From: an uncultured Planctomycetales bacterium | Lineage (GTDB): Bacteria; Omnitrophota; Gorgyraeia; Zapsychrales; JBDRMG01 | Direction of reading: 5' to 3' | NCBI GenBank assembly: GCA_964478715.1 | Contig: CAYZIY010000012.1 | Location: 1 to 52,931, forward strand | Length of the DNA: 52,931 bases | Shown here: one piece after another, positions 1 through 52,931 of the stretch | How the letters are laid out: the number at the start of each line of letters is the position of its first letter | Numbering within the stretch: position 1 is the first letter of the stretch | Made by a program: the position numbers and the translations under genes | The notes under the pieces: model-generated | Databases searched by the model: none | What the model saw: the letters and a program-made list of their open reading frames with translations, nothing else | Told to the model about the DNA's origin: nothing

Positions 1-29
1 AATGAAAATAATAAATTTAAAAGAAAGAG

Positions 30-575
30 ATGAAAATGATCAAAGCTAATCCTGATGGGCACTCTCCCGAAATCCATCCTTCCAGTTATATTGATGAAAC
101 AGCAGTTGTGATAGGGAGGGTTAAAATCGGAGGGAATGTTTTTGTCGGCCCGGGGGCAGTGATCAGGGCTGATGAGAAAGAGAGTGAGATTATCATAAGC
201 GATAAGTGCAACATTCAAGATAAAGTCATCGTTCATTGTCTGGAAAATTCTCAAGTTGTGGTTGGCGCCGTCACGTCTTTAGCCCATGCGTGTATTGTTC
301 ACGGTCCGTGTGTCATAGGTCAAAAATGCTTTGTCGGGTTCGGAACGGTTTTATTTAAAACACAAATTCATGATGGAGTGATTATCAGGCATAATTGCTG
401 CGTGGAGGATATGAATATCCCCGCGGGCTCGTTGATTGTTTCAGGAAGCTGTATATCCACAGAGGAGGATATCACTTGTTTAAAAACCGCTGCCCCTGGG
501 GACTGGTCATTCGCGCAGAAAGTTATGGATGTCAATTGTGATCTTGTTAAGGGATATAAAGAAATGAGAGAATAA
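30..575 (+). CDS. gamma-class carbonic anhydrase-like / hexapeptide-repeat (left-handed beta-helix) protein
   Basis: 181-aa ORF. Hexapeptide pattern (VIGRVKIGGNVFVGPGAVIRAD) and His positions (IVHCLEN, HACIVHGP) are typical of the gamma-CA/YrdA family. Confidence 0.8.
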   Translation: MKMIKANPDGHSPEIHPSSYIDETAVVIGRVKIGGNVFVGPGAVIRADEKESEIIISDKCNIQDKVIVHCLENSQVVVGAVTSLAHACIVHGPCVIGQKCFVGFGTVLFKTQIHDGVIIRHNCCVEDMNIPAGSLIVSGSCISTEEDITCLKTAAPGDWSFAQKVMDVNCDLVKGYKEMRE

Positions 576-723
576 AGATAAATATTGTGGTATATTCGGG
601 TCAGGGTTAAGAGTGCCTAATATTATTAAGAAATATTTTCCTCTCTGATCATCGGGGATGGTAAGTTTAGTTGCTAATTTAATTTGTGGATCAGCAGCGC
701 GCGGGTTAGGATACTGAAGACCC

Positions 724-1123
724 ACCCCATGGTTCGGCGTGTAAAAAGCCCCTCTTAAGAGGGGCTTTTTACGTGCTCACCAGAGCCCTGAGCTCTTGCA
801 GTGAGCGGAGTCGAACTGTGTCGAAGGGTGTGATATAATTCCTTTTATGTGGCATGTCTATATTTTAGAATGTAAGGATAAGACTCTTTATACTGGCGTC
901 ACAAATGATATTTGTCGACGAGTAAAAGAGCACAATGATAAGAAAGGGTGCAATTATACCAGAAGCCGCACGCCTATTAAACTAATCTTCCAAGAATCCT
1001 GCCCGAGCATGTCATCTGCATTAAAACGTGAAGCCCAGATTAAAAAATGGAGCAAGTCCAAGAAGTTATCGCTGATTCACGGAGATCTTCAAGGTTTGAT
1101 AAAGTTAGCCAAATCCCGAGAGT
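724..1123 (+). repeat. left copy of 400-bp direct repeat (terminator + GIY-YIG gene)
   Basis: Base-by-base comparison by eye with 46325-46724 (offset 45,601) found no mismatch. Identity starts at ACCCCATGG and ends at the first base of the GIY-YIG stop codon. Confidence 0.9.
743..770. terminator. bidirectional intrinsic terminator hairpin
   Basis: AAAAAGCCCCTCTTAAGAGGGGCTTTTT is a perfect palindrome with an A-run on one side and a T-run on the other. Confidence 0.7.
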
Positions 1124-1125
1124 AA
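847..1125 (+). CDS. GIY-YIG nuclease family protein (URI-domain, ~92 aa)
   Basis: WHVYILECKDKTLYTGVTNDICRRVKEHN is the GIY-YIG motif plus the conserved Arg/Glu region. A duplicate lies at 46448-46729. Confidence 0.85.
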   Translation: MWHVYILECKDKTLYTGVTNDICRRVKEHNDKKGCNYTRSRTPIKLIFQESCPSMSSALKREAQIKKWSKSKKLSLIHGDLQGLIKLAKSRE

Positions 1126-1326
1126 TTGCCCCAAAATGGCCCAAATACTCTCGAATCGTCGGACTCTCACTTTTGGGGTTGTAGTTGACCCATTCGACTA
1201 TGCTCAGGGTCAACCCTGAGCTATTAATCTTGGGCTGTCGAAGGGTTGACAATTTCCTGGCTTCTAGTAAGACTCTCTGATTGTCGCAAGAAAGGTTGTC
1301 AGTAAAAATGGTAAGCGGGTGAGTAA

Positions 1327-1379
1327 TTTGTGAATAAATAATATTCGGTTTGTGAATAAATAAATTGCGATTTGTGAAT
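1327..1379 (+). promoter_or_regulatory. three phased direct repeats TTTGTGAAT(AAATAA) upstream of the AAA+ ATPase gene
   Basis: Copies start at 1327, 1349 and 1371, an exact 22-bp spacing. They lie immediately upstream of the RBS GGAGGTG (1401-1407) and the ATG at 1413. Confidence 0.35.
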
Positions 1380-1412
1380 TCGCATGGTATCCTATCTTCA
1401 GGAGGTGAAGAT

Positions 1413-2633
1413 ATGGGGTATGTTGCAAGACATATTGAATCAAGACTTAAAGAGGCATTAAGTATTCATCCCGTAGTCATTTTATCCGGTCCCCGGCAGG
1501 TTGGCAAAAGCACTCTTCTTCAGAATGCTGCCTGTTTAAAAGGATGGCATTATATGACTCTGGATGATCCAATCTTGCTTGAACAGTCTAAAGAAGATCC
1601 CAAGGGGCTTCTTTTTGATGATGCGCCTGTGATCATTGATGAGGTGCAACGATGCCCGGATCTTTTGGTAACGGTCAAATATTATGTTGACCAATCAAAA
1701 AGAAAACGTCGTTTTATACTTTCGGGTTCTGGAAATGTCTCCTTGAGAGGATCTCCCAGAGAAACGTTGGCAGGAAGAGCAAAGTATCTTCATTTAACGG
1801 GATTTTCTTTTGCTGAAATTCAAAAGCGTAAAGATCATCAATTATTGGATAGGCTTGTGTCGAATAAAGAGATTTCTACTGGTATGACAGCGGCCAATGC
1901 ATCTTTCATTGAATCAGCATGGAAGGGTGGTTTGCCTGAGATCGTTTTGGCATCAAAACCGCAGGTTGTATCCGAGCTTATGGGTGGATATGTTGATACA
2001 TATATTGAACGCGATATCCAGGATTTGGTCAAGGTAAGGTATCCACAGAATTTTCGTCGTTTGATGCAGGCTTTAGCAAAAGCAACAGGCTGGGAAAGCA
2101 ACCAGGACGAATTAGCAAAGATGTGTGGAGAAACTAGGAGCAATGTAAGTCGGCATGTCAGCCTTCTTAAGAATACTCAGCTCTTATATGAATTGAGAGG
2201 ATTTGTGGCGCGAGGGGAAAGAGCGTATAAACAGGCAAAATATTTTTGGTTTGATTCAGGTGTTGCTTGTTTTATGGCAGGCATTTCCTCAGACAAGGAC
2301 CTTAAAAAAGAAAATTTAAAAGGCAGATTTTTGGAAAACTTTATTTTCCAGCAAATTCTAGCTTGGGCTTCTTTGCAACAGATTCAACCTGAAATCTATT
2401 ATTGGAAATCAAAACAAACTAATACTGAAGTGGATTTTATCATTAAACATAAGGATGCTGTATTGCCGGTTGAAGTCAAATCGGGAGATAGTCTGGATTT
2501 TAGAGACACCCGTTCGGTTCGAGAATTTTTGAAGCGGCATCCTGATGTTCCATCTGGGGCCATCATTTATACAGGGAAGAAGGTTTATCCCGTAGCCAGC
2601 AATGTCTGGGCTGTTCCCTGGCAATTGTTGTAG
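1413..2633 (+). CDS. AAA+ ATPase, AAA_14/DUF4143-type
   Basis: Walker A is GPRQVGKSTLL and Walker B-like is VIIDEVQ. The C-terminal half has the PD-(D/E)xK-like EVDFII...PVEVK segment typical of DUF4143 proteins. ATG 1413 is preferred over the TTG at 1365 because of the RBS. Confidence 0.85.
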   Translation: MGYVARHIESRLKEALSIHPVVILSGPRQVGKSTLLQNAACLKGWHYMTLDDPILLEQSKEDPKGLLFDDAPVIIDEVQRCPDLLVTVKYYVDQSKRKRRFILSGSGNVSLRGSPRETLAGRAKYLHLTGFSFAEIQKRKDHQLLDRLVSNKEISTGMTAANASFIESAWKGGLPEIVLASKPQVVSELMGGYVDTYIERDIQDLVKVRYPQNFRRLMQALAKATGWESNQDELAKMCGETRSNVSRHVSLLKNTQLLYELRGFVARGERAYKQAKYFWFDSGVACFMAGISSDKDLKKENLKGRFLENFIFQQILAWASLQQIQPEIYYWKSKQTNTEVDFIIKHKDAVLPVEVKSGDSLDFRDTRSVREFLKRHPDVPSGAIIYTGKKVYPVASNVWAVPWQLL

Positions 2634-2654
2634 TATATCAGGGGGCCTGATATA
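2634..2654 (+). terminator. hairpin immediately after the ATPase stop codon
   Basis: TATATCAGG-GGG-CCTGATATA forms a 9-bp stem. There is no clear U-tract. Confidence 0.35.
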
Positions 2655-2687
2655 CGCATAATTCTATAATGTTGAGATGATTTAACC

Positions 2688-2714
2688 GGGGTTCAAATCC
2701 CGTCAGCGACCCCA
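2688..2714 (+). other. tRNA 3'-end fragment (T-loop + 3' acceptor strand + CCA); likely att scar
   Basis: GGGGTTCAAATCCCGTCAGCGACCCCA reads as a TTCAAAT T-loop, a 5-nt T-stem strand, a 7-nt acceptor strand, a discriminator and CCA. No matching 5' half lies upstream. Confidence 0.4.
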
Positions 2715-2813
2715 GTTGTTACTCCCACGCGAACCGGCGCACTTCCGTGCCACAGTTCGAGTGGGAGTTTTTCTTTATCTACAGACGATCCTACCGATTT
2801 TTCTGCACAGGAA

Positions 2814-3320
2814 ATGCTCGAATATCTGGACTACATCCAAAGATGCTCAAGAATCTGCCCAAGAACTTACTGGTGCGAGTTCCCATACTACACAGTCATA
2901 AACGGCCAAAAACAACACTTCCGCCTAGGCTACCGCCCCCAAGACCTCGCAGACATCGAAACCATTGAACAGAAGACATGGAAAAAGCACATCGCCCACC
3001 TAAACCGCCTCGAAAATTTCCCGCTGGACAAAGCCGAATACTATCTGCGTCTCAAAGAAGCGCACGGCGTGAGTTCTGTCAGAAGCCTATCAAAAATCAC
3101 AGGCGAAGACTGGTCATACATAGCCAAAGTACTCAGGACGATTGATCTAGCCGAGCCAGTAAAAGAATACCTGCGGGAAAACAAAGAAAACCATGCGGTG
3201 ATTAGATTTTTTAACCTCAAAAGACTCGTAGACATCGTAAAGCAAGGAGAAGAAAGGTTTCAATTGAGATGTTTCAGGGAATTCTTGGAGATATTGGAGT
3301 CTTCAAAATATAATTATTGA
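2814..3320 (+). CDS. hypothetical protein with ParB/KorB-like HTH segment
   Basis: SVRSLSKITGEDWSYIAKVLRTIDLAEPVKEYL resembles the ParB HTH followed by the 'LP..v.e.l' region. The start codon is uncertain, and the 5' part lies in a visibly GC-richer patch. Confidence 0.45.
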   Translation: MLEYLDYIQRCSRICPRTYWCEFPYYTVINGQKQHFRLGYRPQDLADIETIEQKTWKKHIAHLNRLENFPLDKAEYYLRLKEAHGVSSVRSLSKITGEDWSYIAKVLRTIDLAEPVKEYLRENKENHAVIRFFNLKRLVDIVKQGEERFQLRCFREFLEILESSKYNY

Positions 3321-3391
3321 CAAATCTTTATGTATGGTATATATTCCCAATATGGGAATAAATGCAAAAGTAATATGCGATACAGGAAAAT

Positions 3392-3679
3392 ATGAAATTA
3401 TTGGGCAAAAATATATTACAGAATTTCAAACAGCGGCATGCCGACGCTCGAGCACAAATTGATTCTTGGGAAGCGGAAGTTGAGGATGCCCAATGGGGTA
3501 CGCCGCATGTTCTAAAGAGTAGATATCCGAAGGCGAGTCTTATTGGAGATCAATTGGTAGTTTTCAATATTTGTGGAAATAAATATAGGTTGCTAGTACA
3601 GGTTAGCTATAAAAACGGGATAGTCTTTGCTAAGAAAATTGGTACACATAAAGAATATGATAATTGGAATATAGAGTAG
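3392..3679 (+). CDS. higB: type II toxin HigB-family mRNA interferase
   Basis: 95 aa. The sequence DAR..I..W...V..A.W..P..lk..Y..AS..g...VFNI.GNKYRL matches the HigB_toxin family as I recall it. The stop lies 8 nt before the antitoxin start. Confidence 0.85.
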   Translation: MKLLGKNILQNFKQRHADARAQIDSWEAEVEDAQWGTPHVLKSRYPKASLIGDQLVVFNICGNKYRLLVQVSYKNGIVFAKKIGTHKEYDNWNIE

Positions 3680-3687
3680 GGGTAAAA

Positions 3688-4899
3688 ATGCGTAAAATCA
3701 AAGTTATAAAAACTGAACAAGATTATCAAGACGCATTAATTTTACTTGAGGAATTAATGAGTTGTGATCCGGATCCTGAATCAGTTGAAGGAGAGCAACT
3801 CAGCCTTCTTAGCACCCTCATTCAAGATTACGAAGCTCGAGTATTTCCAAAGACTTTTCCTAATCCTATTGATGCTATTAAATTCAGAATAGAGCAAGCT
3901 GGTCTTAAACCAGTAGATTTGATTCCTTATATTGGAAGTAGAAGTAGAGTTTCAGAAATTCTCTCAGGGAAAAGACAATTAACTCTTGATATGGTTAGAG
4001 CATTATCTGATGGACTAGGAATTCCTGCTGAAGTATTGATAAAGAAGCCAGATTTAGAGCAAGAATCAGAATATCAGAATTGGGATAACCGGTTGGTTTC
4101 AGAAATGGAGGCACGTGGTTATTTTGGCAAAAATTCAAAAAAACATAGCAAAGCTGATCTTCTTGCAAATTTCTTTTCAATAATTGGTTCTCCTGCGCAA
4201 CTCGTTGGCATGGCAAGAAAATCTAGCTATAGATCTTCACCGTTAAGCGATAAACATGCTTTGGCTGCTTGGGCTGTATGTGTAATTAAAAAAGCTAAGA
4301 ACATTAAAGTTCAAAAAAAATATCGACATGGAACTATTAATCTTAAATTTATGCAGGAGTTAGCAAAGTTAAGCATGAAAGAAAATAGTCCAATATTGGC
4401 TCAAGAGTATTTAAGAAAATATGGAATTATTTTGGTTATAGAGCCACATTTTTCTAAAACTTATCTTGATGGTGCTACCATTTTAATTGACAAAGATAAT
4501 CCAGTTATTGGTCTTACACTTAGGTATGACCGATTAGATAATTTTTGGTTTACCTTAATGCATGAATTAGCACATATTGCTAAACATTATGATAGCGACG
4601 TTAGCCTCTTTTTTGATGAGCTTGAGGGAATAAAAAATATTGATATTGATGAAAAGGAAGAAGAAGCCGATGCTTTGGCAGAAGAAGCACTCCTTCCGAA
4701 AGCAAAATGGGAAGTTAGTCCAGCTAAGCTAATTCCTTCTTCTATGGCTGCAAATAGTCTAGCCCAAGAACTAGGAGTTCATGTAGCGATTATCGCAGGT
4801 CAAATTAGACATAAAGGCAATAAATATGTTTATTTGAATAAAATTGTAAATGAGGCAAAAGTAAGAAAGTATTTTCCTGATGAAAAGTGGAAGAAATAA
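3688..4899 (+). CDS. HigA-type HTH antitoxin fused to ImmA/IrrE (COG2856) zinc metallopeptidase
   Basis: The N-terminus is a HigA/COG5499-like HTH (SRSRVSEILSGKRQLTLDMVRALSDGLGIP). The C-terminus carries HEXXH (FTLMHELAHIAKHY), typical of ImmA/IrrE. ATG 3688 was chosen as the start (MRKIKVIK...). Confidence 0.8.
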   Translation: MRKIKVIKTEQDYQDALILLEELMSCDPDPESVEGEQLSLLSTLIQDYEARVFPKTFPNPIDAIKFRIEQAGLKPVDLIPYIGSRSRVSEILSGKRQLTLDMVRALSDGLGIPAEVLIKKPDLEQESEYQNWDNRLVSEMEARGYFGKNSKKHSKADLLANFFSIIGSPAQLVGMARKSSYRSSPLSDKHALAAWAVCVIKKAKNIKVQKKYRHGTINLKFMQELAKLSMKENSPILAQEYLRKYGIILVIEPHFSKTYLDGATILIDKDNPVIGLTLRYDRLDNFWFTLMHELAHIAKHYDSDVSLFFDELEGIKNIDIDEKEEEADALAEEALLPKAKWEVSPAKLIPSSMAANSLAQELGVHVAIIAGQIRHKGNKYVYLNKIVNEAKVRKYFPDEKWKK

Positions 4900-6040
4900 T
4901 ACATCTAATTCAAAACATTATGTGCCGATACTAAAGTGGAAGCGTGCTGAGCAAGGCGCTCTGGAAGCAATGGTAGATAAATATAAGGGGTTAATATCAC
5001 CTGTTATAGAGCTTGTTATGCCGAAACCAAAATCATTGTTCAAAGATAAAAAAGGGACAATTAAAAAAAGTCGGGAAGAATTATTCCAAGAATTAATTGC
5101 CACTTTTCGAACAAAAAGAATTCCTGAAATTCCAGAAGAGATAATGAAATCTTGGGAAAAAAAACCAGCATATATAGATTTTAGTCTGCTATACACTGTT
5201 GATTTAAAGGTGGAAAGCATAAAAAGAATATTTGTAAAAGCGACGGAAAGCGGTTTAAATTTAACACCTATATTGAATCTGAGCGACAATGATGAAGTAA
5301 AAAAAGCAATCAAACAAATATTTAAAAAATACACTAATAAAATATGTTTTCGGATTGTTTCTAGTGAGTTAGAAAATATAAGCAGTCTTAATAGCCAATT
5401 AGATGGTCTCCTTCAATATTTTAATGCGGCCCAAAGGGATATTGATTTATTAATTGATCTTAAAGAGGCCAAGAGTGATGATGGCGGTTATTATCGAAGA
5501 TATTTTAACTATAGTCAAGGAATTAAGAATTTGATTAGCTGGCGAAATTTTATTTTTGCGTGTGGGGCGTTTCCAGGGAATTTATCTGAATGCTCGATTG
5601 ATGAACCAACGTATATTCCTAGAACGGAATGGATAAATTGGATGAAAATCAGGAAATCAGAGGCTAAAAGAGTCCCAATTTTTGCAGATTATGCAGTTAG
5701 AAACCCGATCTATAATGAAACACTGCAATTTTATTCTTCTAGCGCTAGTATTAAATATACGCTTGAAAGAGATTGGATTGTTTTAAGGGGTAAGGCAAGA
5801 AAGTTTGAAGATTATTTGGCTCATGCATCATTGTTAGTAAAAGAGAAGTTTTTTTTGGGAGAAAATTTTAGTGAAGGAGATAGGTTTATTGTTGAGAAGG
5901 CACGCTATTTCCCAGAATATATGCAGAAGAAAATTGAAAAGAAAAAATTGGATGGCACAGGGAATACTGCAATGTGGCTTGAAGCGTTTATAAATCACCA
6001 TTTAACGCTAACGGCAAATCAGCTCGCCAATCTCCCCTAG
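4880..6040 (+). CDS. Beta-protein family (T4 'beta protein' / sce7725-like) protein
   Basis: The N-terminal YVPILKWKRAEQGALEAM motif is recalled as the hallmark of Pfam Beta_protein. The start overlaps the upstream gene by 20 nt. Confidence 0.65.
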   Translation: MKSGRNNTSNSKHYVPILKWKRAEQGALEAMVDKYKGLISPVIELVMPKPKSLFKDKKGTIKKSREELFQELIATFRTKRIPEIPEEIMKSWEKKPAYIDFSLLYTVDLKVESIKRIFVKATESGLNLTPILNLSDNDEVKKAIKQIFKKYTNKICFRIVSSELENISSLNSQLDGLLQYFNAAQRDIDLLIDLKEAKSDDGGYYRRYFNYSQGIKNLISWRNFIFACGAFPGNLSECSIDEPTYIPRTEWINWMKIRKSEAKRVPIFADYAVRNPIYNETLQFYSSSASIKYTLERDWIVLRGKARKFEDYLAHASLLVKEKFFLGENFSEGDRFIVEKARYFPEYMQKKIEKKKLDGTGNTAMWLEAFINHHLTLTANQLANLP

Positions 6041-6632
6041 AAACAAGAAGAGCATGTCGTACTTGTTCTTTGAGATCATCCAAGTTTAATACATTAGCAA
6101 GTCTTTGATAAATAATTTCACGTGGTTTTGAACGTATCCCCTTTGCCTTATCCTGCTTTTCTAGAATTTGCAGTGCTTCTTGTCTCCACAACAATCGTGC
6201 TACGGAGATTCCTATTTGATTTGGATTATCTTCAGCGTTTCGAATTGTTTGAAAATATATTTTATGGTTAGTATCAATTTTTGCAACAGTGATACCCCAC
6301 CAGTCAGGGATAATATTTATGGCATGATATAAATGATGTTTTCCTACAACCAGAGTTAGCTTATCAAAAACCTTGTTGAATTCGTTCATTTGTTCCGGTA
6401 GTCGATCGAGTGTGTCGCTGTCGCTTTTGATTTCATATCCATGCATAACGCCATTAATGACAGCGATATCTATTCTTGCAGTCCCGTGTTTTACGCCCAA
6501 TTCTTCAAAAATTTCGGCGGGGCGTTGGCTTTGTCTGCGATAGTTTTCCAAATCTTTTCTTAAGGCTTCTCGGAGAGCTATGCGTATGTTTTTATCGTTT
6601 GTATAAAAAATGGCATTTTTAATATTTATCAT
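5988..6632 (-). CDS. sce7726-family protein (predicted restriction-endonuclease-like fold)
   Basis: FEELGVKHGTARIDIAVINGVMHGYEIKSDSDTLDRLPEQ matches my memory of the sce7726 family signature. It converges on and overlaps the Beta-protein gene. Confidence 0.65.
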   Translation of the reverse strand: MINIKNAIFYTNDKNIRIALREALRKDLENYRRQSQRPAEIFEELGVKHGTARIDIAVINGVMHGYEIKSDSDTLDRLPEQMNEFNKVFDKLTLVVGKHHLYHAINIIPDWWGITVAKIDTNHKIYFQTIRNAEDNPNQIGISVARLLWRQEALQILEKQDKAKGIRSKPREIIYQRLANVLNLDDLKEQVRHALLVSRGDWRADLPLALNGDL

Positions 6633-6795
6633 AATAAGAATATTTTAACATATTTCTATAGCAAAAAAATATTTTTATGTTTTGTTTAGCGCATTCATTT
6701 AGTGCAAGCTTTCAATTTGAAATTGATAGAGAACTGGGGAACGGTATAAGTTATTGTTATCGGGGGCAGATATAAACGTTACTAAAATCATAAAA

Positions 6796-6823
6796 TTGAC
6801 ATAATTTCGTTTTGGTGTAGAAT
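6796..6823 (+). promoter_or_regulatory. sigma70-like promoter for the HTH/SNF2/R-M operon
   Basis: TTGACA (6796-6801), a 16-nt spacer, then TAGAAT (6818-6823). It lies ~70 nt upstream of the ATG at 6894. Confidence 0.45.
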
Positions 6824-6893
6824 GGTAACTAATAATAAGTAAAAATAAGTACGATTTTTATGCTAAATCTCATAAACGTGGAGCTATTCCGAC

Positions 6894-7073
6894 ATGGAAA
6901 ATATAAGCCAATATCTCACAGTAAGGGAAGTCTCTGAAAAACTAGGCGTCACTGAAAAGTGGGTTCGCGATCTTATTCAGGCGAAGGAATTGAAAGCTGT
7001 AAAGATTGGAAAGTGGAGGATCAAACCCCAAGACCTTCAAACTTTCATAGACAGCAGATATAACAAAAAGTAA
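6894..7073 (+). CDS. small excisionase/MerR-type helix-turn-helix DNA-binding protein (59 aa; absent from the ORF track, presumably too short)
   Basis: My own translation is MENISQYLTVREVSEKLGVTEKWVRDLIQAKELKAVKIGKWRIKPQDLQTFIDSRYNKK. This is the classic HTH_17 pattern (LGV....V..li..g.l.a.kiG..wri). Confidence 0.7.
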   Translation: MENISQYLTVREVSEKLGVTEKWVRDLIQAKELKAVKIGKWRIKPQDLQTFIDSRYNKK

Positions 7074-7083
7074 GGGATAGTGT

Positions 7084-9408
7084 GTGGATCAAATATTAGA
7101 TAACAGAAAAAAAGGTAAAGTTGGAGATACGTTAAACGATCTTATCGTAGCAGGATCAAAACTGTCGTTCATTTCTTCATGCTTTACAATATATGCTTTT
7201 CAGGAGCTTAAAAATACGCTTAAAAGATGTGATAAACTTCGCTTCCTTTTCATTGAGCCTACCTTTATACGCAACAAACCATCAGAATCAAGAGAATATT
7301 ATATCGGTCGTTCAGAGAGGGAGAAAAGTCTTTCTGGCAGTGAATTTGAATTGAGACTTAAGAATGATTTGAATCAGTCCAGCATTGCCCGGGAATGCGC
7401 GGCATGGGTTAAGGAAAAGACTGAAATGCGATCTCTCGTGGATTCAAGTGTTGCATCAGTAAAAATTTATCACGGTGAGGATTCCAACGGAGAGCAGTTC
7501 GCGATTCAAGGCAATTCAGATTTTACCGCTGAGGGACTTGGGTTTACTCCTGCAACAAAACGAAACGTAAATACGCTTACAAAAAATCAAGAAACGACAC
7601 AAGGGCTATTGTCTTTTTTTGATGAGATATGGGATAACGATGAGCTTGTTGAAGATGTGAAAGATGAAGTTCTGTCTCGCATTTTAAGCCTCTATAAAGA
7701 AAACCCGCCAGAGTTCATGTATTTCGTCACGCTTTATAATATCTTTAAAGATTATTTAGAGAACCTCGACGAAGAAAGCATTATAAAATCTCGGACAGGT
7801 TTTAAAAATACACTTGTTTGGAACAAGCTTTATAAATTTCAGAAAGACGGCGTGCTGGGAGCAATCGACAAGCTGGAACGCTATAACGGTTGCATAATCG
7901 CCGATAGTGTAGGTCTTGGTAAAACGTTTGAAGCATTGGCTGTTATCAAATACTACGAATTACGAAATCACCGTGTACTCGTTTTATGTCCGAAAAAACT
8001 ACGGGAAAACTGGACAGTTTATACCATCAACGATAAGCGCAATACTTTAGCAGATGATCGTTTTGGATATGATGTTCTTAACCACACTGATTTAAGCCGA
8101 TATACAGGGGCTTCAGGTGAAATCAATCTTGAGACTTTAAATTGGAGCAACTACGACCTTATCGTTATTGATGAGTCGCATAATTTTAGAAACAACGATC
8201 CACGCAAAGACAGAGAGACACGTTACAGCCGTTTAATGAACCAGATCATCAAGCAGGGAGTTAAAACGAAAGTACTTATGCTTTCGGCAACGCCTGTAAA
8301 TAACCGCATGATGGATCTTAAAAATCAGGTGTTCTTTATTACGGAAGGAAACGATACAGCTTTTGATGATGATGGCATTTCCAGTATTGAGCAAACACTT
8401 AAGAAAGCGCAAACAATTTTTAATAGATGGACTGCATTACCTGAAGAAAAACGTACACTTGATAGCTTTTTGAATATGGTCAATTTTGATTATTTTAAAT
8501 TACTCGATACGATTACTATTGCCCGCTCAAGAAAACACATCGAGAAATATTACAATATTGCGGAAGTTGGAAAATTCCCGGATCGACTTAAGCCTATTAA
8601 TGTGAAGTCGGATATTGACCTGCAATCTGAATTCCCACCTTTAGAAGAGGTTAACAAAACTATCAGGCGGTTAACATTAGGCGCATATTCTCCTCTTAAA
8701 TATGTGCGGATGGATAAGCAGGAAGAATACAGTGAAAAATATGACATGGAAGTGCAGGGGGGAAGGTCGCGTTTCAGGCAGATAGATCGTGAAACGAGCT
8801 TGATTCATCTTATGCGTGTAAATCTTTTAAAGCGTATGGAAAGCTCAATATTTTCTTTTGGGATCACGGTGAATAATGTCCTTTCACAAATCAACGTGTT
8901 GCTTGAGAAAATCGAAAAAGGAGATTCTTTTATAGATGAATCTTTGGATATTCGGGATGTGAATATTGAGGATGACGAATTGCAGGACAAGCTGATCGGC
9001 AATAAAGTTAAAGTTCTCTTGCAGGATATTGATGTTGTGCGATGGAAGCAGGATTTAGAATATGACAAATCATTGTTGGAACAATTACTTGATGAATCTG
9101 AAAAAGTCTCTGCTAAAAGAGACGCAAAATTGGAAGACCTCAAGCGATTAATTAGTCGTAAGATGCAGTCTCCAATAAACAGGGATAATAAGAAAATTTT
9201 AATTTTTTCTGCCTTTGCTGATACCGCACAATATCTTTATGATAATTTGGCAGAGTGGGCAAAGAATGAATTTAATCTTTATTCCGCGCTTGTCACAGGT
9301 TCAGGCAGCAATAAGACAACCCTTCCAATAAAACAAAAAGATTTAGGTGCGATTCTTTCCTATTTTTCTCCGATATCCAAAGAAAAAAAATACCATATAT
9401 CCCGATGA
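7084..9408 (+). CDS. SNF2-family helicase, N-terminal fragment (frameshifted gene)
   Basis: SNF2 motifs are present: I (ADSVGLGKTFEALA), II (VIDESHNFRN) and III (MLSATPVNN). GTG start. The reading frame is lost at the A8 run 9383-9390. Confidence 0.85.
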   Translation: MDQILDNRKKGKVGDTLNDLIVAGSKLSFISSCFTIYAFQELKNTLKRCDKLRFLFIEPTFIRNKPSESREYYIGRSEREKSLSGSEFELRLKNDLNQSSIARECAAWVKEKTEMRSLVDSSVASVKIYHGEDSNGEQFAIQGNSDFTAEGLGFTPATKRNVNTLTKNQETTQGLLSFFDEIWDNDELVEDVKDEVLSRILSLYKENPPEFMYFVTLYNIFKDYLENLDEESIIKSRTGFKNTLVWNKLYKFQKDGVLGAIDKLERYNGCIIADSVGLGKTFEALAVIKYYELRNHRVLVLCPKKLRENWTVYTINDKRNTLADDRFGYDVLNHTDLSRYTGASGEINLETLNWSNYDLIVIDESHNFRNNDPRKDRETRYSRLMNQIIKQGVKTKVLMLSATPVNNRMMDLKNQVFFITEGNDTAFDDDGISSIEQTLKKAQTIFNRWTALPEEKRTLDSFLNMVNFDYFKLLDTITIARSRKHIEKYYNIAEVGKFPDRLKPINVKSDIDLQSEFPPLEEVNKTIRRLTLGAYSPLKYVRMDKQEEYSEKYDMEVQGGRSRFRQIDRETSLIHLMRVNLLKRMESSIFSFGITVNNVLSQINVLLEKIEKGDSFIDESLDIRDVNIEDDELQDKLIGNKVKVLLQDIDVVRWKQDLEYDKSLLEQLLDESEKVSAKRDAKLEDLKRLISRKMQSPINRDNKKILIFSAFADTAQYLYDNLAEWAKNEFNLYSALVTGSGSNKTTLPIKQKDLGAILSYFSPISKEKKYHISR

Positions 9409-10324
9409 TGGATTATCAATTGATATTCTTATCGGGACAGACTGTATTTCCGAAGGGCAAAATCTTCAAGATTGCGATTATGTTGTTAATTATGATATTC
9501 ATTGGAATCCGGTTCGAATTATTCAGCGTTTTGGAAGAATTGATCGTATAGGATCACGCAATGAATTAGTCCAGTTAGTTAATTTTTGGCCTAATTTAGA
9601 ACTTGATGAATATATCAATCTTGAAGCAAGAGTGACGGGACGTATGGTTCTTTTAGATGTATCCGCTACAGGCGAAGAAAATATTATTGATACGGAAAAA
9701 CAGAGCATGAATGATTTGGAATATCGCCGGAATCAGCTGAAACAGTTGCAAGAAGAAGTGGTAGATTTGGAAGAAATGTCTGGCGGTGTTTCTATTACAG
9801 ACCTTACGTTTAATGATTTCCGTATGGACTTAATTGAATATATGCGCATCAATAAAGAAGCCCTTGAGAAAGCCGCCTGTGGGATGTATGCGATAGCCCG
9901 AAGTGACAACAAGGATGATATTCCTGAGGGTGTCGTATTCTGTTTAAGGCATATTACAAGAGGGCGTGTTCCTGATGAGCATAACGCATTTTATCCGTAT
10001 TATTTGGTTTATGCAAAAAAGGATGGATTAATTTTACACTCATTTTTAGCGACAAAGAAAATATTGGATTTATATAAAAAGCTTTGCCTTGGGCACTCAG
10101 AAGTATTGGTTGATCTGGTTGACGCGTTTAATCAAAAAACAGATGATGGAAGAAAGATGCACAATTTTTCAGGACTGTTAGAGCATGCAATAACCAATAT
10201 TATTGGGAAAAAAGATGAAAAGGGCGTCGAGAGTCTTTTTTCAAAAGGGGGAACAACATTGTTGGATAATTCCTATCAGGGAAAAGATGATTTTGAGCTG
10301 ATATCTTTTTTAATCATTAAGTAG
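9347..10324 (+). CDS. SNF2-family helicase, C-terminal fragment (frameshifted gene; true coding continuation begins near 9384)
   Basis: Helicase C-terminal motifs IV-VI are present: ILIGTDCISEGQNLQDCDYVVNYDIHWNPVRIIQRFGRIDRIGS. Confidence 0.85.
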   Translation: MRFFPIFLRYPKKKNTIYPDDGLSIDILIGTDCISEGQNLQDCDYVVNYDIHWNPVRIIQRFGRIDRIGSRNELVQLVNFWPNLELDEYINLEARVTGRMVLLDVSATGEENIIDTEKQSMNDLEYRRNQLKQLQEEVVDLEEMSGGVSITDLTFNDFRMDLIEYMRINKEALEKAACGMYAIARSDNKDDIPEGVVFCLRHITRGRVPDEHNAFYPYYLVYAKKDGLILHSFLATKKILDLYKKLCLGHSEVLVDLVDAFNQKTDDGRKMHNFSGLLEHAITNIIGKKDEKGVESLFSKGGTTLLDNSYQGKDDFELISFLIIK

Positions 10325-10331
10325 AGGTGGC

Positions 10332-11090
10332 ATGAGAATACACGACTTCTTAGACGCAGTTGGTTTTCCTGATAGTGGGCGTATTGATAAGAAGATATTC
10401 AAGAAGGCTGTTTATGAAAATGCGGGACTATTTAAAAAACAGATAGAAGTTATAAAGAATGAAATAAATGATATTAGGTGGCTATATGTGTTAAAGCCGG
10501 GCACAATTAATATCCCGGTGTTAAAGAATGAAGATTTTGATTATGAAGAGATTCAAATTATAGGCATTACCCTGAAAGATGATAAAAAGAAGGATGTGGT
10601 TGCAAGCATTATTCAAAAGTGCATTCCGTATCCAGTTATTTTGCTCATAGAACATGAACAGAAGCTGGCTGTTTCTGTTGCCTCGAAACGAATCAATAAA
10701 GCAGATGTGTCGAAGAGCGTGATTGATGAGGAATACATTACGAATTGGATCTCAGCTTGTGCCGGTGATGCGTTTATTCAAAGCTTGAAGCCAGAGAAAC
10801 TTTCTTTTAAGAGTCTGTATGAGTTTTACGAGGATGTTATTGACCGGGTAAAGCTTTTTCTGTTGTGCGATTACAAGGATGATTTCAACTATGAGAAGAA
10901 AAAGGTTACAGCGCGATTATTCGCGGTATATCAAAAGATAAAAGAACTTGAAGAGAGTAAGCGTCAGTTGCAAAGGCAGATAAAAAAAGAGACTGACTTT
11001 GCCAAAAAGGTAAAGATGAATGTTGATATAAAGAAAACAAACAGTCTTATTGCCAACAACATAAAAAAACTGGGAAAAAGTTATGTTTAA
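10332..11090 (+). CDS. DUF4391 domain protein
   Basis: The IRWLYVLKPGTINI...IPYPVILLIEHEQK pattern and the position between an SNF2 helicase and a methyltransferase fit the usual DUF4391 context as I recall it. Confidence 0.7.
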   Translation: MRIHDFLDAVGFPDSGRIDKKIFKKAVYENAGLFKKQIEVIKNEINDIRWLYVLKPGTINIPVLKNEDFDYEEIQIIGITLKDDKKKDVVASIIQKCIPYPVILLIEHEQKLAVSVASKRINKADVSKSVIDEEYITNWISACAGDAFIQSLKPEKLSFKSLYEFYEDVIDRVKLFLLCDYKDDFNYEKKKVTARLFAVYQKIKELEESKRQLQRQIKKETDFAKKVKMNVDIKKTNSLIANNIKKLGKSYV

Positions 11091-13884
11091 AGAGGAATTT
11101 AAAAGAGGTTCTGAATGGAGAAGGTGGGATTTGCACGTTCACACCAAAGGGACGAATAAAAATGATCAATTTACAAGCGCTGACTTTAACGTCTTCTGCC
11201 AAACCCTCTTTAAAAAAGCTTTAGAGAAAAATATTTATGCTATAGGGGTTACAGATTATTTTTGCGTTAAAAATTATAAGCAGGTAAGAGAATATGTGGA
11301 TTCTATTGACACTAACGGAAGTTTTAACGATGAAGAAAAAAAGAAAATTAAGGGAATACTGCTCTTGCCAAATGTGGAATTGCGGATTCTTCCTGTTACG
11401 GATAGTGGTAGGCTTATAAATATTCATTGTATATTTAATCCAGATTATGTGAACTCACTTGATAATGATTTCTTTTCATCTATTGAATATTGCACAGGGG
11501 CTTCAAGGAAATTTAAGATGAATCAGACCGGAATTATTGAATTAGGCAAGCATTTAGATCCATCGCTCAGTAATTCATCTGAACAATATAAGAAAGGTTT
11601 AGATAATTTTGTTGTGTCTCATGAGAGCCTTCAGAAACTATATGATGAGAATGTCGATTTTAGGGAAAATACAATAATTTGTGTTAGTAATTCAAATAAT
11701 GATGGGGCTTCCGCTTTACAAAAACATTATGATCTTTTTGAAGGAAATGAACCGGGCAGTCTTGATGGTGTTCGAAAGGCAATTTATTGTTTATCGCAAA
11801 TGATATTGTCTGGTAATCCTGAAGACAGAGCTTATTTTCTCGGGAAAAAGGTTGATGCGCCTGATGTTGTTGTTCAAAAGTGTGGTTCATTGAAGCCTTG
11901 TATACATGGTTCAGATGCACATACAGAAAATAGACTTTTTGCTCCTGATGAAAATCGTTATTGCTGGATCAAAGCGGATCTGACGTTTGAAGGATTAAAG
12001 CAAGTAATCTATGAACCCGAAGACAGAGTTTGTATACAAGAATTAATTCCTGAAGAAAAACAAATATATCAGCTTATTGATTTTGGGAGTTTCAATGATA
12101 ATAATTTTATGCCAGAGAATATATTTTTTAATCAGAATTTAACCACAATTATAGGGGGTAAATCTACAGGGAAGTCTATCCTATTGAGAAATATTGCGCA
12201 GGCAATCGACCCAGATGAAGTTAGGAAACGCTTGTCGGATGTTAATCTTTCGGATTACAAAATTCAAGTCGATGATTTTCAGGTTGTATGGAAAGACTTT
12301 CAGCAGGGGCAGAAGAAGGGTAGCGAATTTAATAAGAAAATAATATACATTCCTCAGTCTTATCTGAATCGGCTTGTTGATAAAGAAGGTGAAATAAATG
12401 CTATAGACAAGATCATTGAAAATGTATTGAAGCAAGAAAAAGGTAATGTTTACGATAACCTTTTAGTTTTTGAAAAAGACAACAATCAGAAGATAGCAAA
12501 TGCAATCGCCAGCTTGTTCAATTTGATTGCGGAAGCAGATGAGCAAAAAGAGAAAATAAAAAATACGGGCGACAAAAAAGGGATCAAGACAGAAATTGAC
12601 AAGTTAGAAAAGGAAATATCTGAGCTTAAGAAAACGGCGGGGTTAAAAGATGAGGAAATCAAGCAATACGACGAATTTGTTAAGCAGATAAAAGAGCGTA
12701 CAGGTGAAATTGAAATAATAGAAAGTGATAAAACTGAGCTTGAAAAATTAAAACAACAAAGCCTTTTCGATGATCCGTATTTTGATGGTCTTTCTGATAA
12801 TCTGAAGACGGACATTGCATCTTCATATGAAAAACTGAAAAAGGAGTATAAAGAGAAGTGGGATGCTGAAATAGATAAGCGTATTTTGAATCAAGAAGCC
12901 AAAGTGAAACAAGCAAAGGAAGCGCTTAAAAAAATACAGAGTGATTTTAAACCGTTGCTAGAAAAAGCAAATAAAGTTAATGCATTAAATGAAAAAATTA
13001 AACAAATTGAAGTTCAGCAAAACAAACTGAAACAAATAGAAGCGGAAGAAAAAGTTGCAAAAAGCATTCAAGAGAGACAAGGAAAGACAATTGCTGATCT
13101 TTGTGTGATGCATGCTGCGTTTTACGAAAAATATAATGAAGCAAAAGATAAAATTCTTTCGCAAAATATCATATCAGGAGAGTTGTCTTTTGGCTTAAAT
13201 GTTGCCCATCGAACTCAATCTTTTCAAAAAGATTGCCTGAATGAGGTCTTTGATATGAGACAATTGCCTTCGGATTTATCTGAGTATAAATTCAGCACAG
13301 TAGAGGAGTTTAACGAGTCCATAAAGACAATTATAAATAATGTTATCAAAGATCAATTAGTTAGAAAAAAAGGATATTCAAACAAAGAAGCTTTGACAAA
13401 AATACTGCAAAATTGGTTTATTTTTGAATATCAAATCAAACAAGGCGGAGACGAGCTGTCATCAATGTCTCCAGGAAAGAAATCTTTCGTTTTACTAAAG
13501 CTACTAATAGAATTGGATTCAAGCAAATGCCCAATATTGTTGGATCAGCCTGAAGACGATCTTGATAACCGATCCATTTACTATGATCTTGTTAATTTTA
13601 TAAAGATGAAGAAAAAGGAGCGGCAAATTATAGTTGCCACCCATAATCCGAACTTAGTTGTTGGAGCTGATTCAGAGTGCGTTATTGTAGCGAATCAAAA
13701 CGGAGATAAGTCTAAAAATAAGCAGTATAAATTTGAATATGTTCAAGGAGCCTTGGAGAATACTTTTGAGGGATCAGATGAGGCGGTTCTTTATAAGCAA
13801 GGCATACAAGAACATGTGTGCGATATTTTAGAAGGCGGTAAAGAAGCTTTCACTAAACGTAAACAGAGGTATATGTCTAAATAA
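11083..13884 (+). CDS. PHP-domain + SMC/ABC-type ATPase with long coiled coil (TrlF-like AAA ATPase)
   Basis: N-terminal PHP signature is WDLHVHTKGT...GVTDY...HGSDAHT. Walker A is GGKSTGKS. A ~350-aa Lys/Glu-rich coiled coil follows. The signature/Walker B region is SPGKKSF...ILLDQPEDDLD and the H-loop is ATHNPNL. Confidence 0.75.
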   Translation: MFKEEFKRGSEWRRWDLHVHTKGTNKNDQFTSADFNVFCQTLFKKALEKNIYAIGVTDYFCVKNYKQVREYVDSIDTNGSFNDEEKKKIKGILLLPNVELRILPVTDSGRLINIHCIFNPDYVNSLDNDFFSSIEYCTGASRKFKMNQTGIIELGKHLDPSLSNSSEQYKKGLDNFVVSHESLQKLYDENVDFRENTIICVSNSNNDGASALQKHYDLFEGNEPGSLDGVRKAIYCLSQMILSGNPEDRAYFLGKKVDAPDVVVQKCGSLKPCIHGSDAHTENRLFAPDENRYCWIKADLTFEGLKQVIYEPEDRVCIQELIPEEKQIYQLIDFGSFNDNNFMPENIFFNQNLTTIIGGKSTGKSILLRNIAQAIDPDEVRKRLSDVNLSDYKIQVDDFQVVWKDFQQGQKKGSEFNKKIIYIPQSYLNRLVDKEGEINAIDKIIENVLKQEKGNVYDNLLVFEKDNNQKIANAIASLFNLIAEADEQKEKIKNTGDKKGIKTEIDKLEKEISELKKTAGLKDEEIKQYDEFVKQIKERTGEIEIIESDKTELEKLKQQSLFDDPYFDGLSDNLKTDIASSYEKLKKEYKEKWDAEIDKRILNQEAKVKQAKEALKKIQSDFKPLLEKANKVNALNEKIKQIEVQQNKLKQIEAEEKVAKSIQERQGKTIADLCVMHAAFYEKYNEAKDKILSQNIISGELSFGLNVAHRTQSFQKDCLNEVFDMRQLPSDLSEYKFSTVEEFNESIKTIINNVIKDQLVRKKGYSNKEALTKILQNWFIFEYQIKQGGDELSSMSPGKKSFVLLKLLIELDSSKCPILLDQPEDDLDNRSIYYDLVNFIKMKKKERQIIVATHNPNLVVGADSECVIVANQNGDKSKNKQYKFEYVQGALENTFEGSDEAVLYKQGIQEHVCDILEGGKEAFTKRKQRYMSK

Positions 13885-13901
13885 ATATAAAAGAGGTGAT
13901 T

Positions 13902-15860
13902 ATGGAAAAGCTTGACGGAAAAAGTAAGGATATAGTCAAAGATAATATTGACAAATTAAAGCAGTTATTTCCTGATGTGTTCACAGAAGACGGGATTGAT
14001 TTTGATGTCTTAAAAGACACGTTGGGGGAATACGTTGATGATAAGGAAGAACGGTATCAATTTGCGTGGCATGGAAAGACACAGGCGCGTCGTCTTGCGC
14101 AAACGCCATCGACAGGGACATTGCGGCCATGCAAAGAAGAAAGTGTGAATTGGGATAATACACAGAATCTATTTATTGAAGGTGACAACCTTGAAGTTCT
14201 TAAGTTGCTTCAGAAAGCGTATCATAAAGAAGTGAAGATGATTTATATTGATCCCCCTTATAATACAGGGAATGATTTTATTTATAAGGATGATTTTCGG
14301 GATAATATTAAAAATTATAAAAAATTAACAGGGCAGATAGATTCAGAGGGGATGGTTGTATCAACAAATTCAGAAACAAGTGGGCGCTATCATACGGATT
14401 GGTTAAATATGATATATCCTCGTCTTAAATTGGCAAGAAATTTATTAAAAGATGACGGAGTAATTTTTGTCAGTATAGACGATAATGAAATTGATAATTT
14501 GAAAAAAATATCCAATGAAATATTTGGAGAAGATAATTTCCTCGCTGTTGTTTCAAGAGTTGCAAAGACAACTAGTTTCCGTGGAAATTATTTTGCGCCA
14601 AGTAAAGATTATATTCTTTGCATCGCAAAAAATATCAGCGACTTAAAACCTTTTCAGGACGAAGTGAATGAATCGCAATTTGCGAAGATAGAGACCGAGG
14701 GTCAGCGAAAAGGGGAATATTACAGAGATGATATTGCGTTTTATTTATCTACTCTCGAAACTCGTCCTAATCAGCGATATTTTATTGAGTGTCCTGATGG
14801 CGAAAAAGTTATTCCTCCCGGGAATACATTTCCACCAGAAAAGCCTAAAGAGGGAGATGGTGTATGGCGTTGGAATCTAGAAAGTTTTAAAGAAAAAAAA
14901 CAATTTATTGTTTTTAAGAAATCCAAGCAATCCCCGTTATTAAATGATGAAGGAAAACAGGCTGGCTGGAACCTTTACACAAAAAGTTATCTTAATGACA
15001 AAAAAGAAAACGGAAACATTCCACGTGATTTCTGGGACGGCTTTTTAAATAGGCATGGGACATCAGAATTAAAGAAATTAGAAATACCATACAGTTTTCC
15101 TAAGCCTGTAGAAATGATAGAGTATTTGATGAAAATATCGAACGTAACTCAAAATGATATTGTTTTAGATTTTTTTGCTGGCTCCGCCACAACTGCTCAT
15201 GCAGTTATCAAGCTAAACTCATTGGATAAAAAAAATAGAAAATTTATAATGATACAAATACCCGAAGACTGTCAAGATAATGTGGAAGCATCAAAAGCGG
15301 GCTTCAAGAAATTAACTGATATAGGTAAAGAACGAGTACGTCGAGTTATTAAGAAAATAGAAGCTGAACAAGATGAGAAGAAAAAGCAAGGTAAGGGTGA
15401 GTTGTTTGAACAAAGTGAAACAGATACGGCAGATTTAGATCTAGGTTTTAAGGTCTTCAAACTAGACGCTTCCAATATTTCAACATGGGATCCTGATTTT
15501 GATACTGTACAGCAAGATTTATTGAGCGCTGTTGATAATATCAAAACAGATCGTAGTGAAGCAGATGTTCTTTATGAAATATTGCTTAAATATGGCTTGG
15601 ATTTAGCGGTTCCCATTGAAGAGCTTGAAATCAAAGGCAAGAAAGTGTTTGTTGTTGGCATGGGGGCTTTAATTGTTTGTCTGGCTTCTGATGTAACAGT
15701 AGAGATAGTTGAAGAAATTGCCAAACTAAAAGATAAATATCAGCCAGAGGTTGAGATGAGAGTTGTCTTTAAAGATAGCAGTTTTAAAGATGATGTCGTT
15801 AAAACCAATGCTGTCCAGATTCTCAAACAACACGGCATCGAAGATGTGAAGAGTATTTGA
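13902..15860 (+). CDS. mod: Type III-like DNA methyltransferase (Mod; N6-A/N4-C class, DPPY)
   Basis: Motif IV is IYIDPPYNTG and the AdoMet motif I is DFFAGSATTAHAV. ATG 13902 is preferred because the RBS AAGAGG lies 6 nt upstream. Confidence 0.9.
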   Translation: MEKLDGKSKDIVKDNIDKLKQLFPDVFTEDGIDFDVLKDTLGEYVDDKEERYQFAWHGKTQARRLAQTPSTGTLRPCKEESVNWDNTQNLFIEGDNLEVLKLLQKAYHKEVKMIYIDPPYNTGNDFIYKDDFRDNIKNYKKLTGQIDSEGMVVSTNSETSGRYHTDWLNMIYPRLKLARNLLKDDGVIFVSIDDNEIDNLKKISNEIFGEDNFLAVVSRVAKTTSFRGNYFAPSKDYILCIAKNISDLKPFQDEVNESQFAKIETEGQRKGEYYRDDIAFYLSTLETRPNQRYFIECPDGEKVIPPGNTFPPEKPKEGDGVWRWNLESFKEKKQFIVFKKSKQSPLLNDEGKQAGWNLYTKSYLNDKKENGNIPRDFWDGFLNRHGTSELKKLEIPYSFPKPVEMIEYLMKISNVTQNDIVLDFFAGSATTAHAVIKLNSLDKKNRKFIMIQIPEDCQDNVEASKAGFKKLTDIGKERVRRVIKKIEAEQDEKKKQGKGELFEQSETDTADLDLGFKVFKLDASNISTWDPDFDTVQQDLLSAVDNIKTDRSEADVLYEILLKYGLDLAVPIEELEIKGKKVFVVGMGALIVCLASDVTVEIVEEIAKLKDKYQPEVEMRVVFKDSSFKDDVVKTNAVQILKQHGIEDVKSI

Positions 15861-15876
15861 TGGCAAGAGGGAATAA

Positions 15877-16845
15877 ATGAACAGAACTGACATATTAAAG
15901 CTACATAAGAAACAGCTTAGCTTAGAGATTGATAGCATAAGACTTGCGATTCAACATAATGCCGTAAAAGGAGCAGAAGCCGAGCATGCTTTTAAAAGGT
16001 TGCTTAGAAAACACCTGCCACAAAGGTATAAGTTGGGTTCAGGTTTTGTTGTTAATGGAGAACGGAGTTCTCGTCAACATGATATTGTTGTCTATGATGA
16101 TTTGATGAACGCTCCAATTTATTTAGAGGAGTCGGCAGGGGCTTTTCTAGGAGGATCTGTGTATGGAGTGATTGAAACAACGATTGCAAAATTTGATAGC
16201 AAAAAATTAGAAGAAGACATAGAGAAAATTGGGCATTTAAGAAAAATATTTCCTGATAATAAAGTAAAATTTCAAAAAGTTGAATCAGTGCCTATTATGG
16301 ATATTGATGCGGCATTAGAAAGTAATGAATATTTGTTGCAAGATTCGGGTTGTTCGCCTGAAGATAGAAAACAAGAAATAAGAGAAAAATGGTTTACAGC
16401 GAGTGGTGCATTTATCGGTGGAGCAACGAAGTTAGAGACAGTTGCTTGCGAAGGCGAATTGTTAAATAATTTGAATTTGTTGGCGAGAGAAAGTAGAAGC
16501 TCAGAAGTTAGAGATAAGGAAATTGTGTCGCCACCACCTCCTCGTACTTATTTATGTGCCTTAAACGGGACAACATATAAAAGTATTGATTCATTAGCCA
16601 AGACGGCAAAACGTCTCACAAAAAAATATGGGGCGCATCTTCATGGATTATTTATTATGAATGACGATGGCAAGGATTGGTATTTATCGACAAAGGCTTA
16701 TTGTGATTATGATATTGAAACATATAAAAATGATGATGCGTTTTTCTATTTGTTGTATCGGATGAGACGTGCTTTTCAGGGCATGTTAGTCGGACAGTAT
16801 CCAGCAGCTGAAAGGAACTTAAATGGACAAGAGGAAAATACATGA
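15877..16845 (+). CDS. DUF6602-like protein (possible PD-(D/E)xK nuclease fold) inserted between mod and res
   Basis: The N-terminal KGAEAEHAFKRLLRKHLPQRYKLGSGFVVN...SRQHDIVVYD pattern is recalled from DUF6602. The C-terminal half was not recognised. Confidence 0.5.
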   Translation: MNRTDILKLHKKQLSLEIDSIRLAIQHNAVKGAEAEHAFKRLLRKHLPQRYKLGSGFVVNGERSSRQHDIVVYDDLMNAPIYLEESAGAFLGGSVYGVIETTIAKFDSKKLEEDIEKIGHLRKIFPDNKVKFQKVESVPIMDIDAALESNEYLLQDSGCSPEDRKQEIREKWFTASGAFIGGATKLETVACEGELLNNLNLLARESRSSEVRDKEIVSPPPPRTYLCALNGTTYKSIDSLAKTAKRLTKKYGAHLHGLFIMNDDGKDWYLSTKAYCDYDIETYKNDDAFFYLLYRMRRAFQGMLVGQYPAAERNLNGQEENT

Positions 16846-19817
16846 AATTAAAATTTGATGCGAACTTAGATTTTCAAAAAGAAGCAGCAGCTTCTATTGT
16901 AGATATATTTGAAGGGCAGGAGACGTGCCGGACTAATTTTACGGTTGCACCCATGCCTGAAAAAATGCTTTTTGATAATGATTTGGGCGTTGGAAATAAG
17001 CTCGAATTATTGCCGGATGAGTTATTATCAAATGTAAAGAAAATTCAGCTTAAGAATGGTCTCAAACCATCCTCTGGTTTGGATTCAATGAATTTTACGA
17101 TTGAGATGGAGACCGGAACCGGTAAGACATATGTGTATTTACGATCAATATTTGAACTCAACAAAAAATATGGATTTACAAAATTTGTTATTGTTGTTCC
17201 GTCCGTCGCGATCAAAGAAGGTGTTTATAAGTCGCTTCAGATCACAGAGGAGCATTTAAAAGCTCATTACGATAATATTCATTATGATTATTTTGTGTAC
17301 GATTCCCAGAAGCTTGAGCAGGTACGAAGCTTTGCTACTAACGATTATATCCAGATCATGGTTATCAATATCGATGCGTTTCGAAAAAGTTTTACCGATC
17401 CTTCCAAAATATCTAAAGCCAATGTTATTCATCGAACACACGATAAATTAAGCGGCAATAAGCCGATTGAATTTATTCAAGCAACAAATCCAATAGTGAT
17501 TATTGATGAGCCTCAAAGTGTAGATACGACCGATAAGTCAAAGGAAGCCATTGCGTCATTAAAACCGTTATGTATTCTTCGCTATTCCGCAACGCATCGC
17601 GAGCAATATAATTTGATGTATAAACTTGATTCAGTTGATGCCTATGAACGCAAGCTTGTTAAGCAAATTGAAGTAGCATCACTTCAGGTTAAAGATCAGC
17701 ATAATAAAGCTTATATTAAATTGCTTAAAGTTGATAATTCAAAAGGGGCATTAAGAGCGCGAATAGAATTTGATGTGCAAAAGACCGGGAAGATAAAACG
17801 AGACAAGAAGTGGGTCAAGCAGGGTGATGATCTGCATTCACTATCAGGCGGGCGAAATATTTATGAAGGATATATTATTAATGACATTTATTGTGAAAAG
17901 GGCAATGAGTATATTGATTTTACGAGCAATCCCGATGTGGTTTATTTAGAACAAGTTTTGGGAGACATGGACAGCCAAGAGTTTAAGCGTGTGCAGATAA
18001 GAAAAACAATTGAAGAGCATCTTGAAAAAGAGCTGCGTTTGCGTTCAAAAGGGATTAAAGTTTTAAGCCTTTTCTTTATTGATAAAGTCGCGAATTATCG
18101 CTTTTACGATGATGAAGGTGAGCCGCAAAAAGGGAAGTACGCGAAGACTTTTGAAGAAGAGTATCGTAGCCTTATAAAAAAGCCCAAATATAAAACACTT
18201 TTTGAAAATATTGACGTAGAAAGTTCGGCTGCTGAAGTTCATGATGGGTATTTTGCGATTGATAAAAAGAAAACAAAGGGTGGTAAAGAATACGAAGAAT
18301 ATAAGGATACAAAAGGTAATACTGCGTCAGATGAAAGTGCGTATAACACTATTATGAAAAACAAAGAGTGGCTTTTAAGTTTTGAGTGTCCCTTAAAGTT
18401 TATTTTTTCTCATTCAGCGCTGAAAGAGGGGTGGGATAATCCGAATGTTTTTCAAATATGCACGCTTAATGAAACTAGCTCCGAAATCAAAAAGCGTCAG
18501 GAAATTGGGCGCGGATTAAGGATTGCAGTAAATCAAGACGGAGATCGTGTTCATGGGTTCGATGTAAACACCTTAACAGTCATGGCAAATGAGTCGTATG
18601 AAGATTTTGCCGATGCTTTACAAAAAGAAATTGAAAAAGAGGAAGGTATCAGATTTGGCGTTGTTGAAGATCATACTTTTGCAAACATTGTCGTGCTGGA
18701 TGAAAACGAAAACGAACATTACTTAGGCGTTGAGACTTCTGAGAATATCTGGAAGTGTTTGCTCGAAAATAAGTATATAAATGAACATGGCAAGGTTCTG
18801 GAATTATTGAAACAGGATTTGAATGACAATTCGGTTAAGATTCCTGAAGAGTATACACAGGCTCAGCCACAAATATTGAAGATTCTAAAAAAGATATCCG
18901 GCAAGCTCAATATCAAGAACGCCGATGATAAAAGAAAAGTGTCTTTGAATAAGGCGGTGTATTTAAGTGAAGATTTTAAAGCCCTCTGGGATCGGATTAA
19001 ATATAGAACAACATACAGAGTTAACTTCAACGTCGAGGAGCTGATAGACGCCTGTTCAAGGGAAATAAAAGATAATCTTATCGTGGGACGGGCAAAGATC
19101 GTCTACCAAAAAGGTAAAACAGAGATCACAAAGGGTGGTGTCATTATTAATGAAGTCAGGGAATCAATGACTGTTTATGGTGCTCGTGATTATGTTTTGC
19201 CTGATATCGTTAGTTATCTTCAAAATGAAACAAATTTAACCCGTAGAACAATTGTGGATATATTGATTAAGAGTGACCGATTAGAGGATTTCAAGGCGAA
19301 CCCTCAGAAATACATTGATGAGGTAAGCCAAATCATTAGACGGACTATGCGGCAGTTTATTGTTGATGGAATTAAATATCAGAAGATTGGCGAGACCTAT
19401 TTCTATGCTCAAGAGTTGTTTGAGTCGGAAGAATTGTACGGGTATTTATCGAAAAATATGATTGAAAGCGCCAAATCAATTTATGACCATGTTGTTTATG
19501 ATTCGGATATTGAATCGAGTTTTGCTAAGGAATTTGAAAAAAGTGATGATGTAAAGCTATACGCAAAGTTGCCGGGATGGTTTAAAGTTGAAACGCCACT
19601 TGGAAGTTATAACCCAGACTGGGCTGTTGTGATTGAAAAAGATGGGGAAGAGAGGCTCTATTTTGTAGTCGAATCAAAGGGAAGTTTATTTACTGATGCT
19701 TTACGTCCAACAGAAAAAGCCAAAATTGACTGTGGGAAAGAACATTTTAAAGCATTAAAAACAGATGTGAGATTTGCAGTTGCCAATAGCTATGAAGGTT
19801 TTTGTGATAATTTATGA
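16842..19817 (+). CDS. res: Type III restriction endonuclease Res subunit (DEAD/DEAH helicase + C-terminal nuclease)
   Basis: Motif I is METGTGKTYVY, motif II is IIDEPQS and motif VI is QEIGRGLRI. The C-terminal PD-(D/E)xK is PDWAVVIEK...FVVESKG. There is an ATGA overlap with the upstream gene. Confidence 0.9.
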   Translation: MKLKFDANLDFQKEAAASIVDIFEGQETCRTNFTVAPMPEKMLFDNDLGVGNKLELLPDELLSNVKKIQLKNGLKPSSGLDSMNFTIEMETGTGKTYVYLRSIFELNKKYGFTKFVIVVPSVAIKEGVYKSLQITEEHLKAHYDNIHYDYFVYDSQKLEQVRSFATNDYIQIMVINIDAFRKSFTDPSKISKANVIHRTHDKLSGNKPIEFIQATNPIVIIDEPQSVDTTDKSKEAIASLKPLCILRYSATHREQYNLMYKLDSVDAYERKLVKQIEVASLQVKDQHNKAYIKLLKVDNSKGALRARIEFDVQKTGKIKRDKKWVKQGDDLHSLSGGRNIYEGYIINDIYCEKGNEYIDFTSNPDVVYLEQVLGDMDSQEFKRVQIRKTIEEHLEKELRLRSKGIKVLSLFFIDKVANYRFYDDEGEPQKGKYAKTFEEEYRSLIKKPKYKTLFENIDVESSAAEVHDGYFAIDKKKTKGGKEYEEYKDTKGNTASDESAYNTIMKNKEWLLSFECPLKFIFSHSALKEGWDNPNVFQICTLNETSSEIKKRQEIGRGLRIAVNQDGDRVHGFDVNTLTVMANESYEDFADALQKEIEKEEGIRFGVVEDHTFANIVVLDENENEHYLGVETSENIWKCLLENKYINEHGKVLELLKQDLNDNSVKIPEEYTQAQPQILKILKKISGKLNIKNADDKRKVSLNKAVYLSEDFKALWDRIKYRTTYRVNFNVEELIDACSREIKDNLIVGRAKIVYQKGKTEITKGGVIINEVRESMTVYGARDYVLPDIVSYLQNETNLTRRTIVDILIKSDRLEDFKANPQKYIDEVSQIIRRTMRQFIVDGIKYQKIGETYFYAQELFESEELYGYLSKNMIESAKSIYDHVVYDSDIESSFAKEFEKSDDVKLYAKLPGWFKVETPLGSYNPDWAVVIEKDGEERLYFVVESKGSLFTDALRPTEKAKIDCGKEHFKALKTDVRFAVANSYEGFCDNL

Positions 19818-19905
19818 GTACGTATTTTAAATATTCTTCCATAGATACAGTTAAAAAATTTGAGTAATGTAATATTAAAAGAAGTCAGTACTCAGTAAAT
19901 ATATT

Positions 19906-20646
19906 ATGTGTAAATATAAAGAATTATATGATATTTCTGTGCAGGTTCTTGGTGAAGAACAGCAGCGATTCAACCGAATGGATGAAAAAGCAGTTAAATA
20001 TTTTTCTGTTATTTCGTTCTTGATTGGGGTTTGCGTTTTTTTTGGCAAACAGTTAATAGCAGATAACATTCCACCTGCTAATTATTCTGAGTGGACGATT
20101 TTAATTTTTGGAAGTGTTTCTTTTTTGTCTCTATTTCTTGCATGGATATTTTGTTTTCTGGCGATTAAGCAACACGTTATAGAAAAAATGCCTTTAAATG
20201 ATGATATGATAAAATTTTTTCATGAAAACCGTTTGATCGATATTCACTATGCACTAACCAAGGCTAATAAAAAAGCACTAGCTATTAACCGAAAGAAGAC
20301 GGACAAGAAATCAAAGTTGTTAGCTAATGCGTATCGATCTATCCTAGTTTCAGTAATTACGTTAGTGTTTTTTGTGATTTTATGGAGCGGTTCTAAATGG
20401 CATAACGCTTATGAAAGTAAATTTATTAGTAAAGGAGATTGTATAATGACCGAAGAAAAAAAAGAAGAACAGAAACCCAAAGAAGATGTAGTCGCTCCTA
20501 ATTATGATCGACTAACAGCAAACGATCAAAAACCCAAAGAAGATGTGGTGGCTCCAAATTATGATCAAATTACTGAGGGGTATGATCCTGTAACGAAAAA
20601 AAATATCGAGAAGGGCGTCATTGATAAGAATGATACTTCTAAGTAG
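19906..20646 (+). CDS. three-pass membrane protein (SLATT/Pycsar-effector-like topology, tentative) with a 13-aa motif repeated twice near the C-terminus (19-aa period)
   Basis: An N-terminal amphipathic helix ending RMDEKAVKYF is followed by hydrophobic segments (VISFLIGVCVFF, ILIFGSVSFLSLFLAWIFCFLAI, ILVSVITLVFFVILW). QKPKEDVVAPNYD occurs twice. Confidence 0.55.
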   Translation: MCKYKELYDISVQVLGEEQQRFNRMDEKAVKYFSVISFLIGVCVFFGKQLIADNIPPANYSEWTILIFGSVSFLSLFLAWIFCFLAIKQHVIEKMPLNDDMIKFFHENRLIDIHYALTKANKKALAINRKKTDKKSKLLANAYRSILVSVITLVFFVILWSGSKWHNAYESKFISKGDCIMTEEKKEEQKPKEDVVAPNYDRLTANDQKPKEDVVAPNYDQITEGYDPVTKKNIEKGVIDKNDTSK

Positions 20647-20689
20647 TTTTGTTGGCAACATCATTTAAAATTTAGTAGAGGATAATGTC

Positions 20690-21316
20690 ATGAAACAATT
20701 TAGTTTTTATGAATTTTCTGGAATATTGTTGCCGGGAACAGTTATTTTATATGGATTGATTATTGCATTTCCTGATATGAAAGAATCAATTCTAGGGTTG
20801 GATGTTACAGTTGGTGATTTAGGAATATTTGTTCTTCTTGCGTATATTTGTGGACATATTGTTCAGGCGATAGGGAATTTTTTAGAGAATATATGGTGGA
20901 TGCGTAATGGGATGCCAACAGATTGGATTCGAACGAATAAAAAAGAATTGATATCCAGTCAGCAGAGACAAATTTTAATGGATAAAGTTCGCAACCAATT
21001 AGTCAAATCACCCAGCTTTGATATAGAAAAAATTAACAAGAAAGAATGGTATAGTATTGTGCGACAAGTTTATGCTGTCATAGAGGTGGCAGAACGGTCA
21101 AAAAGAGCCGATATCTTTAATGGTAATTATGGCTTAAATAGAGGGCTATCTGCTGCGTTCTTTGCATTGACTTTATTATCTCTGTTTTTAAATTTAGCCT
21201 ATTGGAAAGCTTCATTGTTATTGTTTGTTGTTGGATTAATTTGTATCTATCGAATGAATCGCTTTGCTAAGCATTATGCAAGAGAATTATTTGTGCAGTA
21301 TTTGTCTATAGATTAA
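20690..21316 (+). CDS. four-pass membrane protein, unknown function
   Basis: Hydrophobic segments are ILLPGTVILYGLIIAF, LGIFVLLAYICGHIV, AAFFALTLLSLFLNLAY and LLLFVVGLICIY. The gene is co-directional, with a 43-bp gap upstream and a 16-bp gap downstream. Confidence 0.55.
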   Translation: MKQFSFYEFSGILLPGTVILYGLIIAFPDMKESILGLDVTVGDLGIFVLLAYICGHIVQAIGNFLENIWWMRNGMPTDWIRTNKKELISSQQRQILMDKVRNQLVKSPSFDIEKINKKEWYSIVRQVYAVIEVAERSKRADIFNGNYGLNRGLSAAFFALTLLSLFLNLAYWKASLLLFVVGLICIYRMNRFAKHYARELFVQYLSID

Positions 21317-21332
21317 ATGGGAGGAAAATATT

Positions 21333-22403
21333 ATGAGCAATGTAGCTAAAAAAATTATAATCCCTTCTACTAAAATGCTTCGTATTATTTTTTTATACGT
21401 TGGTCAGGGTGATGCAACTTTAGTTGTTATTCCTGATGGGGATGAATATAAGTATATGTTGGTAGATTCTCATTTGGATGAGACTTGTGGAGGGATTGAT
21501 CTGATTAAGATGATGGAAGATTTATTTGATGGTGAAAAAGATGTGGGCATAGATATTTATTGTAATACGCATCCTCATAAAGATCATCTGGGAAAAGTAA
21601 AAGAGATCTATGAAAATAAAAAAATTGGAATTAAAGAAGTGTGGCACTCAGGACATAAGCCCGGCAAAGATCATGAGGATGCATATAAAGATTTGAAATA
21701 TGTTATGGATAAAATTGGCGATGAAAATGTTTATGTTTTGAAAGGAAGTAATGACGAAGATAAATTGAATGATAAAAAATATAAATTGGGAGATATTCAT
21801 TACAATATATTAGCTCCTGCGGAATATGTTGCTGATGATATTGAGGATGAAAAACCAAAGGATCGTTACAATAGGATACACGAACAATGTGGAGTAATAC
21901 GTTTGAAATATGGAAAAGAGGAAAAACAGATATTGATTACCGGTGATGCAGATTACGATGCATGGTCAAAGCATATAACAGAGTATCATAAAGAAAGATT
22001 GCCCTCTTTTGTTTTAAGCGCTGCTCATCATGGCTCAAATTCATTCTTTTGGAAGGGCGACCCTAAAGATGAAGATCCGTATAAAGCTCATTTAGATCAA
22101 ATTGACCCTTCTCATGTTGTCGTTTCTGCTCCGAAAAGAAAAGAAAGTCCTCATGGGCATCCAGATAAAGAAGCTATGGAATTATATAAAGAAAAGGTGG
22201 GTGAGGATAAGTTGCATCATTTGGGAGATAAACGAGAATGTGTGATTGTTGATATAAAAGAAGATGGTGACATTGAAGTTTATTTTGATGATGAATTGGG
22301 TGAAGAGTACGGTTTTGGCAAGAAAAAGAATGAAAACGGCAATGAAGATAAGAGGATTTACACAGGAGTTGTTACGAAAGTTGATAAAAAACCAATGGGG
22401 TAA
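21333..22403 (+). CDS. metallo-beta-lactamase-fold hydrolase (ComEC/Rec2-like MBL domain), C-terminal Gly
   Basis: LYVGQGDATLV, HPHKDH (HxHxDH), TGDADYD and AAHHGS are present. The protein ends ...KKPMG-stop. Confidence 0.85.
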   Translation: MSNVAKKIIIPSTKMLRIIFLYVGQGDATLVVIPDGDEYKYMLVDSHLDETCGGIDLIKMMEDLFDGEKDVGIDIYCNTHPHKDHLGKVKEIYENKKIGIKEVWHSGHKPGKDHEDAYKDLKYVMDKIGDENVYVLKGSNDEDKLNDKKYKLGDIHYNILAPAEYVADDIEDEKPKDRYNRIHEQCGVIRLKYGKEEKQILITGDADYDAWSKHITEYHKERLPSFVLSAAHHGSNSFFWKGDPKDEDPYKAHLDQIDPSHVVVSAPKRKESPHGHPDKEAMELYKEKVGEDKLHHLGDKRECVIVDIKEDGDIEVYFDDELGEEYGFGKKKNENGNEDKRIYTGVVTKVDKKPMG

Positions 22404-22405
22404 AA

Positions 22406-24781
22406 ATGAGCTGGTTTTCTAAACATCCAAACTGGCTCTACTCGGAGTCGATAGAGTTATCAAACAATTCTATATATAAAGAATCGTATCAATATATTGA
22501 TCGGTGTCTCGTTTCCGCAGGAAATATTATTCTTCATAAAGAGAAAACAGCGTACTTCCCAATATTAATTGCTTATCCTGATGCAACGCCTTATCTCCCA
22601 CCTATTGTATTTATCTTAGAGACACTTCCTAGTGATTCAGAGGTAAAAGAATTATCAAAAGTCTCAACAGAAGTGATATCAAAGAGTTTGTCCAAGAAGG
22701 CAAGATATTTTAATAGACGCCATCAAAATGAAGATGGGAGTGTTTGTTTTATTGAAACGAGTGATTTACATGGAGGAAATGCAGAAGTCTTTTCTATAAA
22801 AGACATTTTAAAAAGAATTCGTATTTGGTTGGCAGGAAGAATCCCAAAAGATAGTCGAGAAGTGGAATTGTTTTATCATTTTAGACGGCGATGTTATGAA
22901 ATTCAGTATTTGTTGCCAGATTTATTTTTTGATGAAGATATTGTGAAAGGGATATTTTATGCTGGATTATCTACAATTATGCCAGCAAATTATTTTGGAA
23001 AAAATAAATTAAAAAAGACGTATGTTGGAGTCTTAATATCTGGTTCCAATCAAGGTGGCATTGAAATTTCGCCTAAAATTTACACTCAAGAAAATTTTGT
23101 ACTTTTTGCGCATATCCCCAATCCAAAGAAAATTGAGCAATTTTTAAGTGGGGCAAAGGACGATAAATTTAAAGAAGATATTGGTAGGGGGAATGTTCTT
23201 TTGGGCTATTGGTGGGACATAAATAAAGAACCAGAACCATTTTCTTCGATCAGTGAACTAGCAAAATATATCGGAGCAGGAGATGAGAATAAAGGAATTG
23301 CCGATTTAATTCATGCCTTGAAAGGGGAACTAAGAAGTTTGCCTGATACCATAAACATTGGCTTAAGATTTCCTGGACGCTTTCAAAACAAAGATTGGCA
23401 AATGTTAAGACTTGAAAAAGGAACACGGTCTATTTTGTTTATAGATAGTGATGAAGAATTAAAAGAAAGGCTTTCGGATTACTCGATAAGCTCTGTTTAT
23501 CAAGAGTATATTACAGAGCCATATTATCACAAAAGAAACATAGGAAGAGCGAACAGAGACGTTTTGAAGCCAGCCAAAGTAGTTTTGATTGGTTGTGGCG
23601 CATTAGGTTCTGAGGTGTCTGATTGTTTATGTAAAGCTGGGATTGGAAATCTAATGCTTGTTGATAAAGAAAGCCTTAATGCACATAACTGTATTAGGCA
23701 CTGCATTGGATTAAATCGAGTAACCTTTCCGAAAGTTTTGGCAATGGCTGAACATTTAGCTTTACATAATCCTTTTGTAAATTTAGAACTTAAAGGCTGT
23801 GATATTTTAAGAAATAATTTGAACGAATATTTTCCTAATGGATTTATGGCTGTTTCTACAATTGCTGATGATAACACAGAATCTTATTTAAACGAAAAAG
23901 CTATTGAAGCAAATAAAACTGTATTTTATGCAAGAGCTTTGCGAGGAGGGAAGGCAGCACGAATATTTCGGGTGAAACCAAGAGAGGATGCCTGTAAAAA
24001 TTGTTTAGCTCTTTATCTGAAGGATGGTGGCGATTTATGTATAAATATTCAAGAGGATGAAAGTTTACCAATTATTACTAATGAATGTAATAATCCTGTC
24101 CGTCCTGCAAGCGCATCTGATCTTAAATTGATTGCTGCAATTGCTTCTCGAATTGTTATTGACTATTTACAAGGTGTTGGGAGTGATAAGAATCACTGGA
24201 TATTAAGTACTGAACAGTTAGAAGGAATTAAATTTTATGATAAAACATGGGGGATAGTTCAATCAGAATATTTGCCCCCACATCCAAAATGTTGTGTATG
24301 CCAAAATATAAGCGAAAAAAAGGTGTTTATTGCAAAAATTGCATATGAATTAATGAAGAGAGAGGTACAGGCGGCTGATGATCTTGAGACGGGTGGAGTA
24401 TTAATCGGATATATTACCGAGAACGGAGAGTTTGTTATTACGGTAGCTACAGAACCCGGTTCAAAAGCAATAAAAGAGGCATCGTTATTCTTAAAGGATG
24501 AGGAATTTACTCAACAACAGTTAGAAGAAGCTTTTAAAACATTCGGTGATAAAGGATTATATCTAGGAGAATGGCATTATCATCCTAGAGGAGCTTATGC
24601 TCCAAGTGGTACAGATATTAAATCATTAACTCAGATTGCTAAACAAGATTCATATCGCACGGATACGCCGTTATTAATAATCCTTTCTTCGGATTGTGAA
24701 TTTGGTCTTACTATTCACGATCAAAATGGCAGCTGTGTTAAATTGCCGTTAGAAGTAATCGAAACTTCTATCTCAGACTAA
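22406..24781 (+). CDS. E2(UBC-like)-E1(ThiF/MoeB-like)-JAB(JAMM) triple-domain fusion protein
   Basis: E2-like region is YPDATPYLPPIVFIL ... HQNEDGSVCF. E1 region is VVLIGCGALGSEV plus CKNC and CCVC. JAMM region is LETGGVLIGY ... HYHPRGAYAPSGTD (HxHx7Sx2D). Confidence 0.85.
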   Translation: MSWFSKHPNWLYSESIELSNNSIYKESYQYIDRCLVSAGNIILHKEKTAYFPILIAYPDATPYLPPIVFILETLPSDSEVKELSKVSTEVISKSLSKKARYFNRRHQNEDGSVCFIETSDLHGGNAEVFSIKDILKRIRIWLAGRIPKDSREVELFYHFRRRCYEIQYLLPDLFFDEDIVKGIFYAGLSTIMPANYFGKNKLKKTYVGVLISGSNQGGIEISPKIYTQENFVLFAHIPNPKKIEQFLSGAKDDKFKEDIGRGNVLLGYWWDINKEPEPFSSISELAKYIGAGDENKGIADLIHALKGELRSLPDTINIGLRFPGRFQNKDWQMLRLEKGTRSILFIDSDEELKERLSDYSISSVYQEYITEPYYHKRNIGRANRDVLKPAKVVLIGCGALGSEVSDCLCKAGIGNLMLVDKESLNAHNCIRHCIGLNRVTFPKVLAMAEHLALHNPFVNLELKGCDILRNNLNEYFPNGFMAVSTIADDNTESYLNEKAIEANKTVFYARALRGGKAARIFRVKPREDACKNCLALYLKDGGDLCINIQEDESLPIITNECNNPVRPASASDLKLIAAIASRIVIDYLQGVGSDKNHWILSTEQLEGIKFYDKTWGIVQSEYLPPHPKCCVCQNISEKKVFIAKIAYELMKREVQAADDLETGGVLIGYITENGEFVITVATEPGSKAIKEASLFLKDEEFTQQQLEEAFKTFGDKGLYLGEWHYHPRGAYAPSGTDIKSLTQIAKQDSYRTDTPLLIILSSDCEFGLTIHDQNGSCVKLPLEVIETSISD

Positions 24782-25040
24782 TCGTAGTCTGAATGCTTTT
24801 TCCCTCATCAGTCAATTCATAAATCCTCCCACGTTTATCCGCTGGATTAATGCATTTTGCAAGACCTTTCTTTGTAAGAAGACGTAGCACATCGCTGGTG
24901 CTGTTTAAACTTATTTTAGGATTGATTTCCTTTGCTTTCTTGAGTGTCTGCGTCGGGGTCATAGGATGTGTTAAAACACGCACAACGGCGGTTCTTTGCG
25001 ATCCGCTGACAACCCAAACATAAAGGTCAAGATTCACCAT
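24768..25040 (-). CDS. winged-helix (MarR/ArsR-like) transcriptional regulator
   Basis: PTQTLKKAKEINPKISLNSTSDVLRLLTKKGLAKCINPADKRGRIYELTDEG is an HTH plus wing. The start is uncertain (25040, 25052 or 25172). The short form places a conserved promoter motif upstream. Confidence 0.6.
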   Translation of the reverse strand: MVNLDLYVWVVSGSQRTAVVRVLTHPMTPTQTLKKAKEINPKISLNSTSDVLRLLTKKGLAKCINPADKRGRIYELTDEGKSIQTTISLR

Positions 25041-25075
25041 CTTTTTTAGCATAATGCTTAAATCATGCTTAAATA

Positions 25076-25094
25076 TTTTACACTGAAATAATAC
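25076..25094 (-). promoter_or_regulatory. conserved element-specific promoter/operator motif, copy 1
   Basis: The plus-strand text is TTTTACACTGAAATAATAC. It lies ~36 nt upstream of the wHTH start at 25040. Minus-strand reading is TTATTTCAGTGTAAAATATTT. Confidence 0.5.
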
Positions 25095-25552
25095 AGATTG
25101 ATTTAGTGATTTAACTATCTTATGCAAATATTTTGATAAAAAATGAGACAATCTGGATAAAAAAACAGACATTGTCAGTGTTTTTTCTGTGTAAAGTTAA
25201 TAAATGACGGCGTTACTACTTTGTGTCAGATACACAATGGATGAATACATGCTTTATAAAGAGGAGAAACGCTTGTGCGAGAAATACGGGGCGTCTTCGC
25301 TAAAAGAAGTTCTGCAAATTCAGAAGGATATGATCAGGGATCATTATCAGAAAGCATATACCAGACAATATCAATAAATTCGATTTCTATCGAAAGATTT
25401 TTAAATAGTATTCAAACTTCAGATAATAAATCGAATGCGAAAGGGATGTAGCCTTCGCCTTCAGGTAGGGGGGCTATGGGGTAGCAGGGGTACTTCAAGG
25501 CGAAAGCTATATATACGAGCATAGCTTTATGACTCAAAGAGGTGCTTGAGCT

Positions 25553-26821
25553 ATGGCAAAAAATGATATCTATAACAGTAAACGGCAGTATGAGTCTATT
25601 GTCCGAAAGATTGAAAATTCGGTTTATTTGAAGCCGGATAAGAAAACGCAATACTATGTGAAGAATCCCGCCAATCTTCGATATTTTAAGCAACTGGTTA
25701 AAGAATTTACATTCAAAGATATTTCTTATATACGTAGGATTCAGTTTATCAAAGCGTTGCGCAAAACGTGTTTTGCAACTGAAAAAGATTTGAAAGATGT
25801 CACCCGTGAAGAGGTAAAAGATATTGTGGCTCAATTTCATGGTATTCACCGCACACCAATAACACGCCGGGATTTCATTAACTATAATAAAGCCATCTGG
25901 AAGGTTATCTTGCCTGAGAAAGATTATAAAGGACGGGTTGACGATACGATAACGCCATACGCGTGGAGGATATCGTCGTATTCTGATAAAAGCACGCAGA
26001 AAGATAAGGCAGACAAATTAACGCATGAAGAATATTTAAAAATATTGAACAGTTTGAATAAAGATCCTCGAATTCAGCTCTATTATTCTCTTATGTTTGA
26101 GTGCTTAGCCCGTCCCCAAGAGCTTTGCTATGTCGATATCAAGGATGTTGACGTGCGGGACAATTACGCGCGGATAAGGATTAAAGAATATGGGAAGGAG
26201 GGAACAAAAACACTTCAGGTAATCGACAGTTATTTTTATTTAACGGAATGGCTTAATAAACATCCTCTCAAACATGATCCTGATGCGCCGCTTTTTTTAT
26301 CAATAGGAAATAACAACAGGCATGCCAGATTGACGCCTAAACACGCGAATAAAATATTGCGAAACAAGCTAAAAGAGTTAGGCATCAATAAGCCAATTAC
26401 AAATTATTCTTTTAAACGAAACGGTGTCACGGTTAGGTATTTATCAGGCGAGCCTGCGCAGAATATTCAAAAAATCGCTGGGTGGACGTCTACAGATCAG
26501 TTGCGAACGTATGACCTTTCAGGGCAAGAGGATTTCTTAAATGAAGAATTGGTTCGCAAGGGAATTGCAAAGGCTGACGGTAAAGACAAGAAGCGCTTTT
26601 TGTCTTTTAAGAATTGTATGTTCTGTAATACGGTTAACCCTATTACTAACGAATTGTGCAGTCATTGTAAAAGGCCTCTGAACAGGGAAAAGATACTTGC
26701 AGAAGAGAAGAAAAAGAATGAGGAAATTGCAGCGATCAAGGAAAAGATGAATCAGATGAATGAGATGATGGAGTCTTTAATGCTTGAGAAAGTAAATGAT
26801 AGGTTGAAGGAAAATAGCTAA
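25553..26821 (+). CDS. tyrosine site-specific recombinase/integrase with C-terminal zinc ribbon and coiled coil
   Basis: Box I Arg lies in ECLARPQELCYVDIKDV. Box II-like region is YSFKRNGVTVRY...IAGWTSTDQLRTYD (Trp in place of His-II as in Cre, plus a terminal Tyr). A CMFC...CSHC zinc ribbon is present. Confidence 0.75.
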   Translation: MAKNDIYNSKRQYESIVRKIENSVYLKPDKKTQYYVKNPANLRYFKQLVKEFTFKDISYIRRIQFIKALRKTCFATEKDLKDVTREEVKDIVAQFHGIHRTPITRRDFINYNKAIWKVILPEKDYKGRVDDTITPYAWRISSYSDKSTQKDKADKLTHEEYLKILNSLNKDPRIQLYYSLMFECLARPQELCYVDIKDVDVRDNYARIRIKEYGKEGTKTLQVIDSYFYLTEWLNKHPLKHDPDAPLFLSIGNNNRHARLTPKHANKILRNKLKELGINKPITNYSFKRNGVTVRYLSGEPAQNIQKIAGWTSTDQLRTYDLSGQEDFLNEELVRKGIAKADGKDKKRFLSFKNCMFCNTVNPITNELCSHCKRPLNREKILAEEKKKNEEIAAIKEKMNQMNEMMESLMLEKVNDRLKENS

Positions 26822-27222
26822 GTCTTTTTTATTATCTTTTCAGCCTTATTTAAAAGCCGTTCAATATCTTTTTTCATAGCAACCATTTTTCCGCTGATAC
26901 GGCATTGGATCTCACCGAATTGCTTTAATTTATTCAGATCATCAGACATGGCGCGTTGAGTGGCTTTGATAATGTTAGTTTCAATAGCGATATTGTTGAG
27001 ATTCTTTGCCAGAGCTGCTTTATCGTTTGGATTGATCCGTGACTGCTGTTCAATGAAGCCGTTTAATGCGGAAATATTTTTCTCAATGGAGGTGGCGTAA
27101 TCATTTGCTCGGTAAAGATCAGTGATTGCTATTTGCTGATTCTTGTAGAATTGGTTTATATTCTGTTTTTGAGATGCAATGTTTTCGATCATTTTCTTGA
27201 GGATTTTCTGGGATTTCTTCAC
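26818..27222 (-). CDS. hypothetical coiled-coil protein
   Basis: 134-aa ORF with a GTG start. It overlaps the integrase stop by 4 nt (convergent). The conserved motif lies upstream. Confidence 0.45.
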   Translation of the reverse strand: MKKSQKILKKMIENIASQKQNINQFYKNQQIAITDLYRANDYATSIEKNISALNGFIEQQSRINPNDKAALAKNLNNIAIETNIIKATQRAMSDDLNKLKQFGEIQCRISGKMVAMKKDIERLLNKAEKIIKKT

Positions 27223-27253
27223 AAATAAAAAATAAAAAAAGGGAAATAAATAT

Positions 27254-27272
27254 TTTGCACTGAAATAACACT
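27254..27272 (-). promoter_or_regulatory. conserved promoter/operator motif, copy 2
   Basis: The plus-strand text is TTTTGCACTGAAATAACAC, ~32 nt upstream of the start at 27222. Confidence 0.5.
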
Positions 27273-27447
27273 ATTTGTTCTGGTAGCTTTTCAGTGTTTT
27301 TTGGTAGCTGATGCCGTCAAGCGCGTCATAATAATCATGCCGGTAGTTATCGAGAAAATGGGATAACTTAAAATCAATTGAACGCACATGATCAGCAATC
27401 TTGAGCACAGCATTTTTACATTTGTCCTCAAGGGTTTCATCCTTCAT
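27271..27447 (-). CDS. small hypothetical protein (58 aa; absent from the ORF track, presumably too short)
   Basis: My own translation is MKDETLEDKCKNAVLKIADHVRSIDFKLSHFLDNYRHDYYDALDGISYQKTLKSYQNK. The start abuts the stop of the upstream small ORF. Confidence 0.35.
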   Translation of the reverse strand: MKDETLEDKCKNAVLKIADHVRSIDFKLSHFLDNYRHDYYDALDGISYQKTLKSYQNK

Positions 27448-27621
27448 TTAATCACCCTGTGTTATGACTTTGTGCAGGTAGTTGATATGCACAATATCGG
27501 TTCGCGTGGTTTTGATGATCAGCCATTTTTGGTCTTTGCTTAGTTTTATCGACCGAGAAAGCGTCGGCTGCTTATCTTCGAATTCTTTCTTTTGCGGTTC
27601 TTTCATTTTTTCTGTCTTCAT
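27448..27621 (-). CDS. small hypothetical protein (57 aa; absent from the ORF track, presumably too short)
   Basis: My own translation is MKTEKMKEPQKKEFEDKQPTLSRSIKLSKDQKWLIIKTTRTDIVHINYLHKVITQGD. Conserved motif copy 3 lies 63 nt upstream. Confidence 0.35.
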   Translation of the reverse strand: MKTEKMKEPQKKEFEDKQPTLSRSIKLSKDQKWLIIKTTRTDIVHINYLHKVITQGD

Positions 27622-27683
27622 TTTAGTTCCTCCTCTATCACCTCAAGTTACTATTCAAAAGAAGTGAAAGGGATGTATAAAAA

Positions 27684-27708
27684 CTTTATACAGAAATAGT
27701 AATGAAGC
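27684..27708 (-). promoter_or_regulatory. conserved promoter/operator motif, copy 3
   Basis: The plus-strand text is CTTTATACAGAAATAGTAATGAAGC. The minus-strand reading gives TTGCTT, 16 nt, then TAAAGT. Confidence 0.5.
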
Positions 27709-27750
27709 AATTGGGGGGAGAGAGGGGCGGATAAGCTCCGCCCCAAAAGG

Positions 27751-27996
27751 TTACTCAAGCACAAGGTTTTTGTTGACGACAAGTGTGCTGCCGGGATTTA
27801 TCAGCTTTGTAAATATTTCCTTGTTGATCAAGACCGCAAGCGGCTTGCTTGTGTAGTTGCCTTCTTCTCCGTTGAGCGCGGCAATGACGCAGGTATTAAT
27901 CCCGTCAAATTCCGTTGCCAGTAAAACAAAATTATGGAATTGTCCGCTAATAATATCTCTAAAGACTTTGATCTCATCAGGGGTAATGTCTCGCAT
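27751..27996 (-). CDS. hypothetical protein
   Basis: 81-aa ORF in a co-directional gene string. No motif was recognised. Confidence 0.45.
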   Translation of the reverse strand: MRDITPDEIKVFRDIISGQFHNFVLLATEFDGINTCVIAALNGEEGNYTSKPLAVLINKEIFTKLINPGSTLVVNKNLVLE

Positions 27997-28015
27997 AGTT
28001 TTGACTCCTTTGTTT

Positions 28016-28441
28016 TTATGGGGTTAATAACCCTTCATCGGAAAAGCTAAAATGGTTGTTGTTGTCTTCACCGATAATTACATGGTCAAGCAATTGGATT
28101 TCAATGATCTTCCCAGCTTTAGTTAGCTCTTTTGTTTTATGGATATCTTCCATAGACGCTTTGACATCACCTGAAGGGTGATTGTGACAAACAATGATTG
28201 ACGCAACGCCTTTCATGATTGCCATGCGGTACAGCTCTCTTGGATGCACAATGGTTTGATTTAAAAGTCCTAAGGTAACAAGCTCAACATATTTGATCTT
28301 GTTAGCGGAATTTAAACCGATGCTCCAAAAATGTTCTTTGTTCCTGTCGATTTCACATTCAGCATTGAGGATAGCCGAACATATTTCAGCAACCGCCTTA
28401 CTGCATGTGATCTTTTTCTTTGTATAGCCACGTATATTCAT
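28016..28441 (-). CDS. RadC-like JAB/MPN domain protein
   Basis: HPRELYRMAIMKGVASIIVCHNHPSGDVKASMEDI...LLDHVIIG is the RadC JAMM-like motif (HNHPSG..S..D). The start was chosen at MNIRGY. Confidence 0.85.
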   Translation of the reverse strand: MNIRGYTKKKITCSKAVAEICSAILNAECEIDRNKEHFWSIGLNSANKIKYVELVTLGLLNQTIVHPRELYRMAIMKGVASIIVCHNHPSGDVKASMEDIHKTKELTKAGKIIEIQLLDHVIIGEDNNNHFSFSDEGLLTP

Positions 28442-28644
28442 GAGCAGAGATCCTTTCTGTAGAATGAATGAAAAAAAGAGGGCAGTTTTTGGTGTCATGC
28501 CCGGGACAGTGTTTTCGCTGTTTTTAGTGGTTTCTTTTTTGGTTTTGGTGTTTTGAGCTTTTCCCCGCTGGTGTCCTCACAACATGGTGAGTAAGAAGGT
28601 TCTCGCAACCTTTCGAGGGGCTGGTTTAAGATATCCAGCAACCA

Positions 28645-28676
28645 TAAAAAGAGGGGAGCCTTCCCCAAAGCTCCCC
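28645..28676 (-). terminator. intrinsic terminator downstream of the DUF2958 gene
   Basis: The minus strand reads GGGGAGC-TTTGGGGAAG-GCTCCCC followed by TCTTTTTAT. A second perfect 9-bp hairpin (28683-28704) lies just upstream. Confidence 0.55.
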
Positions 28677-28721
28677 TAACTCGCAGATAACCCTTGTTAT
28701 CTGCATCCCCCAATTTGTTGT

Positions 28722-29075
28722 TTAGTTGGTCGTTAAAGCCTCCTTTCTTTGCCAGCCTTGTGCTTTGCATATCGATGCAATGCTTTGGGCTTGTGTTGGC
28801 GGGAAGTGAAGATCACGGTCAACTTCCATAAAGCTCGCTTTTATTTCAGCAAGCTCATGAAGGCTGAAATATCCCCACTCGGCCATTTCGTAATCATTGT
28901 TTAAGATCACGAATCCAAAAAACAGTTGGTTTTCAGGATCGTATTCGGCAGCGTACCAATCACAGCCTCCAAGGAAAAAGTGCGTATGAATCACTTTTTC
29001 TTTTAGTGGTGTGTTTTCAGTAGCGTAGAGGGGTGGAAGGGTTTTAAGGTCTTCTGTTGTTGGTTTGTTCCACAT
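28722..29075 (-). CDS. DUF2958 domain protein
   Basis: LPPLYATENTPLKEKVIHTHFFLGGCDWYAAEYDPENQLFFGFVILNNDYEMAEWGYFSLHELAEI...VDRDLHFPP matches the DUF2958 pattern. The RBS AAAGGAGAAA lies upstream. Confidence 0.8.
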   Translation of the reverse strand: MWNKPTTEDLKTLPPLYATENTPLKEKVIHTHFFLGGCDWYAAEYDPENQLFFGFVILNNDYEMAEWGYFSLHELAEIKASFMEVDRDLHFPPTQAQSIASICKAQGWQRKEALTTN

Positions 29076-29203
29076 ACGGTTTCTCCTTTCTCTTCTTTTT
29101 CCGGGATACTTACCCAGATGTCCGTTGGGCTAAGATCAACCCAATCTAAAATTTCTTCACCGTTCCATTTCTCCTGCGGTATCCACATCCATGTTCTCCT
29201 TTC

Positions 29204-29695
29204 CTATGAGCACAAAAAAGTGCCTTGTTCTGTTTCGTGGTAGCCGTCCATGCTGAGATGGTTTCCCAGCAGCTCAAAATCGATATAGCTTTTGATGTTG
29301 TCTGAAATGTCTCCGAAGAGACCTTCTTCGACTAAATCGCGAGCCACATCTTCGAGGGTCATATCTTTGTAAAAGACGACATCCTCATATTTTTCGAGCG
29401 CTTGTTGCCTGTCGTAACAGACACTTTTTATGAGATAGATGACGCGCTCCAAGTCGTACCCGGATTTGTTCTGAAGTTCATCAACAAAGCTGTTTAAGTC
29501 ACGAAGATTTTCATATTCGTGAATCTCAAACGGAGCCTCATAATCCGTGATGAAATATTCTTCATCGGTTCCGAGCACTTCCTGTATTTCTTCATCTAAC
29601 TCTTCTTCGGTTAATGGGAGTTCGACCCATTTTCCGAATAATTCTCCGGCGTTGTATTTCGCCAGATTCGTAAGGTAAATGTTTACCTCACACAT
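29204..29695 (-). CDS. ardA: antirestriction protein ArdA
   Basis: VNIYLTNLAKYNAGELFGKWVELPLTEEELDEEIQEVLG.DEEYFITDYE is typical of the acidic ArdA N-terminus. The start MCEVNIY was chosen because AGGAGG lies 7 nt upstream. Confidence 0.85.
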   Translation of the reverse strand: MCEVNIYLTNLAKYNAGELFGKWVELPLTEEELDEEIQEVLGTDEEYFITDYEAPFEIHEYENLRDLNSFVDELQNKSGYDLERVIYLIKSVCYDRQQALEKYEDVVFYKDMTLEDVARDLVEEGLFGDISDNIKSYIDFELLGNHLSMDGYHETEQGTFLCS

Positions 29696-29853
29696 CGCGC
29701 ACCTCCTTTCCAAAAGGGTTTTCCAGTTCTCTGGAATCAATTTCTGTCTGTTTGCCCGGCACCGTTCGGGTAAATGTTGTGGTGCTTTGCAAAAGTGATG
29801 CTTTTGCAAATTGTGTTGTTATTGGAAAGGGGTAAGTCAGGGGTAGTATTTAT

Positions 29854-29880
29854 TTGTTACACTGAAGTAGTAATGAAAGG
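29854..29880 (-). promoter_or_regulatory. conserved promoter/operator motif, copy 4
   Basis: The plus-strand text is TTTGTTACACTGAAGTAGTAATGAAAGG, ~160 nt upstream of the ardA start. Confidence 0.45.
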
Positions 29881-29937
29881 ATTAGGACTTGTAAGTCATA
29901 TTCGAAATATTAATAATCCCCAAGAATTCGAATATGA

Positions 29938-30291
29938 TTAGGGTTTCTTGATGTAGATAGGCGCTCTTAAGAAAGTATCTTTTGCGGCTTTGGCACTGAA
30001 GTTGGATGATTTCTTTAAAACCATCACAATCGGAGACTGAGCAATGATTTTTGTTCCTACAGATGTATCTTTATCAATGTAAAGCGCGCCTCTTAAGGCA
30101 CGCAAAGATGAGATGAGAGCGGCGGCTGATACGTCCAGTTCTTTGGTAATTCGTTTGAGCGGAGTCCAGGCGTGTAGTCGTGGAATGAGTTTAAGAAGTC
30201 TTTCGACTCGTTTAGATTCGGATCGTTCCAGATACCAATACTCAAGCGGTTGCCCGTTTGTTTCTGAATAAACTATTCTTAAGCGTGCCAT
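29938..30291 (-). CDS. hypothetical protein
   Basis: 117-aa ORF. It overlaps the upstream ATPase gene end by 13 nt. Confidence 0.45.
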   Translation of the reverse strand: MARLRIVYSETNGQPLEYWYLERSESKRVERLLKLIPRLHAWTPLKRITKELDVSAAALISSLRALRGALYIDKDTSVGTKIIAQSPIVMVLKKSSNFSAKAAKDTFLRAPIYIKKP

Positions 30292-31688
30292 TTTTTCTGA
30301 ATATCAATAAGCTCCTGATCTGTGAGAGATGTTTTAAACGGCGGTAAAGGTGTTCTAAGCAAGCAATTTCGAACCCTGCCCTTAACCTTGACTAAACAGT
30401 TACCCCGCCATATTTGGTCGATAAAGGGGATTTGATGCGGCCTTAGAAATAAGCTGTTTGCCGACGCGTCAATATCCTTCTTTGTCTGCAAAGCAAAGTG
30501 TGCTTGGATTTTGGCGTTACCCACAACATAATTCGGCAGTTCACTGGCTTCCTGTGCTATCGCGACAATGCCTATTCCAAATTTACGCGCTTCTTTAAAT
30601 AGCGTTTTTATAATGTCACTGCCGACCTGTTTTTCAATACTGCTTTTAGGAAGCATATTGGGGAATTCTTCTAACACAAATGCTGTCCGTAGTTCATCGG
30701 TTTCACCCTTATGAAGAAAATACAAAGCTGAATAGGTAAGCATTAATTCTTGAAAAAGCACACGCAGGTGTTCAGGTGTTTCAATATCCATTTCAATAAT
30801 GGTTATTCCGGGCTTTTCCAGTATGTCTTCAGCAATATTGATAGGATCACGGGCACCGAAAAGCTCGTTCACTGATTGACGGGTTAGTTCTTTAGTGACT
30901 CTCTCGCATGACTGTTTCCAGAGAAGCTGTCTTGCCTGTGCGTGTTGCTTCTGTACATTCTTTTGAATATCTTCAATATTTGGGAGTAACCTTAAAATGC
31001 CTTTCTGATAAGCGTACATAAGGTTTTCCGCCTCGTTCTCGATATAATCAGCGACACCTTGTCCAGCCAGAAGACTTTTTTGAAGAGGTTTATTAGCGGC
31101 AATGGAAAGCCAGTTGGAGAAACTCACGTTAGGAGGCGGAGAGAAAAGCATATTCCACGCGAACGGCTTAAGGTCACGACCTATCGTGTAAACACGAATA
31201 TTCTTTATAAAGGGATTCTCACTTTCAGGAAGTGTTAGAAGATTACGCCATGTTCTATTCCAGTCAAAGATAATCACGTTCTGATTTTTTCGCGCAAGCT
31301 CTATAACAAGATTGTAGGCAAGAGTTGTTTTGCCGACACCCGATAGTCCGGTGATGATCATGTGGTTCTTTATGTCTTCATAGTCCAGATAGAGGGGATA
31401 AAGAATTCTATCCTGATTCATTCGGTCTTTACCGTAACAAATATCACCTAGAAAGATGTCGCCTTTGCCAAAACATTCCTCACGGGTTGAAGGAGGCAGT
31501 AGTACCTGATTGGGAAGGAACGAATCTCTTAAAAGCTTCTTTGCAGAGAGTGACAGCAGCTTGTGAATCCTTTCTTTTCGTTCTTCATCCCCGATTTGGT
31601 AAAGGAAGCGTAATTTTTCAACTTTTTCACGACCCCATTCAGGTTCAAGTTTTAAAAAGAGGTCATCGGTTGTTGCTGATTGAAACAT
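30279..31688 (-). CDS. P-loop NTPase, HerA/FtsK-like (DUF87-type), putative DNA translocase
   Basis: Walker A is ITGLSGVGKTTLAYNLV. The sequence then reads NVIIFDWNRTW, and Walker B is AFVLEEFPNML. Confidence 0.55.
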   Translation of the reverse strand: MFQSATTDDLFLKLEPEWGREKVEKLRFLYQIGDEERKERIHKLLSLSAKKLLRDSFLPNQVLLPPSTREECFGKGDIFLGDICYGKDRMNQDRILYPLYLDYEDIKNHMIITGLSGVGKTTLAYNLVIELARKNQNVIIFDWNRTWRNLLTLPESENPFIKNIRVYTIGRDLKPFAWNMLFSPPPNVSFSNWLSIAANKPLQKSLLAGQGVADYIENEAENLMYAYQKGILRLLPNIEDIQKNVQKQHAQARQLLWKQSCERVTKELTRQSVNELFGARDPINIAEDILEKPGITIIEMDIETPEHLRVLFQELMLTYSALYFLHKGETDELRTAFVLEEFPNMLPKSSIEKQVGSDIIKTLFKEARKFGIGIVAIAQEASELPNYVVGNAKIQAHFALQTKKDIDASANSLFLRPHQIPFIDQIWRGNCLVKVKGRVRNCLLRTPLPPFKTSLTDQELIDIQKKWHA

Positions 31689-31689
31689 T

Positions 31690-32169
31690 TTATTCCCTCA
31701 TGATTTTTTGGTCTGATTTCTGGCTTTGGTGTTTGTGGAATAAATCAACAAAGTAATTTGTGGGGGCAACAAGGTCTTTCCAGCATTGGACTTTGTGCTC
31801 AAGTTTTTGTTTCTCAATACCCATGAGTTCTTTGGTTATCATAGATTTCTTCCGCTCAATATTCATATTCGTACCGGGATAAAAAGCGGACATATCTCCG
31901 GCTTCAGCTCTGAGGGTGTTCCACTGCTCATCCAATGACTGATTAATATCATGATAAATTTTAAGGCGGTAGTTGATTGAGCATGCCGTGTTAATGACTT
32001 TATCAAGCAGAGCGGTTGAATCTTGAAGTAGTATTTCATCCAGTGAGAAATTATCTTCAGGTTGCTCATGCGGATTAGCGTTGTAATTGTTTTGATGACT
32101 TTTTTGATAAAGGTATTTATCAAATATTGGATTGCTGTAATACCCTTGTGAATCATTGTTGAAGTTCAT
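31690..32169 (-). CDS. hypothetical protein
   Basis: 159-aa ORF and the first gene of the leftward string. Conserved motif copy 5 lies upstream. Confidence 0.45.
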   Translation of the reverse strand: MNFNNDSQGYYSNPIFDKYLYQKSHQNNYNANPHEQPEDNFSLDEILLQDSTALLDKVINTACSINYRLKIYHDINQSLDEQWNTLRAEAGDMSAFYPGTNMNIERKKSMITKELMGIEKQKLEHKVQCWKDLVAPTNYFVDLFHKHQSQKSDQKIMRE

Positions 32170-32203
32170 TGTTACTTATCAGTGAAGAATTAGAAGAATA
32201 TAA

Positions 32204-32230
32204 ACTTTACACTGAAATTGTGATAAATGC
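32204..32230 (-). promoter_or_regulatory. conserved promoter/operator motif, copy 5
   Basis: The plus-strand text is ACTTTACACTGAAATTGTGATAAATGC, ~40 nt upstream of the start at 32169. Confidence 0.5.
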
Positions 32231-32533
32231 ATTGTGGCATAACCTGTAGCAAAACAAGTAGCAAAAGTCACAAAGTTTAAAATACTTAAAATACGTATTA
32301 CCAGTTACTTACAGCATATTTACATCCCCTACTATTGTCTGTGTCTACGCCTTCGGCTCCGACCCAGACAACACCAAAAAAATCTAAGAAAATACTGCTC
32401 AGAAATCACCAGAAATTACCACAAAAATTTAAACATTTCTCGACGACAAAGAACGAAACATTTATATAGTAAAGCCTCTTTACAAAAGATTAGAAAATGG
32501 CATAAAAGCCGACGAGAAATAAGGATAAAAAAG

Positions 32534-32767
32534 GTGCTAAGAATGAACAAAGAAACCAATAAAACAGGGCAAGAAATAAAGACCTATAAAGGAATGGATT
32601 ACTTTCAAGATAAGGACGATTTATGGAAAGTCATTCTTGATAAAGACAGCGTTTTTATTGTTGCTTTGGATGATTCGAAAACCTGCGGGCATAGAAGAAT
32701 TTTAGAAGAGGCAAACACAGAAAACACATGCAGGAATTATATAGATTTTTGCACAAGCGAAAGATAA
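32534..32767 (+). CDS. small hypothetical protein
   Basis: 77-aa ORF with a GTG start preceded by AAGGATAAAAAAG. No motif was recognised. Confidence 0.3.
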   Translation: MLRMNKETNKTGQEIKTYKGMDYFQDKDDLWKVILDKDSVFIVALDDSKTCGHRRILEEANTENTCRNYIDFCTSER

Positions 32768-32816
32768 AGAAAACGCCCGCAAGGCGTCAGACCTTGCAGG
32801 CAAGAGGCAGTAAAAA

Positions 32817-33242
32817 ATGGAAACGAACCAAATTAAACCAACCTCTGAGAAGACTGATTCTCAGAACAACAATAAAAATGTTTCGCAAGAAACAGAGATT
32901 AAAAGCGAGCTGGCAAGCTTTACAGGAACAGAGCAGTATTTTCGCCACTGGATGAGATTTGTTTATACCGATGGCGTAAAGTATTTGGCTGAGCGGTGCG
33001 GGTGCTACTGGCTTTTAGATGCGATAGGAAGCTACCAGCATAAGCCAAAGATAAAGACAGCACCGTTTCAGATTTGGACACTCAATGTAAACAACGAAGA
33101 AAAAAGCGCCGTGCTTGAGATGAAGGAAGATTCCGGCCAGCCTGTTTTAGTAAGGCAGGAAATAAAGTATACAGACTTCCCGCTCTCAGAAATAAAGCTT
33201 TACTACATTGAAGGCGTACTGCTTCTGACAAGCGAATATTAA
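32817..33242 (+). CDS. DUF6876 family protein
   Basis: FTGTEQYFRHWMRFVYTDGVKYLAERCGCYWLLDAIGSYQ matches my memory of the DUF6876 signature found on conjugative elements. Confidence 0.65.
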   Translation: METNQIKPTSEKTDSQNNNKNVSQETEIKSELASFTGTEQYFRHWMRFVYTDGVKYLAERCGCYWLLDAIGSYQHKPKIKTAPFQIWTLNVNNEEKSAVLEMKEDSGQPVLVRQEIKYTDFPLSEIKLYYIEGVLLLTSEY

Positions 33243-33246
33243 GCGG

Positions 33247-34173
33247 GTGATAGAAATGACAAACGAAAATAACCAGAAAGTCAGAAAGCAACTGCTTAAA
33301 ATCGTTGAGCTGTTTAAAACCGAAAACATACCAAAGGCAATCAAAGAAGTAACTTTCCCGCGCTTTGACGTGCCAGCCAACAAATGGAGCCTAAGTAACA
33401 GGCTCCTTCTTTTTTTTAACGGCTCAAGCGATGCCAGAGGCTTCCAGCAATGGAAGCAGGCAAGCAGGCATGTAAAGAAAGGCTCAAAGGCCGTTTACAT
33501 ACTTGCACCAAACACAAGAAAATATGTGCGCTGCAAATGCGGCCACAAATATTTTCACAAGGACATAGGAAGGAAAAAGGAGCAAGAAAAAATAACGTGC
33601 CCGAAATGCACAACACCTATATTTTTTTCTGAAATAAAAAACTTCGTTTCAGGTTTTAGGTCGGTGCCGGTATTCCGAAAAGAAGACACCGAAGGCCAAA
33701 AGCTCAACTACGAGGAAATAGAGCTTCCCGACCTGCCGCTCTTAGACGTGGCGGAGAAGTGGGGAATCAACGTAACAGCCATATCGTTTCAGGGCTCAGT
33801 CATGGGATATTACAGACCATCAAGCAGAGACATCGCCCTAGCCACGCCGGAAGAAAAAACATTCTTCCACGAACTAGCCCACGCATCACAAGACAGGCTC
33901 GGAATGCTCAGGCAACAAAAGGGAAACAAATTCAACGAAGTGACCGCAGAGCTTGCCGCTTTAGTCCTTGCTGAAATCATGGGACGAGAAAACCCAAACA
34001 CAGGCGCAACCTTTCAATACATCAAGAAGTGTATAGGCACAAATGACAAGGAACAAATAGGAAGATATCTTCTTAGGGTATTGACCAGCACAGAAAAAAT
34101 AGTGAACAACATCATAGAAGAAACAGGGAAATACATACGAAACCCAACAGAACCAACACCAATGGAGGCATGA
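33247..34173 (+). CDS. ArdC-like antirestriction protein (ssDNA-binding N-domain + HExxH metallopeptidase) with inserted zinc ribbon
   Basis: The ArdC-N-like region is WSLSNRLLLFFNGSSDARGFQQWKQASRHVKKGSKAVYILAP. The insert is CKCGH...CPKC. The C-terminal metallopeptidase motif is FFHELAHA. Confidence 0.7.
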   Translation: MIEMTNENNQKVRKQLLKIVELFKTENIPKAIKEVTFPRFDVPANKWSLSNRLLLFFNGSSDARGFQQWKQASRHVKKGSKAVYILAPNTRKYVRCKCGHKYFHKDIGRKKEQEKITCPKCTTPIFFSEIKNFVSGFRSVPVFRKEDTEGQKLNYEEIELPDLPLLDVAEKWGINVTAISFQGSVMGYYRPSSRDIALATPEEKTFFHELAHASQDRLGMLRQQKGNKFNEVTAELAALVLAEIMGRENPNTGATFQYIKKCIGTNDKEQIGRYLLRVLTSTEKIVNNIIEETGKYIRNPTEPTPMEA

Positions 34174-34177
34174 AAAA

Positions 34178-34441
34178 ATGAAACACGAAAAACAAAGAAT
34201 TTATTTGGTCTCAACCCCAATAGCACTAGACGAACAGATAGAAATCCAGACAATAAGCGAAGAAGAAGCCCAAAGAATCGAAGAAGGCGAATCAGAAATT
34301 GAAGACATAGAGACAGCTCTTGATGTCAGGCACTGGGAAAACTTTCAAGAAATAAGGCCGACAGAGCAAAACATAGAAATATTAAAAGAGCTAATCCGAA
34401 ACCTAGAAAAGCAACAAGAATTAAGGAGGCAAACAAAATGA
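34178..34441 (+). CDS. hypothetical acidic protein
   Basis: 87-aa ORF, tightly packed after the ArdC-like gene. Confidence 0.4.
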   Translation: MKHEKQRIYLVSTPIALDEQIEIQTISEEEAQRIEEGESEIEDIETALDVRHWENFQEIRPTEQNIEILKELIRNLEKQQELRRQTK

Positions 34442-34683
34442 GCAGAAACGCAGGATGTTTTCCAGACGCCGAAAGAAGAGAAGTAAAAAACTCAAAACAT
34501 GGAGCAGCGGAAGTTTCAGCAAAAGACATGGAAAAATATGACTGGTCAAAAAAAATCCTTATCAGCGTAGGAAAAAAATGGGTTTACTACCGAGTCCCAA
34601 AAAAAGAGACAGGGAAAATTGAACCAGTTAAACTATTCTACGACCCCATGTATGACTGGGAATTTGAACACGAAAAATACTGA
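34438..34683 (+). CDS. hypothetical protein
   Basis: 81-aa ORF with an ATGA overlap with the upstream ORF. Confidence 0.4.
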   Translation: MSRNAGCFPDAERREVKNSKHGAAEVSAKDMEKYDWSKKILISVGKKWVYYRVPKKETGKIEPVKLFYDPMYDWEFEHEKY

Positions 34684-34685
34684 AG

Positions 34686-34958
34686 CTACCTAACGACCTG
34701 CTTCATGGTCTGAAGGTATTGGTCAATTTTTTCTTTTCTTTTTGTAAGCTCCTTAATCCTTTCCTTGATTGTGTCAACGCTCACAAGAAAACCCTCGCCT
34801 GCTTGCTTCTTCACAGAGTAGGCATTCAGGTTCCCCGCAACGCTCTTAGAACCAAGAGCCAGCGAAAGAGTGGACAGGTCAGGGCAAAAAACAGTCCGCC
34901 CTATTCTTTTTATCCCGACAGCTATCAATTTCTCGCAAGCTTTATTTTGATTCGTCAT
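34686..34958 (-). CDS. hypothetical protein (second gene of a two-gene leftward pair)
   Basis: 90-aa ORF with a 4-nt overlap with 34955-35173. Confidence 0.4.
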   Translation of the reverse strand: MTNQNKACEKLIAVGIKRIGRTVFCPDLSTLSLALGSKSVAGNLNAYSVKKQAGEGFLVSVDTIKERIKELTKRKEKIDQYLQTMKQVVR

Positions 34959-35173
34959 TTTAGCAAAGCCCTCAATTCTTCCAGCGTAAAAGAAGAATCG
35001 TCCCCCGGATTATTTTTTAAGTAATCCCAAAAATCCTTATAAGCCGTCCCAAAAACTTCGTTTGAGTCATCAACAAAACCCTGCTCGCCAGCAACAAACA
35101 GCTTAACTCCCGCATTATTAGAATGCGTCCTAAAAAACATCAAAACATCGCTATTATGCAAATGACCAACCAT
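34955..35173 (-). CDS. hypothetical protein (first gene of a two-gene leftward pair)
   Basis: 72-aa ORF. Confidence 0.4.
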   Translation of the reverse strand: MVGHLHNSDVLMFFRTHSNNAGVKLFVAGEQGFVDDSNEVFGTAYKDFWDYLKNNPGDDSSFTLEELRALLK

Positions 35174-35320
35174 AATTCATCACCAATAAAAGAAAAAGGA
35201 AAGGGGCTATAAATACCTTTGTAGCCAAGAGCGACTACAAATAAATAATCCTAACTATCTAACAATAAAGAAATTATGAAATACTAACGATATTTTTGTA
35301 AAATATTTTCTTCGAAACAC

Positions 35321-35349
35321 TTGACAACGCACTATAGTGCGTGTATACT
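35321..35349 (+). promoter_or_regulatory. sigma70 promoter with a 16-bp perfect palindrome filling the spacer
   Basis: TTGACA (35321-26), then ACGCACTATAGTGCGT (35327-42), then G, then TATACT (35344-49). The RBS GGAGAAAG and the ATG at 35374 lie downstream. Confidence 0.6.
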
Positions 35350-35373
35350 TACATCAGATAGGAGAAAGAAACC

Positions 35374-36096
35374 ATGAAAGAAGTCGCAGAAATATTGGCG
35401 CAAACAGGAATCACCATAGGAATGTTTAACCGCTACAAAGCAATGGGGCTTGTCAGCAAATACTCAAAGAAAACAAGCACACCCGGAAAAAGCGGAGGCG
35501 GATTCAAGTATTACTATGAAAACAAAGTGATTGACGAAATTCACATGGTAAGAAAAAAATGCGAAGCAGGAATCAGCCTTCCCCAACAGCAAAGAGAGAA
35601 ATGGGAAATAGAAAGAACTCTTTCTTTGGCAGATATGAAAGTTGAGCATGTCAAGCATGTTGATAATGAAGCAATGCCACAAAAAACTGAAGAGGAAGCA
35701 CAAGAGCTATTAGACACTGTTTTTGAAGGATTTTACGGAGACTCTGCGAAAAAGGACATATCGGCAATAAAAATGATAAAGATGATAAAGCTATTGGAAG
35801 AGATTGACCAGATTTGGAAGGAAGGAAAAATTGAGAACAAGGAAATGTTGGTTAAAATAAAGAAAGATAAAGATGGCAATTGGCTAGCTGAACATGTATG
35901 TCCTGAAAAAAAGAAAGCCCCTGAGGTCAGCACTTCTCGTGCATTAGTTAAAGTTTCAGATGAAGATGCATTATTAAATAACCTTAAGCAACATTTAATC
36001 CCAACAAATCGGGAAAGAATTGTTGTTAAAGCGATACTTGAAGAGGTTACTCGAAATCCAGAAAAGTACATACACAAAAAGGCGGGTAAGAAGTAA
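35374..36096 (+). CDS. protein with N-terminal MerR-like HTH, remainder unknown
   Basis: MKEVAEILAQTGITIGMFNRYKAMGLV resembles a MerR-type HTH. A Lys/Glu-rich region follows. Confidence 0.5.
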   Translation: MKEVAEILAQTGITIGMFNRYKAMGLVSKYSKKTSTPGKSGGGFKYYYENKVIDEIHMVRKKCEAGISLPQQQREKWEIERTLSLADMKVEHVKHVDNEAMPQKTEEEAQELLDTVFEGFYGDSAKKDISAIKMIKMIKLLEEIDQIWKEGKIENKEMLVKIKKDKDGNWLAEHVCPEKKKAPEVSTSRALVKVSDEDALLNNLKQHLIPTNRERIVVKAILEEVTRNPEKYIHKKAGKK

Positions 36097-36284
36097 TGAA
36101 CAGAGACCCTAATAAAATCTTAAAACTTTTGCTCGAAGAAAGCTCAGGCGAAATAAATTCGGCGTTCGAACTGTCTATGAACGGATATCAAACCGTCGTA
36201 GAAATAAAAATACTGCCGAAATGCCGAGCCTTCTTCGTAGAATCAAACAAAAGCAAGAGAAGGAGCTTCGAAAAAGAAAAATAA
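36096..36284 (+). CDS. small hypothetical protein
   Basis: 62-aa ORF. Its start overlaps the upstream stop (TAATG). Confidence 0.35.
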   Translation: MNRDPNKILKLLLEESSGEINSAFELSMNGYQTVVEIKILPKCRAFFVESNKSKRRSFEKEK

Positions 36285-36333
36285 CAGATAAGACAAAAAA
36301 TAAGTAAAAAAGTCTGGAACTTACCGACAAAGG

Positions 36334-36395
36334 AACGCCAGATTTGCACAAAACCGAAATAATCCTCGGTGAAGATGTGCAGGTCTGGCGTTTTT
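36334..36395 (+). terminator. long compound hairpin + T-run (terminator)
   Basis: AACGCCAGA (36334-42) pairs with TCTGGCGTT (36384-92). Inner GCACA/TGTGC and CCGA/TCGG pairs add to the stem. TTTTT follows. Confidence 0.55.
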
Positions 36396-36491
36396 AATTA
36401 ACAGAAAAACGCACAAAAAACGAAAGGAGCAATCAAATTAGAAGAAATGAGAGAAGAAATGAATTCAGGCATAAAAAAAAGGGAATATTAA

Positions 36492-37052
36492 ATGCAAGTT
36501 GTTAAGTTTTTCGTTGAACTCACTCAGGTGGTGATTTTTACGGGCAAACCTGTTGCGAGGCTTGCCCTCATCCCAGTCCGGTCTGTTGATGAGCGGGAAA
36601 GCTCAATCAGGGCAGTTTGCGACTTCTGGAGACAAGTTTCTCTTCCCGTTGAGGCCAGCGGAGTCATTGCGTTTCAAAACGCTGTACTGACATCAGAGAT
36701 AAGAACGCAGAATACTGACCTGATTCGGCTTGTTCATAAAGTCAAAGGAACAGATAAGCCTGTTTTGGATGTTCTCTTAATGTTTTTTTATGACCTTGAG
36801 CCTTGCAGTTTTCCGCAGGAAATGGCGAAAGTCTATGATGTTGAGAAGTCTTTGCCCCTGTCAAGTTTTGAGGATAACAAAACATGCATAGAGGCATCAC
36901 CAATATACAGCAGATTCGAAATACAGCACATGGAAAATCCATACATCAGACATAGTTACAGGATGGAACATTCGTCCGGAAGAGACGCCATAGCAACCAT
37001 GGAAATACAAAAAACAATACAGGATAAATTCGCATATTCAACCGTAATTTAA
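36492..37052 (+). CDS. hypothetical protein (distant paralogue of 37324-37950)
   Basis: 186-aa ORF. It shares the segment FQNAVLTSEIRTQNTDLIRLVHKV with FQNKVNRCELRTHGSKQIILMHRI in the other ORF. Confidence 0.5.
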   Translation: MQVVKFFVELTQVVIFTGKPVARLALIPVRSVDERESSIRAVCDFWRQVSLPVEASGVIAFQNAVLTSEIRTQNTDLIRLVHKVKGTDKPVLDVLLMFFYDLEPCSFPQEMAKVYDVEKSLPLSSFEDNKTCIEASPIYSRFEIQHMENPYIRHSYRMEHSSGRDAIATMEIQKTIQDKFAYSTVI

Positions 37053-37068
37053 GGAAAGAGAGCGAGAA

Positions 37069-37320
37069 ATGATTGACGAAAATAAGTTACTTCAAAAAAT
37101 TAAAAACACATACGGACAAGACGACCCCTTGTTGCAAAAGGGCTACTTGACCGTGTTCGACATCAACAACCTAGGTAGAAACGCTATCGCCGTGCATACA
37201 ATACAGCAAAACGTCAGCCTCGCAGTCATTCAGCAGGGAAGCTTAACAACTTATGTATATAGGCGGGTCATCAAAGGCAAAACAATGTGGGCAATCAATA
37301 AACTAAGAAAGGATGAATAA
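37069..37320 (+). CDS. hypothetical protein
   Basis: 83-aa ORF between the two paralogues. Confidence 0.4.
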   Translation: MIDENKLLQKIKNTYGQDDPLLQKGYLTVFDINNLGRNAIAVHTIQQNVSLAVIQQGSLTTYVYRRVIKGKTMWAINKLRKDE

Positions 37321-37323
37321 ATC

Positions 37324-37950
37324 ATGGACAAAATTTATGAAATCACAATGGGCATTGCGACACAAACACATACTAGAAGGCTTCCTGTTATTCGCAGAGA
37401 AAAGATTATCATCGAATCAAGGTCTCAATGTGAAGAAGTTGCCGACTGGATGGGGCTTATGTTCCTTGAGATATGTCAAAACATTGCTCCATACGAATAC
37501 GTTGAATTTCAAAACAAAGTTAACCGTTGCGAATTAAGAACTCATGGATCAAAGCAAATAATATTGATGCACAGAATTGAGTCAATAAAAAAATATTCTG
37601 TAGACATAAGATTCGACCTTGAATACAAGTTTGAACCAGCAAATATTTCATACGAATACCGCAAAGTATGTGATTGCTTCTCGTTTCACCCAAGACGATA
37701 CCTTGATTACTACAGTACAGGATGGCCTTCAGGAATATATGCGCCTGTATATCACATCCAAAATGAAAAAGTAAAACCTGTAAATACTTTTGCCAATAGA
37801 GCACAACCGAAAGATTGCGGGTACATAGAACCTATTGAAATTGAAGAACATGTCAGAGTTAAATTCCGATCAATCAAATGTGTATATTCGTGGCCTTCTC
37901 TTGTAGATATAGAATTTGATAAGTCAAACAAATTGAAAAAAGGATATTAA
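37324..37950 (+). CDS. hypothetical protein (distant paralogue of 36492-37052)
   Basis: 208-aa ORF. See the paralogue note at 36492-37052. Confidence 0.5.
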   Translation: MDKIYEITMGIATQTHTRRLPVIRREKIIIESRSQCEEVADWMGLMFLEICQNIAPYEYVEFQNKVNRCELRTHGSKQIILMHRIESIKKYSVDIRFDLEYKFEPANISYEYRKVCDCFSFHPRRYLDYYSTGWPSGIYAPVYHIQNEKVKPVNTFANRAQPKDCGYIEPIEIEEHVRVKFRSIKCVYSWPSLVDIEFDKSNKLKKGY

Positions 37951-37956
37951 AAAAAC

Positions 37957-38835
37957 ATGAGTTTTAATATTACTGAAAGAGATAAAAAGATGTTATCAGC
38001 GATGGCAGAGCTAGGGATGCTTACAAACGAGCAAGTCCGAAAGCTCTGCTATCCAGACACGGAATACGGAGACAAATGCTCCCGAAGACGCACGCTTTTA
38101 TTTCAGAAATCTAGACTTCTTGTCTCGTTTTCGAGAAAGCGGGGCGTAGGCAGGAAGCAGAAAGTTTTTGCTATCAACAAAAGAAAGAAGAGTCAAGTGG
38201 CAGACTTGATATGCAAAGATGAAATTCTGTGTGCTGATCCAAAGTCAACTATGCACCTTGAGCACCAGCTAGAAATAAACAATTTTGCAATAGCAGTAAT
38301 TAATGCTTGCGAAAAAAACGACAAGTATAAGAGCGAGATGATTTCTGATTTAAGAGGAGCAATGAACAGCAAATCACCTAAAAAAATGATTTCCGAAACC
38401 GAATATCTCCCATACGTCGGCAGAGTATCGTTCATCCCGGACTTGTCGCTTTGCATTGAGAACACTGAGGCAAAAAAGAAGGCCTTGATGTTTTGTGAAA
38501 TCGACAGGGACAACCTGACATTGAGAAGAATTTCAGGCAGTAACAAAAACGTGGAAACCAAGCTGTCGGCATATAACAATTTTTGGGAATCACAAAACTT
38601 TAAGCGATATGACGAGATATTTGGCTATTCTTTTTCCGGGTTTAAGCTTCTGTGGGTATGTCTTACAAAGAAGAGGATAGATGACATTTTGGGGTTATGC
38701 CAGAAGCAGGATGTGGGTCTTCCGATTTGGTTTTCGACGACAAAAGAAGTATATGAAAAGGGTGCTTTTGCAAAAGTATGGACAAGGTATCCGCATAATG
38801 CGGGAAAAACAAGCATCGTTAAGGAGGCTAAGTGA
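37957..38835 (+). CDS. replication-relaxation family protein
   Basis: The N-terminal ITERDKKMLSAMAELGMLTNEQVRKLCYP motif is typical of Pfam Replic_Relax as I recall it. Confidence 0.7.
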   Translation: MSFNITERDKKMLSAMAELGMLTNEQVRKLCYPDTEYGDKCSRRRTLLFQKSRLLVSFSRKRGVGRKQKVFAINKRKKSQVADLICKDEILCADPKSTMHLEHQLEINNFAIAVINACEKNDKYKSEMISDLRGAMNSKSPKKMISETEYLPYVGRVSFIPDLSLCIENTEAKKKALMFCEIDRDNLTLRRISGSNKNVETKLSAYNNFWESQNFKRYDEIFGYSFSGFKLLWVCLTKKRIDDILGLCQKQDVGLPIWFSTTKEVYEKGAFAKVWTRYPHNAGKTSIVKEAK

Positions 38836-40151
38836 ATCCTTATAATTCGGCTAATAAATTTATGATTAATGAATTTGTAAAAGACAGCATGTCGTTTATG
38901 AAACAGGCGAGCTATGTCTCTGAAGGATTCAAAGGATGCTCGCCGCAAATCAGCGATACGCCTGTAAAGATTGAGCCATATTTTACGCCTTATAGCCTGA
39001 TGGATTTCGGAAAGAACCCGATGAACAAAGAGGATGTTCCAATATGTGTTCCTGCTGATGAGGAAGTTGAGTTGCAATACATCAAAGTATGGTTTTCAAA
39101 GAATCCTTATACACAGAATTCGCATAGTGAAATAAAACAGTCATTCATTAATCAATTATGCGGGTCATGCAAACAAATTAGGATACATGTTGGTGGGAAT
39201 AGTAGAGAAATATCATTCGTGATTGGCGTAAGAAGGGAAGATGTTTTTTGCGCAAAAAACGCAATCTTATCAGCTTTTCAGGACAGCGAAATTGAGACAT
39301 TGCCGACTGATTATTTAAAAAATCAGATTCTTTGTGGGGATGGCGAATTGTTTTTTGTTGAATATTTTACACCTGTTCCATATTGGGGAAGTTTAACGCT
39401 TATAAATCAACAAGTAGAAACTCCGCTTTTTCAGGCTATAAGCACAGGCCTTACACGTTCTGAGTATGCATTCTTTGACGTGATTACGACGCCTTGTGAA
39501 GGCGATTGGAATAATAATATTTACAGCTTGAGTATTGCAGAAAAGCAGGGAGGCGTGCCGGTTCATGTGATAAGAGATTGGAAACAGGCAGGATTCGGGG
39601 GAGGACATTCAGATAAAGTTTTTCAGAAAGTCAACCTCCCTATCCTTGCGACACTAATCAGAGTCGGAGCTGTGTGCAAGAAGAATAAAAGGGCAAACGT
39701 GCTTAGAAGCATGTCTCAGGGGCTTAACTCTGCGTTTTGGAGAGGGCAAAGATTAAGTCACATTAAAGGTGAAGACTATAAGAAAGTTCTGGGACAGGAC
39801 GGGATGCTTGAGATGGTTGTTAAGGCAAAAAGCTATAGGGCGGGAAGTCTTTTTTCCCTTGATGAGTTATCGTCGCTGATACCGATTCCGCTTCCGCATG
39901 ACATTATGGAAGGAAGGTATGGGATATCAACGTCTACGCAAAAGTTTTCCAAGAGCCTTTCTGGCTCAGATGGTGTTTTTGTTGGCGACATTATGCTTGC
40001 AGGAAAAACCAAGCCATATTTCCTGAGTGATTCTTATAGGGCGAGAGGCATTGAAATCAGAGGAACTATCGGTTCTGGAAAATCGAATCAGATTGTCCAA
40101 ATGTTTCTCAGCGATATAGAGAGAAGAAAAAGACTGGCTGGAAAGGAATAG
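38832..40151 (+). CDS. coupling-protein-like P-loop ATPase, N-terminal part (ends just after Walker A)
   Basis: GTG start with a strong RBS AAGGAGG. Walker A GTIGSGKSNQIV lies ~25 aa before the stop. Confidence 0.5.
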   Translation: MNPYNSANKFMINEFVKDSMSFMKQASYVSEGFKGCSPQISDTPVKIEPYFTPYSLMDFGKNPMNKEDVPICVPADEEVELQYIKVWFSKNPYTQNSHSEIKQSFINQLCGSCKQIRIHVGGNSREISFVIGVRREDVFCAKNAILSAFQDSEIETLPTDYLKNQILCGDGELFFVEYFTPVPYWGSLTLINQQVETPLFQAISTGLTRSEYAFFDVITTPCEGDWNNNIYSLSIAEKQGGVPVHVIRDWKQAGFGGGHSDKVFQKVNLPILATLIRVGAVCKKNKRANVLRSMSQGLNSAFWRGQRLSHIKGEDYKKVLGQDGMLEMVVKAKSYRAGSLFSLDELSSLIPIPLPHDIMEGRYGISTSTQKFSKSLSGSDGVFVGDIMLAGKTKPYFLSDSYRARGIEIRGTIGSGKSNQIVQMFLSDIERRKRLAGKE

Positions 40152-40158
40152 CGCTGTC

Positions 40159-41334
40159 ATGAAAAAGAAATTCAAAACTATGTCAGTAATACTCTTTGAA
40201 ATGGGCAAAGACGCCTATTCTAAATGTCTTAACGGGCTTAGCGCCTATGAGGCAAAGCATGTTGACCTATTTGACCCGACCATTAAAGCATATGCTCCGG
40301 CGTACAACCCTGTCTATTTATCCGAAAACGATAATATTGATAAAAAGGTCGATAGCAGGACAGGGCATATGGAAAGCCAGTATTCAAAGAATGAATGGAG
40401 TGGAAATATTGGCTATATCCACAGGAATGCTTTTCACCTTTTATTTTCTAATCCCGAAGCTGTACTTCTCGATATAAGGAAGGTTTTGTCAGAAGGTAAA
40501 GAAGGCAATCTGTTTAGAGAGGAGTCCTTGAGGTATGTAAAAAACCCTGAGGTGCATAAATTTTGGACGACTGATTTCCCTAATATGGATAAATCAGTTA
40601 AGAGAATTGCTTTGAGAAAACTCACGGCGTTTTTTGTTGATAGCAGAGTTCAGAATATATTCAGCATTAAGGAAAACAAGTTCGATATGGAAAGAATCAT
40701 GAATAGCGGAAGGATCAATCTTTGTACATTCTCTGAAGGCTCGATAGGGGCGCATCCGGCAGGATTTCTTGCGGGATGCTTGTTTGATGACATAAATTCG
40801 GCGGCCAAATCAAGAAACGAATGGTCAGAAGAGGAAAGAAAGCTTCACCCTGTATCGTTTTACTTTGACGAATTTTTCAGAAGTGCTCCAAAAGCATTTG
40901 AATCCGCAGTTGTCGCTCTCAGAAAATATGAGATATGGCTCACCTTGTCGTATCACTTTGAAGAGCAACTCAGCGACGAGTTAAAAGCTGGTTTAAGAAA
41001 TCTCGGTTCAGTAATTGCGCTTAAACAAAGCTATCGTCAGGCAAAAAACCATGCGCACCCACAATTCCTAGGCAAAGTCGACTCGAACGAATTCATGACG
41101 CTTCAGCCGGGCGAAGGTTTCGGGATGACGCCCGATTCAGGCATCCTCAAGTTTAAATCACGCTATCAAGAAGGAGAAGGTTATGAGTCTGACGTTGCAA
41201 AAAGGATTATACAGAGAAACCTCGAAACAAATTACGTAAAAATCGAAGACATTGAAAAAGCGAGAGCCGAAAAAGAGCACAAATCGAAAACGAAAGAGCG
41301 GAAGCTCCTAGAACTCGGAAAGGACGATGTGTAA
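40159..41334 (+). CDS. coupling-protein-like ATPase, C-terminal part (Walker B region)
   Basis: SVILFEMGKDAY resembles the 'vv.D.kGd' segment that follows Walker A in TraD/VirD4-like proteins. FYFDEFFRSAP is Walker B-like. The frame differs from the upstream ORF. Confidence 0.5.
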   Translation: MKKKFKTMSVILFEMGKDAYSKCLNGLSAYEAKHVDLFDPTIKAYAPAYNPVYLSENDNIDKKVDSRTGHMESQYSKNEWSGNIGYIHRNAFHLLFSNPEAVLLDIRKVLSEGKEGNLFREESLRYVKNPEVHKFWTTDFPNMDKSVKRIALRKLTAFFVDSRVQNIFSIKENKFDMERIMNSGRINLCTFSEGSIGAHPAGFLAGCLFDDINSAAKSRNEWSEEERKLHPVSFYFDEFFRSAPKAFESAVVALRKYEIWLTLSYHFEEQLSDELKAGLRNLGSVIALKQSYRQAKNHAHPQFLGKVDSNEFMTLQPGEGFGMTPDSGILKFKSRYQEGEGYESDVAKRIIQRNLETNYVKIEDIEKARAEKEHKSKTKERKLLELGKDDV

Positions 41335-41933
41335 TGAAATACTCTGAAGGATTCCTTGAGTTTCTTAACAAAAAATACGGAGCCAATACTGTTTCTAAGT
41401 TTGAGGCAATGTTTTCAGAAATCGACCCGGAAGTGATCGCTTTAGAAGTCGATGAAGTGCATAGGCAGGCATTTTGCAGAAACGACATCAAAAGCGAGAT
41501 AGGATCGGCAAAAGATTTCTACGAATCGCTCGGTGGGTTCTATCAGCGACAATGCCTCTTGGTAGGGAAATATGTGCCGGAGAGCCTTGACGAATGCATT
41601 GAGGAAGCAAAACAGTATCTCGGAAACCAAGCTTATTCAGCATTTAAAAACGCCCTTGATAATGAGGGCGACGGGTTTTATGGGATATGCGAAAAGATAA
41701 TGCACGCTCTTCTGAGCGAAGCAAGGATTGGGTTTATCAAGTCAAAAATAAGGACACATCTCAGCATGTGCTCTTATCAAGAAAAAGCCATATTTGCAGA
41801 ATACCTCGTTGAGACAAGGATGAGGGAAGGCGGGAAAGAAAAAAAGAAGACGGCAGTTATTAACATCGCTCAGGATATTGATTTCTGGGCGAAGACATAT
41901 GTAGAAATGGTTGAGAAACATAGACACGGATAA
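41334..41933 (+). CDS. hypothetical protein
   Basis: 199-aa ORF with a TAATG overlap with the upstream gene. Confidence 0.45.
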   Translation: MKYSEGFLEFLNKKYGANTVSKFEAMFSEIDPEVIALEVDEVHRQAFCRNDIKSEIGSAKDFYESLGGFYQRQCLLVGKYVPESLDECIEEAKQYLGNQAYSAFKNALDNEGDGFYGICEKIMHALLSEARIGFIKSKIRTHLSMCSYQEKAIFAEYLVETRMREGGKEKKKTAVINIAQDIDFWAKTYVEMVEKHRHG

Positions 41934-41959
41934 ATAAACCAGAGAGGGGGTGAGGAACC

Positions 41960-42529
41960 GTGGGAGCAAAAAGAGCAATACAAAGACTATTCGTAGAGCA
42001 CGAAATAGCAAGAGAAGTATCAGCAAAATATATCAGGGCAAGAATCGAAATTAACAAAATGCTTCCTGCCAAAGTAACAAGTGAAAAAGAGTTTTACCAG
42101 CTCATAACGAGGATTGTTCAGTTTTATGAAAAAGAAACAGGAGGAATCCCTTCAGGCGACTCATTTGCTTTTCAAAAAGCAGAGCAGATACTTTCACAAT
42201 ATGCCATAGCCGGTATACTTTCGGCTTTCGACGCATCAACAAAACACGTGGAAGGAGGAGTTTTGGGAATAGCCTCGGCTATATGCACAGCAATGAAAAC
42301 CCAAAGCGAAGAGCATCGTTTGGATACGATTTTGCGCCAAGAAATCGGAGATGAATTTAATAGCTTGGAAAGGCTCAAATTCACAGAGGAATACAAAGCA
42401 ATCAAAGGTAGAGGACTTCCAGAAACAATGCAAAACGCAAACCCCGGAGAACTCATCGGGAAAATCAAAGAAGTAATCAAACGAGACCTCCAAATAGCAG
42501 ACACATTTCAAAAGACGTTAGGAATATAA
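41960..42529 (+). CDS. hypothetical protein
   Basis: 189-aa ORF with a GTG start. The GGGGGTGAGG RBS region lies upstream. Confidence 0.45.
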   Translation: MGAKRAIQRLFVEHEIAREVSAKYIRARIEINKMLPAKVTSEKEFYQLITRIVQFYEKETGGIPSGDSFAFQKAEQILSQYAIAGILSAFDASTKHVEGGVLGIASAICTAMKTQSEEHRLDTILRQEIGDEFNSLERLKFTEEYKAIKGRGLPETMQNANPGELIGKIKEVIKRDLQIADTFQKTLGI

Positions 42530-42544
42530 AGAAAGGAGCAGGCC

Positions 42545-43186
42545 GTGAAACTCGAATTTATAAAAGAAAAAGTAGACAAAAATTTGTCTGATGAAAAAAA
42601 GAAAAAAATTGATGTCCTCATAGCAAAGTATCTCGAAGAGACTTCAAGTGAATCCATTGCAAATGAAGTGACATCGACATTTCAAGAAGTAAGAAAAAAT
42701 TTTCAGTTCCAGAAAATCGTTATGGAAGAGCCGGATGATTTATGGAATGAAGCAGGAAGATTCTGGTTCGAAATGTATCTCAGCTTTCCAGACATTAGAG
42801 GAAAGATCCCTTACGACGAAACAGCAAAGAAAGTTTCAAAGTCAAGAGTAGCAGAATTGCTAGGGGCAAACTATAACAACATTAAACCAATATGTGCAGT
42901 TGCAGGAGACATTTCTCTTGGAGGAATACCAGAAATAATAGAAAAAGTATTTTTCATAATGCAAGAAGACGCAATCGAAAGATACCTCAATAGCAGAATA
43001 TGGAAATATTTCGAAGAATACGAATATGACCCCTATGCAGTTCAATACATAGCCCTAAAGTATCTCAATAAATACAAGCCAGAAACAGAATTAACACAAA
43101 GCAAGAACGTTCAATTCTTCGGGTACCATACCTTATATGGAATTTACGGACTGGACAAATTGCTAAAATTACACGCAAAAAAATAG
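42545..43186 (+). CDS. hypothetical protein
   Basis: 213-aa ORF with a GTG start. AAAGGAGCA lies upstream. Confidence 0.45.
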   Translation: MKLEFIKEKVDKNLSDEKKKKIDVLIAKYLEETSSESIANEVTSTFQEVRKNFQFQKIVMEEPDDLWNEAGRFWFEMYLSFPDIRGKIPYDETAKKVSKSRVAELLGANYNNIKPICAVAGDISLGGIPEIIEKVFFIMQEDAIERYLNSRIWKYFEEYEYDPYAVQYIALKYLNKYKPETELTQSKNVQFFGYHTLYGIYGLDKLLKLHAKK

Positions 43187-43188
43187 CG

Positions 43189-43395
43189 ATGAAAAACATA
43201 ACAGAAGAAATACTCAAAATTTATAGCGAATCAAAAAACAGAATACTTCTATACGTAGAAGCATCTGTTCCGCCAGAACAATTTAGAGCCCTAAGGAAAC
43301 TAATACTCGACGAATTGGGACAAAGCGGAGCAGAAGGAAAAGTTAAGGAATTGCTAAACAAATATGACAAATGGGATGAATCGGAAGATGATTAA
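43189..43395 (+). CDS. small hypothetical protein
   Basis: 68-aa ORF, 2 nt after the upstream stop. Confidence 0.4.
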   Translation: MKNITEEILKIYSESKNRILLYVEASVPPEQFRALRKLILDELGQSGAEGKVKELLNKYDKWDESEDD

Positions 43396-43575
43396 GACAT
43401 GCAATACTGCCTAACAATGGAAGCGATGAAGTCCTTTAAAGAAATAATAAAAAATATGTCAAAAGAGCAACTTAGAACAACGAAGATTCTCCGAGATGGA
43501 AAGGTTGTACAACTAAAAGTAAAAAGGTAAGGGCAGGCAAGAGCTGAAAATTGCAAGAAAGGAGACTGTTCATGA

Positions 43576-44214
43576 TTGACCCATAAACTAAGCGTATTAG
43601 AACTTTTTTCTGGAACGCAGATGATAACAGATGCTTTCAGAAAGCAAGGGCACAACGTGTTTTCAGTAGACAACAACAAAAGTCTTAGTCCAGACTTATG
43701 CGCAGACATAAGCCAATTACAGCTAAGCGACATCCCGTTTCATCCTCATGTCATTTGGGCAAGTCCGCCATGCACATGTTTCAGTGTGGCGAGCATAAAT
43801 AAACACTGGAAAAACGGCGAAGCAAGCAAAGAAGCAAAAGACTCGACACGGTTAGTGGCGAAAACTTTTGAAATAATAATGCTATCACGGCCTGTATTCT
43901 GGTTTATAGAGAATCCACGTGGCATGATGAGAAAATTGCCGATACTTGATGCTCTGGCGAAAAACACAGTGACATACTGCCAGTATGGCGACACGAGAAT
44001 GAAACCAACAGACATATGGACAAACTGTACAGCATGGAGGCCTAAACCGCCATGCAAATGTGGCGACCTGTGTCATGACGCATCCCCAAGGGGAAGCAGA
44101 ACAGGCACTCAAGGATTAAAAAACGCAGTAGAAAGAAGCCGAGTCCCAACAATGCTATGCCAAGAAATAGTAAACATATGTGAACAATTAATAACCCCCA
44201 ATAAAAAACAATGA
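43576..44214 (+). CDS. compact DNA cytosine-5 methyltransferase-like protein (212 aa)
   Basis: Motif I-like is LELFSGT. Motif IV is ASPPCTCFS (PC catalytic Cys). Motif VI is FIENPRG. Motif VIII-like is YCQYGDTRMKPT. Motif X-like is RSRVPTMLCQEIV. TTG start. Confidence 0.6.
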   Translation: MTHKLSVLELFSGTQMITDAFRKQGHNVFSVDNNKSLSPDLCADISQLQLSDIPFHPHVIWASPPCTCFSVASINKHWKNGEASKEAKDSTRLVAKTFEIIMLSRPVFWFIENPRGMMRKLPILDALAKNTVTYCQYGDTRMKPTDIWTNCTAWRPKPPCKCGDLCHDASPRGSRTGTQGLKNAVERSRVPTMLCQEIVNICEQLITPNKKQ

Positions 44215-44441
44215 GAAATCAGAATCAGCGAAAGAATAAAAAAAGGGTTTGCGGAAAGGTAATCCGGCATTTCTTTGTCGAGATTGCAGACGCCAGCTCT
44301 GACTCTGCGCTGTATTCTAATTCAAGCAATCCTTATGTTCAGATGACGGAAGAGGAAAGGCTTCGGGATTTTATTGAGATGTTTGGGGTTTTGTGGGCGG
44401 AGTCTTGCAGAGAGGCTCAGGAAAAAAATGATTCCATTTAA
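44211..44441 (+). CDS. hypothetical protein
   Basis: 76-aa ORF with an ATGA overlap with the methyltransferase-like gene. Confidence 0.35.
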   Translation: MRNQNQRKNKKRVCGKVIRHFFVEIADASSDSALYSNSSNPYVQMTEEERLRDFIEMFGVLWAESCREAQEKNDSI

Positions 44442-44488
44442 AAGAAAATTTGCTATAATGTTACTCGTGCGAAACAGGAGAGAACATT

Positions 44489-46345
44489 ATGGCTAAGAAA
44501 TCTAGAAGTTGGAAGCAGGTCACAACAATTCATAGTTTCAAGGATTCCAGAGTCGTCCGTGTCTTTGGCATTGCTCGTGTCTCCACCGATAAGCAGGCAA
44601 GGAAGGTTGGGGAGTCTTTGGATCATCAGAAGGAAGTGCTTGAAAATTGGGTTAGGGCAAAGTCTAGTCTTCATGCTCCGCAGGATTGGAAGCTTGTTGA
44701 CGTGTTTGTCGAAAATGAAGATGCAGATGGGAAGCGGAAGGGGCGTACTGCAACGAAGCGAGATGGAAGAAAGGGGCTTTCTAAGGCATTGGAGCTTGCG
44801 CGACTTGGGATGATTGATGTTGTTTTGGTTACTAAGCTTGACCGTCTTGCTAGAAACGTTGCTGATTACATCGATATCTCTGCTGAGTTTAACGAAAATG
44901 ACGTTGCTCTGGTCTGTCTTGATTTGGATATCGACGCTTCTACCCCCGACGGGCAAATGGTCATGAGGCAACACGCCAATTTAGCCCAGTGGCAAGCAGA
45001 ACGCATCGCTCAATACAGTATGGAGACTGTGAAGAGGCATGTTGAGCAAGGCAGGCCAATCGGCCCCCCACCTGTTGGTTACAGAAAGGCAAAGGATTCC
45101 AATGGCAAGACTACCTTTGAACCAGACCCCACATATAAAAAGCATGTTGCTTTTATTGATAAGACTTACCTTCGACTCAAAAGTGTTGATAAAGTCATAA
45201 AGGCACTTCACAAAAAGGGCTATAAATCTCCAAAGGGAAAAACGTATTCTAAGCCCCAAGTTTCACGAATTCTTCAAAATGTCAGATATCTTGGCAAACA
45301 GGAGCATGATGGAAAAGTTTGCGATGGCAATTGGGAGGCGATTAGGACTTCAACAGATTATAAGATTATTCAGAAAATTTTAGGAATGAACAGGAAGAGC
45401 CGTCACAGCGTAAATTGTGAAAGTCCAAAATACGTATATTTAGCGCAAAGCATTCTTAAGTGTAGCGTGTGCGGTTCAAGTATGATCGCAAGACCAGCAA
45501 CAGGCAGAGGCGGAAAGTATTATCCTTATTACCTGTGCCTTAAGGCGCACCAGACGAACGGCATTGATTGTGAACGGATATATCTGTCAGCAGAAGCCGT
45601 TGATGAGGCAATCATTGAGATACTTAGGCACTTACGGTTGGACTCTAAGGTTGTTTCAAAGATTGTTAAGGGCGCAAATGAAGCAACGGCATCCACGTTA
45701 GTTGTTCTTGAAGGAGACTTGGACAGAGTTCAGGAAAGCCTTAAAGATGTACGCACAAAAATCTCTAACCTAGTGGATGTTCTTGCAGGAGGAGGGATGT
45801 CCTCTGTGAGCGCTGTCAGAGATAAGCTTGAGGCATTGAATCAGGAAGAACAGGAATTATCTCATGAAGAAAACAGACTGAAGCAGGAAATTGAGTCAGA
45901 AAAGGTTCAGGCAGGAACAGCCCACGAATACATTAAAGCTCTTCAACTTTTCAACGATTTTTATGAGATGAACAAGGAGAAGAAAGAGCGCATAAAAGTC
46001 CTTATACCCCGCCTAATCAATTCAGTTATCTGCGAAATCACCGACAAAAAGAGAGGGATCGGAAAGCTCAAAATAGGACTCTTTGGAAGACCTTTTGATC
46101 GGGGGCATAACGCAGGCGTCTGGAATGAAGTGTTGAAAAAGATAGCCGATGAATGTTATAATAATAAACTTCTTAAGAATTTGGAAGGAAAGATAGCCTC
46201 AAAACCTCAGACAAAAAGTAGGAAGAAGTCAAAGGCAGTAGCCTGTAAAATGAGCAGAGGCTCGTTGGCAACTTGTATTGACAAACGTTTTTACAATAGC
46301 GGTTCGCACGGAATAACCCCTGCGACCCCATGGTTCGGCGTGTAA
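44489..46345 (+). CDS. large serine recombinase (resolvase domain + recombinase domain + zinc ribbon + coiled coil)
   Basis: VFGIARVSTDKQ carries the catalytic Ser. Other elements are VLVTKLDRLARN, the zinc ribbon CSVCGSSM...YYPYYLC and a coiled coil. The last 7 codons and the stop lie inside the right direct repeat. Confidence 0.9.
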   Translation: MAKKSRSWKQVTTIHSFKDSRVVRVFGIARVSTDKQARKVGESLDHQKEVLENWVRAKSSLHAPQDWKLVDVFVENEDADGKRKGRTATKRDGRKGLSKALELARLGMIDVVLVTKLDRLARNVADYIDISAEFNENDVALVCLDLDIDASTPDGQMVMRQHANLAQWQAERIAQYSMETVKRHVEQGRPIGPPPVGYRKAKDSNGKTTFEPDPTYKKHVAFIDKTYLRLKSVDKVIKALHKKGYKSPKGKTYSKPQVSRILQNVRYLGKQEHDGKVCDGNWEAIRTSTDYKIIQKILGMNRKSRHSVNCESPKYVYLAQSILKCSVCGSSMIARPATGRGGKYYPYYLCLKAHQTNGIDCERIYLSAEAVDEAIIEILRHLRLDSKVVSKIVKGANEATASTLVVLEGDLDRVQESLKDVRTKISNLVDVLAGGGMSSVSAVRDKLEALNQEEQELSHEENRLKQEIESEKVQAGTAHEYIKALQLFNDFYEMNKEKKERIKVLIPRLINSVICEITDKKRGIGKLKIGLFGRPFDRGHNAGVWNEVLKKIADECYNNKLLKNLEGKIASKPQTKSRKKSKAVACKMSRGSLATCIDKRFYNSGSHGITPATPWFGV

Positions 46346-46724
46346 AAAGCCCCTCTTAAGAGGGGCTTTTTACGTGCTCACCAGAGCCCTGAGCTCTTGC
46401 AGTGAGCGGAGTCGAACTGTGTCGAAGGGTGTGATATAATTCCTTTTATGTGGCATGTCTATATTTTAGAATGTAAGGATAAGACTCTTTATACTGGCGT
46501 CACAAATGATATTTGTCGACGAGTAAAAGAGCACAATGATAAGAAAGGGTGCAATTATACCAGAAGCCGCACGCCTATTAAACTAATCTTCCAAGAATCC
46601 TGCCCGAGCATGTCATCTGCATTAAAACGTGAAGCCCAGATTAAAAAATGGAGCAAGTCCAAGAAGTTATCGCTGATTCACGGAGATCTTCAAGGTTTGA
46701 TAAAGTTAGCCAAATCCCGAGAGT
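46325..46724 (+). repeat. right copy of 400-bp direct repeat
   Basis: Identical by eye to 724-1123. Confidence 0.9.
46344..46371. terminator. bidirectional intrinsic terminator hairpin (repeat copy)
   Basis: The same AAAAAGCCCCTCTTAAGAGGGGCTTTTT sequence. It begins at the last two bases of the serine recombinase stop codon (46343-46345). Confidence 0.7.
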
Positions 46725-46729
46725 TTTGA
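46448..46729 (+). CDS. GIY-YIG nuclease family protein (second copy, one extra C-terminal residue)
   Basis: Identical to 847-1125 except the end is ...SREF-stop rather than ...SRE-stop, because the repeat ends at the stop codon. Confidence 0.85.
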   Translation: MWHVYILECKDKTLYTGVTNDICRRVKEHNDKKGCNYTRSRTPIKLIFQESCPSMSSALKREAQIKKWSKSKKLSLIHGDLQGLIKLAKSREF

Positions 46730-46937
46730 GGCCAATAAACCCTGAGCCTGTCGAAGGGACTCTCGAATCGGGCTTCTGGTTTCAGGCCAAAGGTTTCAGC
46801 ATATATCGACATATATGAGTATTCTTTATAGGCAAAATTAGCATGAAACCACTTGGCCAATTATTTGCGATCAGTTTAGGAAAATACTCTCAGTTTCATG
46901 TTTGATTGGCAGAATAGACCCCTCCCAGAGTGTTAAG

Positions 46938-46966
46938 TTGACAACGGCAAAAACACATGTTACCCT
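46938..46966 (+). promoter_or_regulatory. candidate sigma70 promoter for fic
   Basis: TTGACA (46938-43), a 17-nt spacer, then TACCCT (46961-66). Confidence 0.35.
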
Positions 46967-47001
46967 ATACAATATACTATACGATAACTATACGATAGAA
47001 T

Positions 47002-48012
47002 ATGCATAAACCCGATTATAGAATTTCCAATCATTTTCTTTCTCTTGTTAAGGAGATAACGGAGCTTACGCTCAAGATCGAACAAGCGAAGGTAACTTTT
47101 CCGTTAGTCGCGAGGCTGCAAAGGGAGGCCTTGAGCCGGAATGCGCACTCTTCCACTTCGATTGAGGGAAATGTTTTGTCTTTGGCTCAAGTGTCTGCTT
47201 TAAGCGAAAACAGGGATATCGATGCTGATATTCGTCAGAAAAAAGAGGTAGCTAATTATATTGAAGTTCTTCGCTGGATACTTAAAAATTACAATTCATC
47301 CATAACCGAGAAAAAATTGCTAAAATTACACAAAATGATTGTTGCGGGCCTTATTCCTGATTCTAAAGCCGGCCGCTATAAAACGAAGCAAAATTATGTT
47401 GTCAACGGTAAAGGAGTTGTTATTTATACTGCAGCAAGCCCGAAGTCAAGTCCAAAACTGTTTAGAGATTTGATTCGTTGGATTAATCAGAGCAACAATA
47501 TTCATCCTATTATTGTGAGCTCAGTTTTTCACCATCAATGTGTTTCCATCCACCCTTTTTCGGATGGCAACGGCCGATTAGCCAGGGCGGCAGCACAATG
47601 GGTCCTTTATAAACGCGGATTTGACCCTCAACATATTTTATCTCTGGATGATTATTACGCACAGAACCGTCAGAAGTATTATGATAAAATCCAGCAAGCA
47701 CGAGACCTGGATTATGATTTAACCTATTGGATTGAGTATGCGGCAGAGGGAATTTTAGAAACTTTAAGAAAAATGCATTCCAGAGTATCAAAATTCTCAG
47801 TATCTTCAAAAACGAAGATTGCTATTACGCCAAAGCAGGAAGAACTTCTCGAGTTTTTAAAAATGCATGGAAGTTTGAGTTCTTCTGAAATCGGAAAGCT
47901 GCTTAAGGTCAATCGGGCAAGAGTGAACCAACTGATCGTGCCGCTTATTAAATCAAAGATTGTTGTCCGAGAGGGATCTGCTAGGGCAACCCGGTATTAT
48001 TTTGGTAAATAA
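47002..48012 (+). CDS. fic: Fic/DOC family protein with C-terminal winged-helix
   Basis: The canonical Fic motif HPFSDGNGRLAR is present. The C-terminal region is wHTH-like (ITPKQEELLEFLKMHGSLSSSEIGKLLKVNRARVNQLI). Confidence 0.9.
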   Translation: MHKPDYRISNHFLSLVKEITELTLKIEQAKVTFPLVARLQREALSRNAHSSTSIEGNVLSLAQVSALSENRDIDADIRQKKEVANYIEVLRWILKNYNSSITEKKLLKLHKMIVAGLIPDSKAGRYKTKQNYVVNGKGVVIYTAASPKSSPKLFRDLIRWINQSNNIHPIIVSSVFHHQCVSIHPFSDGNGRLARAAAQWVLYKRGFDPQHILSLDDYYAQNRQKYYDKIQQARDLDYDLTYWIEYAAEGILETLRKMHSRVSKFSVSSKTKIAITPKQEELLEFLKMHGSLSSSEIGKLLKVNRARVNQLIVPLIKSKIVVREGSARATRYYFGK

Positions 48013-48321
48013 AAATGGGCGGCCCCCGCATTGGCAGTAGCCACCCTTATAAAGCTACTTAAAGTGTAATATTTCATTCGTTTCAAGTTAAGGGAAATCA
48101 ATTTTTCATATTTTCATATTTTAATTAAAAATTCTACATCCTACTTGGGGAGCCAGAGAATTTGATGATAAAGCATAATTCTTCGGTAATTTTAAAGTCA
48201 ACCCTGTCCCTAACCGGAGGCGCCGGGAAATCGGCTCCTTTTTTCTGGAAACCCCGGGTTCGAGAATCCGGAAGTCACCCCGCCAAATTGAAATCAATAA
48301 AAATTATCTGAAAAAATTGTG

Positions 48322-48366
48322 TTGACATTAAAACAAGTTGTGTTAATTTATTCAGAAAGGTAACAC
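48322..48366 (+). promoter_or_regulatory. nikR promoter region with GTGTTA-N15-TAACAC inverted repeat
   Basis: TTGACA lies at 48322-27 and an AT-rich -10 candidate (TAATTT) at 48344-49. The inverted-repeat arms are 48340-45 and 48361-66, just before the ATG at 48373. Confidence 0.4.
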
Positions 48367-48372
48367 ATTAAT

Positions 48373-48768
48373 ATGAAACGATTTGGCGTATCTCTAGAAG
48401 ATAATTTGTTAGATGAGCTGGATGACTTGGTTCGAAGGCATAAACTGCCTAACCGCTCCCAGGCCATACGGTATCTCATCCGGCGCAATCTCGCGAAAGA
48501 ACAATGGGACACAAACCGCGTTGTCAGCGGTTGTGTTGTCCTTGTCTATGACCACCACAAAAGGGATCTTCTCAATAAAGCTGTGGACATCCAGCACAAA
48601 TATCAGAATTTAGTATTGTCTTCCCAGCATGTCCATCTTGATCACGATAATTGTATTGAGACAATAGCCTTAAAAGGGAAGGCGCAGGATCTAAAAGAAC
48701 TCGCAGACAGGCTTATTGGGTTAAAAGGCATGAAACACGGTGAGCTGGTGATGAGCACTTTAGGATAA
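48373..48768 (+). CDS. nikR: nickel-responsive regulator NikR (ribbon-helix-helix + metal-binding ACT-like domain)
   Basis: The N-terminal RHH is [20 protein letters not shown]. The metal-site motif [17 protein letters not shown] is as in NikR. Confidence 0.85.
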
Positions 48769-48983
48769 AAATTTTTTTGAAATATGGTAACACGATATTA
48801 AGGAAAGTGTTAACATAAATGCGTTTCAGTGTGCTACTTGGAGGTATAAATGGCGACCCCGCTGACCAACTCTGGAAAAGCGGCAGCGGGGCGCTGGAAC
48901 TCAAGGAACAGCAATAATCATCCCTAAGCCCATAGAAATTATACCACATCTATGACTTAAGGGATAAACAAAAGGAGGCCACG

Positions 48984-51053
48984 ATGTGGGTTAAAAGGAT
49001 TTTTGTTTTTGTGTTTGCGGTTATGGTTTTTACTGCCGCGCAAAATAGTTTTGCCGAACCAGAAGATGTAAACAAAAATAATCAATTCAATTTGGGGCAA
49101 ATAGTTGTTTCGGCTACAAGAAGCGAGATTTCACGTTTTGACGCCTCACAGGATGTCACCGTAATTAATAGCGATGAAATTATGGCTTCTCCGTTTGATC
49201 GCGTTGAAGATATCGTGCGCAGTGTTCCCGGTGTATACAATTTCAGGCATTACAGCCTGCAAACCAATGGTATCGTTAATCCTCTGGTAATGCGCGGTGT
49301 CGGCCAAAGCCGGGTTTTGGTGCTGGTAGACGGCGTTCCACAGAACGATAATTTCAATAATGCTATTGCCTGGGTAGCCTGGGGGCATATCCCCAAAGAA
49401 GCCATTGAGCGCATTGAAATAGTGCGAGGTCCGACCTCAGCGCTTTATGGTTCCGAGGGGTTGGGGGGAGTTATACATATTATTACTAAAAATCCGAAAG
49501 ATAAACGGCAGACATTAATTCACGGGCAGGGGGGAACAGCTAATACTTACAGCGGCTATGGTTTCCATAGCCAGAAGATTAAAGATTTTGGTTTTCTGTT
49601 ATCAGGCGGGTACGAGGAAAGCGACGGGTTTTATATGACCCAAGATCCCCAATCTTATAATATCAAAAGACATCGTAAAGCAGGTAAGGTTTTTGGCAAG
49701 GCGTCTTATGATATAACCCCAGCGTCTAATATATCTTTTGCAGCGCTGTATTATGATCACGAAACAGGAAAAGGGCGGGAATTTTTCTACGATGAATTAA
49801 CGCTTGATCAGTACTGGATAAACTACAAACATGCAGGGGAATCGTTTGATTTGAGTGGATTGGTTTATTTAAACCGCGCGGATAAGATTGCCTATCAGGA
49901 CTCCGCGTCCGATAATTATACGTCTTTGCTAAGAATGGAAAAGATGCCGACGACTACATGGGGCGCTGACTTTCAGGGAACCGTACCGTTCGGTTCACAA
50001 GCGAAATTCATTTTAGGCACCGCCTACAAAGAGGCTTCCTGGGATTTCGATAATGAATATGTCGCCAGCACAAGGGATGCCGGAGCCGAAGGTAAGCAGC
50101 GTTTTATTTCTCCATTTATCAATTTGGATGTGCGTTTTTTAGAAGAGAGTGTTATTGTTAATTTTGGCGCCCGGTATGACTGGATCGAAACTCTTGATGG
50201 AGCCAATCGGGATACCTCCGCCAGCGCGGGAAAATCCGCCTACAACAATAAATTTGACAGTAATACGGAAAGCAGTTTTTCTCCCAAGCTGGGGGTTGCT
50301 TGGCATCCGGATGAGAAAACTACGATTAGGGCATCGGGTGGAAAAGGTTTTCGCGCTCCCAACTTGTTCGAGCTCTATAAGGTTCATGTGCGCGGCGGCG
50401 GGACGTATTATCGCGAAGCCAATCCCGATCTAAAGCCCGAAGAGATTTGGTCGTATGATTTGGGAGCGGAGCGCCTTCTGACGGAAAATCTTTTAGGCAA
50501 ATTAACATTCTATCAGTCGTTTGCCAAGGATTATATCGGAGACCGTCTTACGGGAACCGGCACATTCAGCGGCGGCAAAACCAGATATGAGTATAAGCTT
50601 GATAATATTAATGAAGTGGACATTTACGGCATTGAAGCTGAACTGAACTGGCAAGTCATAAATGACCTCAACATTTTTACTAATTATACTTATAACATTT
50701 CTAAAATCAAAAAAGACACAAATGACGCCGCGCTCGAAGGCAATTTTTTATCGAATGACCCCCGGCACAGCGTTCATTGCGGGTTGCGATATCAGAACCC
50801 CAAATTTGCTGATATATCTCTGACAGGTAACTATTACGCAGGTATCTATTACGACAGCGAAAATACTTTTAAGCCAGGCGACTACTTTACTGTGGACCTG
50901 GCAGTTTCGCGTAAATTCTTTGATCAGTTTAGGGCGTATGTCAACGTGGAAAACATTTTTAATAAAGAATATCCGATATTCCGTTCTTTGTCTTCCGGAG
51001 ATACGACCGCTCCGGGGACGATTGTTACCGCGGGAGCGAAATTTGAGTTTTAG
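48984..51053 (+). CDS. TonB-dependent outer-membrane receptor
   Basis: A signal peptide is present. Plug-domain motifs are IVVSATRSE and DVTVI. The barrel region ends with the terminal Phe (AGAKFEF). Confidence 0.9.
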   Translation: MWVKRIFVFVFAVMVFTAAQNSFAEPEDVNKNNQFNLGQIVVSATRSEISRFDASQDVTVINSDEIMASPFDRVEDIVRSVPGVYNFRHYSLQTNGIVNPLVMRGVGQSRVLVLVDGVPQNDNFNNAIAWVAWGHIPKEAIERIEIVRGPTSALYGSEGLGGVIHIITKNPKDKRQTLIHGQGGTANTYSGYGFHSQKIKDFGFLLSGGYEESDGFYMTQDPQSYNIKRHRKAGKVFGKASYDITPASNISFAALYYDHETGKGREFFYDELTLDQYWINYKHAGESFDLSGLVYLNRADKIAYQDSASDNYTSLLRMEKMPTTTWGADFQGTVPFGSQAKFILGTAYKEASWDFDNEYVASTRDAGAEGKQRFISPFINLDVRFLEESVIVNFGARYDWIETLDGANRDTSASAGKSAYNNKFDSNTESSFSPKLGVAWHPDEKTTIRASGGKGFRAPNLFELYKVHVRGGGTYYREANPDLKPEEIWSYDLGAERLLTENLLGKLTFYQSFAKDYIGDRLTGTGTFSGGKTRYEYKLDNINEVDIYGIEAELNWQVINDLNIFTNYTYNISKIKKDTNDAALEGNFLSNDPRHSVHCGLRYQNPKFADISLTGNYYAGIYYDSENTFKPGDYFTVDLAVSRKFFDQFRAYVNVENIFNKEYPIFRSLSSGDTTAPGTIVTAGAKFEF

Positions 51054-51080
51054 TACAAAAGCAGAGAGGAAGATTACGTT

Positions 51081-51887
51081 ATGAAAATATGCGTGTGCGG
51101 CAAAGGAGGAAGCGGCAAAAGCACAGTGGTAAGTGTGTTGGCGCGCGCTTTTGCGCGGGAAGGCAAAGACGTAATTGTGCTCGACTCAGACGAGTCCAAT
51201 ACAGGCCTTTTCTGGATGCTGGGGCTTAATATGCCGCCCAAGCCTCTTATGGACTTCGTGGGCGGCAAAAAGCATGTGCAGAAAAAAATGGCCGCGCGGT
51301 TTTCTAAAGGAGAAAAAGAGCCGATGATGCCTGTATTAGAAATGGAAAAGATAACCAGCGCGTCTATTCCCTCCGGCTATATTGTTGACGGAAACGGTAT
51401 TAAGATGGTATCGACGGGTAAGATACACCACGCCTTGGATGGGTGCGCCTGTCCGATGGGAGCGGTAACCAGAGAGTTCTTAAAGAAGTTTTATCTCGAT
51501 GAAAATGAAGTTATGCTGGTCGATACCGAGGCGGGGATAGAACACTTTGGAAGAGGTGTAGAGGCTGGAGTAGATTGTGTTATCAGCGTGGTCGAACCGT
51601 CCTTGGAATCTATACAGCTTGCCAAGAAAACGATGGAGCTATCAGTATCAACAGGGGCTGTTTTTAGTGGCGCGATCCTTAATAAAGTATCTTCGCAAGA
51701 CCAAAAAGAGCAGATAACGACGCGGCTTAATGAGCTTTGCGTTCCCATCATTGGAATTATCGAATTTCAAGCCGCGATTCAGTCGGCGTGTCTTGAGGAA
51801 AAGAAGGTCGATTACATGGCCGATCAAGGAATAATCAAGGCGTTATTGGATTGCTTAACGCGATTCGAGGCAGGGAAAAGATTATGA
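51081..51887 (+). CDS. CooC/MinD-family P-loop NTPase (nickel-insertion accessory-type)
   Basis: The deviant Walker A is CGKGGSGKST. A CxC metal motif (DGCACPMG) is present as in CooC. The gene sits next to nikR and transport genes. Confidence 0.75.
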   Translation: MKICVCGKGGSGKSTVVSVLARAFAREGKDVIVLDSDESNTGLFWMLGLNMPPKPLMDFVGGKKHVQKKMAARFSKGEKEPMMPVLEMEKITSASIPSGYIVDGNGIKMVSTGKIHHALDGCACPMGAVTREFLKKFYLDENEVMLVDTEAGIEHFGRGVEAGVDCVISVVEPSLESIQLAKKTMELSVSTGAVFSGAILNKVSSQDQKEQITTRLNELCVPIIGIIEFQAAIQSACLEEKKVDYMADQGIIKALLDCLTRFEAGKRL

Positions 51888-52931
51888 AGGCATTCTTTCA
51901 TACAAAAACATTTATTAAGAACTATATATTTTTGATTTTGTTCGGTTTATCCTGTGCGGTTTTCATGAATTTCGCTTCAGGGATAGCCCTGGCTCAAGAG
52001 AATAAAATCATTCAAGACGCGGCCGGAAGGACAGTAGCGATTCCAAAGGATGTGACCCGCGTGATTTGTTCCGGTGCGGGGTGCCTGCGCCTGCTTACCT
52101 ATTTAGACGCTCAGGATAGCATTGTAGGGGTTGATAGTATTGAATTGCGGGGTTCTTATATAGATGCCCGTCCTTACGCGATTGCCAACCCAAAATTTAA
52201 AACGTATCCGCTGTTCGGTGAATTTCGCGGGCATGATAACGCGGAGCTTATTGCCGGTTTGAGTCCGGCGCCTGAGGTGATCTTTAAAATTTGCGCGGGC
52301 AGGGGCAGCGACCCGGATCAGCTTCAGGAAAAAACCGGTATTCCCGTAATTTGTCTTGATTATGGAAATCTCACCTATGACAGGGCACGCCTCAACAGTG
52401 CGTTACGTCTTATGGGCGAAATTATCGGGCAGTCTGAACGCGCGGAAACTGTGATCACATATTTTGATTTTTTAGAGCAGGACTTGAGAAAACGGACACA
52501 AAGCATACCGGAGGATAAACGGCCATCCTGCTATATCGGAGGGCTTGGGCAGAGCGGGCCCCATGGTTTTCAATCCACCGATCCTTCTTTTATCCCGTTT
52601 GTCTTTACCAATACCGGTAATGTCGCGGCGGCTGTATCAGCCGGGAAAAATTTATCCTATGCTAATGTCGCCAAAGAACAGATCGTTATCTGGAATCCGA
52701 AGATCATTTTTCTAGATGTGGCGACATTCAGATTGGGGGCAGAAACAAACGCGCTTTATCAATTGCAAACTGACCCAGCGTATAAAAAATTATCAGCAGT
52801 GCGCGATAATGAGATCTATTTTCTTTTTCCCTCTAACTCGTATAACCAAAATTTTGAGGTTATTTTCGCTAACGCCTATTACATAGGCAAGATGCTTTAC
52901 CCTGAACAGTTTAAAGATGTGGATCCTTTAT
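51884..52931 (+). CDS. periplasmic substrate-binding protein of an ABC transporter (FecB/BtuF-type cluster A), 3'-truncated by window end
   Basis: My own translation is MKAFFHTKTFIKNYIFLILFGLSCAVF...IIQDAAGRTVAIPKDVTRVICSGAGCLRLLTYLDAQDSIVGVD, with a signal/anchor plus the typical 'G..v.iP....Rvv' start. There is an ATGA overlap with the upstream gene. The ORF is open to the end of the window. Confidence 0.8.
   Translation, partial: MKAFFHTKTFIKNYIFLILFGLSCAVFMNFASGIALAQENKIIQDAAGRTVAIPKDVTRVICSGAGCLRLLTYLDAQDSIVGVDSIELRGSYIDARPYAIANPKFKTYPLFGEFRGHDNAELIAGLSPAPEVIFKICAGRGSDPDQLQEKTGIPVICLDYGNLTYDRARLNSALRLMGEIIGQSERAETVITYFDFLEQDLRKRTQSIPEDKRPSCYIGGLGQSGPHGFQSTDPSFIPFVFTNTGNVAAAVSAGKNLSYANVAKEQIVIWNPKIIFLDVATFRLGAETNALYQLQTDPAYKKLSAVRDNEIYFLFPSNSYNQNFEVIFANAYYIGKMLYPEQFKDVDPL

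Follow-up and report, generated by a model that had tools for sequence, protein, structure and literature searches.

Two long direct repeats enclose all of the accessory DNA in the 52,931-nucleotide stretch analyzed here (the window), and the question raised by this arrangement is whether the repeats are the ends of a mobile element or its neighbors. An earlier note described perfect 400-bp repeats with abrupt divergence outside them and took them as the ends of a 45.6-kb insertion. Alignment of the left copy (R-left, 724–1123, + strand) with the right copy (R-right, 46325–46724, +) bears out the description: 400 of 400 positions are identical in direct orientation, and identity stops at both edges with 0 further matching bases on either side. 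R-left begins with ACCCCA, the terminal 6 nt of a tRNA-like 3' end. Each copy holds a terminator that is a perfect 32-nt palindrome (741–772 and 46342–46373), a CCCTGAGC...GTCGAAGGG stem (786–828 in R-left), and a complete GIY-YIG ORF (Pfam PF01541, E = 1.8e-20; 847–1125 in R-left and 46448–46729 in R-right). On the right, identity ends with the first base of the GIY-YIG stop codon, and the proteins accordingly end SRE* (92 aa, left) versus SREF* (93 aa, right), as the note had read in both copies.

The four flanks, in the order A–R-left–B and C–R-right–D, are mutually unrelated apart from a single 12-mer. Flank A aligned to flank C no better than shuffles, and flanks B and D have in common only ACTCTCGAATCG (1146–1157 and 46759–46770), which starts 23 nt beyond the repeat on the left and 34 nt beyond it on the right. 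The left cassette ends in a stem-loop (1117–1157, +; DNA fold −9.4 kcal/mol, z = −4.05) with the 5' arm CGAGAGT within the repeat and a 23-nt loop and 3' arm ACTCTCG beyond it, this arm lying within the 12-mer. The stem-loop of the right cassette (46718–46770, +) has a 34-nt loop containing a minimal CCCTGAGCCTGTCGAAGGG motif, followed by the same 12-mer.

A large serine recombinase (LSR) gene (44489–46345, +; Pfam Resolvase, Recombinase, and Zn_ribbon_recom) runs into R-right. Its final 7 codons fall in the repeat, six sense codons plus the stop (TPWFGV*). Among the LSR homologues (n = 85; full-length relatives are 55–75% identical), the C-terminal protein sequences differ by frame and the DNA beneath them is conserved. 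At the LSR 3' end, 11 homologue loci retain the motif GTTCGCAnnGGnnAAn7GACCC, whatever the reading frame, and four homologue loci are 84–90% identical upstream with nothing common downstream, identity ending right after GACCC(C). This conserved DNA motif appears to mark the right arm of the element. An attR is proposed at 46296–46346 (+), consisting of a P arm (GGTTCGCACGGAATAACCCCTG), the core GCGACCCCA at 46322–46330, and a B' arm formed by the first bases of R-right, in which there is a weak half-site motif only.

A second copy of the 9-bp core, at 2706–2714, closes a degenerate tRNA-like sequence and is the sole site in the window where the core is followed by GCGAAC at this spacing. The attL proposed here (2683–2740, +) comprises a B-type half-site GGTTC (2690–2694), the core, and a P' arm that ends GCGAACC (2729–2735) and whose reverse complement agrees with the P arm at ~20 of 25 positions. 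Of all non-self sites it fits the predicted palindrome best, with a score equalled by some site in 2 of 20 shuffled windows and thus statistically modest when taken alone. The reconstructed attP has the form GTTC-N41-GAAC (equivalent to TTCGC-N37-GCGAA) and the attL the form GTTC-N36-GAAC. The left GGTTC of the attL is exactly 5 bp nearer the core than in the attP, which is expected of an attL because a 5-bp shift is reported for the attB-type half-sites of serine integrases (PMC3783163). Intact P-core-P' sites with the spacing of the reconstructed attP occur in homologue loci L078 and L080. The reconstructed attP junction would read ...CCCCTGCGACCCCAGTTGTTACTCC... and the attB junction ...CCCGTCAGCGACCCCATGGTTCGG...; neither an empty attB nor a free attP of this element turned up, among genomes that included no close relative of the host. 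We propose that the cores at 2706–2714 and 46322–46330, with their P and P' arms, are the LSR's own sites, an assignment made from sequence, with this LSR as the presumed catalyst.

These positions define a putative LSR-bounded integrative element of about 43.6 kb (about 2711–46326, +). They leave 1124–2710, with a DUF4143 ATPase gene and the tRNA-like remnant, outside the element and make R-right merely the target-side flank of attR. The view of the repeats as the ends of a 45.6-kb insertion is thus not upheld; the accompanying judgment that 400 bp far exceeds the att core expected of an LSR was correct. The DNA between the repeats is accessory, as had been stated, with LSR, transfer, anti-restriction, and defence genes. 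The defence cargo (~2.8–24.8 kb) has a GC content of 34–37%, GC dropping from 42% just right of ~2.7–3 kb, and encodes HigB/HigA-ImmA, a PD-Lambda-2-like beta protein with an sce7726-family protein, a split HKD/SNF2 helicase, DUF4391, a TrlF-family ATPase, type III Mod and Res, and a 6A-MBL-like pair. The backbone (24.8–46.3 kb) encodes a tyrosine recombinase (25553–26821), RadC, DUF2958, ArdA, a DUF87/TrwB-like ATPase, DUF6876, an ArdC-N-like protein, Replic_Relax, a C5 methylase, and the LSR; it is syntenic with L093–L095, where the cargo differs. The island is probably integrative and mobilizable. It resembles LSR-bounded elements and prophages (A118/LI, phiC31, and Bxb1 integrases, Tn5397 TndX, SCC Ccr) in its three-domain LSR (Resolvase, Recombinase, zinc ribbon) at one end, in hybrid sites with only a short common core and P and P' arms that are inverted copies, in an attB-type half-site motif 5 bp nearer the center, and in a cargo of defence and anti-restriction genes with a Replic_Relax relaxase-like gene and coupling-type ATPases. 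It differs in an attP that would overlap the LSR 3' end, so that the protein's last residues come from across the site, in a target at the junction of a tRNA-like remnant and a GIY-YIG cassette, in a second recombinase, of the tyrosine type, that lies mid-element and has a conserved palindrome of its own, and in an LSR known from its sequence.

That palindrome, S2 (25450–25508, no strand assigned), is upstream of the tyrosine recombinase gene and offers another candidate for the left end of the LSR element. On that reading, only 20.9 kb (~25477–46330) would be mobile, a free circle would join ...GCGACCCCAT to GGGGTAGCAGGGG..., and 1124–25476 would be a separate resident defence island between the cassettes. 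In the window, the P arm finds its best inverted match in the right arm of S2, better than attL (27/35 identity; score 36–38 versus a background of 11.8 ± 2.5), S2 is the best non-self match of a homologue-only matrix, and GC climbs from ~35% to ~40% near 26–27 kb. S2 also folds as DNA with z = −3.35. However, both S2 arms and the two genes to the left (24768–25172 and a small ORF at 25240–25378) are conserved in L093–L095, where the cargo further left is unrelated, and this conservation places S2 inside the backbone. The S2 spacing, TTCGC-N41-GCGAA, is the same in L093 and misfits an attL: the spacer is 4 nt longer than the N37 of attP, whereas an attL is expected to be 5 shorter. Were S2 the P' arm, the conserved GTTCGCA motif would be 23–29 nt from the center, beyond the reach of serine-integrase half-sites (PMC3783163). 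An S2 boundary is accordingly improbable.

With the left end of the island at attL, the 1.6-kb segment between R-left and the island is to be compared with the chromosomal flanks. The DUF4143/AAA_14 ATPase gene (1413–2633, +; Pfam) is inter-repeat but outside the LSR element, has a flank-like GC content of 42%, and is preceded by TTGTGAATAAATAA repeats at 1327–1380. The degenerate tRNA-Arg(TCT)-like sequence (2627–2714, +), which ends GGGGTTCAAATCCCGTCAGCGACCCCA and forms the B arm of attL, was detected by ARAGORN at the 80% threshold only; default settings gave no tRNA call for 2627–2714, and Rfam gave nothing there beyond a 13-nt tmRNA T-loop match (E = 0.55). The genes outside the repeats look chromosomal, in keeping with the earlier reading. 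Left flank A contains a hexapeptide/gamma-carbonic-anhydrase-like gene (36–575, +; homologues are named carbonate dehydratase), and the order DUF4914–AAA_26/DRTGG–hexapeptide protein is retained in L005 and in Omnitrophota MAG loci L073 and L074. Right flank D (47002–51053, +; Pfam on Logan contigs) contains Fic (47002–48012), NikR (48373–48768), and a TonB-dependent receptor (48984–51053). The NikR region has 83.6% nucleotide identity to L008, where it follows the stop codon of a truncated form of this GIY-YIG cassette by ~215 nt, no Fic gene intervening. L008 also has a DUF4143 ATPase paralogue (34% identical) with the same upstream motif. The L008 cassette, in its chromosomal setting beside NikR, has the left-copy type of 3' flank: the loop and 12-mer of the left stem-loop are matched at 31 of 33 nt, and the alignment extends as far as 1156. 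The flank thus does not belong to the island.

The cassette itself was compared with those of relatives. A same-strand tRNA or tmRNA gene ends ≤400 nt upstream of the GIY-YIG gene in 30 of 64 relatives, versus an expectation of ~0.04 per gene (~2.6 of 64). The tRNA-linked relatives have the common order CCA/terminator/CCTGAG-CGAAGG stem/gene, which the R-left layout matches. Two or more GIY-YIG copies occur within a few kb in eight loci. In L014, tRNA-Lys plus a cassette is followed after 0.93 kb by a tRNA 3' fragment plus a cassette (454-nt repeats, 86% identity), and L058 has the same tandem pattern with tRNA-Asn; in both, the tandem duplication of the cassette starts within the tRNA 3' end. 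The cassette thus forms a tRNA-linked unit, frequently found in tandem; its left edge here is the integration site. Of the three explanations offered in the earlier note, a dispersed cassette bracketing the island by chance comes closest, but these same properties remove the element of chance.

Precedent for tandem segmental duplication caused by tRNA-linked GIY-YIG nucleases comes from SegB, a free-standing homing endonuclease in the tRNA gene cluster of T-even phages (PMC13096335). In both systems the GIY-YIG gene adjoins tRNA genes and is associated with tandem tRNA-plus-nuclease duplication by homologous recombination. The protein here, in contrast, is 92 aa with the catalytic domain only and no recognizable DNA-binding module, the setting is bacterial and chromosomal, a terminator and conserved stem precede the gene, and cleavage and homing are putative. 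Tandem accretion of islands at tRNA 3' ends, as in the ICE/CIME arrays of streptococci and SGI1 tandem integration (PMC5704250, PMC2297512), is similar in that repeated partial tRNA 3' ends part successive modules at one hotspot; the present repeats differ by running 400–450 bp past the tRNA end to include a whole gene, and the small modules between them have no integrase.

The arrangement is probably best explained by a tRNA-linked GIY-YIG cassette array into which a site-specific island later inserted, the repeats being the neighbors of the island and not its ends. Rejoining the two att halves gives the presumed earlier order of hexapeptide gene–[cassette R]–DUF4143 ATPase–degenerate tRNA-like sequence–[cassette R]–Fic–NikR, with the two cassettes about 1.6 kb (1585 nt) apart. 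Each unit would consist of a tRNA 3' terminus, terminator, stem, and GIY-YIG gene, as found downstream of tRNA genes in related bacteria. The attB would have been the end of the tRNA-like sequence plus the first bases of the second cassette, and its recombination with the element attP would yield attL (~2683–2740) and attR (~46296–46346) with the common core GCGACCCCA. R-right starts within the core of attR, since ACCCCA serves both as the tRNA-like terminus that opens the cassette and as the LSR core. The perfect 400-bp identity may go back to duplication in the recent past, or else to gene conversion limited on both sides by heterology, namely the unrelated left flanks and, on the right, the loops of 23 versus 34 nt, with an older common 12-mer beyond. 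The GIY-YIG nuclease may promote such events by cutting the DNA, as SegB does beside phage tRNA genes.

The F plasmid forms Hfr strains by replicon fusion through homologous recombination between shared copies of IS2, IS3, or gamma-delta. A parallel Campbell-type, RecA-dependent crossover, in line with an explanation offered in the earlier note, could have integrated a 45.6-kb circle carrying one 400-bp cassette at the chromosomal copy. The perfect direct repeats do enclose all accessory DNA, a single crossover anywhere in R would produce exactly this structure, and cassettes of this dispersed family could be on both replicons. As in F/Hfr fusion, identical direct repeats, each of them a self-contained small genetic unit, enclose tens of kb of DNA, and recombination between the repeats would excise this block, so loss of the region by this route may occur. 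Unlike that case, site-specific junctions lie well inside the repeats together with a 1.6-kb chromosomal-looking stretch, and the repeat is not a transposase-bearing IS. The free circle would have to hold both hybrid sites, attL and attR, as an LSR element pre-integrated in a 2-kb piece (cassette, ATPase, and tRNA-like end) that itself lacks genes for replication or transfer. The 33 nt after R-left that recur in L008 look chromosomal, and a GIY-YIG gene is present in 0 of 14 loci carrying LSR homologues, so the cassette is not part of this element family. We regard Campbell-type integration as unlikely.

The junctions were also traced in the Logan assemblies of SRR7048227 and SRR7048228. All four flanks are found there on separate contigs, each ending exactly 30 nt into the repeat, and all four junctions therefore exist in reads. 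The k = 31 Logan graph cannot tell which left flank pairs with which right flank and fits a free form equally well; linkage across the 400-bp repeat depends on the assembler behind this contig. An assembler could have threaded together a chromosome A-R-D and a separate 45.6-kb circle C-R-B: the repeat probably exceeds single short reads, the de Bruijn graph is compatible with both resolutions, and the homologues of both recombinases, LSR and tyrosine, come mainly from short contigs assigned to very different lineages in binning, as with extrachromosomal DNA. Such an artefact is nonetheless very doubtful. It places attL and attR inside the circle, as does Campbell-type integration; the window is one 52.9-kb contig, presumably assembled with pairing information; and tandem cassettes 0.4–4 kb apart are the norm in relatives, where contigs run through them.

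The two copies of the repeat R, at 724-1123 (R-left) and 46325-46724 (R-right), are identical at 400 of 400 positions in direct orientation and identity ceases at once on both sides, which bears out the earlier note's claim of perfect direct repeats. As it had also stated, the right edge of identity is the first base of a stop codon, and the two copies of the encoded protein end SRE* and SREF*. R contains a 32-nt perfect terminator-type palindrome (741-772), a CCCTGAGC...GTCGAAGGG stem, a -10-like GATATAAT and a complete GIY-YIG ORF, an arrangement referred to here as the cassette. On the left, similarity between the flanks of the two copies (A, left of R-left, and C, left of R-right) is not above that of shuffled sequences, which speaks against the left flank being a decayed 3' end of the large serine recombinase (LSR) gene found in C. 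On the right, the flanks (B, following R-left, and D, following R-right) have in common only the 12-mer ACTCTCGAATCG, located 23 or 34 nt beyond the repeat. R ends in the 7 nt CGAGAGT, the 5' arm of a stem whose 3' arm lies within the 12-mer, so the copies diverge in a loop and not at a random point. The left loop is 23 nt, and the 34-nt right loop includes a minimal CCCTGAGCCTGTCGAAGGG unit. Both identity boundaries are thus places where homology ends: the left flanks are unrelated, and the right loops differ in length with an older common 12-mer beyond. No Rfam family reached its gathering score in the window, and a relaxed threshold returned terminator look-alikes only. Exact-protein look-up of the SRE* and SREF* forms gave no match.

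In Logan assemblies of runs SRR7048227 and SRR7048228 the four flanks (A-D) lie on contigs of their own, and every one of these terminates exactly 30 nt inside R. The presence of these contigs in two runs indicates that all four repeat/flank junctions are real. The order of the contig, A-R-B...C-R-D, is indistinguishable in a k=31 graph from A-R-D plus a C-R-B circle, and an assembly-path artefact is considered a lesser possibility. To the left of R-left lies a hexapeptide/gamma-carbonic-anhydrase-like gene whose upstream synteny is preserved in Omnitrophota MAGs; to the right of R-right are genes for Fic, NikR, a TonB-dependent receptor and a CooC-like ATPase. An empty site was not found: the nearest relative of the left-flank protein is 73% identical and lacks the locus, and a metagenome scan with this protein gave no match. 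A genome scan with the GIY-YIG protein covered genomes other than that of the host.

The LSR gene (44489-46345, plus strand) encodes a 618-aa product with PF00239, PF07508 and PF13408 domains and the N-terminal serine motif ARVSTDKQ; matches to the XisF and CcrB models are partial and below cut-offs. The ORF extends 21 nt into R-right, with its stop codon at 46343-46345 and a core at 46322-46330 within the last codons. Homologues of the recombinase (n = 85) include full-length relatives at 55-75% identity. Their C-terminal peptides differ (…GITPATPWFGV, …FAGGNSCDP… and …VRTGEHVGPQ…), yet all derive from a single DNA sequence that is translated in more than one frame. Eleven fetched loci contain the motif GTTCGCAnnGGnnAAn7GACCC(C)A, and the window copy scores 32.9 bits against a matrix derived from them. 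Four homologue loci (L077, L079, L082 and L089) are 84-90% identical upstream and have nothing in common after GACCC(C). The recombinase gene is located directly at one putative element end and homologue loci diverge at the core. By this comparison the GACCC(C) point appears to mark the edge of mobile DNA, which in the window falls at 46322-46330 and overlaps the first 6 nt of R-right. A GIY-YIG gene beside the LSR was rejected as a family trait, being found in 0 of 14 LSR-homologue loci, and no true tRNA gene adjoins the LSR homologues. The comparison of L084 with L085 lost weight as evidence for the crossover point, because the flank in L084 consists of an IS30-like transposase and a TTTTTCGC...GCGAA hairpin occurs in both flanks. 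In two loci a second, different LSR gene on the minus strand (L079, 7719-9389; L086, 8353-9357) converges on the first and the 3' ends overlap at the P-arm/core motif, an arrangement that suggests either tail-to-tail elements or a shared site.

The 9-mer core GCGACCCCA recurs once in the same orientation, at 2706-2714. No tRNA or tmRNA gene is called across the window at default settings, and at 80% stringency only, ARAGORN reports a degenerate tRNA-Arg-like sequence (2627-2714) that ends with this core. The 26 nt following the left core, reverse-complemented, read GCCGGTTCGCGTGGGAGTAACAACTG and match the recombinase-side P arm, AGCGGTTCGCACGGAATAACCCCTG, at ~20 of 25 positions. Some site reached the same alignment score in 2 of 20 shuffled windows, so this match taken singly gives attL modest statistical backing. 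Joining P to P' generates an attP with the symmetry GTTC-N41-GAAC (TTCGC-N37-GCGAA), and intact P-core-P' sites with the identical N41 spacing occur in homologue loci L078 and L080. In attL, the GGTTC of the tRNA-like arm is 5 bp nearer the core (N36); attR also has N36 spacing but a weak B' motif. Rutherford et al. showed a 5-bp inward shift for attB-type half-sites (PMC3783163). GC content falls from 42% to 34-37% just right of attL. From these features we read attL as 2683-2740, attR as 46296-46346 and the element as ~43.6 kb. The reconstructed junction sequences are CCCCTGCGACCCCAGTTGTTACTCCCACGCGAACC for attP and ATCCCGTCAGCGACCCCATGGTTCGGCGTG for attB, a candidate pair for an uncharacterised LSR clade of uncultured bacteria; integrase tools are built from pairs of this kind. 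An inverted copy of the P arm was not detected above background within homologue loci, including L096, whose element appears to be ~10 kb. Scanning viral contigs gave no match to the LSR, the tyrosine recombinase or the attP pattern. A tyrosine-integrase island in a tRNA gene was also considered and rejected: the sole tyrosine recombinase gene (25553-26821) is located mid-element, there is no intact tRNA gene, and the tRNA-like 25-mer is not repeated. Logan contigs L006 and L007, from two runs, both end at window position 2776; the ends imply another sequence in the samples that joins at 2747, inside a hairpin after attL, and fits neither the attP nor the attB form.

The earlier note had described a 45.6-kb insertion bracketed by the repeats, a reading that is supported in part. 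A large mobile insertion is upheld, but the repeats probably do not delimit it: the putative LSR sites of the element enclose 43.6 kb instead of 45.6 kb. As tandem tRNA-linked cassettes that flank the integration site, the repeats find their best reading. It is easy to mistake long perfect repeats on either side of an island for its ends; the recombinase sites here give other boundaries. Identical direct repeats bracketing the whole inserted stretch are what favors integration through the repeats by homologous recombination (Campbell-type, Hfr-like). This is a lesser possibility, since attL sits 1.6 kb inside the left repeat and the 3' flank of the left copy is chromosomal in a related MAG. 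That locus (L008; the isolate name contains SRP141376) carries a 5'-truncated cassette copy at 87% nucleotide identity followed by the left copy's 3' flank, which matches at 31 of 33 nt in our own reading of the alignment. The cassette stop codon lies ~215 nt before NikR (83.6% identity), and the Fic gene is absent between them. L008 therefore places the cassette and a B-type flank in the chromosome, which argues against B as island DNA. The locus also holds an IS66-like end, a DUF4143 ATPase gene (34% identical, with the same upstream TTGTGAATAAATAA motif) and a SEC-C protein gene; these gene differences indicate that the region is rearranged between relatives. Ordinary homologous recombination between the repeats would allow the loss of the entire region together with the island.

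Two further features emerge from the comparison with L008. The Fic gene and its flanks (46771-48321, ~1.55 kb) are missing from L008, where 132 unrelated bases (2686-2817) separate the cassette from the NikR promoter, and Fic may have arrived on its own as a small insertion. Upstream of the DUF4143 ATPase gene in the window, 1327-1380 contains three TTGTGAATAAATAA copies and GGTTGTC repeats. The same motifs occur at L008 250-300, which suggests a shared operator.

A second candidate for the left end was S2 (25450-25508), a conserved 59-bp palindrome 45 nt upstream of the tyrosine recombinase gene whose outer arms are symmetric at 17 of 19 positions. The S2 right arm matches the inverted LSR P arm at 27 of 35 positions, better than attL does, and a circle closed at S2 would have the junction CTGCGACCCCATGGGGTAGCAGGGG. 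S2 is also present in a 67%-identical homologous element (L093, 9898-9956) with an equal TTCGC-N41-GCGAA spacing. The backbone of L093-L095 retains both S2 arms, the spacing and two genes leftward; beyond these genes, its cargo has no relation to that of the window and comprises type I restriction-modification, SIR2-HerA and an RNase H-like gene. This conservation places S2 inside the backbone, and its spacing is that of attP plus 4, not attP minus 5. S2 was set aside as attL, and its being the true left end is a lesser possibility; the palindrome may serve as the site of a recombinase or a regulator.

For a proposed LSR island (2711-46326) inserted beside the second of two tandem cassettes, the cassette family supplies the context. 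The GIY-YIG protein matches PF01541 (E = 1.8e-20) over residues 1-73 of its 92 aa. This is its sole Pfam domain, Pfam recognizes no C-terminal DNA-binding module, and no NCBIfam model matches. Relatives are spread over Omnitrophota, Planctomycetota, Patescibacteria and other phyla. A same-strand tRNA or tmRNA gene ends ≤400 nt upstream of 30 of 64 GIY-YIG genes of this family (L009-L072), compared with ~0.04 expected per gene (~2.6 of 64). The order of elements in relatives is that of R: CCA, terminator hairpin, CCTGAG...CGAAGG stem, -10 box and gene. Eight loci have at least two cassette copies within a few kb. In L014, a tRNA-Lys gene with its cassette is followed after 0.93 kb by a tRNA 3' fragment and a second cassette, and the 454-nt repeats begin in the T arm; L058 has the same tandem pattern at tRNA-Asn, repeated from inside the tRNA 3' end. 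The tRNA ends at the window locus are degenerate and tRNA-like only. Joining the attL and attR halves of the window gives ACCCCA-terminator-GIY-YIG, ATPase, tRNA-like end and ACCCCA-terminator-GIY-YIG, with the copies 1585 nt apart. The repeat begins at ACCCCA because this is a tRNA-type terminus, and the repeat edge coincides with the att core because the LSR core includes the ACCCCA bases.

A full-text literature search turned up no account of GIY-YIG cassettes linked to tRNA genes on bacterial chromosomes. The phage GIY-YIG nuclease SegB is likewise located beside tRNA genes, and it drives tandem segmental duplication via homologous recombination (PMC13096335). Compared with Seg-like homing endonucleases, the 92-aa protein has the catalytic domain but not the site-specificity module. 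Gene conversion between paralogous cassettes would leave identity boundaries such as those of R; alternatively, a very recent duplication would have been followed by a single loop replacement. The SegB precedent (PMC13096335) makes a nuclease-stimulated origin of the identical copies plausible, although the 92-aa protein is devoid of a DNA-binding module. The link between GIY-YIG genes and tRNA/tmRNA 3' flanks, with tandem repetition, may explain why such spots gather mobile DNA. A broader proposal, which we regard as unlikely, is that these 92-aa GIY-YIG genes drive widespread, apparently undescribed minimal mobile cassettes (terminator, CCTGAG...CGAAGG stem and nuclease gene) that home to DNA immediately beyond tRNA/tmRNA genes in several phyla. 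Nuclease breaks would then lead to tandem duplications that trap cargo and create or preserve att sites for larger elements, this LSR island among them, and the 400-bp repeat would be a fresh product and not a passive paralogue.

In this clade the recombinase gene runs at its 3' end into the proposed attP, so the C-terminus of the protein would differ between the integrated and the excised state. In the reconstructed attP form of the window, the LSR frame (44489-46326 joined to 2711-3320) is open through the site into an HTH_ParB-like ORF (2814-3320), giving 815 aa. The fusion may be a matter of chance, since homologues are at most 686 aa; if the read-through is real, the integrated and free forms would encode different proteins.

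The DNA between the repeats encodes, in order, a DUF4143 ATPase, HigB and HigA-ImmA, a PD-Lambda-2-like beta protein with a sce7726-family protein, a split HKD/SNF2 helicase, DUF4391, a TrlF-family ATPase, type III Mod and Res, a 6A-MBL-like pair, the tyrosine recombinase, RadC, DUF2958, ArdA, a DUF87/TrwB-like ATPase, DUF6876, an ArdC-N-like protein, Replic_Relax, a C5 methylase and the 618-aa LSR. The tyrosine recombinase has no exact-protein record. Close homologues of both recombinases (P0122, P0215, P0219, P0242 and P0306) carry source names from DPANN archaeal MAGs and Omnitrophota, which leaves the host range or the binning of the element family uncertain. The HKD/SNF2-type defence helicase is split into overlapping frames (7084-9408 and 9347-10324), with the helicase C-terminal domain in the second; a frameshift, pseudogene formation or a sequencing error may lie behind the split. 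Genes at 19906-24781 encode, after two predicted membrane proteins, an MBL-fold protein and then a ThiF (E1)/JAB fusion of 791 aa. They match the anti-phage 6A-MBL system models weakly and below cut-offs, and we take the N-terminal region of the fusion to be E2-like.

Follow-up and report, generated by a model that had tools for sequence, protein, structure and literature searches.

Four genes lie between positions 3392 and 6632 of the window, by which we mean the whole 52,931-nt stretch of DNA that was analyzed. Gene A (3392–3679, plus strand, 95 aa) is HigB-like; gene B (3688–4899, plus strand, 403 aa counted from the ATG) joins a HigA-type HTH to an M78 peptidase; gene C (4880–6040, plus strand, 386 aa) belongs to the Beta family; and gene D (5988–6632, minus strand, 214 aa) belongs to the sce7726/P4 cII family. 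A and B are separated by 8 nt, B and C overlap by 20 nt, and the convergent C and D overlap by 53 nt. A ribosome-binding site, AGGGG, is located 5′ of the B start codon. None of the four genes is interrupted, and conservation extends to their catalytic-type residues. The sequence-only reading made earlier had given the same coordinates for the four open reading frames, with the 8-nt gap, the 20-nt overlap, and the convergent fourth gene, and its domain calls (HigB, HigA-HTH/M78, Beta, and sce7726) were upheld by profile searches against Pfam and NCBIfam. Neighboring genes of the window (PDC-S01, SNF2/DISARM-like, and DUF4391) form a defense island context.

Protein A matches the Pfam HigB_toxin model with an E-value of 3e-26 and the PADLOC model PD-Lambda-2_A (PDLC03981) with 5e-38 over positions 1 to 93 of 94, and it is homologous to E. 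coli HigB of solved structure (5ifg and 5ycl; E = 1e-4). Across 73 sequences, W35, F58, Y65, R66, G84, H86, and Y89 show no variation, and three of these (R66, H86, and Y89) are common to the active E. coli HigB. We regard A as a homolog of HigB/RelE-type mRNA interferases and as a predicted RNase; the invariance of R66, H86, and Y89 argues for a working enzyme. Judged from its sequence, the locus appears to have the features of a type II HigBA system, namely, HigB homology with catalytic-type residues, a HigA HTH partner, and an operator.

In protein B, a HigA-type Xre HTH domain (approximately residues 60 to 120) is followed by an ImmA/IrrE M78 metallopeptidase domain (approximately residues 248 to 368), which contains the HELAH motif (residues 292 to 296, encoded by nucleotides 4561–4575). 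The two domains are recognized by the Pfam models HTH_3 (2.5e-5) and Peptidase_M78 (1.5e-8), the N terminus matches the solved HigA 5ifg_B (1.7e-13), and the protein matches PADLOC PD-Lambda-2_B (PDLC03982) with 6.4e-146 over positions 1 to 399 of 402. H292, E293, and H296 are invariant in a 20-sequence alignment. There are at least 4901 B homologs at E ≤ 1e-10, and among the 120 matches listed, every homolog is 401 to 413 aa long and query coverage is 98 to 100%. The absence of a frame break in the fusion, as had been claimed from the letters, is thus genuine: full-length homologs of the same size with invariant HExxH residues rule out a frameshift artifact. B also weakly matches capP (3e-6, 25 bits) and, at no more than 23 bits, RmrA models, in the peptidase region only.

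Protein C and P4 beta match the same Pfam model, Beta_protein, with E-values of 1e-53 and 4e-56, respectively. Against PADLOC, C matches PD-Lambda-2_C (PDLC03984) with 1.5e-34 and the "beta" model weakly, with 9e-6. Searches of PDB sequences with the C and D profiles yielded nothing useful. The AlphaFold model of C (pLDDT of 87) has TIM barrels as its Foldseek matches, with probabilities of ~1 and TM-scores of only 0.25 to 0.37; given these low TM-scores, we predict a TIM-barrel-like fold, extended at the C terminus by helices. Y14, E24, P41, D270, and H374 are invariant in 30 diverse beta proteins. The earlier suggestion of an sce7725/sce7726 pair does not survive for its first member. Neither C nor 9 of the 10 other Beta proteins scanned matched the sce7725 model, and the remaining one gave an N-terminal match of 16.5 bits against a cutoff of 60; an identity of sce7725 with beta is therefore unsupported by these profile scans of C and ten other Beta proteins.

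D, by contrast, matches the NCBIfam model sce7726_fam with 163.6 bits (cutoff of 70). It also matches the PADLOC "cll" model (1.1e-24) and is homologous to P4 cII across a nuclease-type core (35% identity in BLASTP, E = 2e-13). The top Foldseek match of its AlphaFold model (pLDDT of 90) is 3dnx (E = 1.4e-5), together with SfsA and NucS, while XPF and Can2 rank lower. E44, D55, E67, and K69, encoded at approximately 6503–6426 of the minus strand, are invariant in 28 sequences. D is therefore predicted to be a PD-(D/E)xK nuclease, with a restriction-endonuclease-like fold and an E/D...D...(D/E)xK motif.

The tail-to-tail coding overlap of C and D (5988–6040, 53 nt) is present in all 71 loci in which it was measured; its length ranges from 26 to 92 nt and is 50 nt in 45 of them. 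The C-terminal tails of both proteins are conserved as protein. In the window, the D stop codon (5988–5990) is directly upstream of the codons for the I-N-H-H motif of C, with one base common to both, and H374 of this motif is invariant across beta proteins. No RNA-structure signal was detected in the overlap (z-scores of −0.33 to 0.45), and neither a terminator nor a stable RNA fold turned up when it was searched. Antisense or structure-based coupling of C and D is thus unsupported. Coding constraints could by themselves account for the constant overlap length, which provides no evidence for antisense control.

Upstream of A, a σ70-type promoter (TTGACA-17 nt-TATATT, 3317–3345, plus strand) agrees with the consensus at 11 of 12 positions, and most related loci have the layout TTGAC-N17-TATAxT ahead of A. 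The −10 box and the start site are overlapped by TTCCCAATATGGGAA (3344–3358, no strand assigned), a perfect palindrome in the window. Of 69 loci, 63 have the corresponding motif, TTCCCA-N3-TGGGAA with at most two mismatches, 32 to 60 nt 5′ of A, compared to 26 matches in 845 kb searched elsewhere. Related palindromes are found at the promoter of the E. coli PD-lambda-2-type locus and in AB-only forms, and the HTH-less GNAT variant has no such palindrome; the presence of the operator tracks that of the HTH. We presume that the palindrome is the binding site for the HigA-type HTH of B. The conserved promoter and this operator, which covers the start site, would then control A-B-C.

D has a separate conserved promoter, to judge from its sequence: an extended −10 element, TGTTAAAAT, located at 6642–6650 on the minus strand, 9 nt upstream of the ATG. 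Because of this short distance, the D mRNA is predicted to be leaderless or nearly so. Of 73 loci, 65 have TGnTAnnnT 5′ of D, compared to 13% of background windows, and 37 have the more stringent TGnTAnAAT, compared to 2.2 expected from shuffles. When the operator of the A promoter was sought near D, no consistent copy was found, and direct control of D by the HTH of B is therefore unsupported.

All 73 related loci with sufficient sequence have the layout A→B→C→ ←D, and they come from more than 10 phyla. The four genes are thus strictly coinherited in one fixed layout, far above chance, and the co-occurrence check proposed along with the sequence-only reading comes out in favor of co-conservation. 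The flanks of the related loci contain no conserved fifth gene and are otherwise unrelated. Of 70 loci, 11 have serine recombinases in the vicinity of the cassette, and its spread is sporadic, with D present in 5 of the 301 genomes of the phylum. We take the cassette to be horizontally mobile.

Three of the genes are those of the published PD-lambda-2 system and the fourth corresponds to cII of the satellite phage P4, a nuclease-like gene, so that the cassette is a widespread four-gene form rather than a new kind of system. We are confident, short of certainty, that it is a defense cassette of the PD-lambda-2 type in which a cII-type nuclease is a constant partner. In E. coli, PD-lambda-2 provides Abi-type defense against lambda-vir; toxicity is seen with B on its own and is neutralized by A, and C is required for defense (Vassallo et al. 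2022, PMC9519451). That system shares with the window a HigB-like gene, a HigA-HTH::ImmA/IrrE peptidase gene, and a P4-beta-like gene in the same order, all of which reach the PADLOC models. PD-lambda-2 is, however, defined as three genes, to which the locus type of the window adds a constant gene for a cII-type nuclease. A single E. coli PD-lambda-2-type locus was examined; it is without cII, and its B is 40% identical to the window B. A convergent 317-aa gene at that locus was considered as a cII substitute and rejected: it has no similarity to cII and is a backbone gene also present in 29 genomes without the system. The defense role of the window cassette would thus be an extrapolation from an E. 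coli homolog that has a 40% identical B and no D. The three-gene form was found in 1 of 5426 complete E. coli genomes, which suggests that the form defining PD-lambda-2 is a rare, reduced one. Since this three-gene system defends without cII, D may be an accessory component or have a separate function and may not be universally required.

The second relative, gop-beta-cII of P4, defends against lambda and P1 and shows toxin-antitoxin–like behavior (Rousset et al. 2022, PMC9122126; Ghisotti 1990 cited there). Its trigger is orf184 (bioRxiv 10.1101/2023.04.06.535777). As in the window, a beta-family gene is followed by a convergent cII/sce7726-family gene, and D is homologous to P4 cII. The differences are that HigB and the HTH-peptidase stand in the window where P4 has gop; that P4 cII, at 264 aa, is longer than D; and that P4 beta and cII are separated by a 27-nt gap with a terminator instead of overlapping. 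The window genes match the PADLOC P4 models, beta and cll, weakly, and the gop model PDLC03001, which P4 Gop matches at 4.8e-70, was unmatched by the ten window proteins scanned.

The convergent pair extends beyond these two systems. Of 65 viral-contig loci that encode D, most contain Beta in convergent orientation but neither A nor B, and a conserved gene sought upstream of beta in the viral loci was not found, the neighbors being heterogeneous or absent. The same pair is present in a GNAT-M78-beta-cII variant in E. coli, and some phages have solo D genes. In the beta tree, betas of the ABCD clade are monophyletic (100/100) and nested among viral beta-cII betas, and no sister relationship links the window C with its E. 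coli counterpart. Because P4 has the convergent pair and distant viral D genes are paired with Beta in the absence of A and B, beta plus cII looks like the ancestral core, with HigB and the HTH-peptidase as an add-on.

Compared to E. coli K-12 HigBA (5ifg/5ycl), the window has the toxin gene first, HigB and HigA homology, and a promoter palindrome in common. It differs in that the antitoxin is fused to ~280 extra residues including the M78 peptidase and in that the toxin-antitoxin pair comes with two additional, obligatorily linked genes; in the E. coli relative of the cassette, moreover, the polarity of toxicity is reversed relative to HigBA, B being toxic and A rescuing. What Rosmerta, CapH/CapP, and ImmR/ImmA have in common with the window is a putative signal-responsive element built from an Xre-type HTH and an M78 peptidase, but the matches to Rosmerta and CapP are weak and restricted to the peptidase, and the partners (HigB, beta, and cII) differ. 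No match to RmrT was found in the window proteins, and the cassette falls outside Rosmerta. The sequence-only reading was therefore well founded in suspecting a defense system, while the Rosmerta logic on which it drew reduces to a shared HTH/M78 type, with RmrA matches of 23 bits or less. Overall, it was right on the genes, domains, and co-conservation and missed the PD-lambda-2 and beta/cII identities, so that it is partly supported.

Our best guess is that the cassette combines an autorepressed sensor/toxin module with a nuclease effector and acts by abortive infection. In an uninfected cell, A and B would be held in a mutually neutralizing complex, modeled on the E. coli system in which B is toxic and A rescues. 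The A-B complex, bound to the operator, would keep A-B-C expression low, and D would be made independently and remain inactive. Upon infection, a phage cue would be sensed by beta (C), the M78 domain, or both. The peptidase would then cut within the A-B complex, for example, in B's own linker, which would free the HigB RNase and derepress the operon, and beta would license the cII nuclease or cease to restrain it. The phage would be stopped by translation arrest together with DNA cleavage, at the expense of the host cell. The front ends attached to the beta-cII core, namely, HigB, GNAT, and Gop, would be interchangeable modules. As a whole, this step-by-step scheme is tentative, and we think it rather unlikely to be right throughout. 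Self-cleavage of a protease-bearing antitoxin with release of HigB had already been proposed; it is plausible in outline but conflicts with the sole experimental results for this family, those from E. coli, in which B is toxic and A neutralizes it. The companion proposal, that the Beta/sce7726 pair is a sensor or a second effector, agrees with the evidence.

Alternatively, A and B could serve solely for regulation, as a switch comparable to CapH/CapP or ImmR/ImmA: the HTH-peptidase would repress the operon and undergo self-cleavage when damage or infection is signaled, with beta and the cII nuclease as sole effectors and HigB as a co-repressor without a killing role. The conserved operator over the transcription start, which tracks the HTH, would suit such a switch, as would the weak matches of B to capP and RmrA; beta-cII pairs exist alone and can thus be self-sufficient, and the M78-beta-cII sub-core is found again behind another first gene, GNAT. 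That gene is, however, annotated as an enzyme, a poor fit to a mere co-repressor, and GNAT toxins occur in toxin-antitoxin systems. The invariant R66, H86, and Y89 of HigB, which argue for a working RNase, likewise speak against this possibility; D stands outside the operator-controlled promoter and has its own, and the three-gene E. coli form defends without cII. We consider the switch-only explanation unlikely.

Less likely still, the cassette could be a plain addiction or stabilization toxin-antitoxin module for a mobile island, with no role in phage defense and with D as a toxin or DNA-processing enzyme. A and the N terminus of B are bona fide homologs of HigB and HigA, one B homolog is named "plasmid stabilization protein" in its source, serine recombinases adjoin the cassette in some loci, and its distribution is sporadic. 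Against these observations stand the location of the cassette within a defense island and the measured phage protection by the E. coli homolog and by P4 gop-beta-cII (PMC9519451 and PMC9122126); addiction is, moreover, compatible with defense and the two are not mutually exclusive. As the only explanation, we regard addiction as improbable. Chance adjacency of D to PD-lambda-2 in this genome is barely credible: although the E. coli PD-lambda-2-type locus is without D, and D has its own promoter and occurs solo in some phages, this interpretation is already contradicted by the co-occurrence data, in which all 73 loci of sufficient length have the four genes, the 3′ ends overlap, and the surrounding DNA is otherwise unrelated, and the same convergent pair is found in P4 and in the GNAT variant.

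Returning to a PD-lambda-2-type cassette with a cII partner, a broader proposal follows the recurrence of the convergent pair. The 3′-overlapping beta/cII genes may be an autonomous and widespread two-gene immune core, and PD-lambda-2, gop-beta-cII, and GNAT-M78 one superfamily with interchangeable toxin/sensor front ends, in which beta, acting as an enzyme or as a sensor of a ligand, would license the nuclease and control the front-end toxin. We take this possibility seriously without quite leaning toward it. If it is true, beta would be a kind of enzyme or ligand sensor new to defense. PD-lambda-2 and gop-beta-cII are cataloged separately, yet they share a conserved beta-cII core, and defense-finder tools would under-call the system by leaving out D.

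All four ORFs described in the sequence-only reading were found intact in the window, with the positions and spacings it gave, and profile searches upheld each of its domain calls. Gene A (3392–3679, plus strand, 95 aa) matches Pfam HigB_toxin at 3e-26; gene B (3688–4899, plus strand, 403 aa counted from an ATG preceded by an AGGGG ribosome-binding site) carries HTH_3 and Peptidase_M78 domains; gene C (4880–6040, plus strand, 386 aa) matches Beta_protein at 1e-53; and gene D (5988–6632, minus strand, 214 aa) matches sce7726_fam with 163.6 bits, the cut-off being 70. An 8-nt gap separates A from B; B runs 20 nt into C, and the convergent C and D share their last 53 nt. The fusion of HTH and peptidase in B is real: a search at E ≤ 1e-10 yielded at least 4901 homologues, and the 120 listed are all 401 to 413 aa long and span 98 to 100% of the query, which rules out a frameshift artifact. 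The HExxH motif of B is invariant in a 20-sequence alignment.

A, B, and C match the components of PD-Lambda-2 in PADLOC at 5e-38, 6.4e-146, and 1.5e-34, respectively, and the locus agreed with PD-lambda-2 in every sequence-level test. D matches the PADLOC “cll” model, the cII component of P4 gop_beta_cll, at 1.1e-24; its N-terminal core aligns with P4 cII (35% identity, E = 2e-13), which is itself named “sce7726 family protein” in RefSeq. In P4, the gene order is gop(+), beta(+), cII(−), and the convergent beta/cII arrangement is that of C and D; the window locus has two of the three gop-beta-cII parts but lacks gop. The cassette is genuine, with all four genes intact, and represents a variant of known anti-phage systems. 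It is not Rosmerta, whose logic had been invoked for it, nor does it hold up as the suggested sce7725/sce7726 pair. PD-lambda-2 was discovered through functional selection in E. coli and confers Abi-type protection against lambda-vir; its B is toxic by itself and is rescued by A, while C is dispensable for neutralization but required for defense (PMC9519451). P4 gop-beta-cII defends against lambda and P1 (PMC9122126) and is triggered by the phage accessory gene orf184 (bioRxiv 10.1101/2023.04.06.535777). The literature searched handles the two systems separately, and we found no link in it of sce7726/cII to PD-lambda-2.

To assess conservation, ORFs of 79 loci from named genomes, retrieved with an alignment of B homologues, were searched with iterated HMMs of the window A, B, C, and D. 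The order A→B→C→ ←D was present in all 73 loci with enough sequence, with B identities lying between 50 and 87%. An overlap between C and D is present in every one of the 71 loci where it was measured; in 45 its length is exactly 50 nt. Hosts include Planctomycetota, many Patescibacteria lineages, Omnitrophota, Acidobacteriota, Bacteroidota, Chloroflexota, Gammaproteobacteria, Ignavibacteriota, Actinomycetota, and others; in the phylum of the window, D is rare (5 of 301 genomes). Since flanking genes are unrelated from locus to locus and the most frequent neighbor family is a serine recombinase (11/70 loci), the 3.3-kb unit moves on its own.

In the window, the cassette lies in a defense island. 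Just 5′ of it is an AAA_14 + DUF4143 ATPase (1365–2633; PADLOC candidate defense family PDC-S01, 9e-102). A 168-aa ORF (2814–3320) with a weak, sub-threshold ParB-type HTH match (E = 4e-4) directly precedes the cassette promoter; in other loci it is not a conserved neighbor of the cassette. Divergent from D is a 59-aa excisionase/MerR-type HTH_17 gene (6894–7073) with a weak MADS MAD1 match (3e-5); a strong promoter-like site of its own lies at 6796–6823. This gene is part of the neighboring operon, not of the cassette. An SNF2-type helicase (7084–10324; PADLOC C3a139 “HKD+Snf2,” DrmD-like) follows as two overlapping ORFs, 7084–9408 and 9347–10324, the split reflecting a frameshift or else phase variation of the gene. 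Located 3′ of it are DUF4391 (10332–11090) and then a 933-aa protein.

A putative A-B-C promoter, TTGACA-17-TATATT (3317–3345, plus strand), has 11 of 12 consensus positions, and its −10 box is overlapped by a perfect palindrome, TTCCCAATATGGGAA (3344–3358). With up to two mismatches, this palindrome occurs 32 to 60 nt 5′ of A in 63 of 69 loci, compared to 26 matches elsewhere in 845 kb. Related palindromes flank promoters of the E. coli PD-lambda-2–type locus and of forms with A and B only, while the HTH-less GNAT variant described below has none. There is good sequence evidence that A-B-C would be autoregulated through the HTH of B. No copy of the palindrome is found near D, where a conserved candidate extended −10 promoter, TGTTAAAAT (6650–6642, minus strand), lies 9 nt from the ATG. 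TGnTAnnnT is present at this gene in 65 of 73 loci versus 13% of background windows, and TGnTAnAAT in 37 of 73 versus 2.2 expected. No RNA structure was detectable in the C/D overlap region. The protein tails of C and D are both conserved, and in the window the D stop codon lies just 5′ of the codons for the I-N-H-H motif of C, with one base in common; this motif includes the invariant H374. The constant overlap length could follow from these features without antisense control.

The AlphaFold model of D (pLDDT 90) has solely restriction-endonuclease–like top Foldseek matches: 3dnx (1.4e-5), followed by SfsA and NucS; XPF and Can2 rank further down. The E...D...ExK motif of D (E44, D55, E67, and K69) is invariant in 28 sequences, and in all likelihood D acts as a PD-(D/E)xK nuclease. 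The C model (pLDDT 87) best matches TIM barrels (TrpA, AtzC, aldolases, and glycosidases) with a probability of ~1 and low TM-scores of 0.25 to 0.37. Among 30 diverse betas, Y14, E24, P41, D270, and H374 are invariant, and D100, D193, R248, Y271, Y293, and others are almost so; several conserved residues appear to be located at the C-terminal ends of predicted strands, the position of a TIM-barrel active site. A is homologous to the solved E. coli HigB, sharing R66, H86, and Y89 with that RNase (all invariant among A homologues), and the B N terminus is homologous to the solved HigA.

Distant D homologues (28 to 48% identity) on viral contigs are nearly always convergent with a Beta-family gene, overlapping it in most cases; these loci lack A and B, and the gene 5′ of beta is varied or missing. 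A few solo D genes occur within phage gene strings. In two IMG/VR contigs (L111, 2875–3315; L113, 3556–3996), a stand-alone 146-aa HExxH peptidase (CAHELGHSICH) lies directly 5′ of beta-cII, a minimal peptidase-beta-cII form without a toxin-like first gene. Among 5426 complete E. coli genomes, which also hold P4-type gop-beta-cII, one carries a PD-lambda-2–type A-B-C locus; its convergent 317-aa neighbor, considered as a cII substitute, is unrelated to cII and is present in 29 other, system-free genomes. Five carry GNAT→M78 peptidase (without HTH)→beta→ ←sce7726, as in the chromosomes NZ_CP068041 (L086, 3995–7107) and NZ_CP027447 (L087). This cassette is another front-end variant on the beta-cII core. 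Plasmid A-B pairs (38 to 40% identity) lack C and D. Four loci from Magnetococcales and Acidobacteriaceae (L077–L080) encode HigB and a short HigA-only protein (121 to 222 aa) akin to the B N terminus, without peptidase, beta, or cII; they look like plain two-gene HigBA relatives of the front end, and L077 retains a related palindrome, ATCCCA-N3-TGGGAT. In a maximum-likelihood tree, beta of the A-B-C-D clade is monophyletic (100/100) and nested among betas paired with D alone; C of the E. coli PD-lambda-2–type locus falls outside, at the end of a long branch. On the simplest interpretation, beta and cII are the ancestral pair, toxin/antitoxin-peptidase front ends joined later, and the E. coli three-gene form is reduced.

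In resting cells, the A-B complex would sit on the operator and keep the operon low, while D would be produced separately and kept inactive. Beta, the M78 domain, or both may detect an infection cue; the peptidase would then cut inside the A-B complex, setting HigB and additional beta free and licensing the nuclease, so that the infected cell stops growing or dies. In the chief rival model, A and B would be just a CapH/CapP-like switch, with beta-cII the sole effector. The cassette is of moderate interest, mainly since it points to beta-cII as a common core and to a testable effector.

What the first reader, a model, noticed from the sequence alone, without database searches (positions are those of the whole stretch)
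6894..19817. Nine-ORF (eight-gene) operon: Type III Mod/Res embellished with HTH, SNF2 helicase, DUF4391, PHP-ATPase and a DUF6602-like gene
From a sigma70-like promoter (6796-6823), nine ORFs (eight genes, because the SNF2 gene is split in two) run co-directionally with tiny gaps or overlaps. In order they are a 59-aa HTH, SNF2 helicase, DUF4391, PHP+ABC ATPase (8-nt overlap), Mod (DPPY), a DUF6602-like gene and Res (ATGA overlap). Mod plus Res alone would be an ordinary Type III R-M. SNF2 plus DUF4391 is a recurrent add-on. From memory, helicase+methylase+ATPase sets were named Hma by the PADLOC authors. I am not aware of a characterised system that combines all of these modules. In particular, I know of none with an ATPase carrying a PHP phosphoesterase domain and an extra nuclease-like gene wedged between mod and res.
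Basis: partly seen in the sequence, partly recalled or inferred. Interest (0 to 1): 0.7.

Follow-up and report, generated by a model that had tools for sequence, protein, structure and literature searches.

The report
Type III restriction operon carrying cargo genes
The nine co-directional reading frames are real, but comparison with relatives shows a widespread five-gene restriction-modification scaffold (small regulator, SNF2 helicase, DUF4391, methylase, nuclease) into which two separately mobile defence genes have been slotted, rather than one new eight-part machine.

Summary
Nine ORFs run on the + strand from 6894 to 19817 with gaps of -8 to +16 nt, and the domain calls are essentially right. 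The interpretation as one embellished system is only partly supported.

About 24 related loci keep the order HTH – SNF2 – DUF4391 – Mod – Res, from E. coli, Shewanella, Enterococcus and Bacillus cereus plasmids to an archaeal plasmid. Many carry nothing else. The three junctions between scaffold genes are cargo slots. Relatives hold Abi_2, DUF1016/YhcG, SIR2+HerA, Schlafen/HATPase_c_4, GmrSD or RhuM genes there.

The window holds a TrlF-family PHP–ABC ATPase (NCBIfam NF045780, a distant Ppl relative) in the DUF4391|Mod slot. It holds a NucC-fold DUF6602 protein in the Mod|Res slot. The same TrlF gene (91% nt identity, confined to the ORF) sits elsewhere beside a serine recombinase. More distant relatives lie inside Type I hsd operons. 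All three relatives of the DUF6602 protein whose context I examined abut Type I or Type I-like R-M genes.

The SNF2 gene is broken by a +1 frameshift in an A8 run, whereas 17 relatives are intact.

DUF4391 is a large family with a confidently predicted fold that has no solved relative. Verdict: a new variant of a known kind, of moderate interest.

The parts
6796..6823 (+). Sigma-70-like promoter candidate (TTGACA-16-TAGAAT) ahead of the operon
   Evidence: It is the best-scoring site in 6000-21000 (11 of 12). It is a consensus match only, and such sites are not enriched over shuffles.
6894..7073 (+). 59-aa HTH_17 / excisionase-family DNA-binding protein. It is the leader gene of the scaffold and a presumed operon regulator.
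   Evidence: Pfam HTH_17 E 9e-15. TIGR01764 42.8 bits against a cut-off of 28.8. A small HTH gene heads the same scaffold in L104, L105, L116, L119 and L115. It also heads other R-M operons, L099 and L101.
7084..10324 (+). SNF2-family helicase gene (scaffold), broken into ORFs 7084-9408 and 9347-10324 by a +1 frameshift in the A8 run at 9383-9390. The N-terminal region of about 200 aa is PLD-like without an HxK motif.
   Evidence: The repaired 1079-aa product is 46-85% identical to intact 1076-1133-aa (stop-to-stop frame) relatives. PADLOC model 'HKD+Snf2' scores 271 + 165 bits.
10332..11090 (+). DUF4391 protein (scaffold): an alpha/beta domain plus a C-terminal helical hairpin. Function unknown. 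It always follows the SNF2 gene.
   Evidence: Pfam E 9e-54. AF2 pLDDT 88.5. No PDB or BFVD fold match. There are 2027 representatives of 50% clusters. Synteny is shown.
11083..13884 (+). Cargo 1: a TrlF-family protein. It has an N-terminal PHP phosphoesterase and an ABC/SMC-type ATPase with a long insert between Walker A (359-365) and the signature, Walker B and H-loop motifs (795-857).
   Evidence: NCBIfam NF045780 599.5 bits against a cut-off of 350. The profile hits SMC5 heads. It is absent from the same slot in L095, L096, L104, L105, L109 and others. It is 91% nt-identical to a copy in another context.
13896..15860 (+). Type III Mod methyltransferase (scaffold). It has DPPY at residue 119 and DFFAGSATT at about residue 425. 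The target-recognition region at about 14540-15434 is variable.
   Evidence: PADLOC MTase_III 690 bits, full length. Pfam N6_N4_Mtase.
15877..16845 (+). Cargo 2: a DUF6602 protein with a full-length NucC fold plus an insertion of about 80 aa. The canonical E-x-K is E100-x-T102 in all 19 relatives.
   Evidence: Pfam DUF6602. PADLOC PD_DExK and NucC. PDB NucC by sequence and by fold, TM 0.62-0.74. In relatives this slot holds other genes or none.
16842..19817 (+). Type III Res subunit (scaffold). It has SF2 motifs GTGKT, DEPQ and SAT, and a C-terminal PD...ESK nuclease.
   Evidence: PADLOC REase_III 1153 bits, full length. Pfam ResIII plus RE_endonuc. PRK15483 aligns 1-981.

Best explanation
The locus is a composite with two layers.

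Layer 1 is a conserved five-gene scaffold: a small HTH regulator, an SNF2-family translocase, DUF4391, Type III Mod and Type III Res. Mod methylates host DNA at its recognition site. Mod-Res complexes cut unmethylated incoming DNA by the ATP-dependent Type III mechanism; this is inferred from family membership and intact motifs. The SNF2-DUF4391 pair is a constant accessory of this Res/Mod lineage. I infer, weakly, that it is a nuclease-less DNA motor plus adaptor that works with Mod-Res on unmethylated DNA.

Layer 2 is cargo. The three junctions between scaffold genes act as slots where unrelated defence genes are inserted and co-transcribed from the scaffold promoter.

In this window the DUF4391|Mod slot holds a TrlF-family PHP-ABC ATPase. 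By analogy with its distant relative Ppl, it is likely an NTP-gated metal-dependent exonuclease that attacks phage DNA ends.

The Mod|Res slot holds an R-M-linked NucC-fold DUF6602 protein. It is likely a DNA nuclease or nuclease-derived partner with a non-canonical active site.

The cargo genes are movable units that do not need this scaffold, so the operon is a miniature defence island nested in an R-M operon. In this particular copy the SNF2 gene carries a frameshift. The accessory motor is therefore probably off, or phase-variable, while Mod, Res and both cargo genes look intact.
For: Scaffold:
- The order SNF2-DUF4391-Mod-Res is invariant in 20 loci analysed by tblastn. It recurs in Enterococcus faecium pQL50 and B. 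cereus p30090_1.
- Bare versions occur in Shewanella, E. coli and Vibrio plasmids and in a metagenome contig.

Cargo slots:
- Abi_2 and a Schlafen/Fic gene in L103.
- SIR2_2 plus DUF87/HerA in L104.
- DUF1016/YhcG, three small genes and Schlafen/HATPase_c_4 in L105.
- Schlafen/HATPase_c_4 in L090, beside a Res N-terminus 97% identical to the window's.
- GmrSD in L094.
- A 245-aa gene in an archaeal plasmid.
- RhuM in L118.

Cargo edges: DNA homology between the window and L104/L105 covers the scaffold genes. It breaks at 10741/11035 to 13878 and at 15861 to 16842.

TrlF mobility:
- A 93% aa / 91% nt copy has homology confined to 11107-13865. It sits between a different HTH gene and a serine recombinase.
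- A 54% relative sits inside hsdM-hsdS-x-TrlF-hsdR.
- Of 80 GTDB loci, almost none have the scaffold. The commonest neighbours are HsdR (11 loci), HsdS (8) and HsdM (7).

DUF6602 relatives (56-57% identical) abut Type I or Type I-like R-M genes in 3 of 3 contexts.

Functional analogies from the literature:
- Ppl is a PHP 3'-5' ssDNA exonuclease gated by NTPs (PMC12904381).
- Damona is a single-gene DUF6602 defence (bioRxiv 10.1101/2024.07.02.601686).

Catalytic motifs of Mod, Res and TrlF are intact.
Against: - No experiment bears on any of these genes.
- TrlF has stayed in the same slot, with a 4-8-nt start/stop overlap with DUF4391, in three lineages. In these TrlF is 64-100% identical to the window's, while DUF4391 and Mod have diverged to about 50-64%. 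That is longer co-residence than expected for a casual passenger.
- The DUF6602 relatives were never seen away from an R-M operon. This hints at functional dependence rather than autonomy.
- The NucC-like protein lacks the canonical catalytic lysine, so nuclease activity is not assured.
- The role assigned to SNF2-DUF4391 is a guess. DUF4391 has no fold relative.
- The slot census rests on about 24 loci, not on a systematic survey.
Confidence: 0.72

Rival explanations
1. Guard model. The cargo genes are not independent defences. They are latent effectors held silent by the R-M complex and released when a phage anti-restriction protein inhibits it. PrrC works this way inside the Type Ic EcoprrI locus.
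For: [quoted passage not shown] It has an ABC-type NTPase regulatory domain (PMC1484252, PMC12707154). TrlF likewise joins an ABC ATPase to a nuclease-type domain, and its commonest neighbours are R-M subunits. The DUF6602 relatives sit directly against a helicase-type R or M gene in 4 of 4 contexts, often with overlapping stop and start codons.
Against: Most of the 80 GTDB TrlF loci show no detectable R-M neighbour. A 93%-identical TrlF sits in a unit made only of an HTH gene, TrlF and a serine recombinase. Other occupants of the same slots, SIR2-HerA and GmrSD, belong to defence families that act on their own (for BrxU, PMC12707154). No physical interaction has been tested.
Confidence: 0.25
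2. Integrated machine. All eight genes form one multi-subunit Type III-derived system in which the helicase, DUF4391, PHP-ATPase and extra nuclease are required parts.
For: There is one promoter-like site, no convincing internal terminator, and tight or overlapping junctions. The arrangement SNF2-DUF4391-TrlF-Mod recurs in L089 and L090.
Against: Bare scaffolds and scaffolds with different cargo are common. L090 keeps TrlF but replaces the DUF6602 gene. Both cargo families live in other systems. The exact full gene string was found nowhere else.
Confidence: 0.06
3. Decaying locus. The frameshifted SNF2 gene marks a system that is being lost, so the operon as a whole may be non-functional in this host.
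For: A +1 frameshift in the A8 run at 9383-9390 splits the helicase between its two RecA lobes. No ribosome-binding site is evident ahead of the second ORF. The same lesion is in an assembly from a second read set (L001). Other scaffold copies are also damaged: an IS element in Res in L114, a truncated Res in L116 and a frameshifted GmrSD in L094.
Against: All other genes are full-length with intact catalytic motifs. A single-base change in a homopolymer is reversible and is the classic route to phase variation in Type III systems (established knowledge). Mod-Res does not need SNF2 in L118.
Confidence: 0.15

Closest known systems
Type III restriction-modification (EcoP15I / StyLTI type)
   Same: Mod has the motif order DPPY, then TRD, then the FxGxG-like motif. 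Res has SF2 motifs and a C-terminal PD-(D/E)xK nuclease. mod lies upstream of res. The PADLOC MTase_III and REase_III models match at full length (690 and 1153 bits).
   Different: This lineage is nearly always preceded by an HTH gene, an SNF2 helicase and DUF4391. mod and res are separated by a cargo gene. The NCBIfam PRK15483 score is below its cut-off (370.8 against 564).
PrrC / EcoprrI (an anticodon nuclease embedded in a Type Ic hsd operon); also BrxU embedded in a BREX locus
   Same: In each case a second, unrelated defence gene sits inside a restriction or BREX operon (PMC1484252, PMC12707154). TrlF, like PrrC, carries an ABC-type NTPase module.
   Different: Here the host operon is Type III plus SNF2/DUF4391. 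There are three slots with many alternative occupants. The cargo proteins are unrelated to PrrC. No latency or activation has been shown.
Ppl (single-gene PHP plus NTPase anti-phage exonuclease)
   Same: Both have a PHP phosphoesterase at the N-terminus and a P-loop NTPase at the C-terminus. The C-terminal half is homologous (NCBIfam Ppl E 4e-27, PADLOC Ppl E 1e-20).
   Different: The score is far below the Ppl cut-off (94.5 against 1000), and only residues 469-929 align. The protein belongs to the separate TrlF family. Activity has not been tested.
NucC (cA3-activated CBASS / type III CRISPR endonuclease) and Damona (DUF6602 single-gene defence)
   Same: The whole NucC fold is present (Foldseek probability 1.0, TM 0.62-0.74). 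The Pfam DUF6602 domain is the one reported in Damona (bioRxiv 10.1101/2024.07.02.601686).
   Different: There is no cyclase in the operon. The E-x-K lysine is an invariant threonine. There is an insertion of about 80 aa. Genomic linkage is to R-M genes, not to CBASS. The Damona sequence was not compared.
DISARM class 1 and Hma (helicase-methylase systems)
   Same: Each pairs an SNF2-type helicase with an adenine methylase in a defence operon.
   Different: DrmD models score 94 bits against a cut-off of 610. There is no DrmA or DrmB (DUF1998). HmaA matches only the generic Helicase_C motif. DUF4391 matches no PADLOC v2 model.

Membership tests
Type III R-M | Mod is a beta-class N6/N4 methyltransferase with motif IV (DPPY) before the TRD and motif I after it | tested here: met
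   DPPY is at residue 119 and DFFAGSATT at about residue 425. N6_N4_Mtase E 3.5e-33. MTase_III 690 bits over 3-654.
Type III R-M | Res has SF2 helicase motifs plus a C-terminal PD-(D/E)xK endonuclease | tested here: met
   GTGKT(92), DEPQ(222), SAT(249), and NPDW...VVESK in the last 70 residues. ResIII plus RE_endonuc. REase_III 1153 bits.
Type III R-M | Equivalog-level match to the curated EcoP15I/StyLTI-type Res model | tested here: inconclusive
   PRK15483 aligns 1-981 but scores 370.8 against a cut-off of 564.
Type III R-M | ATP-dependent cleavage needing two inversely oriented unmethylated sites, with hemimethylation by Mod | not testable with these tools
   This needs biochemistry and a methylome.
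TrlF family (NCBIfam NF045780) | Full-length match above the curated cut-off | tested here: met
   599.5 bits against 350, residues 8-930 on profile positions 1-943 of 944.
Ppl | Full-length match to the Ppl_antiphage equivalog, and a PHP domain with metal ligands | tested here: not met
   94.5 bits against a cut-off of 1000, C-terminal half only. The PHP ligands are present, but Pfam PHP hits only 3 of 14 family members and not the window protein.
Hma (PADLOC helicase-methylase-ATPase) | HmaA, HmaB and HmaC models match the helicase, methylase and ATPase | tested here: not met
   HmaA hits only residues 24-79 of the C-terminal SNF2 fragment. No Hma model is among the ATPase's five hits or the methylase's 25 listed hits out of 33.
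DISARM | DrmA plus DrmB (DUF1998) core, with DrmD at equivalog score | tested here: not met
   DrmD scores 93.8 against 610. No DUF1998 gene is in the operon.
MADS | MAD1 HTH at equivalog score, plus the other mad genes | tested here: not met
   MAD1 scores 24.1 bits against a cut-off of 80. No other mad model hit.
NucC-type effector | NucC fold | tested here: met
   The top 14 Foldseek PDB hits are all NucC, E 1e-9 to 3e-7, TM (target-normalised) 0.62-0.74.
NucC-type effector | Catalytic D...E-x-K triad, and a linked cyclic-oligonucleotide synthase | tested here: not met
   D69 and E100 are conserved, but the lysine position is an invariant T102. There is no cyclase in the operon, and relatives sit in R-M loci.
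SNF2-DUF4391-Mod-Res scaffold (defined here) | The four genes in this order on one strand | tested here: met
   The window, plus 20 loci and L119/L120.
PrrC-like R-M guard | The effector is silenced by the R-M complex and activated by an anti-restriction protein | not testable with these tools
   Only the genomic embedding is shown.

The most novel reading that the evidence does not exclude
HTH-SNF2-DUF4391-Mod-Res is a distinct, uncharacterised class of ATP-dependent restriction system in which DUF4391 (a fold with no solved relative) couples a nuclease-less SNF2 motor to Type III Mod-Res. Its three inter-gene junctions are dedicated cargo sites. Some occupants there, namely TrlF and the lysine-less NucC-fold protein, would be guard effectors that fire when phages disable the restriction complex. 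This would generalise the PrrC principle from one Type I locus to a widespread platform.
Probability: 0.2. Interest if true: 0.75.

Novelty: new variant of a known kind. Interest (0 to 1): 0.5.

Why it matters
If the scaffold-plus-cargo reading is right, operons of this type should not be scored as single systems. Each slot is a place to look for new defence genes, much like the hotspots in P2/P4 prophages or integron cassettes.

Three tractable unknowns stand out:
- What the constant SNF2-DUF4391 pair adds to Type III restriction. DUF4391 has about 2000 representatives of 50% clusters and no known fold.
- Whether R-M-linked proteins such as TrlF and the NucC-fold DUF6602 protein act alone or guard the restriction enzyme.
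- Whether the A-tract in SNF2 gives phase-variable control.

None of this is established here. The window's own copy is ordinary in the sense that every gene belongs to an existing family.

Tried and rejected
- **Hma, DISARM, MADS, Zorya, Dpd and BREX helicase models.** They gave only generic helicase-motif hits, far below cut-offs.
- **Literature searches.** 'TrlF' gave only spectroscopy papers and unrelated hits. 'DUF4391' appears in two papers and only in a list in the one read. 'DUF4391' plus 'SNF2' gave none. So no characterisation of the scaffold was found in the open library.
- **A constant partner gene for TrlF.** Clustering of neighbours in 80 GTDB loci found none. The largest neighbour families are Type I subunits, in at most 11 loci.
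- **Fold relatives of DUF4391.** There is no match with E <= 0.001 in the PDB or BFVD. A PD-(D/E)xK reading of its conserved E73/K119/K123/D125 residues was dropped because the strand order does not fit and Foldseek found no nuclease.
- **An active PLD (HKD) nuclease in the SNF2 N-terminus.** PADLOC's model name suggests one. An alignment of 18 proteins shows no HxK, and the His is only partly conserved.
- **Metagenome scan with the DUF4391 alignment.** It gave only 8 loci.
- **Repeats at cargo edges.** There is only a weak 31-nt, 71% direct repeat (11079-11109 and 13867-13897) around TrlF. It is most likely the similar AT-rich ribosome-binding regions.
- **Internal terminators.** None is convincing on the + strand.

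Full report
**1. The observation**

The nine ORFs are present exactly as listed, all on the + strand. Junctions are tight: +10, +7, -8, +11, +16 and -4 nt. Each start has a purine-rich ribosome-binding site.

- HTH_17 / excisionase-type leader.
- SNF2-family helicase, split in two.
- DUF4391.
- A large ATPase.
- A Type III Mod with DPPY.
- A DUF6602 protein.
- A Type III Res with the RE_endonuc domain.

The promoter-like site at 6796-6823 is the best consensus match in the region. Such sites are not enriched overall, and no convincing + strand terminator lies inside the operon.

**2. The split SNF2 gene**

The two ORFs overlap at an A8 run (9383-9390). Deleting one A gives a 1079-aa protein. 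Its sequence through the lesion (FSPISKEK-NTIYPDD) matches intact relatives residue for residue. Those relatives have shorter or interrupted A runs at the same codons.

All 17 scaffold helicases I extracted are intact, with stop-to-stop frames of 1076-1133 aa. The same frameshift is in a Logan assembly of SRR7048228. That assembly differs from the window by one Mod residue, so a random assembly error is unlikely.

I cannot tell phase variation from a fixed lesion without reads.

**3. What the ATPase is**

It is a full-length member of the curated NCBIfam family 'TrlF family AAA-like ATPase' (599.5 bits, cut-off 350). It is only a distant relative of Ppl: 94.5 bits against 1000, C-terminal half only.

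An alignment of 14 members (A1) shows these invariant features:
- HxH (H18, H20), E99, H115 and DxH (D278, H280) in the first 300 residues.
- Walker A, GGKSTGKS (359-365).
- After an insert of about 400 residues, an ABC signature-like SPGKKS, Walker B LLDQPEDD and an H-loop THNPN.

Pfam PHP hits 3 of the 14 members, not the window's. The profile matches SMC5 heads in the PDB.

**4. TrlF is a movable gene**

The family is large: more than 5700 proteins at E <= 1e-10 among the scored candidates.

In 80 genomes from many phyla carrying a relative, almost none have the SNF2, DUF4391, Mod or Res genes nearby. No neighbour family is constant. The commonest neighbours are HsdR (11 loci), HsdS (8) and HsdM (7).

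Specific contexts are:
- A 93%-identical copy between a different small HTH gene and a large serine recombinase, next to a Type I system (L083). The same HTH-TrlF-recombinase unit is in L003.
- A 54% relative inside hsdM-hsdS-x-TrlF-hsdR (L087).
- 64% and 90% relatives in the window's position, after DUF4391 and before Mod (L089 and L090).

At the DNA level the window and L083 share 90.8% identity over 11107-13865 only. That is inside the TrlF ORF and nowhere else.

**5. The scaffold**

DUF4391 homologues on plasmids (48 records) and in metagenomes always sit in the string SNF2 - DUF4391 - Mod - Res.

Examples with nothing else:
- Shewanella baltica pSBAL67801.
- E. coli pHH194M-140K.
- Vibrio vulnificus pVV20-8B-2.
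- L109.

The same string, with DUF4391 too diverged for tblastn, is in Enterococcus faecium pQL50 and B. cereus p30090_1. It is also in an archaeal plasmid. A small HTH gene usually leads.

A profile search finds 2027 representatives of 50% clusters for DUF4391.

One close Res relative (64% identical, Thiodictyon) has Mod-RhuM-Res with no SNF2 or DUF4391. So Mod-Res can exist without the accessory pair.

**6. The slots**

- SNF2|DUF4391 slot: Abi_2 (L103), DUF1016/YhcG (L105), and about 1 kb in L112.
- DUF4391|Mod slot: TrlF (window, L089, L090), SIR2_2 plus DUF87/HerA (L104), three genes including a Schlafen AlbA_2 protein (L105), a 245-aa gene (L117), and about 1.8 kb in L113.
- Mod|Res slot: the DUF6602 gene (window), Schlafen/HATPase_c_4 (L090 and L105), a frameshifted GmrSD-like gene (L094), and RhuM (L118).

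In L090 the first 59 Res residues are 97% identical to the window's, although the gene before them is different.

Nucleotide homology between the window and L104/L105 follows the scaffold genes. It stops at the cargo edges and at the central Mod region 14540-15434, the expected target-recognition domain.

The exact full string of the window was not found elsewhere.

**7. The DUF6602 protein**

Only 27 relatives were found by the word-based search. In all three contexts I examined, the gene directly follows an R-M gene:
- A two-gene Type I-like system, with an HsdR-like gene plus a fused M-S gene (L097 and L099).
- A canonical Type I operon (L101).

By sequence its first 130 residues match NucC. 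An AF2 model (pLDDT 80) matches NucC over the whole NucC chain (TM 0.62-0.74), with an insertion of about 80 residues.

NucC's E-x-K aligns with E100-x-T102, and T102 is invariant in 19 sequences. The active site is therefore non-canonical. K110 and K117 are invariant and might substitute, but that is inference.

A DUF6602 protein, Damona, is reported as a single-gene defence (bioRxiv 10.1101/2024.07.02.601686).

**8. DUF4391 and the SNF2 N-terminus**

The AF2 model of DUF4391 is confident (pLDDT 88.5, pTM 0.87). It shows an alpha/beta domain followed by long C-terminal helices. Neither the PDB nor BFVD holds a relative.

DUF4391 is the fastest-diverging scaffold protein: 25-64% identity where SNF2 is 46-85% and Res 36-85%.

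The SNF2 N-terminal region of about 200 residues resembles the PLD-like head implied by PADLOC's 'HKD+Snf2' model. It has no HxK motif in any of 18 sequences. I therefore read the protein as a motor without its own nuclease.

**9. How it most likely works**

Shown:
- Gene content, order and motif integrity.
- Family membership.
- Interchangeability of cargo.

Inferred from family knowledge:
- Mod methylates its site, and Mod-Res restricts unmethylated DNA with ATP.
- The HTH protein regulates the operon.
- TrlF acts like Ppl, a PHP 3'-5' exonuclease gated by nucleotide binding and DNA ends (PMC12904381).
- The DUF6602 protein acts on DNA.

Speculative:
- SNF2-DUF4391 is recruited to unmethylated DNA with Mod-Res.
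- Cargo exchange happens by recombination between conserved scaffold flanks.

The main rival for the cargo is a PrrC-like guard role (PMC1484252; PMC12707154). The strict R-M linkage of the DUF6602 family makes that role plausible for that gene in particular.

**10. Context**

The operon lies in a low-GC (33-38%) defence island. Its neighbours are:
- A PDC-S01 ATPase (1365-2633).
- PD-Lambda-2 B and C homologues (3664-6040).
- A four-gene operon ending in an E1-E2-JAB fusion (19906-24781).
- A tyrosine integrase (25553-26821).
- ICE-like genes: RadC, ArdA, a coupling-protein-like ATPase and ArdC-like.

The nearest relatives of several genes are in Omnitrophota MAGs and JGI metagenomes.

**11. 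Verdict**

The feature is real, and the domain annotation is right. It is not an already named subtype, but it is also not one new eight-gene system.

It is a member of a widespread, uncharacterised SNF2-DUF4391-associated Type III lineage carrying two interchangeable defence genes, with its helicase frameshifted.

Interest is moderate. The value lies in the scaffold-with-slots pattern and in DUF4391, not in this particular combination.

Noticed in passing
window 9383-9390: An A8 homopolymer carries the +1 frameshift that splits the SNF2 gene. Relatives have A5-A7 or interrupted runs at the same SKEK codons. It could be a phase-variation switch.
   Followed up: partly
window 1365-2633 and 2814-6040: Upstream defence genes. 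An AAA_14/DUF4143 ATPase matches PADLOC PDC-S01 (339 bits). An HTH/M78 peptidase plus 'Beta protein' pair matches PD-Lambda-2 B (485 bits) and C (118 bits). The 168-aa ParB-HTH ORF before them could be component A but matches no model.
   Followed up: partly
window 19906-24781: A downstream four-gene operon: a 246-aa unknown, a 208-aa Csx27-like membrane protein, a 356-aa LmuA/PDC-M48B-like protein and a 791-aa E1-E2 plus JAB fusion (Cap2/Cap3-like). No cyclase was recognised. It is separated from Res by 88 nt with no terminator-like site.
   Followed up: no
window 25553-34173: A tyrosine integrase (25553-26821), then RadC, DUF2958, ArdA, a HerA/TrwB-like ATPase and an ArdC-like gene. The defence island abuts an integrative or conjugative element. 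GC rises from about 0.35 to about 0.42 near 27.5 kb.
   Followed up: partly
window 14540-15434: The central part of Mod has no nucleotide homology to relatives whose Mod ends are 77-80% identical. It is the likely swapped target-recognition domain.
   Followed up: partly
window 11079-11109 and 13867-13897: An imperfect 31-nt direct repeat (71%) brackets the TrlF gene, ending in AAAAGAGGT at both copies. It may be only similar ribosome-binding regions.
   Followed up: no
L083 9816-14454 and L003 3721-8167: A small HTH gene, TrlF and a large serine recombinase recur as a unit. This suggests TrlF also travels on a recombinase-borne element.
   Followed up: partly
L104 10775-14151: A SIR2_2 plus DUF87 (HerA) pair is embedded between DUF4391 and Mod of an otherwise similar scaffold. 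ArdA and a serine recombinase lie upstream.
   Followed up: no
L118 9002-15009 (Thiodictyon pTs485): Mod - RhuM family gene - Res, with Res 64% identical to the window's but no SNF2 or DUF4391 upstream. A Wadjet/JetABCD-like set of DUF3375, DUF4194, an ATP-binding protein and DUF3322 lies next door.
   Followed up: no
L097 8969-13125, L099 8973-9671: In the Type I-like loci the DUF6602 gene is itself followed by RadC and, in L097, by SIR2_2 plus DUF87. This is further stacking of defence genes downstream of R-M operons.
   Followed up: no
window 5988-6632 (- strand): A 213-aa ORF on the opposite strand, just upstream of the operon, matches the PADLOC model 'cll' (E 1e-24). It has no Pfam domain.
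   Followed up: no

What the first reader, a model, noticed from the sequence alone, without database searches (positions are those of the whole stretch)
21333..22403. MBL-fold protein ends in Gly immediately before the E1 gene: possible self-'ubiquitin'
The 356-aa ComEC-type MBL protein (HPHKDH, TGDADYD, AAHHGS) terminates ...VVTKVDKKPMG-stop, 2 bp before the E2-E1-JAB start codon. E1 enzymes adenylate a C-terminal carboxylate, classically Gly. In type II CBASS the conjugated moiety is the C-terminus of the CD-NTase rather than a dedicated Ubl. By analogy, the MBL enzyme itself may be the species that is activated and conjugated, then released by the JAB domain. That would explain the missing Ubl gene.
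Basis: inference. Interest (0 to 1): 0.7.

Follow-up and report, generated by a model that had tools for sequence, protein, structure and literature searches.

The report
MBL enzyme with ubiquitin-like tail
A metal-dependent hydrolase gene sits directly in front of a fused E2-E1-deubiquitinase gene, and its floppy tail ends in a conserved Pro-Met-Gly, so the enzyme itself is very probably attached to targets the way ubiquitin is; this belongs to an anti-phage system already described as "6A-MBL".

Summary
ORF 21333..22403 encodes a 356-aa ComEC-type MBL hydrolase ending ...VDKKPMG-TAA. The ATG of a 791-aa E2-E1-JAB protein follows 2 bp later.

All 64 distinct syntenic loci keep a tail of the form [TS][KR][ILV]D-x-[KRQ]-P-M-G, followed by 0-7 variable residues. 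Synonymous codons vary freely there. None of 14 homologues lacking this fused partner has the motif. AlphaFold2 predicts residues 331-356 to be a disordered tail on a confident MBL core. The E2 Cys, the E1 ATP site with its crossover Cys, and the JAMM motif are invariant.

These are the criteria used to identify CD-NTases as Cap2 substrates in type II CBASS. Conjugation of the MBL through Gly356 is therefore well supported, though not shown biochemically.

It is not new. The operon is Iyer/Aravind type 6a, the validated "6A-MBL" defence, and a 2024 preprint states that MBL pathways conjugate their enzyme.

Additions from this work:
- Most homologues are precursors that need trimming after the Gly.
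- MBL relatives also pair with separate Cap2+Cap3 genes or with an E2-only gene, each with a different tail.
- About 80% of loci carry a 4-TM protein (window 20690..21316) or a patatin, in what looks like an effector position.

The parts
20690..21316 (+). 208-aa four-TM protein: TM helices at about residues 9-27, 40-62, 152-172 and 175-195, with a soluble region of about 85 aa between the two pairs. It is the probable third component of the system, either an effector or a membrane partner.
   Evidence: PADLOC Csx27 3.5e-8. An iterated HMM finds homologues next to the MBL gene in 57/81 loci, upstream or downstream on the same strand, and mutually exclusive with patatin. TM profile. It lies 16 bp upstream of the MBL start.
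21333..22322 (+). Globular core of the MBL-fold hydrolase (residues 1-330), ComEC type. Metal ligands are H80-x-H82-x-D84-H85, H183, D205 and H232/H233.
   Evidence: AF2 mean pLDDT 87.5, above 90 for most of the core. Best fold match is the ComEC MBL domain 9ic4. Profile match to ComEC. Ligand residues invariant in 85 homologues.
22323..22367 (+). Low-complexity, poorly conserved linker rich in Gly/Asn/Asp/Lys (residues 331-345).
   Evidence: pLDDT about 33. Variable in length and sequence in alignments A1 and A2.
22368..22400 (+). Conserved C-terminal tail VVTKVDKKPMG (residues 346-356). Family motif is [TS][KR][ILV]D-x-[KRQ]-P-M-G. Gly356 (22398-22400) is the predicted site of adenylation, thioester formation and conjugation.
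   Evidence: PMG in 57/63 distinct syntenic loci, with the variants PMA, GMG, PSG and PNG in the rest and EMG in one more. Asp at position -5 in 61/63. Synonymous codons vary. Absent from homologues that lack the fused partner.
22406..23005 (+). E2-like (UBC-type) domain of the triple-module protein, about residues 1-200. Invariant R105-H106-Q107...G111...C114, with catalytic Cys114 at 22745-22747.
   Evidence: Invariant in 62 homologues. hhalign 99.5% to Cap2-like proteins aligns RHQN..GsLC with the pHQ..g.iC E2 active-site motif. Pfam gives only a weak UEV hit.
23537..24325 (+). E1-like adenylation domain, about residues 378-640. Features: G396-x-G-A-x-G401 ATP loop, D420, R431, K443, D528, a Zn cluster of C530/C533/C629/C632, and the predicted crossover-loop catalytic Cys561 (24086-24088).
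   Evidence: Pfam ThiF 5.7e-20. PADLOC CBASS E1-E2 models down to 1.5e-32. PDB matches to UBA5, MoeB, MccB and Cap2. Residues invariant.
24338..24781 (+). JAB/JAMM metallopeptidase domain, about residues 645-791. Motif E661...H724-x-H726-x7-S734-x2-D737. Predicted to trim extensions after the tail Gly in homologues and to cleave MBL-target conjugates.
   Evidence: Pfam Prok-JAB 1.6e-8. PADLOC CBASS JAB 3.9e-28. PDB 9ild 'Peptidase' 2.4e-20. Motif invariant.
24773..24802 (+). Terminator-like hairpin plus T-run that overlaps the stop codon of the E2-E1-JAB gene. Probable end of the operon.
   Evidence: This is a consensus match only.
19906..20646 (+). 246-aa protein with 3 predicted TM segments and a C-terminal tandem repeat (QKPKEDVVAPNYD twice), 43 bp upstream of the 4-TM gene. 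Whether it belongs to the system is uncertain.
   Evidence: No Pfam or PADLOC hit. No homologue in the 80 related loci.

Best explanation
Window 20690..24781 is a '6A-MBL'-type anti-phage operon: a 4-TM protein, a ComEC-type MBL phosphodiesterase/nuclease, and a fused E2-E1-JAB enzyme. The MBL protein is its own 'ubiquitin'.

Proposed steps:
1. A disordered C-terminal tail of about 25 residues delivers Gly356 into the E1 adenylation site.
2. The carboxylate is adenylated, then moved as a thioester to the crossover-loop Cys561, and then to the E2 Cys114.
3. The tail is ligated to a nucleophile, most likely a Lys, on an unknown target. This primes or relocates the enzyme, as Cap2 does for CD-NTases.
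4. The JAB domain reverses the conjugates. In the roughly 60% of homologues that carry 1-7 residues after the Gly, it must first expose the Gly.

Shown here: gene order, domain content, intact catalytic residues, a disordered tail, protein-level conservation of the tail, and co-variation of the tail with the type of partner.

Inferred: adenylation, thioester formation and conjugation; the direction of regulation; the MBL's substrate (nucleic acid, by its ComEC likeness); and the role of the 4-TM protein.
For: - Anatomy.
- Tails of 120 metagenomic homologues: almost all full-length ones carry ..D-x-K-P-M-G followed by 0 to a few residues.
- 80 genomic loci from many phyla: every locus with E2-E1-JAB directly downstream (gap -14 to +26 nt) has the motif, and none of the others does.
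- Codon analysis: Pro uses CCA/CCG/CCC/CCT in 23/17/11/10 loci, and Gly uses GGA/GGG/GGC/GGT in 22/20/11/8. The distance from the Gly codon to the next start codon ranges from 5 to 47 nt. Selection therefore acts on the peptide, not on an RBS.
- AF2: core confident, residues 331-356 at pLDDT about 33.
- E2 Cys114, the E1 ATP loop, R431, D528, Cys561 and the JAMM motif are invariant in 62 homologues.
- The E2-linker-E1 part is collinear with Cap2-like proteins (hhalign 99.5%, E=3.5e-22). Those proteins match the PADLOC CBASS E1-E2 model over its full length at 2e-166.
- When the partner is separate Cap2+Cap3, the MBL ends exactly in YG, YA or FG. When it is an E2-only protein, the tail is ..KP[WY]...
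- The C-termini of the TM protein and of E2-E1-JAB are not conserved.
- Published precedent and criteria for CD-NTase conjugation: 10.1101/2022.03.31.486616 and PMC10097602.
- PMC11601596 states that MBL pathways use the fused E2-E1 to conjugate their enzyme.
Against: - No biochemical evidence was available, here or in the papers I could read, that an MBL protein forms an adenylate, a thioester or an isopeptide.
- The penultimate residues (Pro-Met) differ from the Gly-Gly of ubiquitin. The MBL has no beta-grasp fold.
- E1-like enzymes such as MccB and PaaA, which match the E1 domain about as well as Cap2 does by sequence, carry out non-conjugating C-terminal chemistry.
- The target of conjugation is unknown.
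- I could not model the complex, because the structure tool takes single chains only.
Confidence: 0.75

Rival explanations
1. The conserved tail is a non-covalent docking or autoinhibitory peptide. It binds the E2-E1-JAB protein, or is merely trimmed by JAB, to hold the MBL nuclease in check. No adenylation or conjugation of the MBL takes place.
For: A conserved disordered tail that co-varies with its partner is also what a short linear interaction motif would look like. No covalent product has been seen.
Against: An invariant small residue (G, rarely A) followed by 0-7 unconserved residues is the signature of a cleavage or activation site, not of a docking motif. The E1 ATP site, both catalytic Cys residues and the E2 HxN-like motif are invariant, which would be unnecessary for pure docking. 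In class B the MBL ends exactly at G/A, as Cap2 substrates do.
Confidence: 0.1
2. The E1 domain performs non-conjugating chemistry on the MBL C-terminus. Examples would be thiocarboxylation in the manner of MoeB/ThiF, or MccB/PaaA-like adenylation followed by cyclisation or nucleotide attachment. The MBL would be modified but not attached to targets.
For: MccB, MoeB, ThiF and PaaA score as well as Cap2 against the E1 domain. The Zn-binding CxxC pairs are shared with MoeB and ThiF.
Against: The fused E2 domain with an invariant Cys, and the fused JAMM isopeptidase, are hallmarks of conjugation-deconjugation cycles. The whole E2-linker-E1 region is collinear with Cap2. No sulfur-transfer or peptide-maturation genes are in the operon.
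Confidence: 0.07
3. The real substrate is a small ubiquitin-like protein or another protein encoded elsewhere in the genome. The MBL is only a co-regulated effector, and its tail serves another purpose.
For: The window is a single 53-kb contig, so genes elsewhere cannot be excluded. Some bacterial E1/E2/JAB operons (Bil, Bub) do use dedicated Ubls.
Against: The two-gene core moves together across many phyla on plasmids and islands without any Ubl gene. The operon has no room for one. The tail motif tracks the partner type exactly.
Confidence: 0.05
4. The terminal Gly and the tail are chance, or a by-product of nucleotide-level constraints (ribosome-binding site or translational coupling for the downstream gene).
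For: The stop codon and the next start are 2 bp apart, and GGGG lies 6-9 nt before the ATG. A single terminal Gly is common.
Against: All synonymous codons are used at Pro, Gly and Asp. The spacing from the Gly codon to the next start varies from 5 to 47 nt. The motif persists when 1-7 codons follow it.
Confidence: 0.01

Closest known systems
6A-MBL defence system (operon type 6a of Iyer, Burroughs and Aravind 2006, PMC1779556; named and reported as an anti-phage system in Pseudomonas aeruginosa by van den Berg et al. 2024, as cited in PMC13276650 and 10.1101/2025.09.30.679545)
   Same: A triple-module E2-E1-JAB protein in that order, next to a specialised MBL gene, located on a mobile element or defence island.
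   Different: No difference in the core. The window's locus additionally has a conserved 4-TM gene directly upstream. The descriptions I could read call the system a two-gene operon. I could not read van den Berg 2024 to check its gene content.
Type II CBASS (CD-NTase + Cap2 E2-E1 + Cap3 JAB + effector)
   Same: Cap2-like E2-linker-E1 and Cap3-like JAB. The substrate enzyme has a disordered C-terminal region ending in a conserved G/A only when the conjugation genes are present. An adjacent patatin or TM gene occupies an effector-like position. MBL relatives also occur with separate Cap2+Cap3 genes and with E2-only genes, as CD-NTases do.
   Different: There is no nucleotidyltransferase; an MBL hydrolase sits in its place. 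JAB is fused to the E2-E1 protein. Most MBL tails carry extra residues after the Gly and so need processing, whereas CD-NTases with Cap2/Cap3 end at G/A. No second messenger is known.
Bil (BilABCD) and Bub bacterial ubiquitination-like systems
   Same: E1, E2 and JAB chemistry in anti-phage contexts. The JAB exposes a C-terminal Gly from a precursor and also deconjugates.
   Different: Those systems use a dedicated beta-grasp Ubl and canonical-type E1/E2 proteins (or serine-based ones in Bub). Here no Ubl exists, and the machinery is of the Cap2/ATG7-like type.
ComEC C-terminal MBL nuclease domain
   Same: Closest sequence and fold relative of the MBL core; same metal-binding motifs.
   Different: This is a soluble stand-alone protein with a ubiquitin-like tail, not part of a DNA-uptake channel. 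Its substrate has not been tested.

Membership tests
6A-MBL / Iyer-Aravind type 6a operon | [quoted passage not shown] | tested here: met
   ThiF at residues 378-536 and Prok-JAB at 650-761. N-terminal E2 motif RHQ..C114 is invariant and aligns to the Cap2 E2 active site.
6A-MBL / Iyer-Aravind type 6a operon | A specialised MBL-fold gene immediately adjacent | tested here: met
   MBL ORF ends 2 bp before the E2-E1-JAB start codon. MBL fold confirmed. Same arrangement in about 64 other loci.
6A-MBL / Iyer-Aravind type 6a operon | Protects against phage | not testable with these tools
   Context only: flanked by a type III R-M system and a NucC-like gene, on an integrase/ArdA-bearing element.
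Type II CBASS | A CD-NTase (cGAS/DncV-like nucleotidyltransferase) signalling enzyme | tested here: not met
   No nucleotidyltransferase hit among the operon's proteins in Pfam or PADLOC. An MBL hydrolase occupies the position.
Type II CBASS | Cap2-type E2-E1 fusion and Cap3-type JAB | tested here: met
   PADLOC CBASS E1-E2 models down to 1.5e-32 and JAB 3.9e-28. hhalign 99.5% to Cap2-like proteins. PDB Cap2 structures 7to3, 7tsq and 7tsx matched. Here the JAB is fused.
Cap2-type conjugation substrate (by analogy with CD-NTases) | [quoted passage not shown] | tested here: met
   pLDDT about 33 for residues 331-356. Tail motif conserved at the protein level.
Cap2-type conjugation substrate (by analogy with CD-NTases) | Conserved G/A at the reactive C-terminus only in operons that carry the conjugation enzymes | tested here: met
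   Motif in 64/64 loci with the fused partner and in 0/14 without it. Class B (Cap2+Cap3) MBLs end in YG, YA or FG.
Cap2-type conjugation substrate (by analogy with CD-NTases) | Forms an acyl-adenylate, a thioester with E1/E2 Cys, and isopeptide conjugates | not testable with these tools
   Needs biochemistry or MS. Complex modelling was not possible with a single-chain predictor.
Ubiquitin-like protein (beta-grasp Ubl) | Beta-grasp fold | tested here: not met
   The model is an MBL alpha-beta/beta-alpha sandwich plus a disordered tail. No Ubl-sized ORF is in the operon.
ComEC-type MBL phosphodiesterase/nuclease | HxHxDH, downstream His, Asp and His metal ligands, and a ComEC-like fold | tested here: met
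   H80/H82/D84/H85, H183, D205 and H232/H233 are invariant. 9ic4 is the top hit by profile (1e-5) and by fold (1e-16).
ComEC-type MBL phosphodiesterase/nuclease | Nuclease activity | not testable with these tools
   Inferred from relatives only. The next structural neighbours are the phosphorylcholine esterase Pce, RNase J and CPSF73.
JAMM/MPN+ metallopeptidase | E...HxHx7Sx2D motif | tested here: met
   E661, H724, H726, S734 and D737 are invariant in 62 homologues.

The most novel reading that the evidence does not exclude
MBL operons may be full three-part analogues of CBASS, not just 'a nuclease plus a regulator'. About 80% of loci carry either a conserved 4-TM protein or a patatin phospholipase, never both. 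These are the two classic membrane-killing CBASS effector types. The MBL family also occurs with all three CBASS conjugation layouts: fused E2-E1-JAB, separate Cap2+Cap3, and E2-only.

On this reading the MBL hydrolase occupies the slot of the sensor or signal-generating enzyme. It would be primed by self-conjugation and would control the membrane effector through a product, or through degradation of a molecule, that is not a CD-NTase-made nucleotide. An alternative version is ATG8-like attachment at the membrane. Either would be a new kind of immune signalling enzyme.
Probability: 0.25. Interest if true: 0.75.

Novelty: new member of a known kind. Interest (0 to 1): 0.4.

Why it matters
This is a second, independent enzyme family, besides the CD-NTases, that appears to use its own C-terminus as a ubiquitin-like handle. 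That supports the view that 'enzyme-as-modifier' conjugation is a general design in bacterial immunity.

For this window it gives a functional annotation to three genes that public annotation calls only 'MBL fold metallo-hydrolase', 'ThiF family adenylyltransferase' and 'hypothetical protein'.

The tail motif, the precursor extensions, the three partner classes and the 4-TM/patatin slot give concrete handles for experiments on a system whose target and output are unknown: mutants, peptide substrates and effector tests.

Tried and rejected
- Papers not held. I could not read Ledvina 2023 (PMC10292035), Chambers 2024 (PMC11476048), van den Berg 2024 (PubMed 39094584), or Burroughs 2009 and 2011. 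What they say about MBL tails and gene content is therefore unverified. The 2022 preprint of Ledvina has no mention of MBL.
- RBS or translational-coupling explanation of the tail. Rejected by codon and spacing analysis.
- The TM protein or E2-E1-JAB itself as the substrate. Rejected because their C-termini are not conserved.
- hhalign of the E2-E1-JAB profile against the E2-only partners of class C. Not significant overall (probability 0.7%); only the H..G..C motif lines up. The E2 assignment rests on the Cap2-like comparison instead.
- Pfam alone does not call the MBL (below threshold) or the E2 domain.
- No homologue in the phage collection. Only 9 plasmid records match.
- The upstream 246-aa TM protein (19906..20646) has no counterpart in the related loci, so I did not count it as a core part.
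- Docking the tail into the E1 site was not attempted. The structure tool folds one chain, and the two genes are in different frames, so no natural fusion could be submitted.
- I ran no further search on the E2-E1-JAB or TM proteins, because loci already in hand answered the questions.

Full report
**Observation.** The ORF at 21333..22403 (+) encodes 356 aa and ends ...VVTKVDKKPMG, followed by TAA. Two bases later, the ATG at 22406 opens a 791-aa ORF that runs to 24781. Pfam's MBL model is sub-threshold. A profile of the family finds the ComEC MBL domain as its only solved relative. An AlphaFold2 model (mean pLDDT 87.5) has the ComEC MBL domain 9ic4 as its best fold match, followed by the phosphodiesterase Pce and the nucleases RNase J and CPSF73. 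So 'ComEC-type MBL' is right. The downstream protein has ThiF and Prok-JAB domains and matches PADLOC's CBASS 'E1-E2' and 'JAB' models. There is no room for a Ubl gene: the gaps are 16 and 2 bp, and a terminator-like hairpin overlaps the last stop codon.

**Is the terminal Gly more than chance?** On its own it is not. Other proteins of the same loci end in Gly at a rate of a few per cent. The comparative evidence is what counts.
- A search of about 5.8 billion proteins gave 769 homologues. In the best 120, almost every full-length sequence ends in ...[IV][TS]K[IV]D-x-K-P-M-G followed by 0 to a few unconserved residues.
- A scan of one genome per species returned 80 loci from Bacteroidota, Planctomycetota, Desulfobacterota, Bacillota, Acidobacteriota, candidate phyla and others.
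- In every locus where a full-length E2-E1-JAB gene follows directly (gap -14 to +26 nt), the MBL carries the motif. The counts are PMG 57, PMA 2, GMG 2, PSG 1, PNG 1 and EMG 1, with Asp at position -5 in 61/63. None of the 14 loci without that partner has it.
- All four Pro codons, all four Gly codons and both Asp codons are used. The distance from the Gly codon to the next start ranges from 5 to 47 nt. The constraint is therefore on the peptide, not on a ribosome-binding site.
- The tail sits at the end of a 26-residue segment predicted to be disordered (pLDDT about 33), joined to the core by a low-complexity linker of variable length.

**The partner enzyme is competent.** Across 62 homologues the following are invariant:
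- E2: R105-H106-Q107...C114.
- E1: the G396xGAxG401 ATP loop, D420, R431, K443, D528, four Zn-binding Cys residues, and Cys561 in the predicted crossover loop.
- JAMM: E661...H724xH726x7S734x2D737.

A profile of these proteins aligns over the E2, linker and E1 regions (columns 47-598) with Cap2-like proteins at 99.5% probability. The alignment places Cys114 and Cys561 on the conserved Cys positions of those proteins. Those Cap2-like proteins match the PADLOC CBASS E1-E2 model end to end at 2e-166.

**Natural controls.** MBL homologues that lack the fused partner fall into two further classes.
- Class B (L017, L067, L076, L083) is followed by a separate Cap2-like gene of about 600 aa and a Cap3-like JAB gene of about 167 aa. 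These MBLs end exactly in ...RRYG, ...ARYA or ...SRFG.
- Class C (L001-4, L051, L054, L055, L058, L071, L075) is followed by a CBASS-type E2-only protein (PADLOC 'E2', 1e-28 to 5e-39). These MBLs have ...KP[WY]... tails.

The tail therefore changes with the conjugation machinery. That is what one expects of a substrate. [quoted passage not shown] The C-termini of the other two gene products are not conserved.

**Mechanism.** One refinement applies. In 38 of 63 distinct homologues the Gly is followed by 1-7 residues. The family as a whole therefore behaves like ubiquitin or BilA precursors that a JAB must trim. The window's protein is already mature. All covalent steps are inferred. What the MBL hydrolyses is also inferred, from its ComEC likeness.

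**Rivals.**
- A purely non-covalent docking tail (0.10).
- MccB/ThiF-like non-conjugating chemistry (0.07).
- A Ubl encoded elsewhere in the genome (0.05).
- Chance or RBS constraint (0.01, refuted).

**What is known.** The operon is type '6a' of Iyer, Burroughs and Aravind 2006: 'the triple module protein... I found no held paper that shows it biochemically, and I could not read the primary papers. The window's locus is a new member of a known kind. It is not a type II CBASS, because the defining CD-NTase is absent.

**Beyond the finding.** The gene just upstream (20690..21316) encodes a 4-TM protein with a weak Csx27 match. An iterated HMM finds homologues directly next to the system in 57 of 81 loci, upstream or downstream, in all three classes. 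Eight other loci carry a patatin-like phospholipase instead, and no locus carries both. Of the 16 loci with neither, about half are cut by contig ends. A mutually exclusive 4-TM/patatin slot, together with all three CBASS conjugation layouts, suggests the MBL systems are built like CBASS, with the MBL in the place of the CD-NTase. Whether the MBL is the killing nuclease or acts upstream of a membrane effector is open. That is the most novel reading the data allow (about 0.25).

**Context.** The operon lies in a defence island. Upstream is a type III R-M system with a DUF6602/NucC-like gene between mod and res. Downstream are an integrase, RadC, DUF2958, ArdA and a TrwB/HerA-like ATPase, indicating an integrative mobile element. 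Public annotation of homologous loci reads only 'MBL fold metallo-hydrolase' and 'ThiF family adenylyltransferase'.

**Verdict.** Novelty is low, since this is a known system and a published idea. Interest is moderate, because the comparative details sharpen an untested mechanism.

Noticed in passing
window 20690..21316 (+); L005-L083, various: A conserved 4-TM protein of about 190-260 aa (weak PADLOC Csx27 match) lies next to the MBL/E2-E1-JAB genes in 57/81 loci. Eight other loci have a patatin-like phospholipase instead, and none has both. This looks like a CBASS-style effector slot, whereas the descriptions I could read call the system a two-gene operon.
   Followed up: partly
L017, L067, L076, L083 (class B); L001-L004, L051, L054, L055, L058, L071, L075 (class C): MBL homologues also pair with separate Cap2-like + Cap3-like genes (tails end in YG, YA or FG) or with a CBASS-type E2-only gene (tails ..KP[WY]..). 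The MBL family thus reproduces all three conjugation layouts known for CD-NTases.
   Followed up: partly
window 15877..16845 (+): A 322-aa ORF with DUF6602, matching PADLOC PD-DExK (6.4e-24) and NucC-like effector (2.6e-16) models. It is wedged between the type III methyltransferase (13896..15860) and the restriction subunit (16842..19817), overlapping the latter's start by 4 bp.
   Followed up: no
window 19906..20646 (+): A 246-aa protein with about 3 TM segments and a C-terminal tandem repeat (QKPKEDVVAPNYD twice). It has no Pfam or PADLOC hit and no counterpart in the 80 related loci. It lies between the R-M system and the MBL operon.
   Followed up: partly
window 24768..31688: Mobile-element genes just downstream. 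A small protein (24768..25172, minus strand) converges on the operon and overlaps its end by 14 bp; it had no Pfam hit. Then come a tyrosine integrase (25553..26821), RadC-like JAB (28016..28498, -), DUF2958 (28722..29075, -), ArdA anti-restriction (29204..29809, -) and a TrwB/HerA-like ATPase (30279..31688, -). The defence island appears to ride on an integrative, possibly conjugative, element.
   Followed up: partly
L085 (Runella slithyformis plasmid pRUNSL03, NC_015694.1 33700-38978); also L018 and L024: Several MBL-fold genes in a row. In pRUNSL03 there are three annotated MBL hydrolases within about 5 kb: the first is followed by a SEC-C-domain (E2-only type) gene, and the last by a large serine protease. 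In L018 and L024 a second MBL gene follows a 153-aa TM gene downstream of E2-E1-JAB.
   Followed up: no
P0122, P0126, P0128, P0140, P0147 and similar: A more distant MBL subfamily of 420-500 aa replaces the disordered tail with an extra C-terminal domain (ends such as ...KHWIECF.V.N......FVVNI). It presumably lies outside the conjugation scheme.
   Followed up: no
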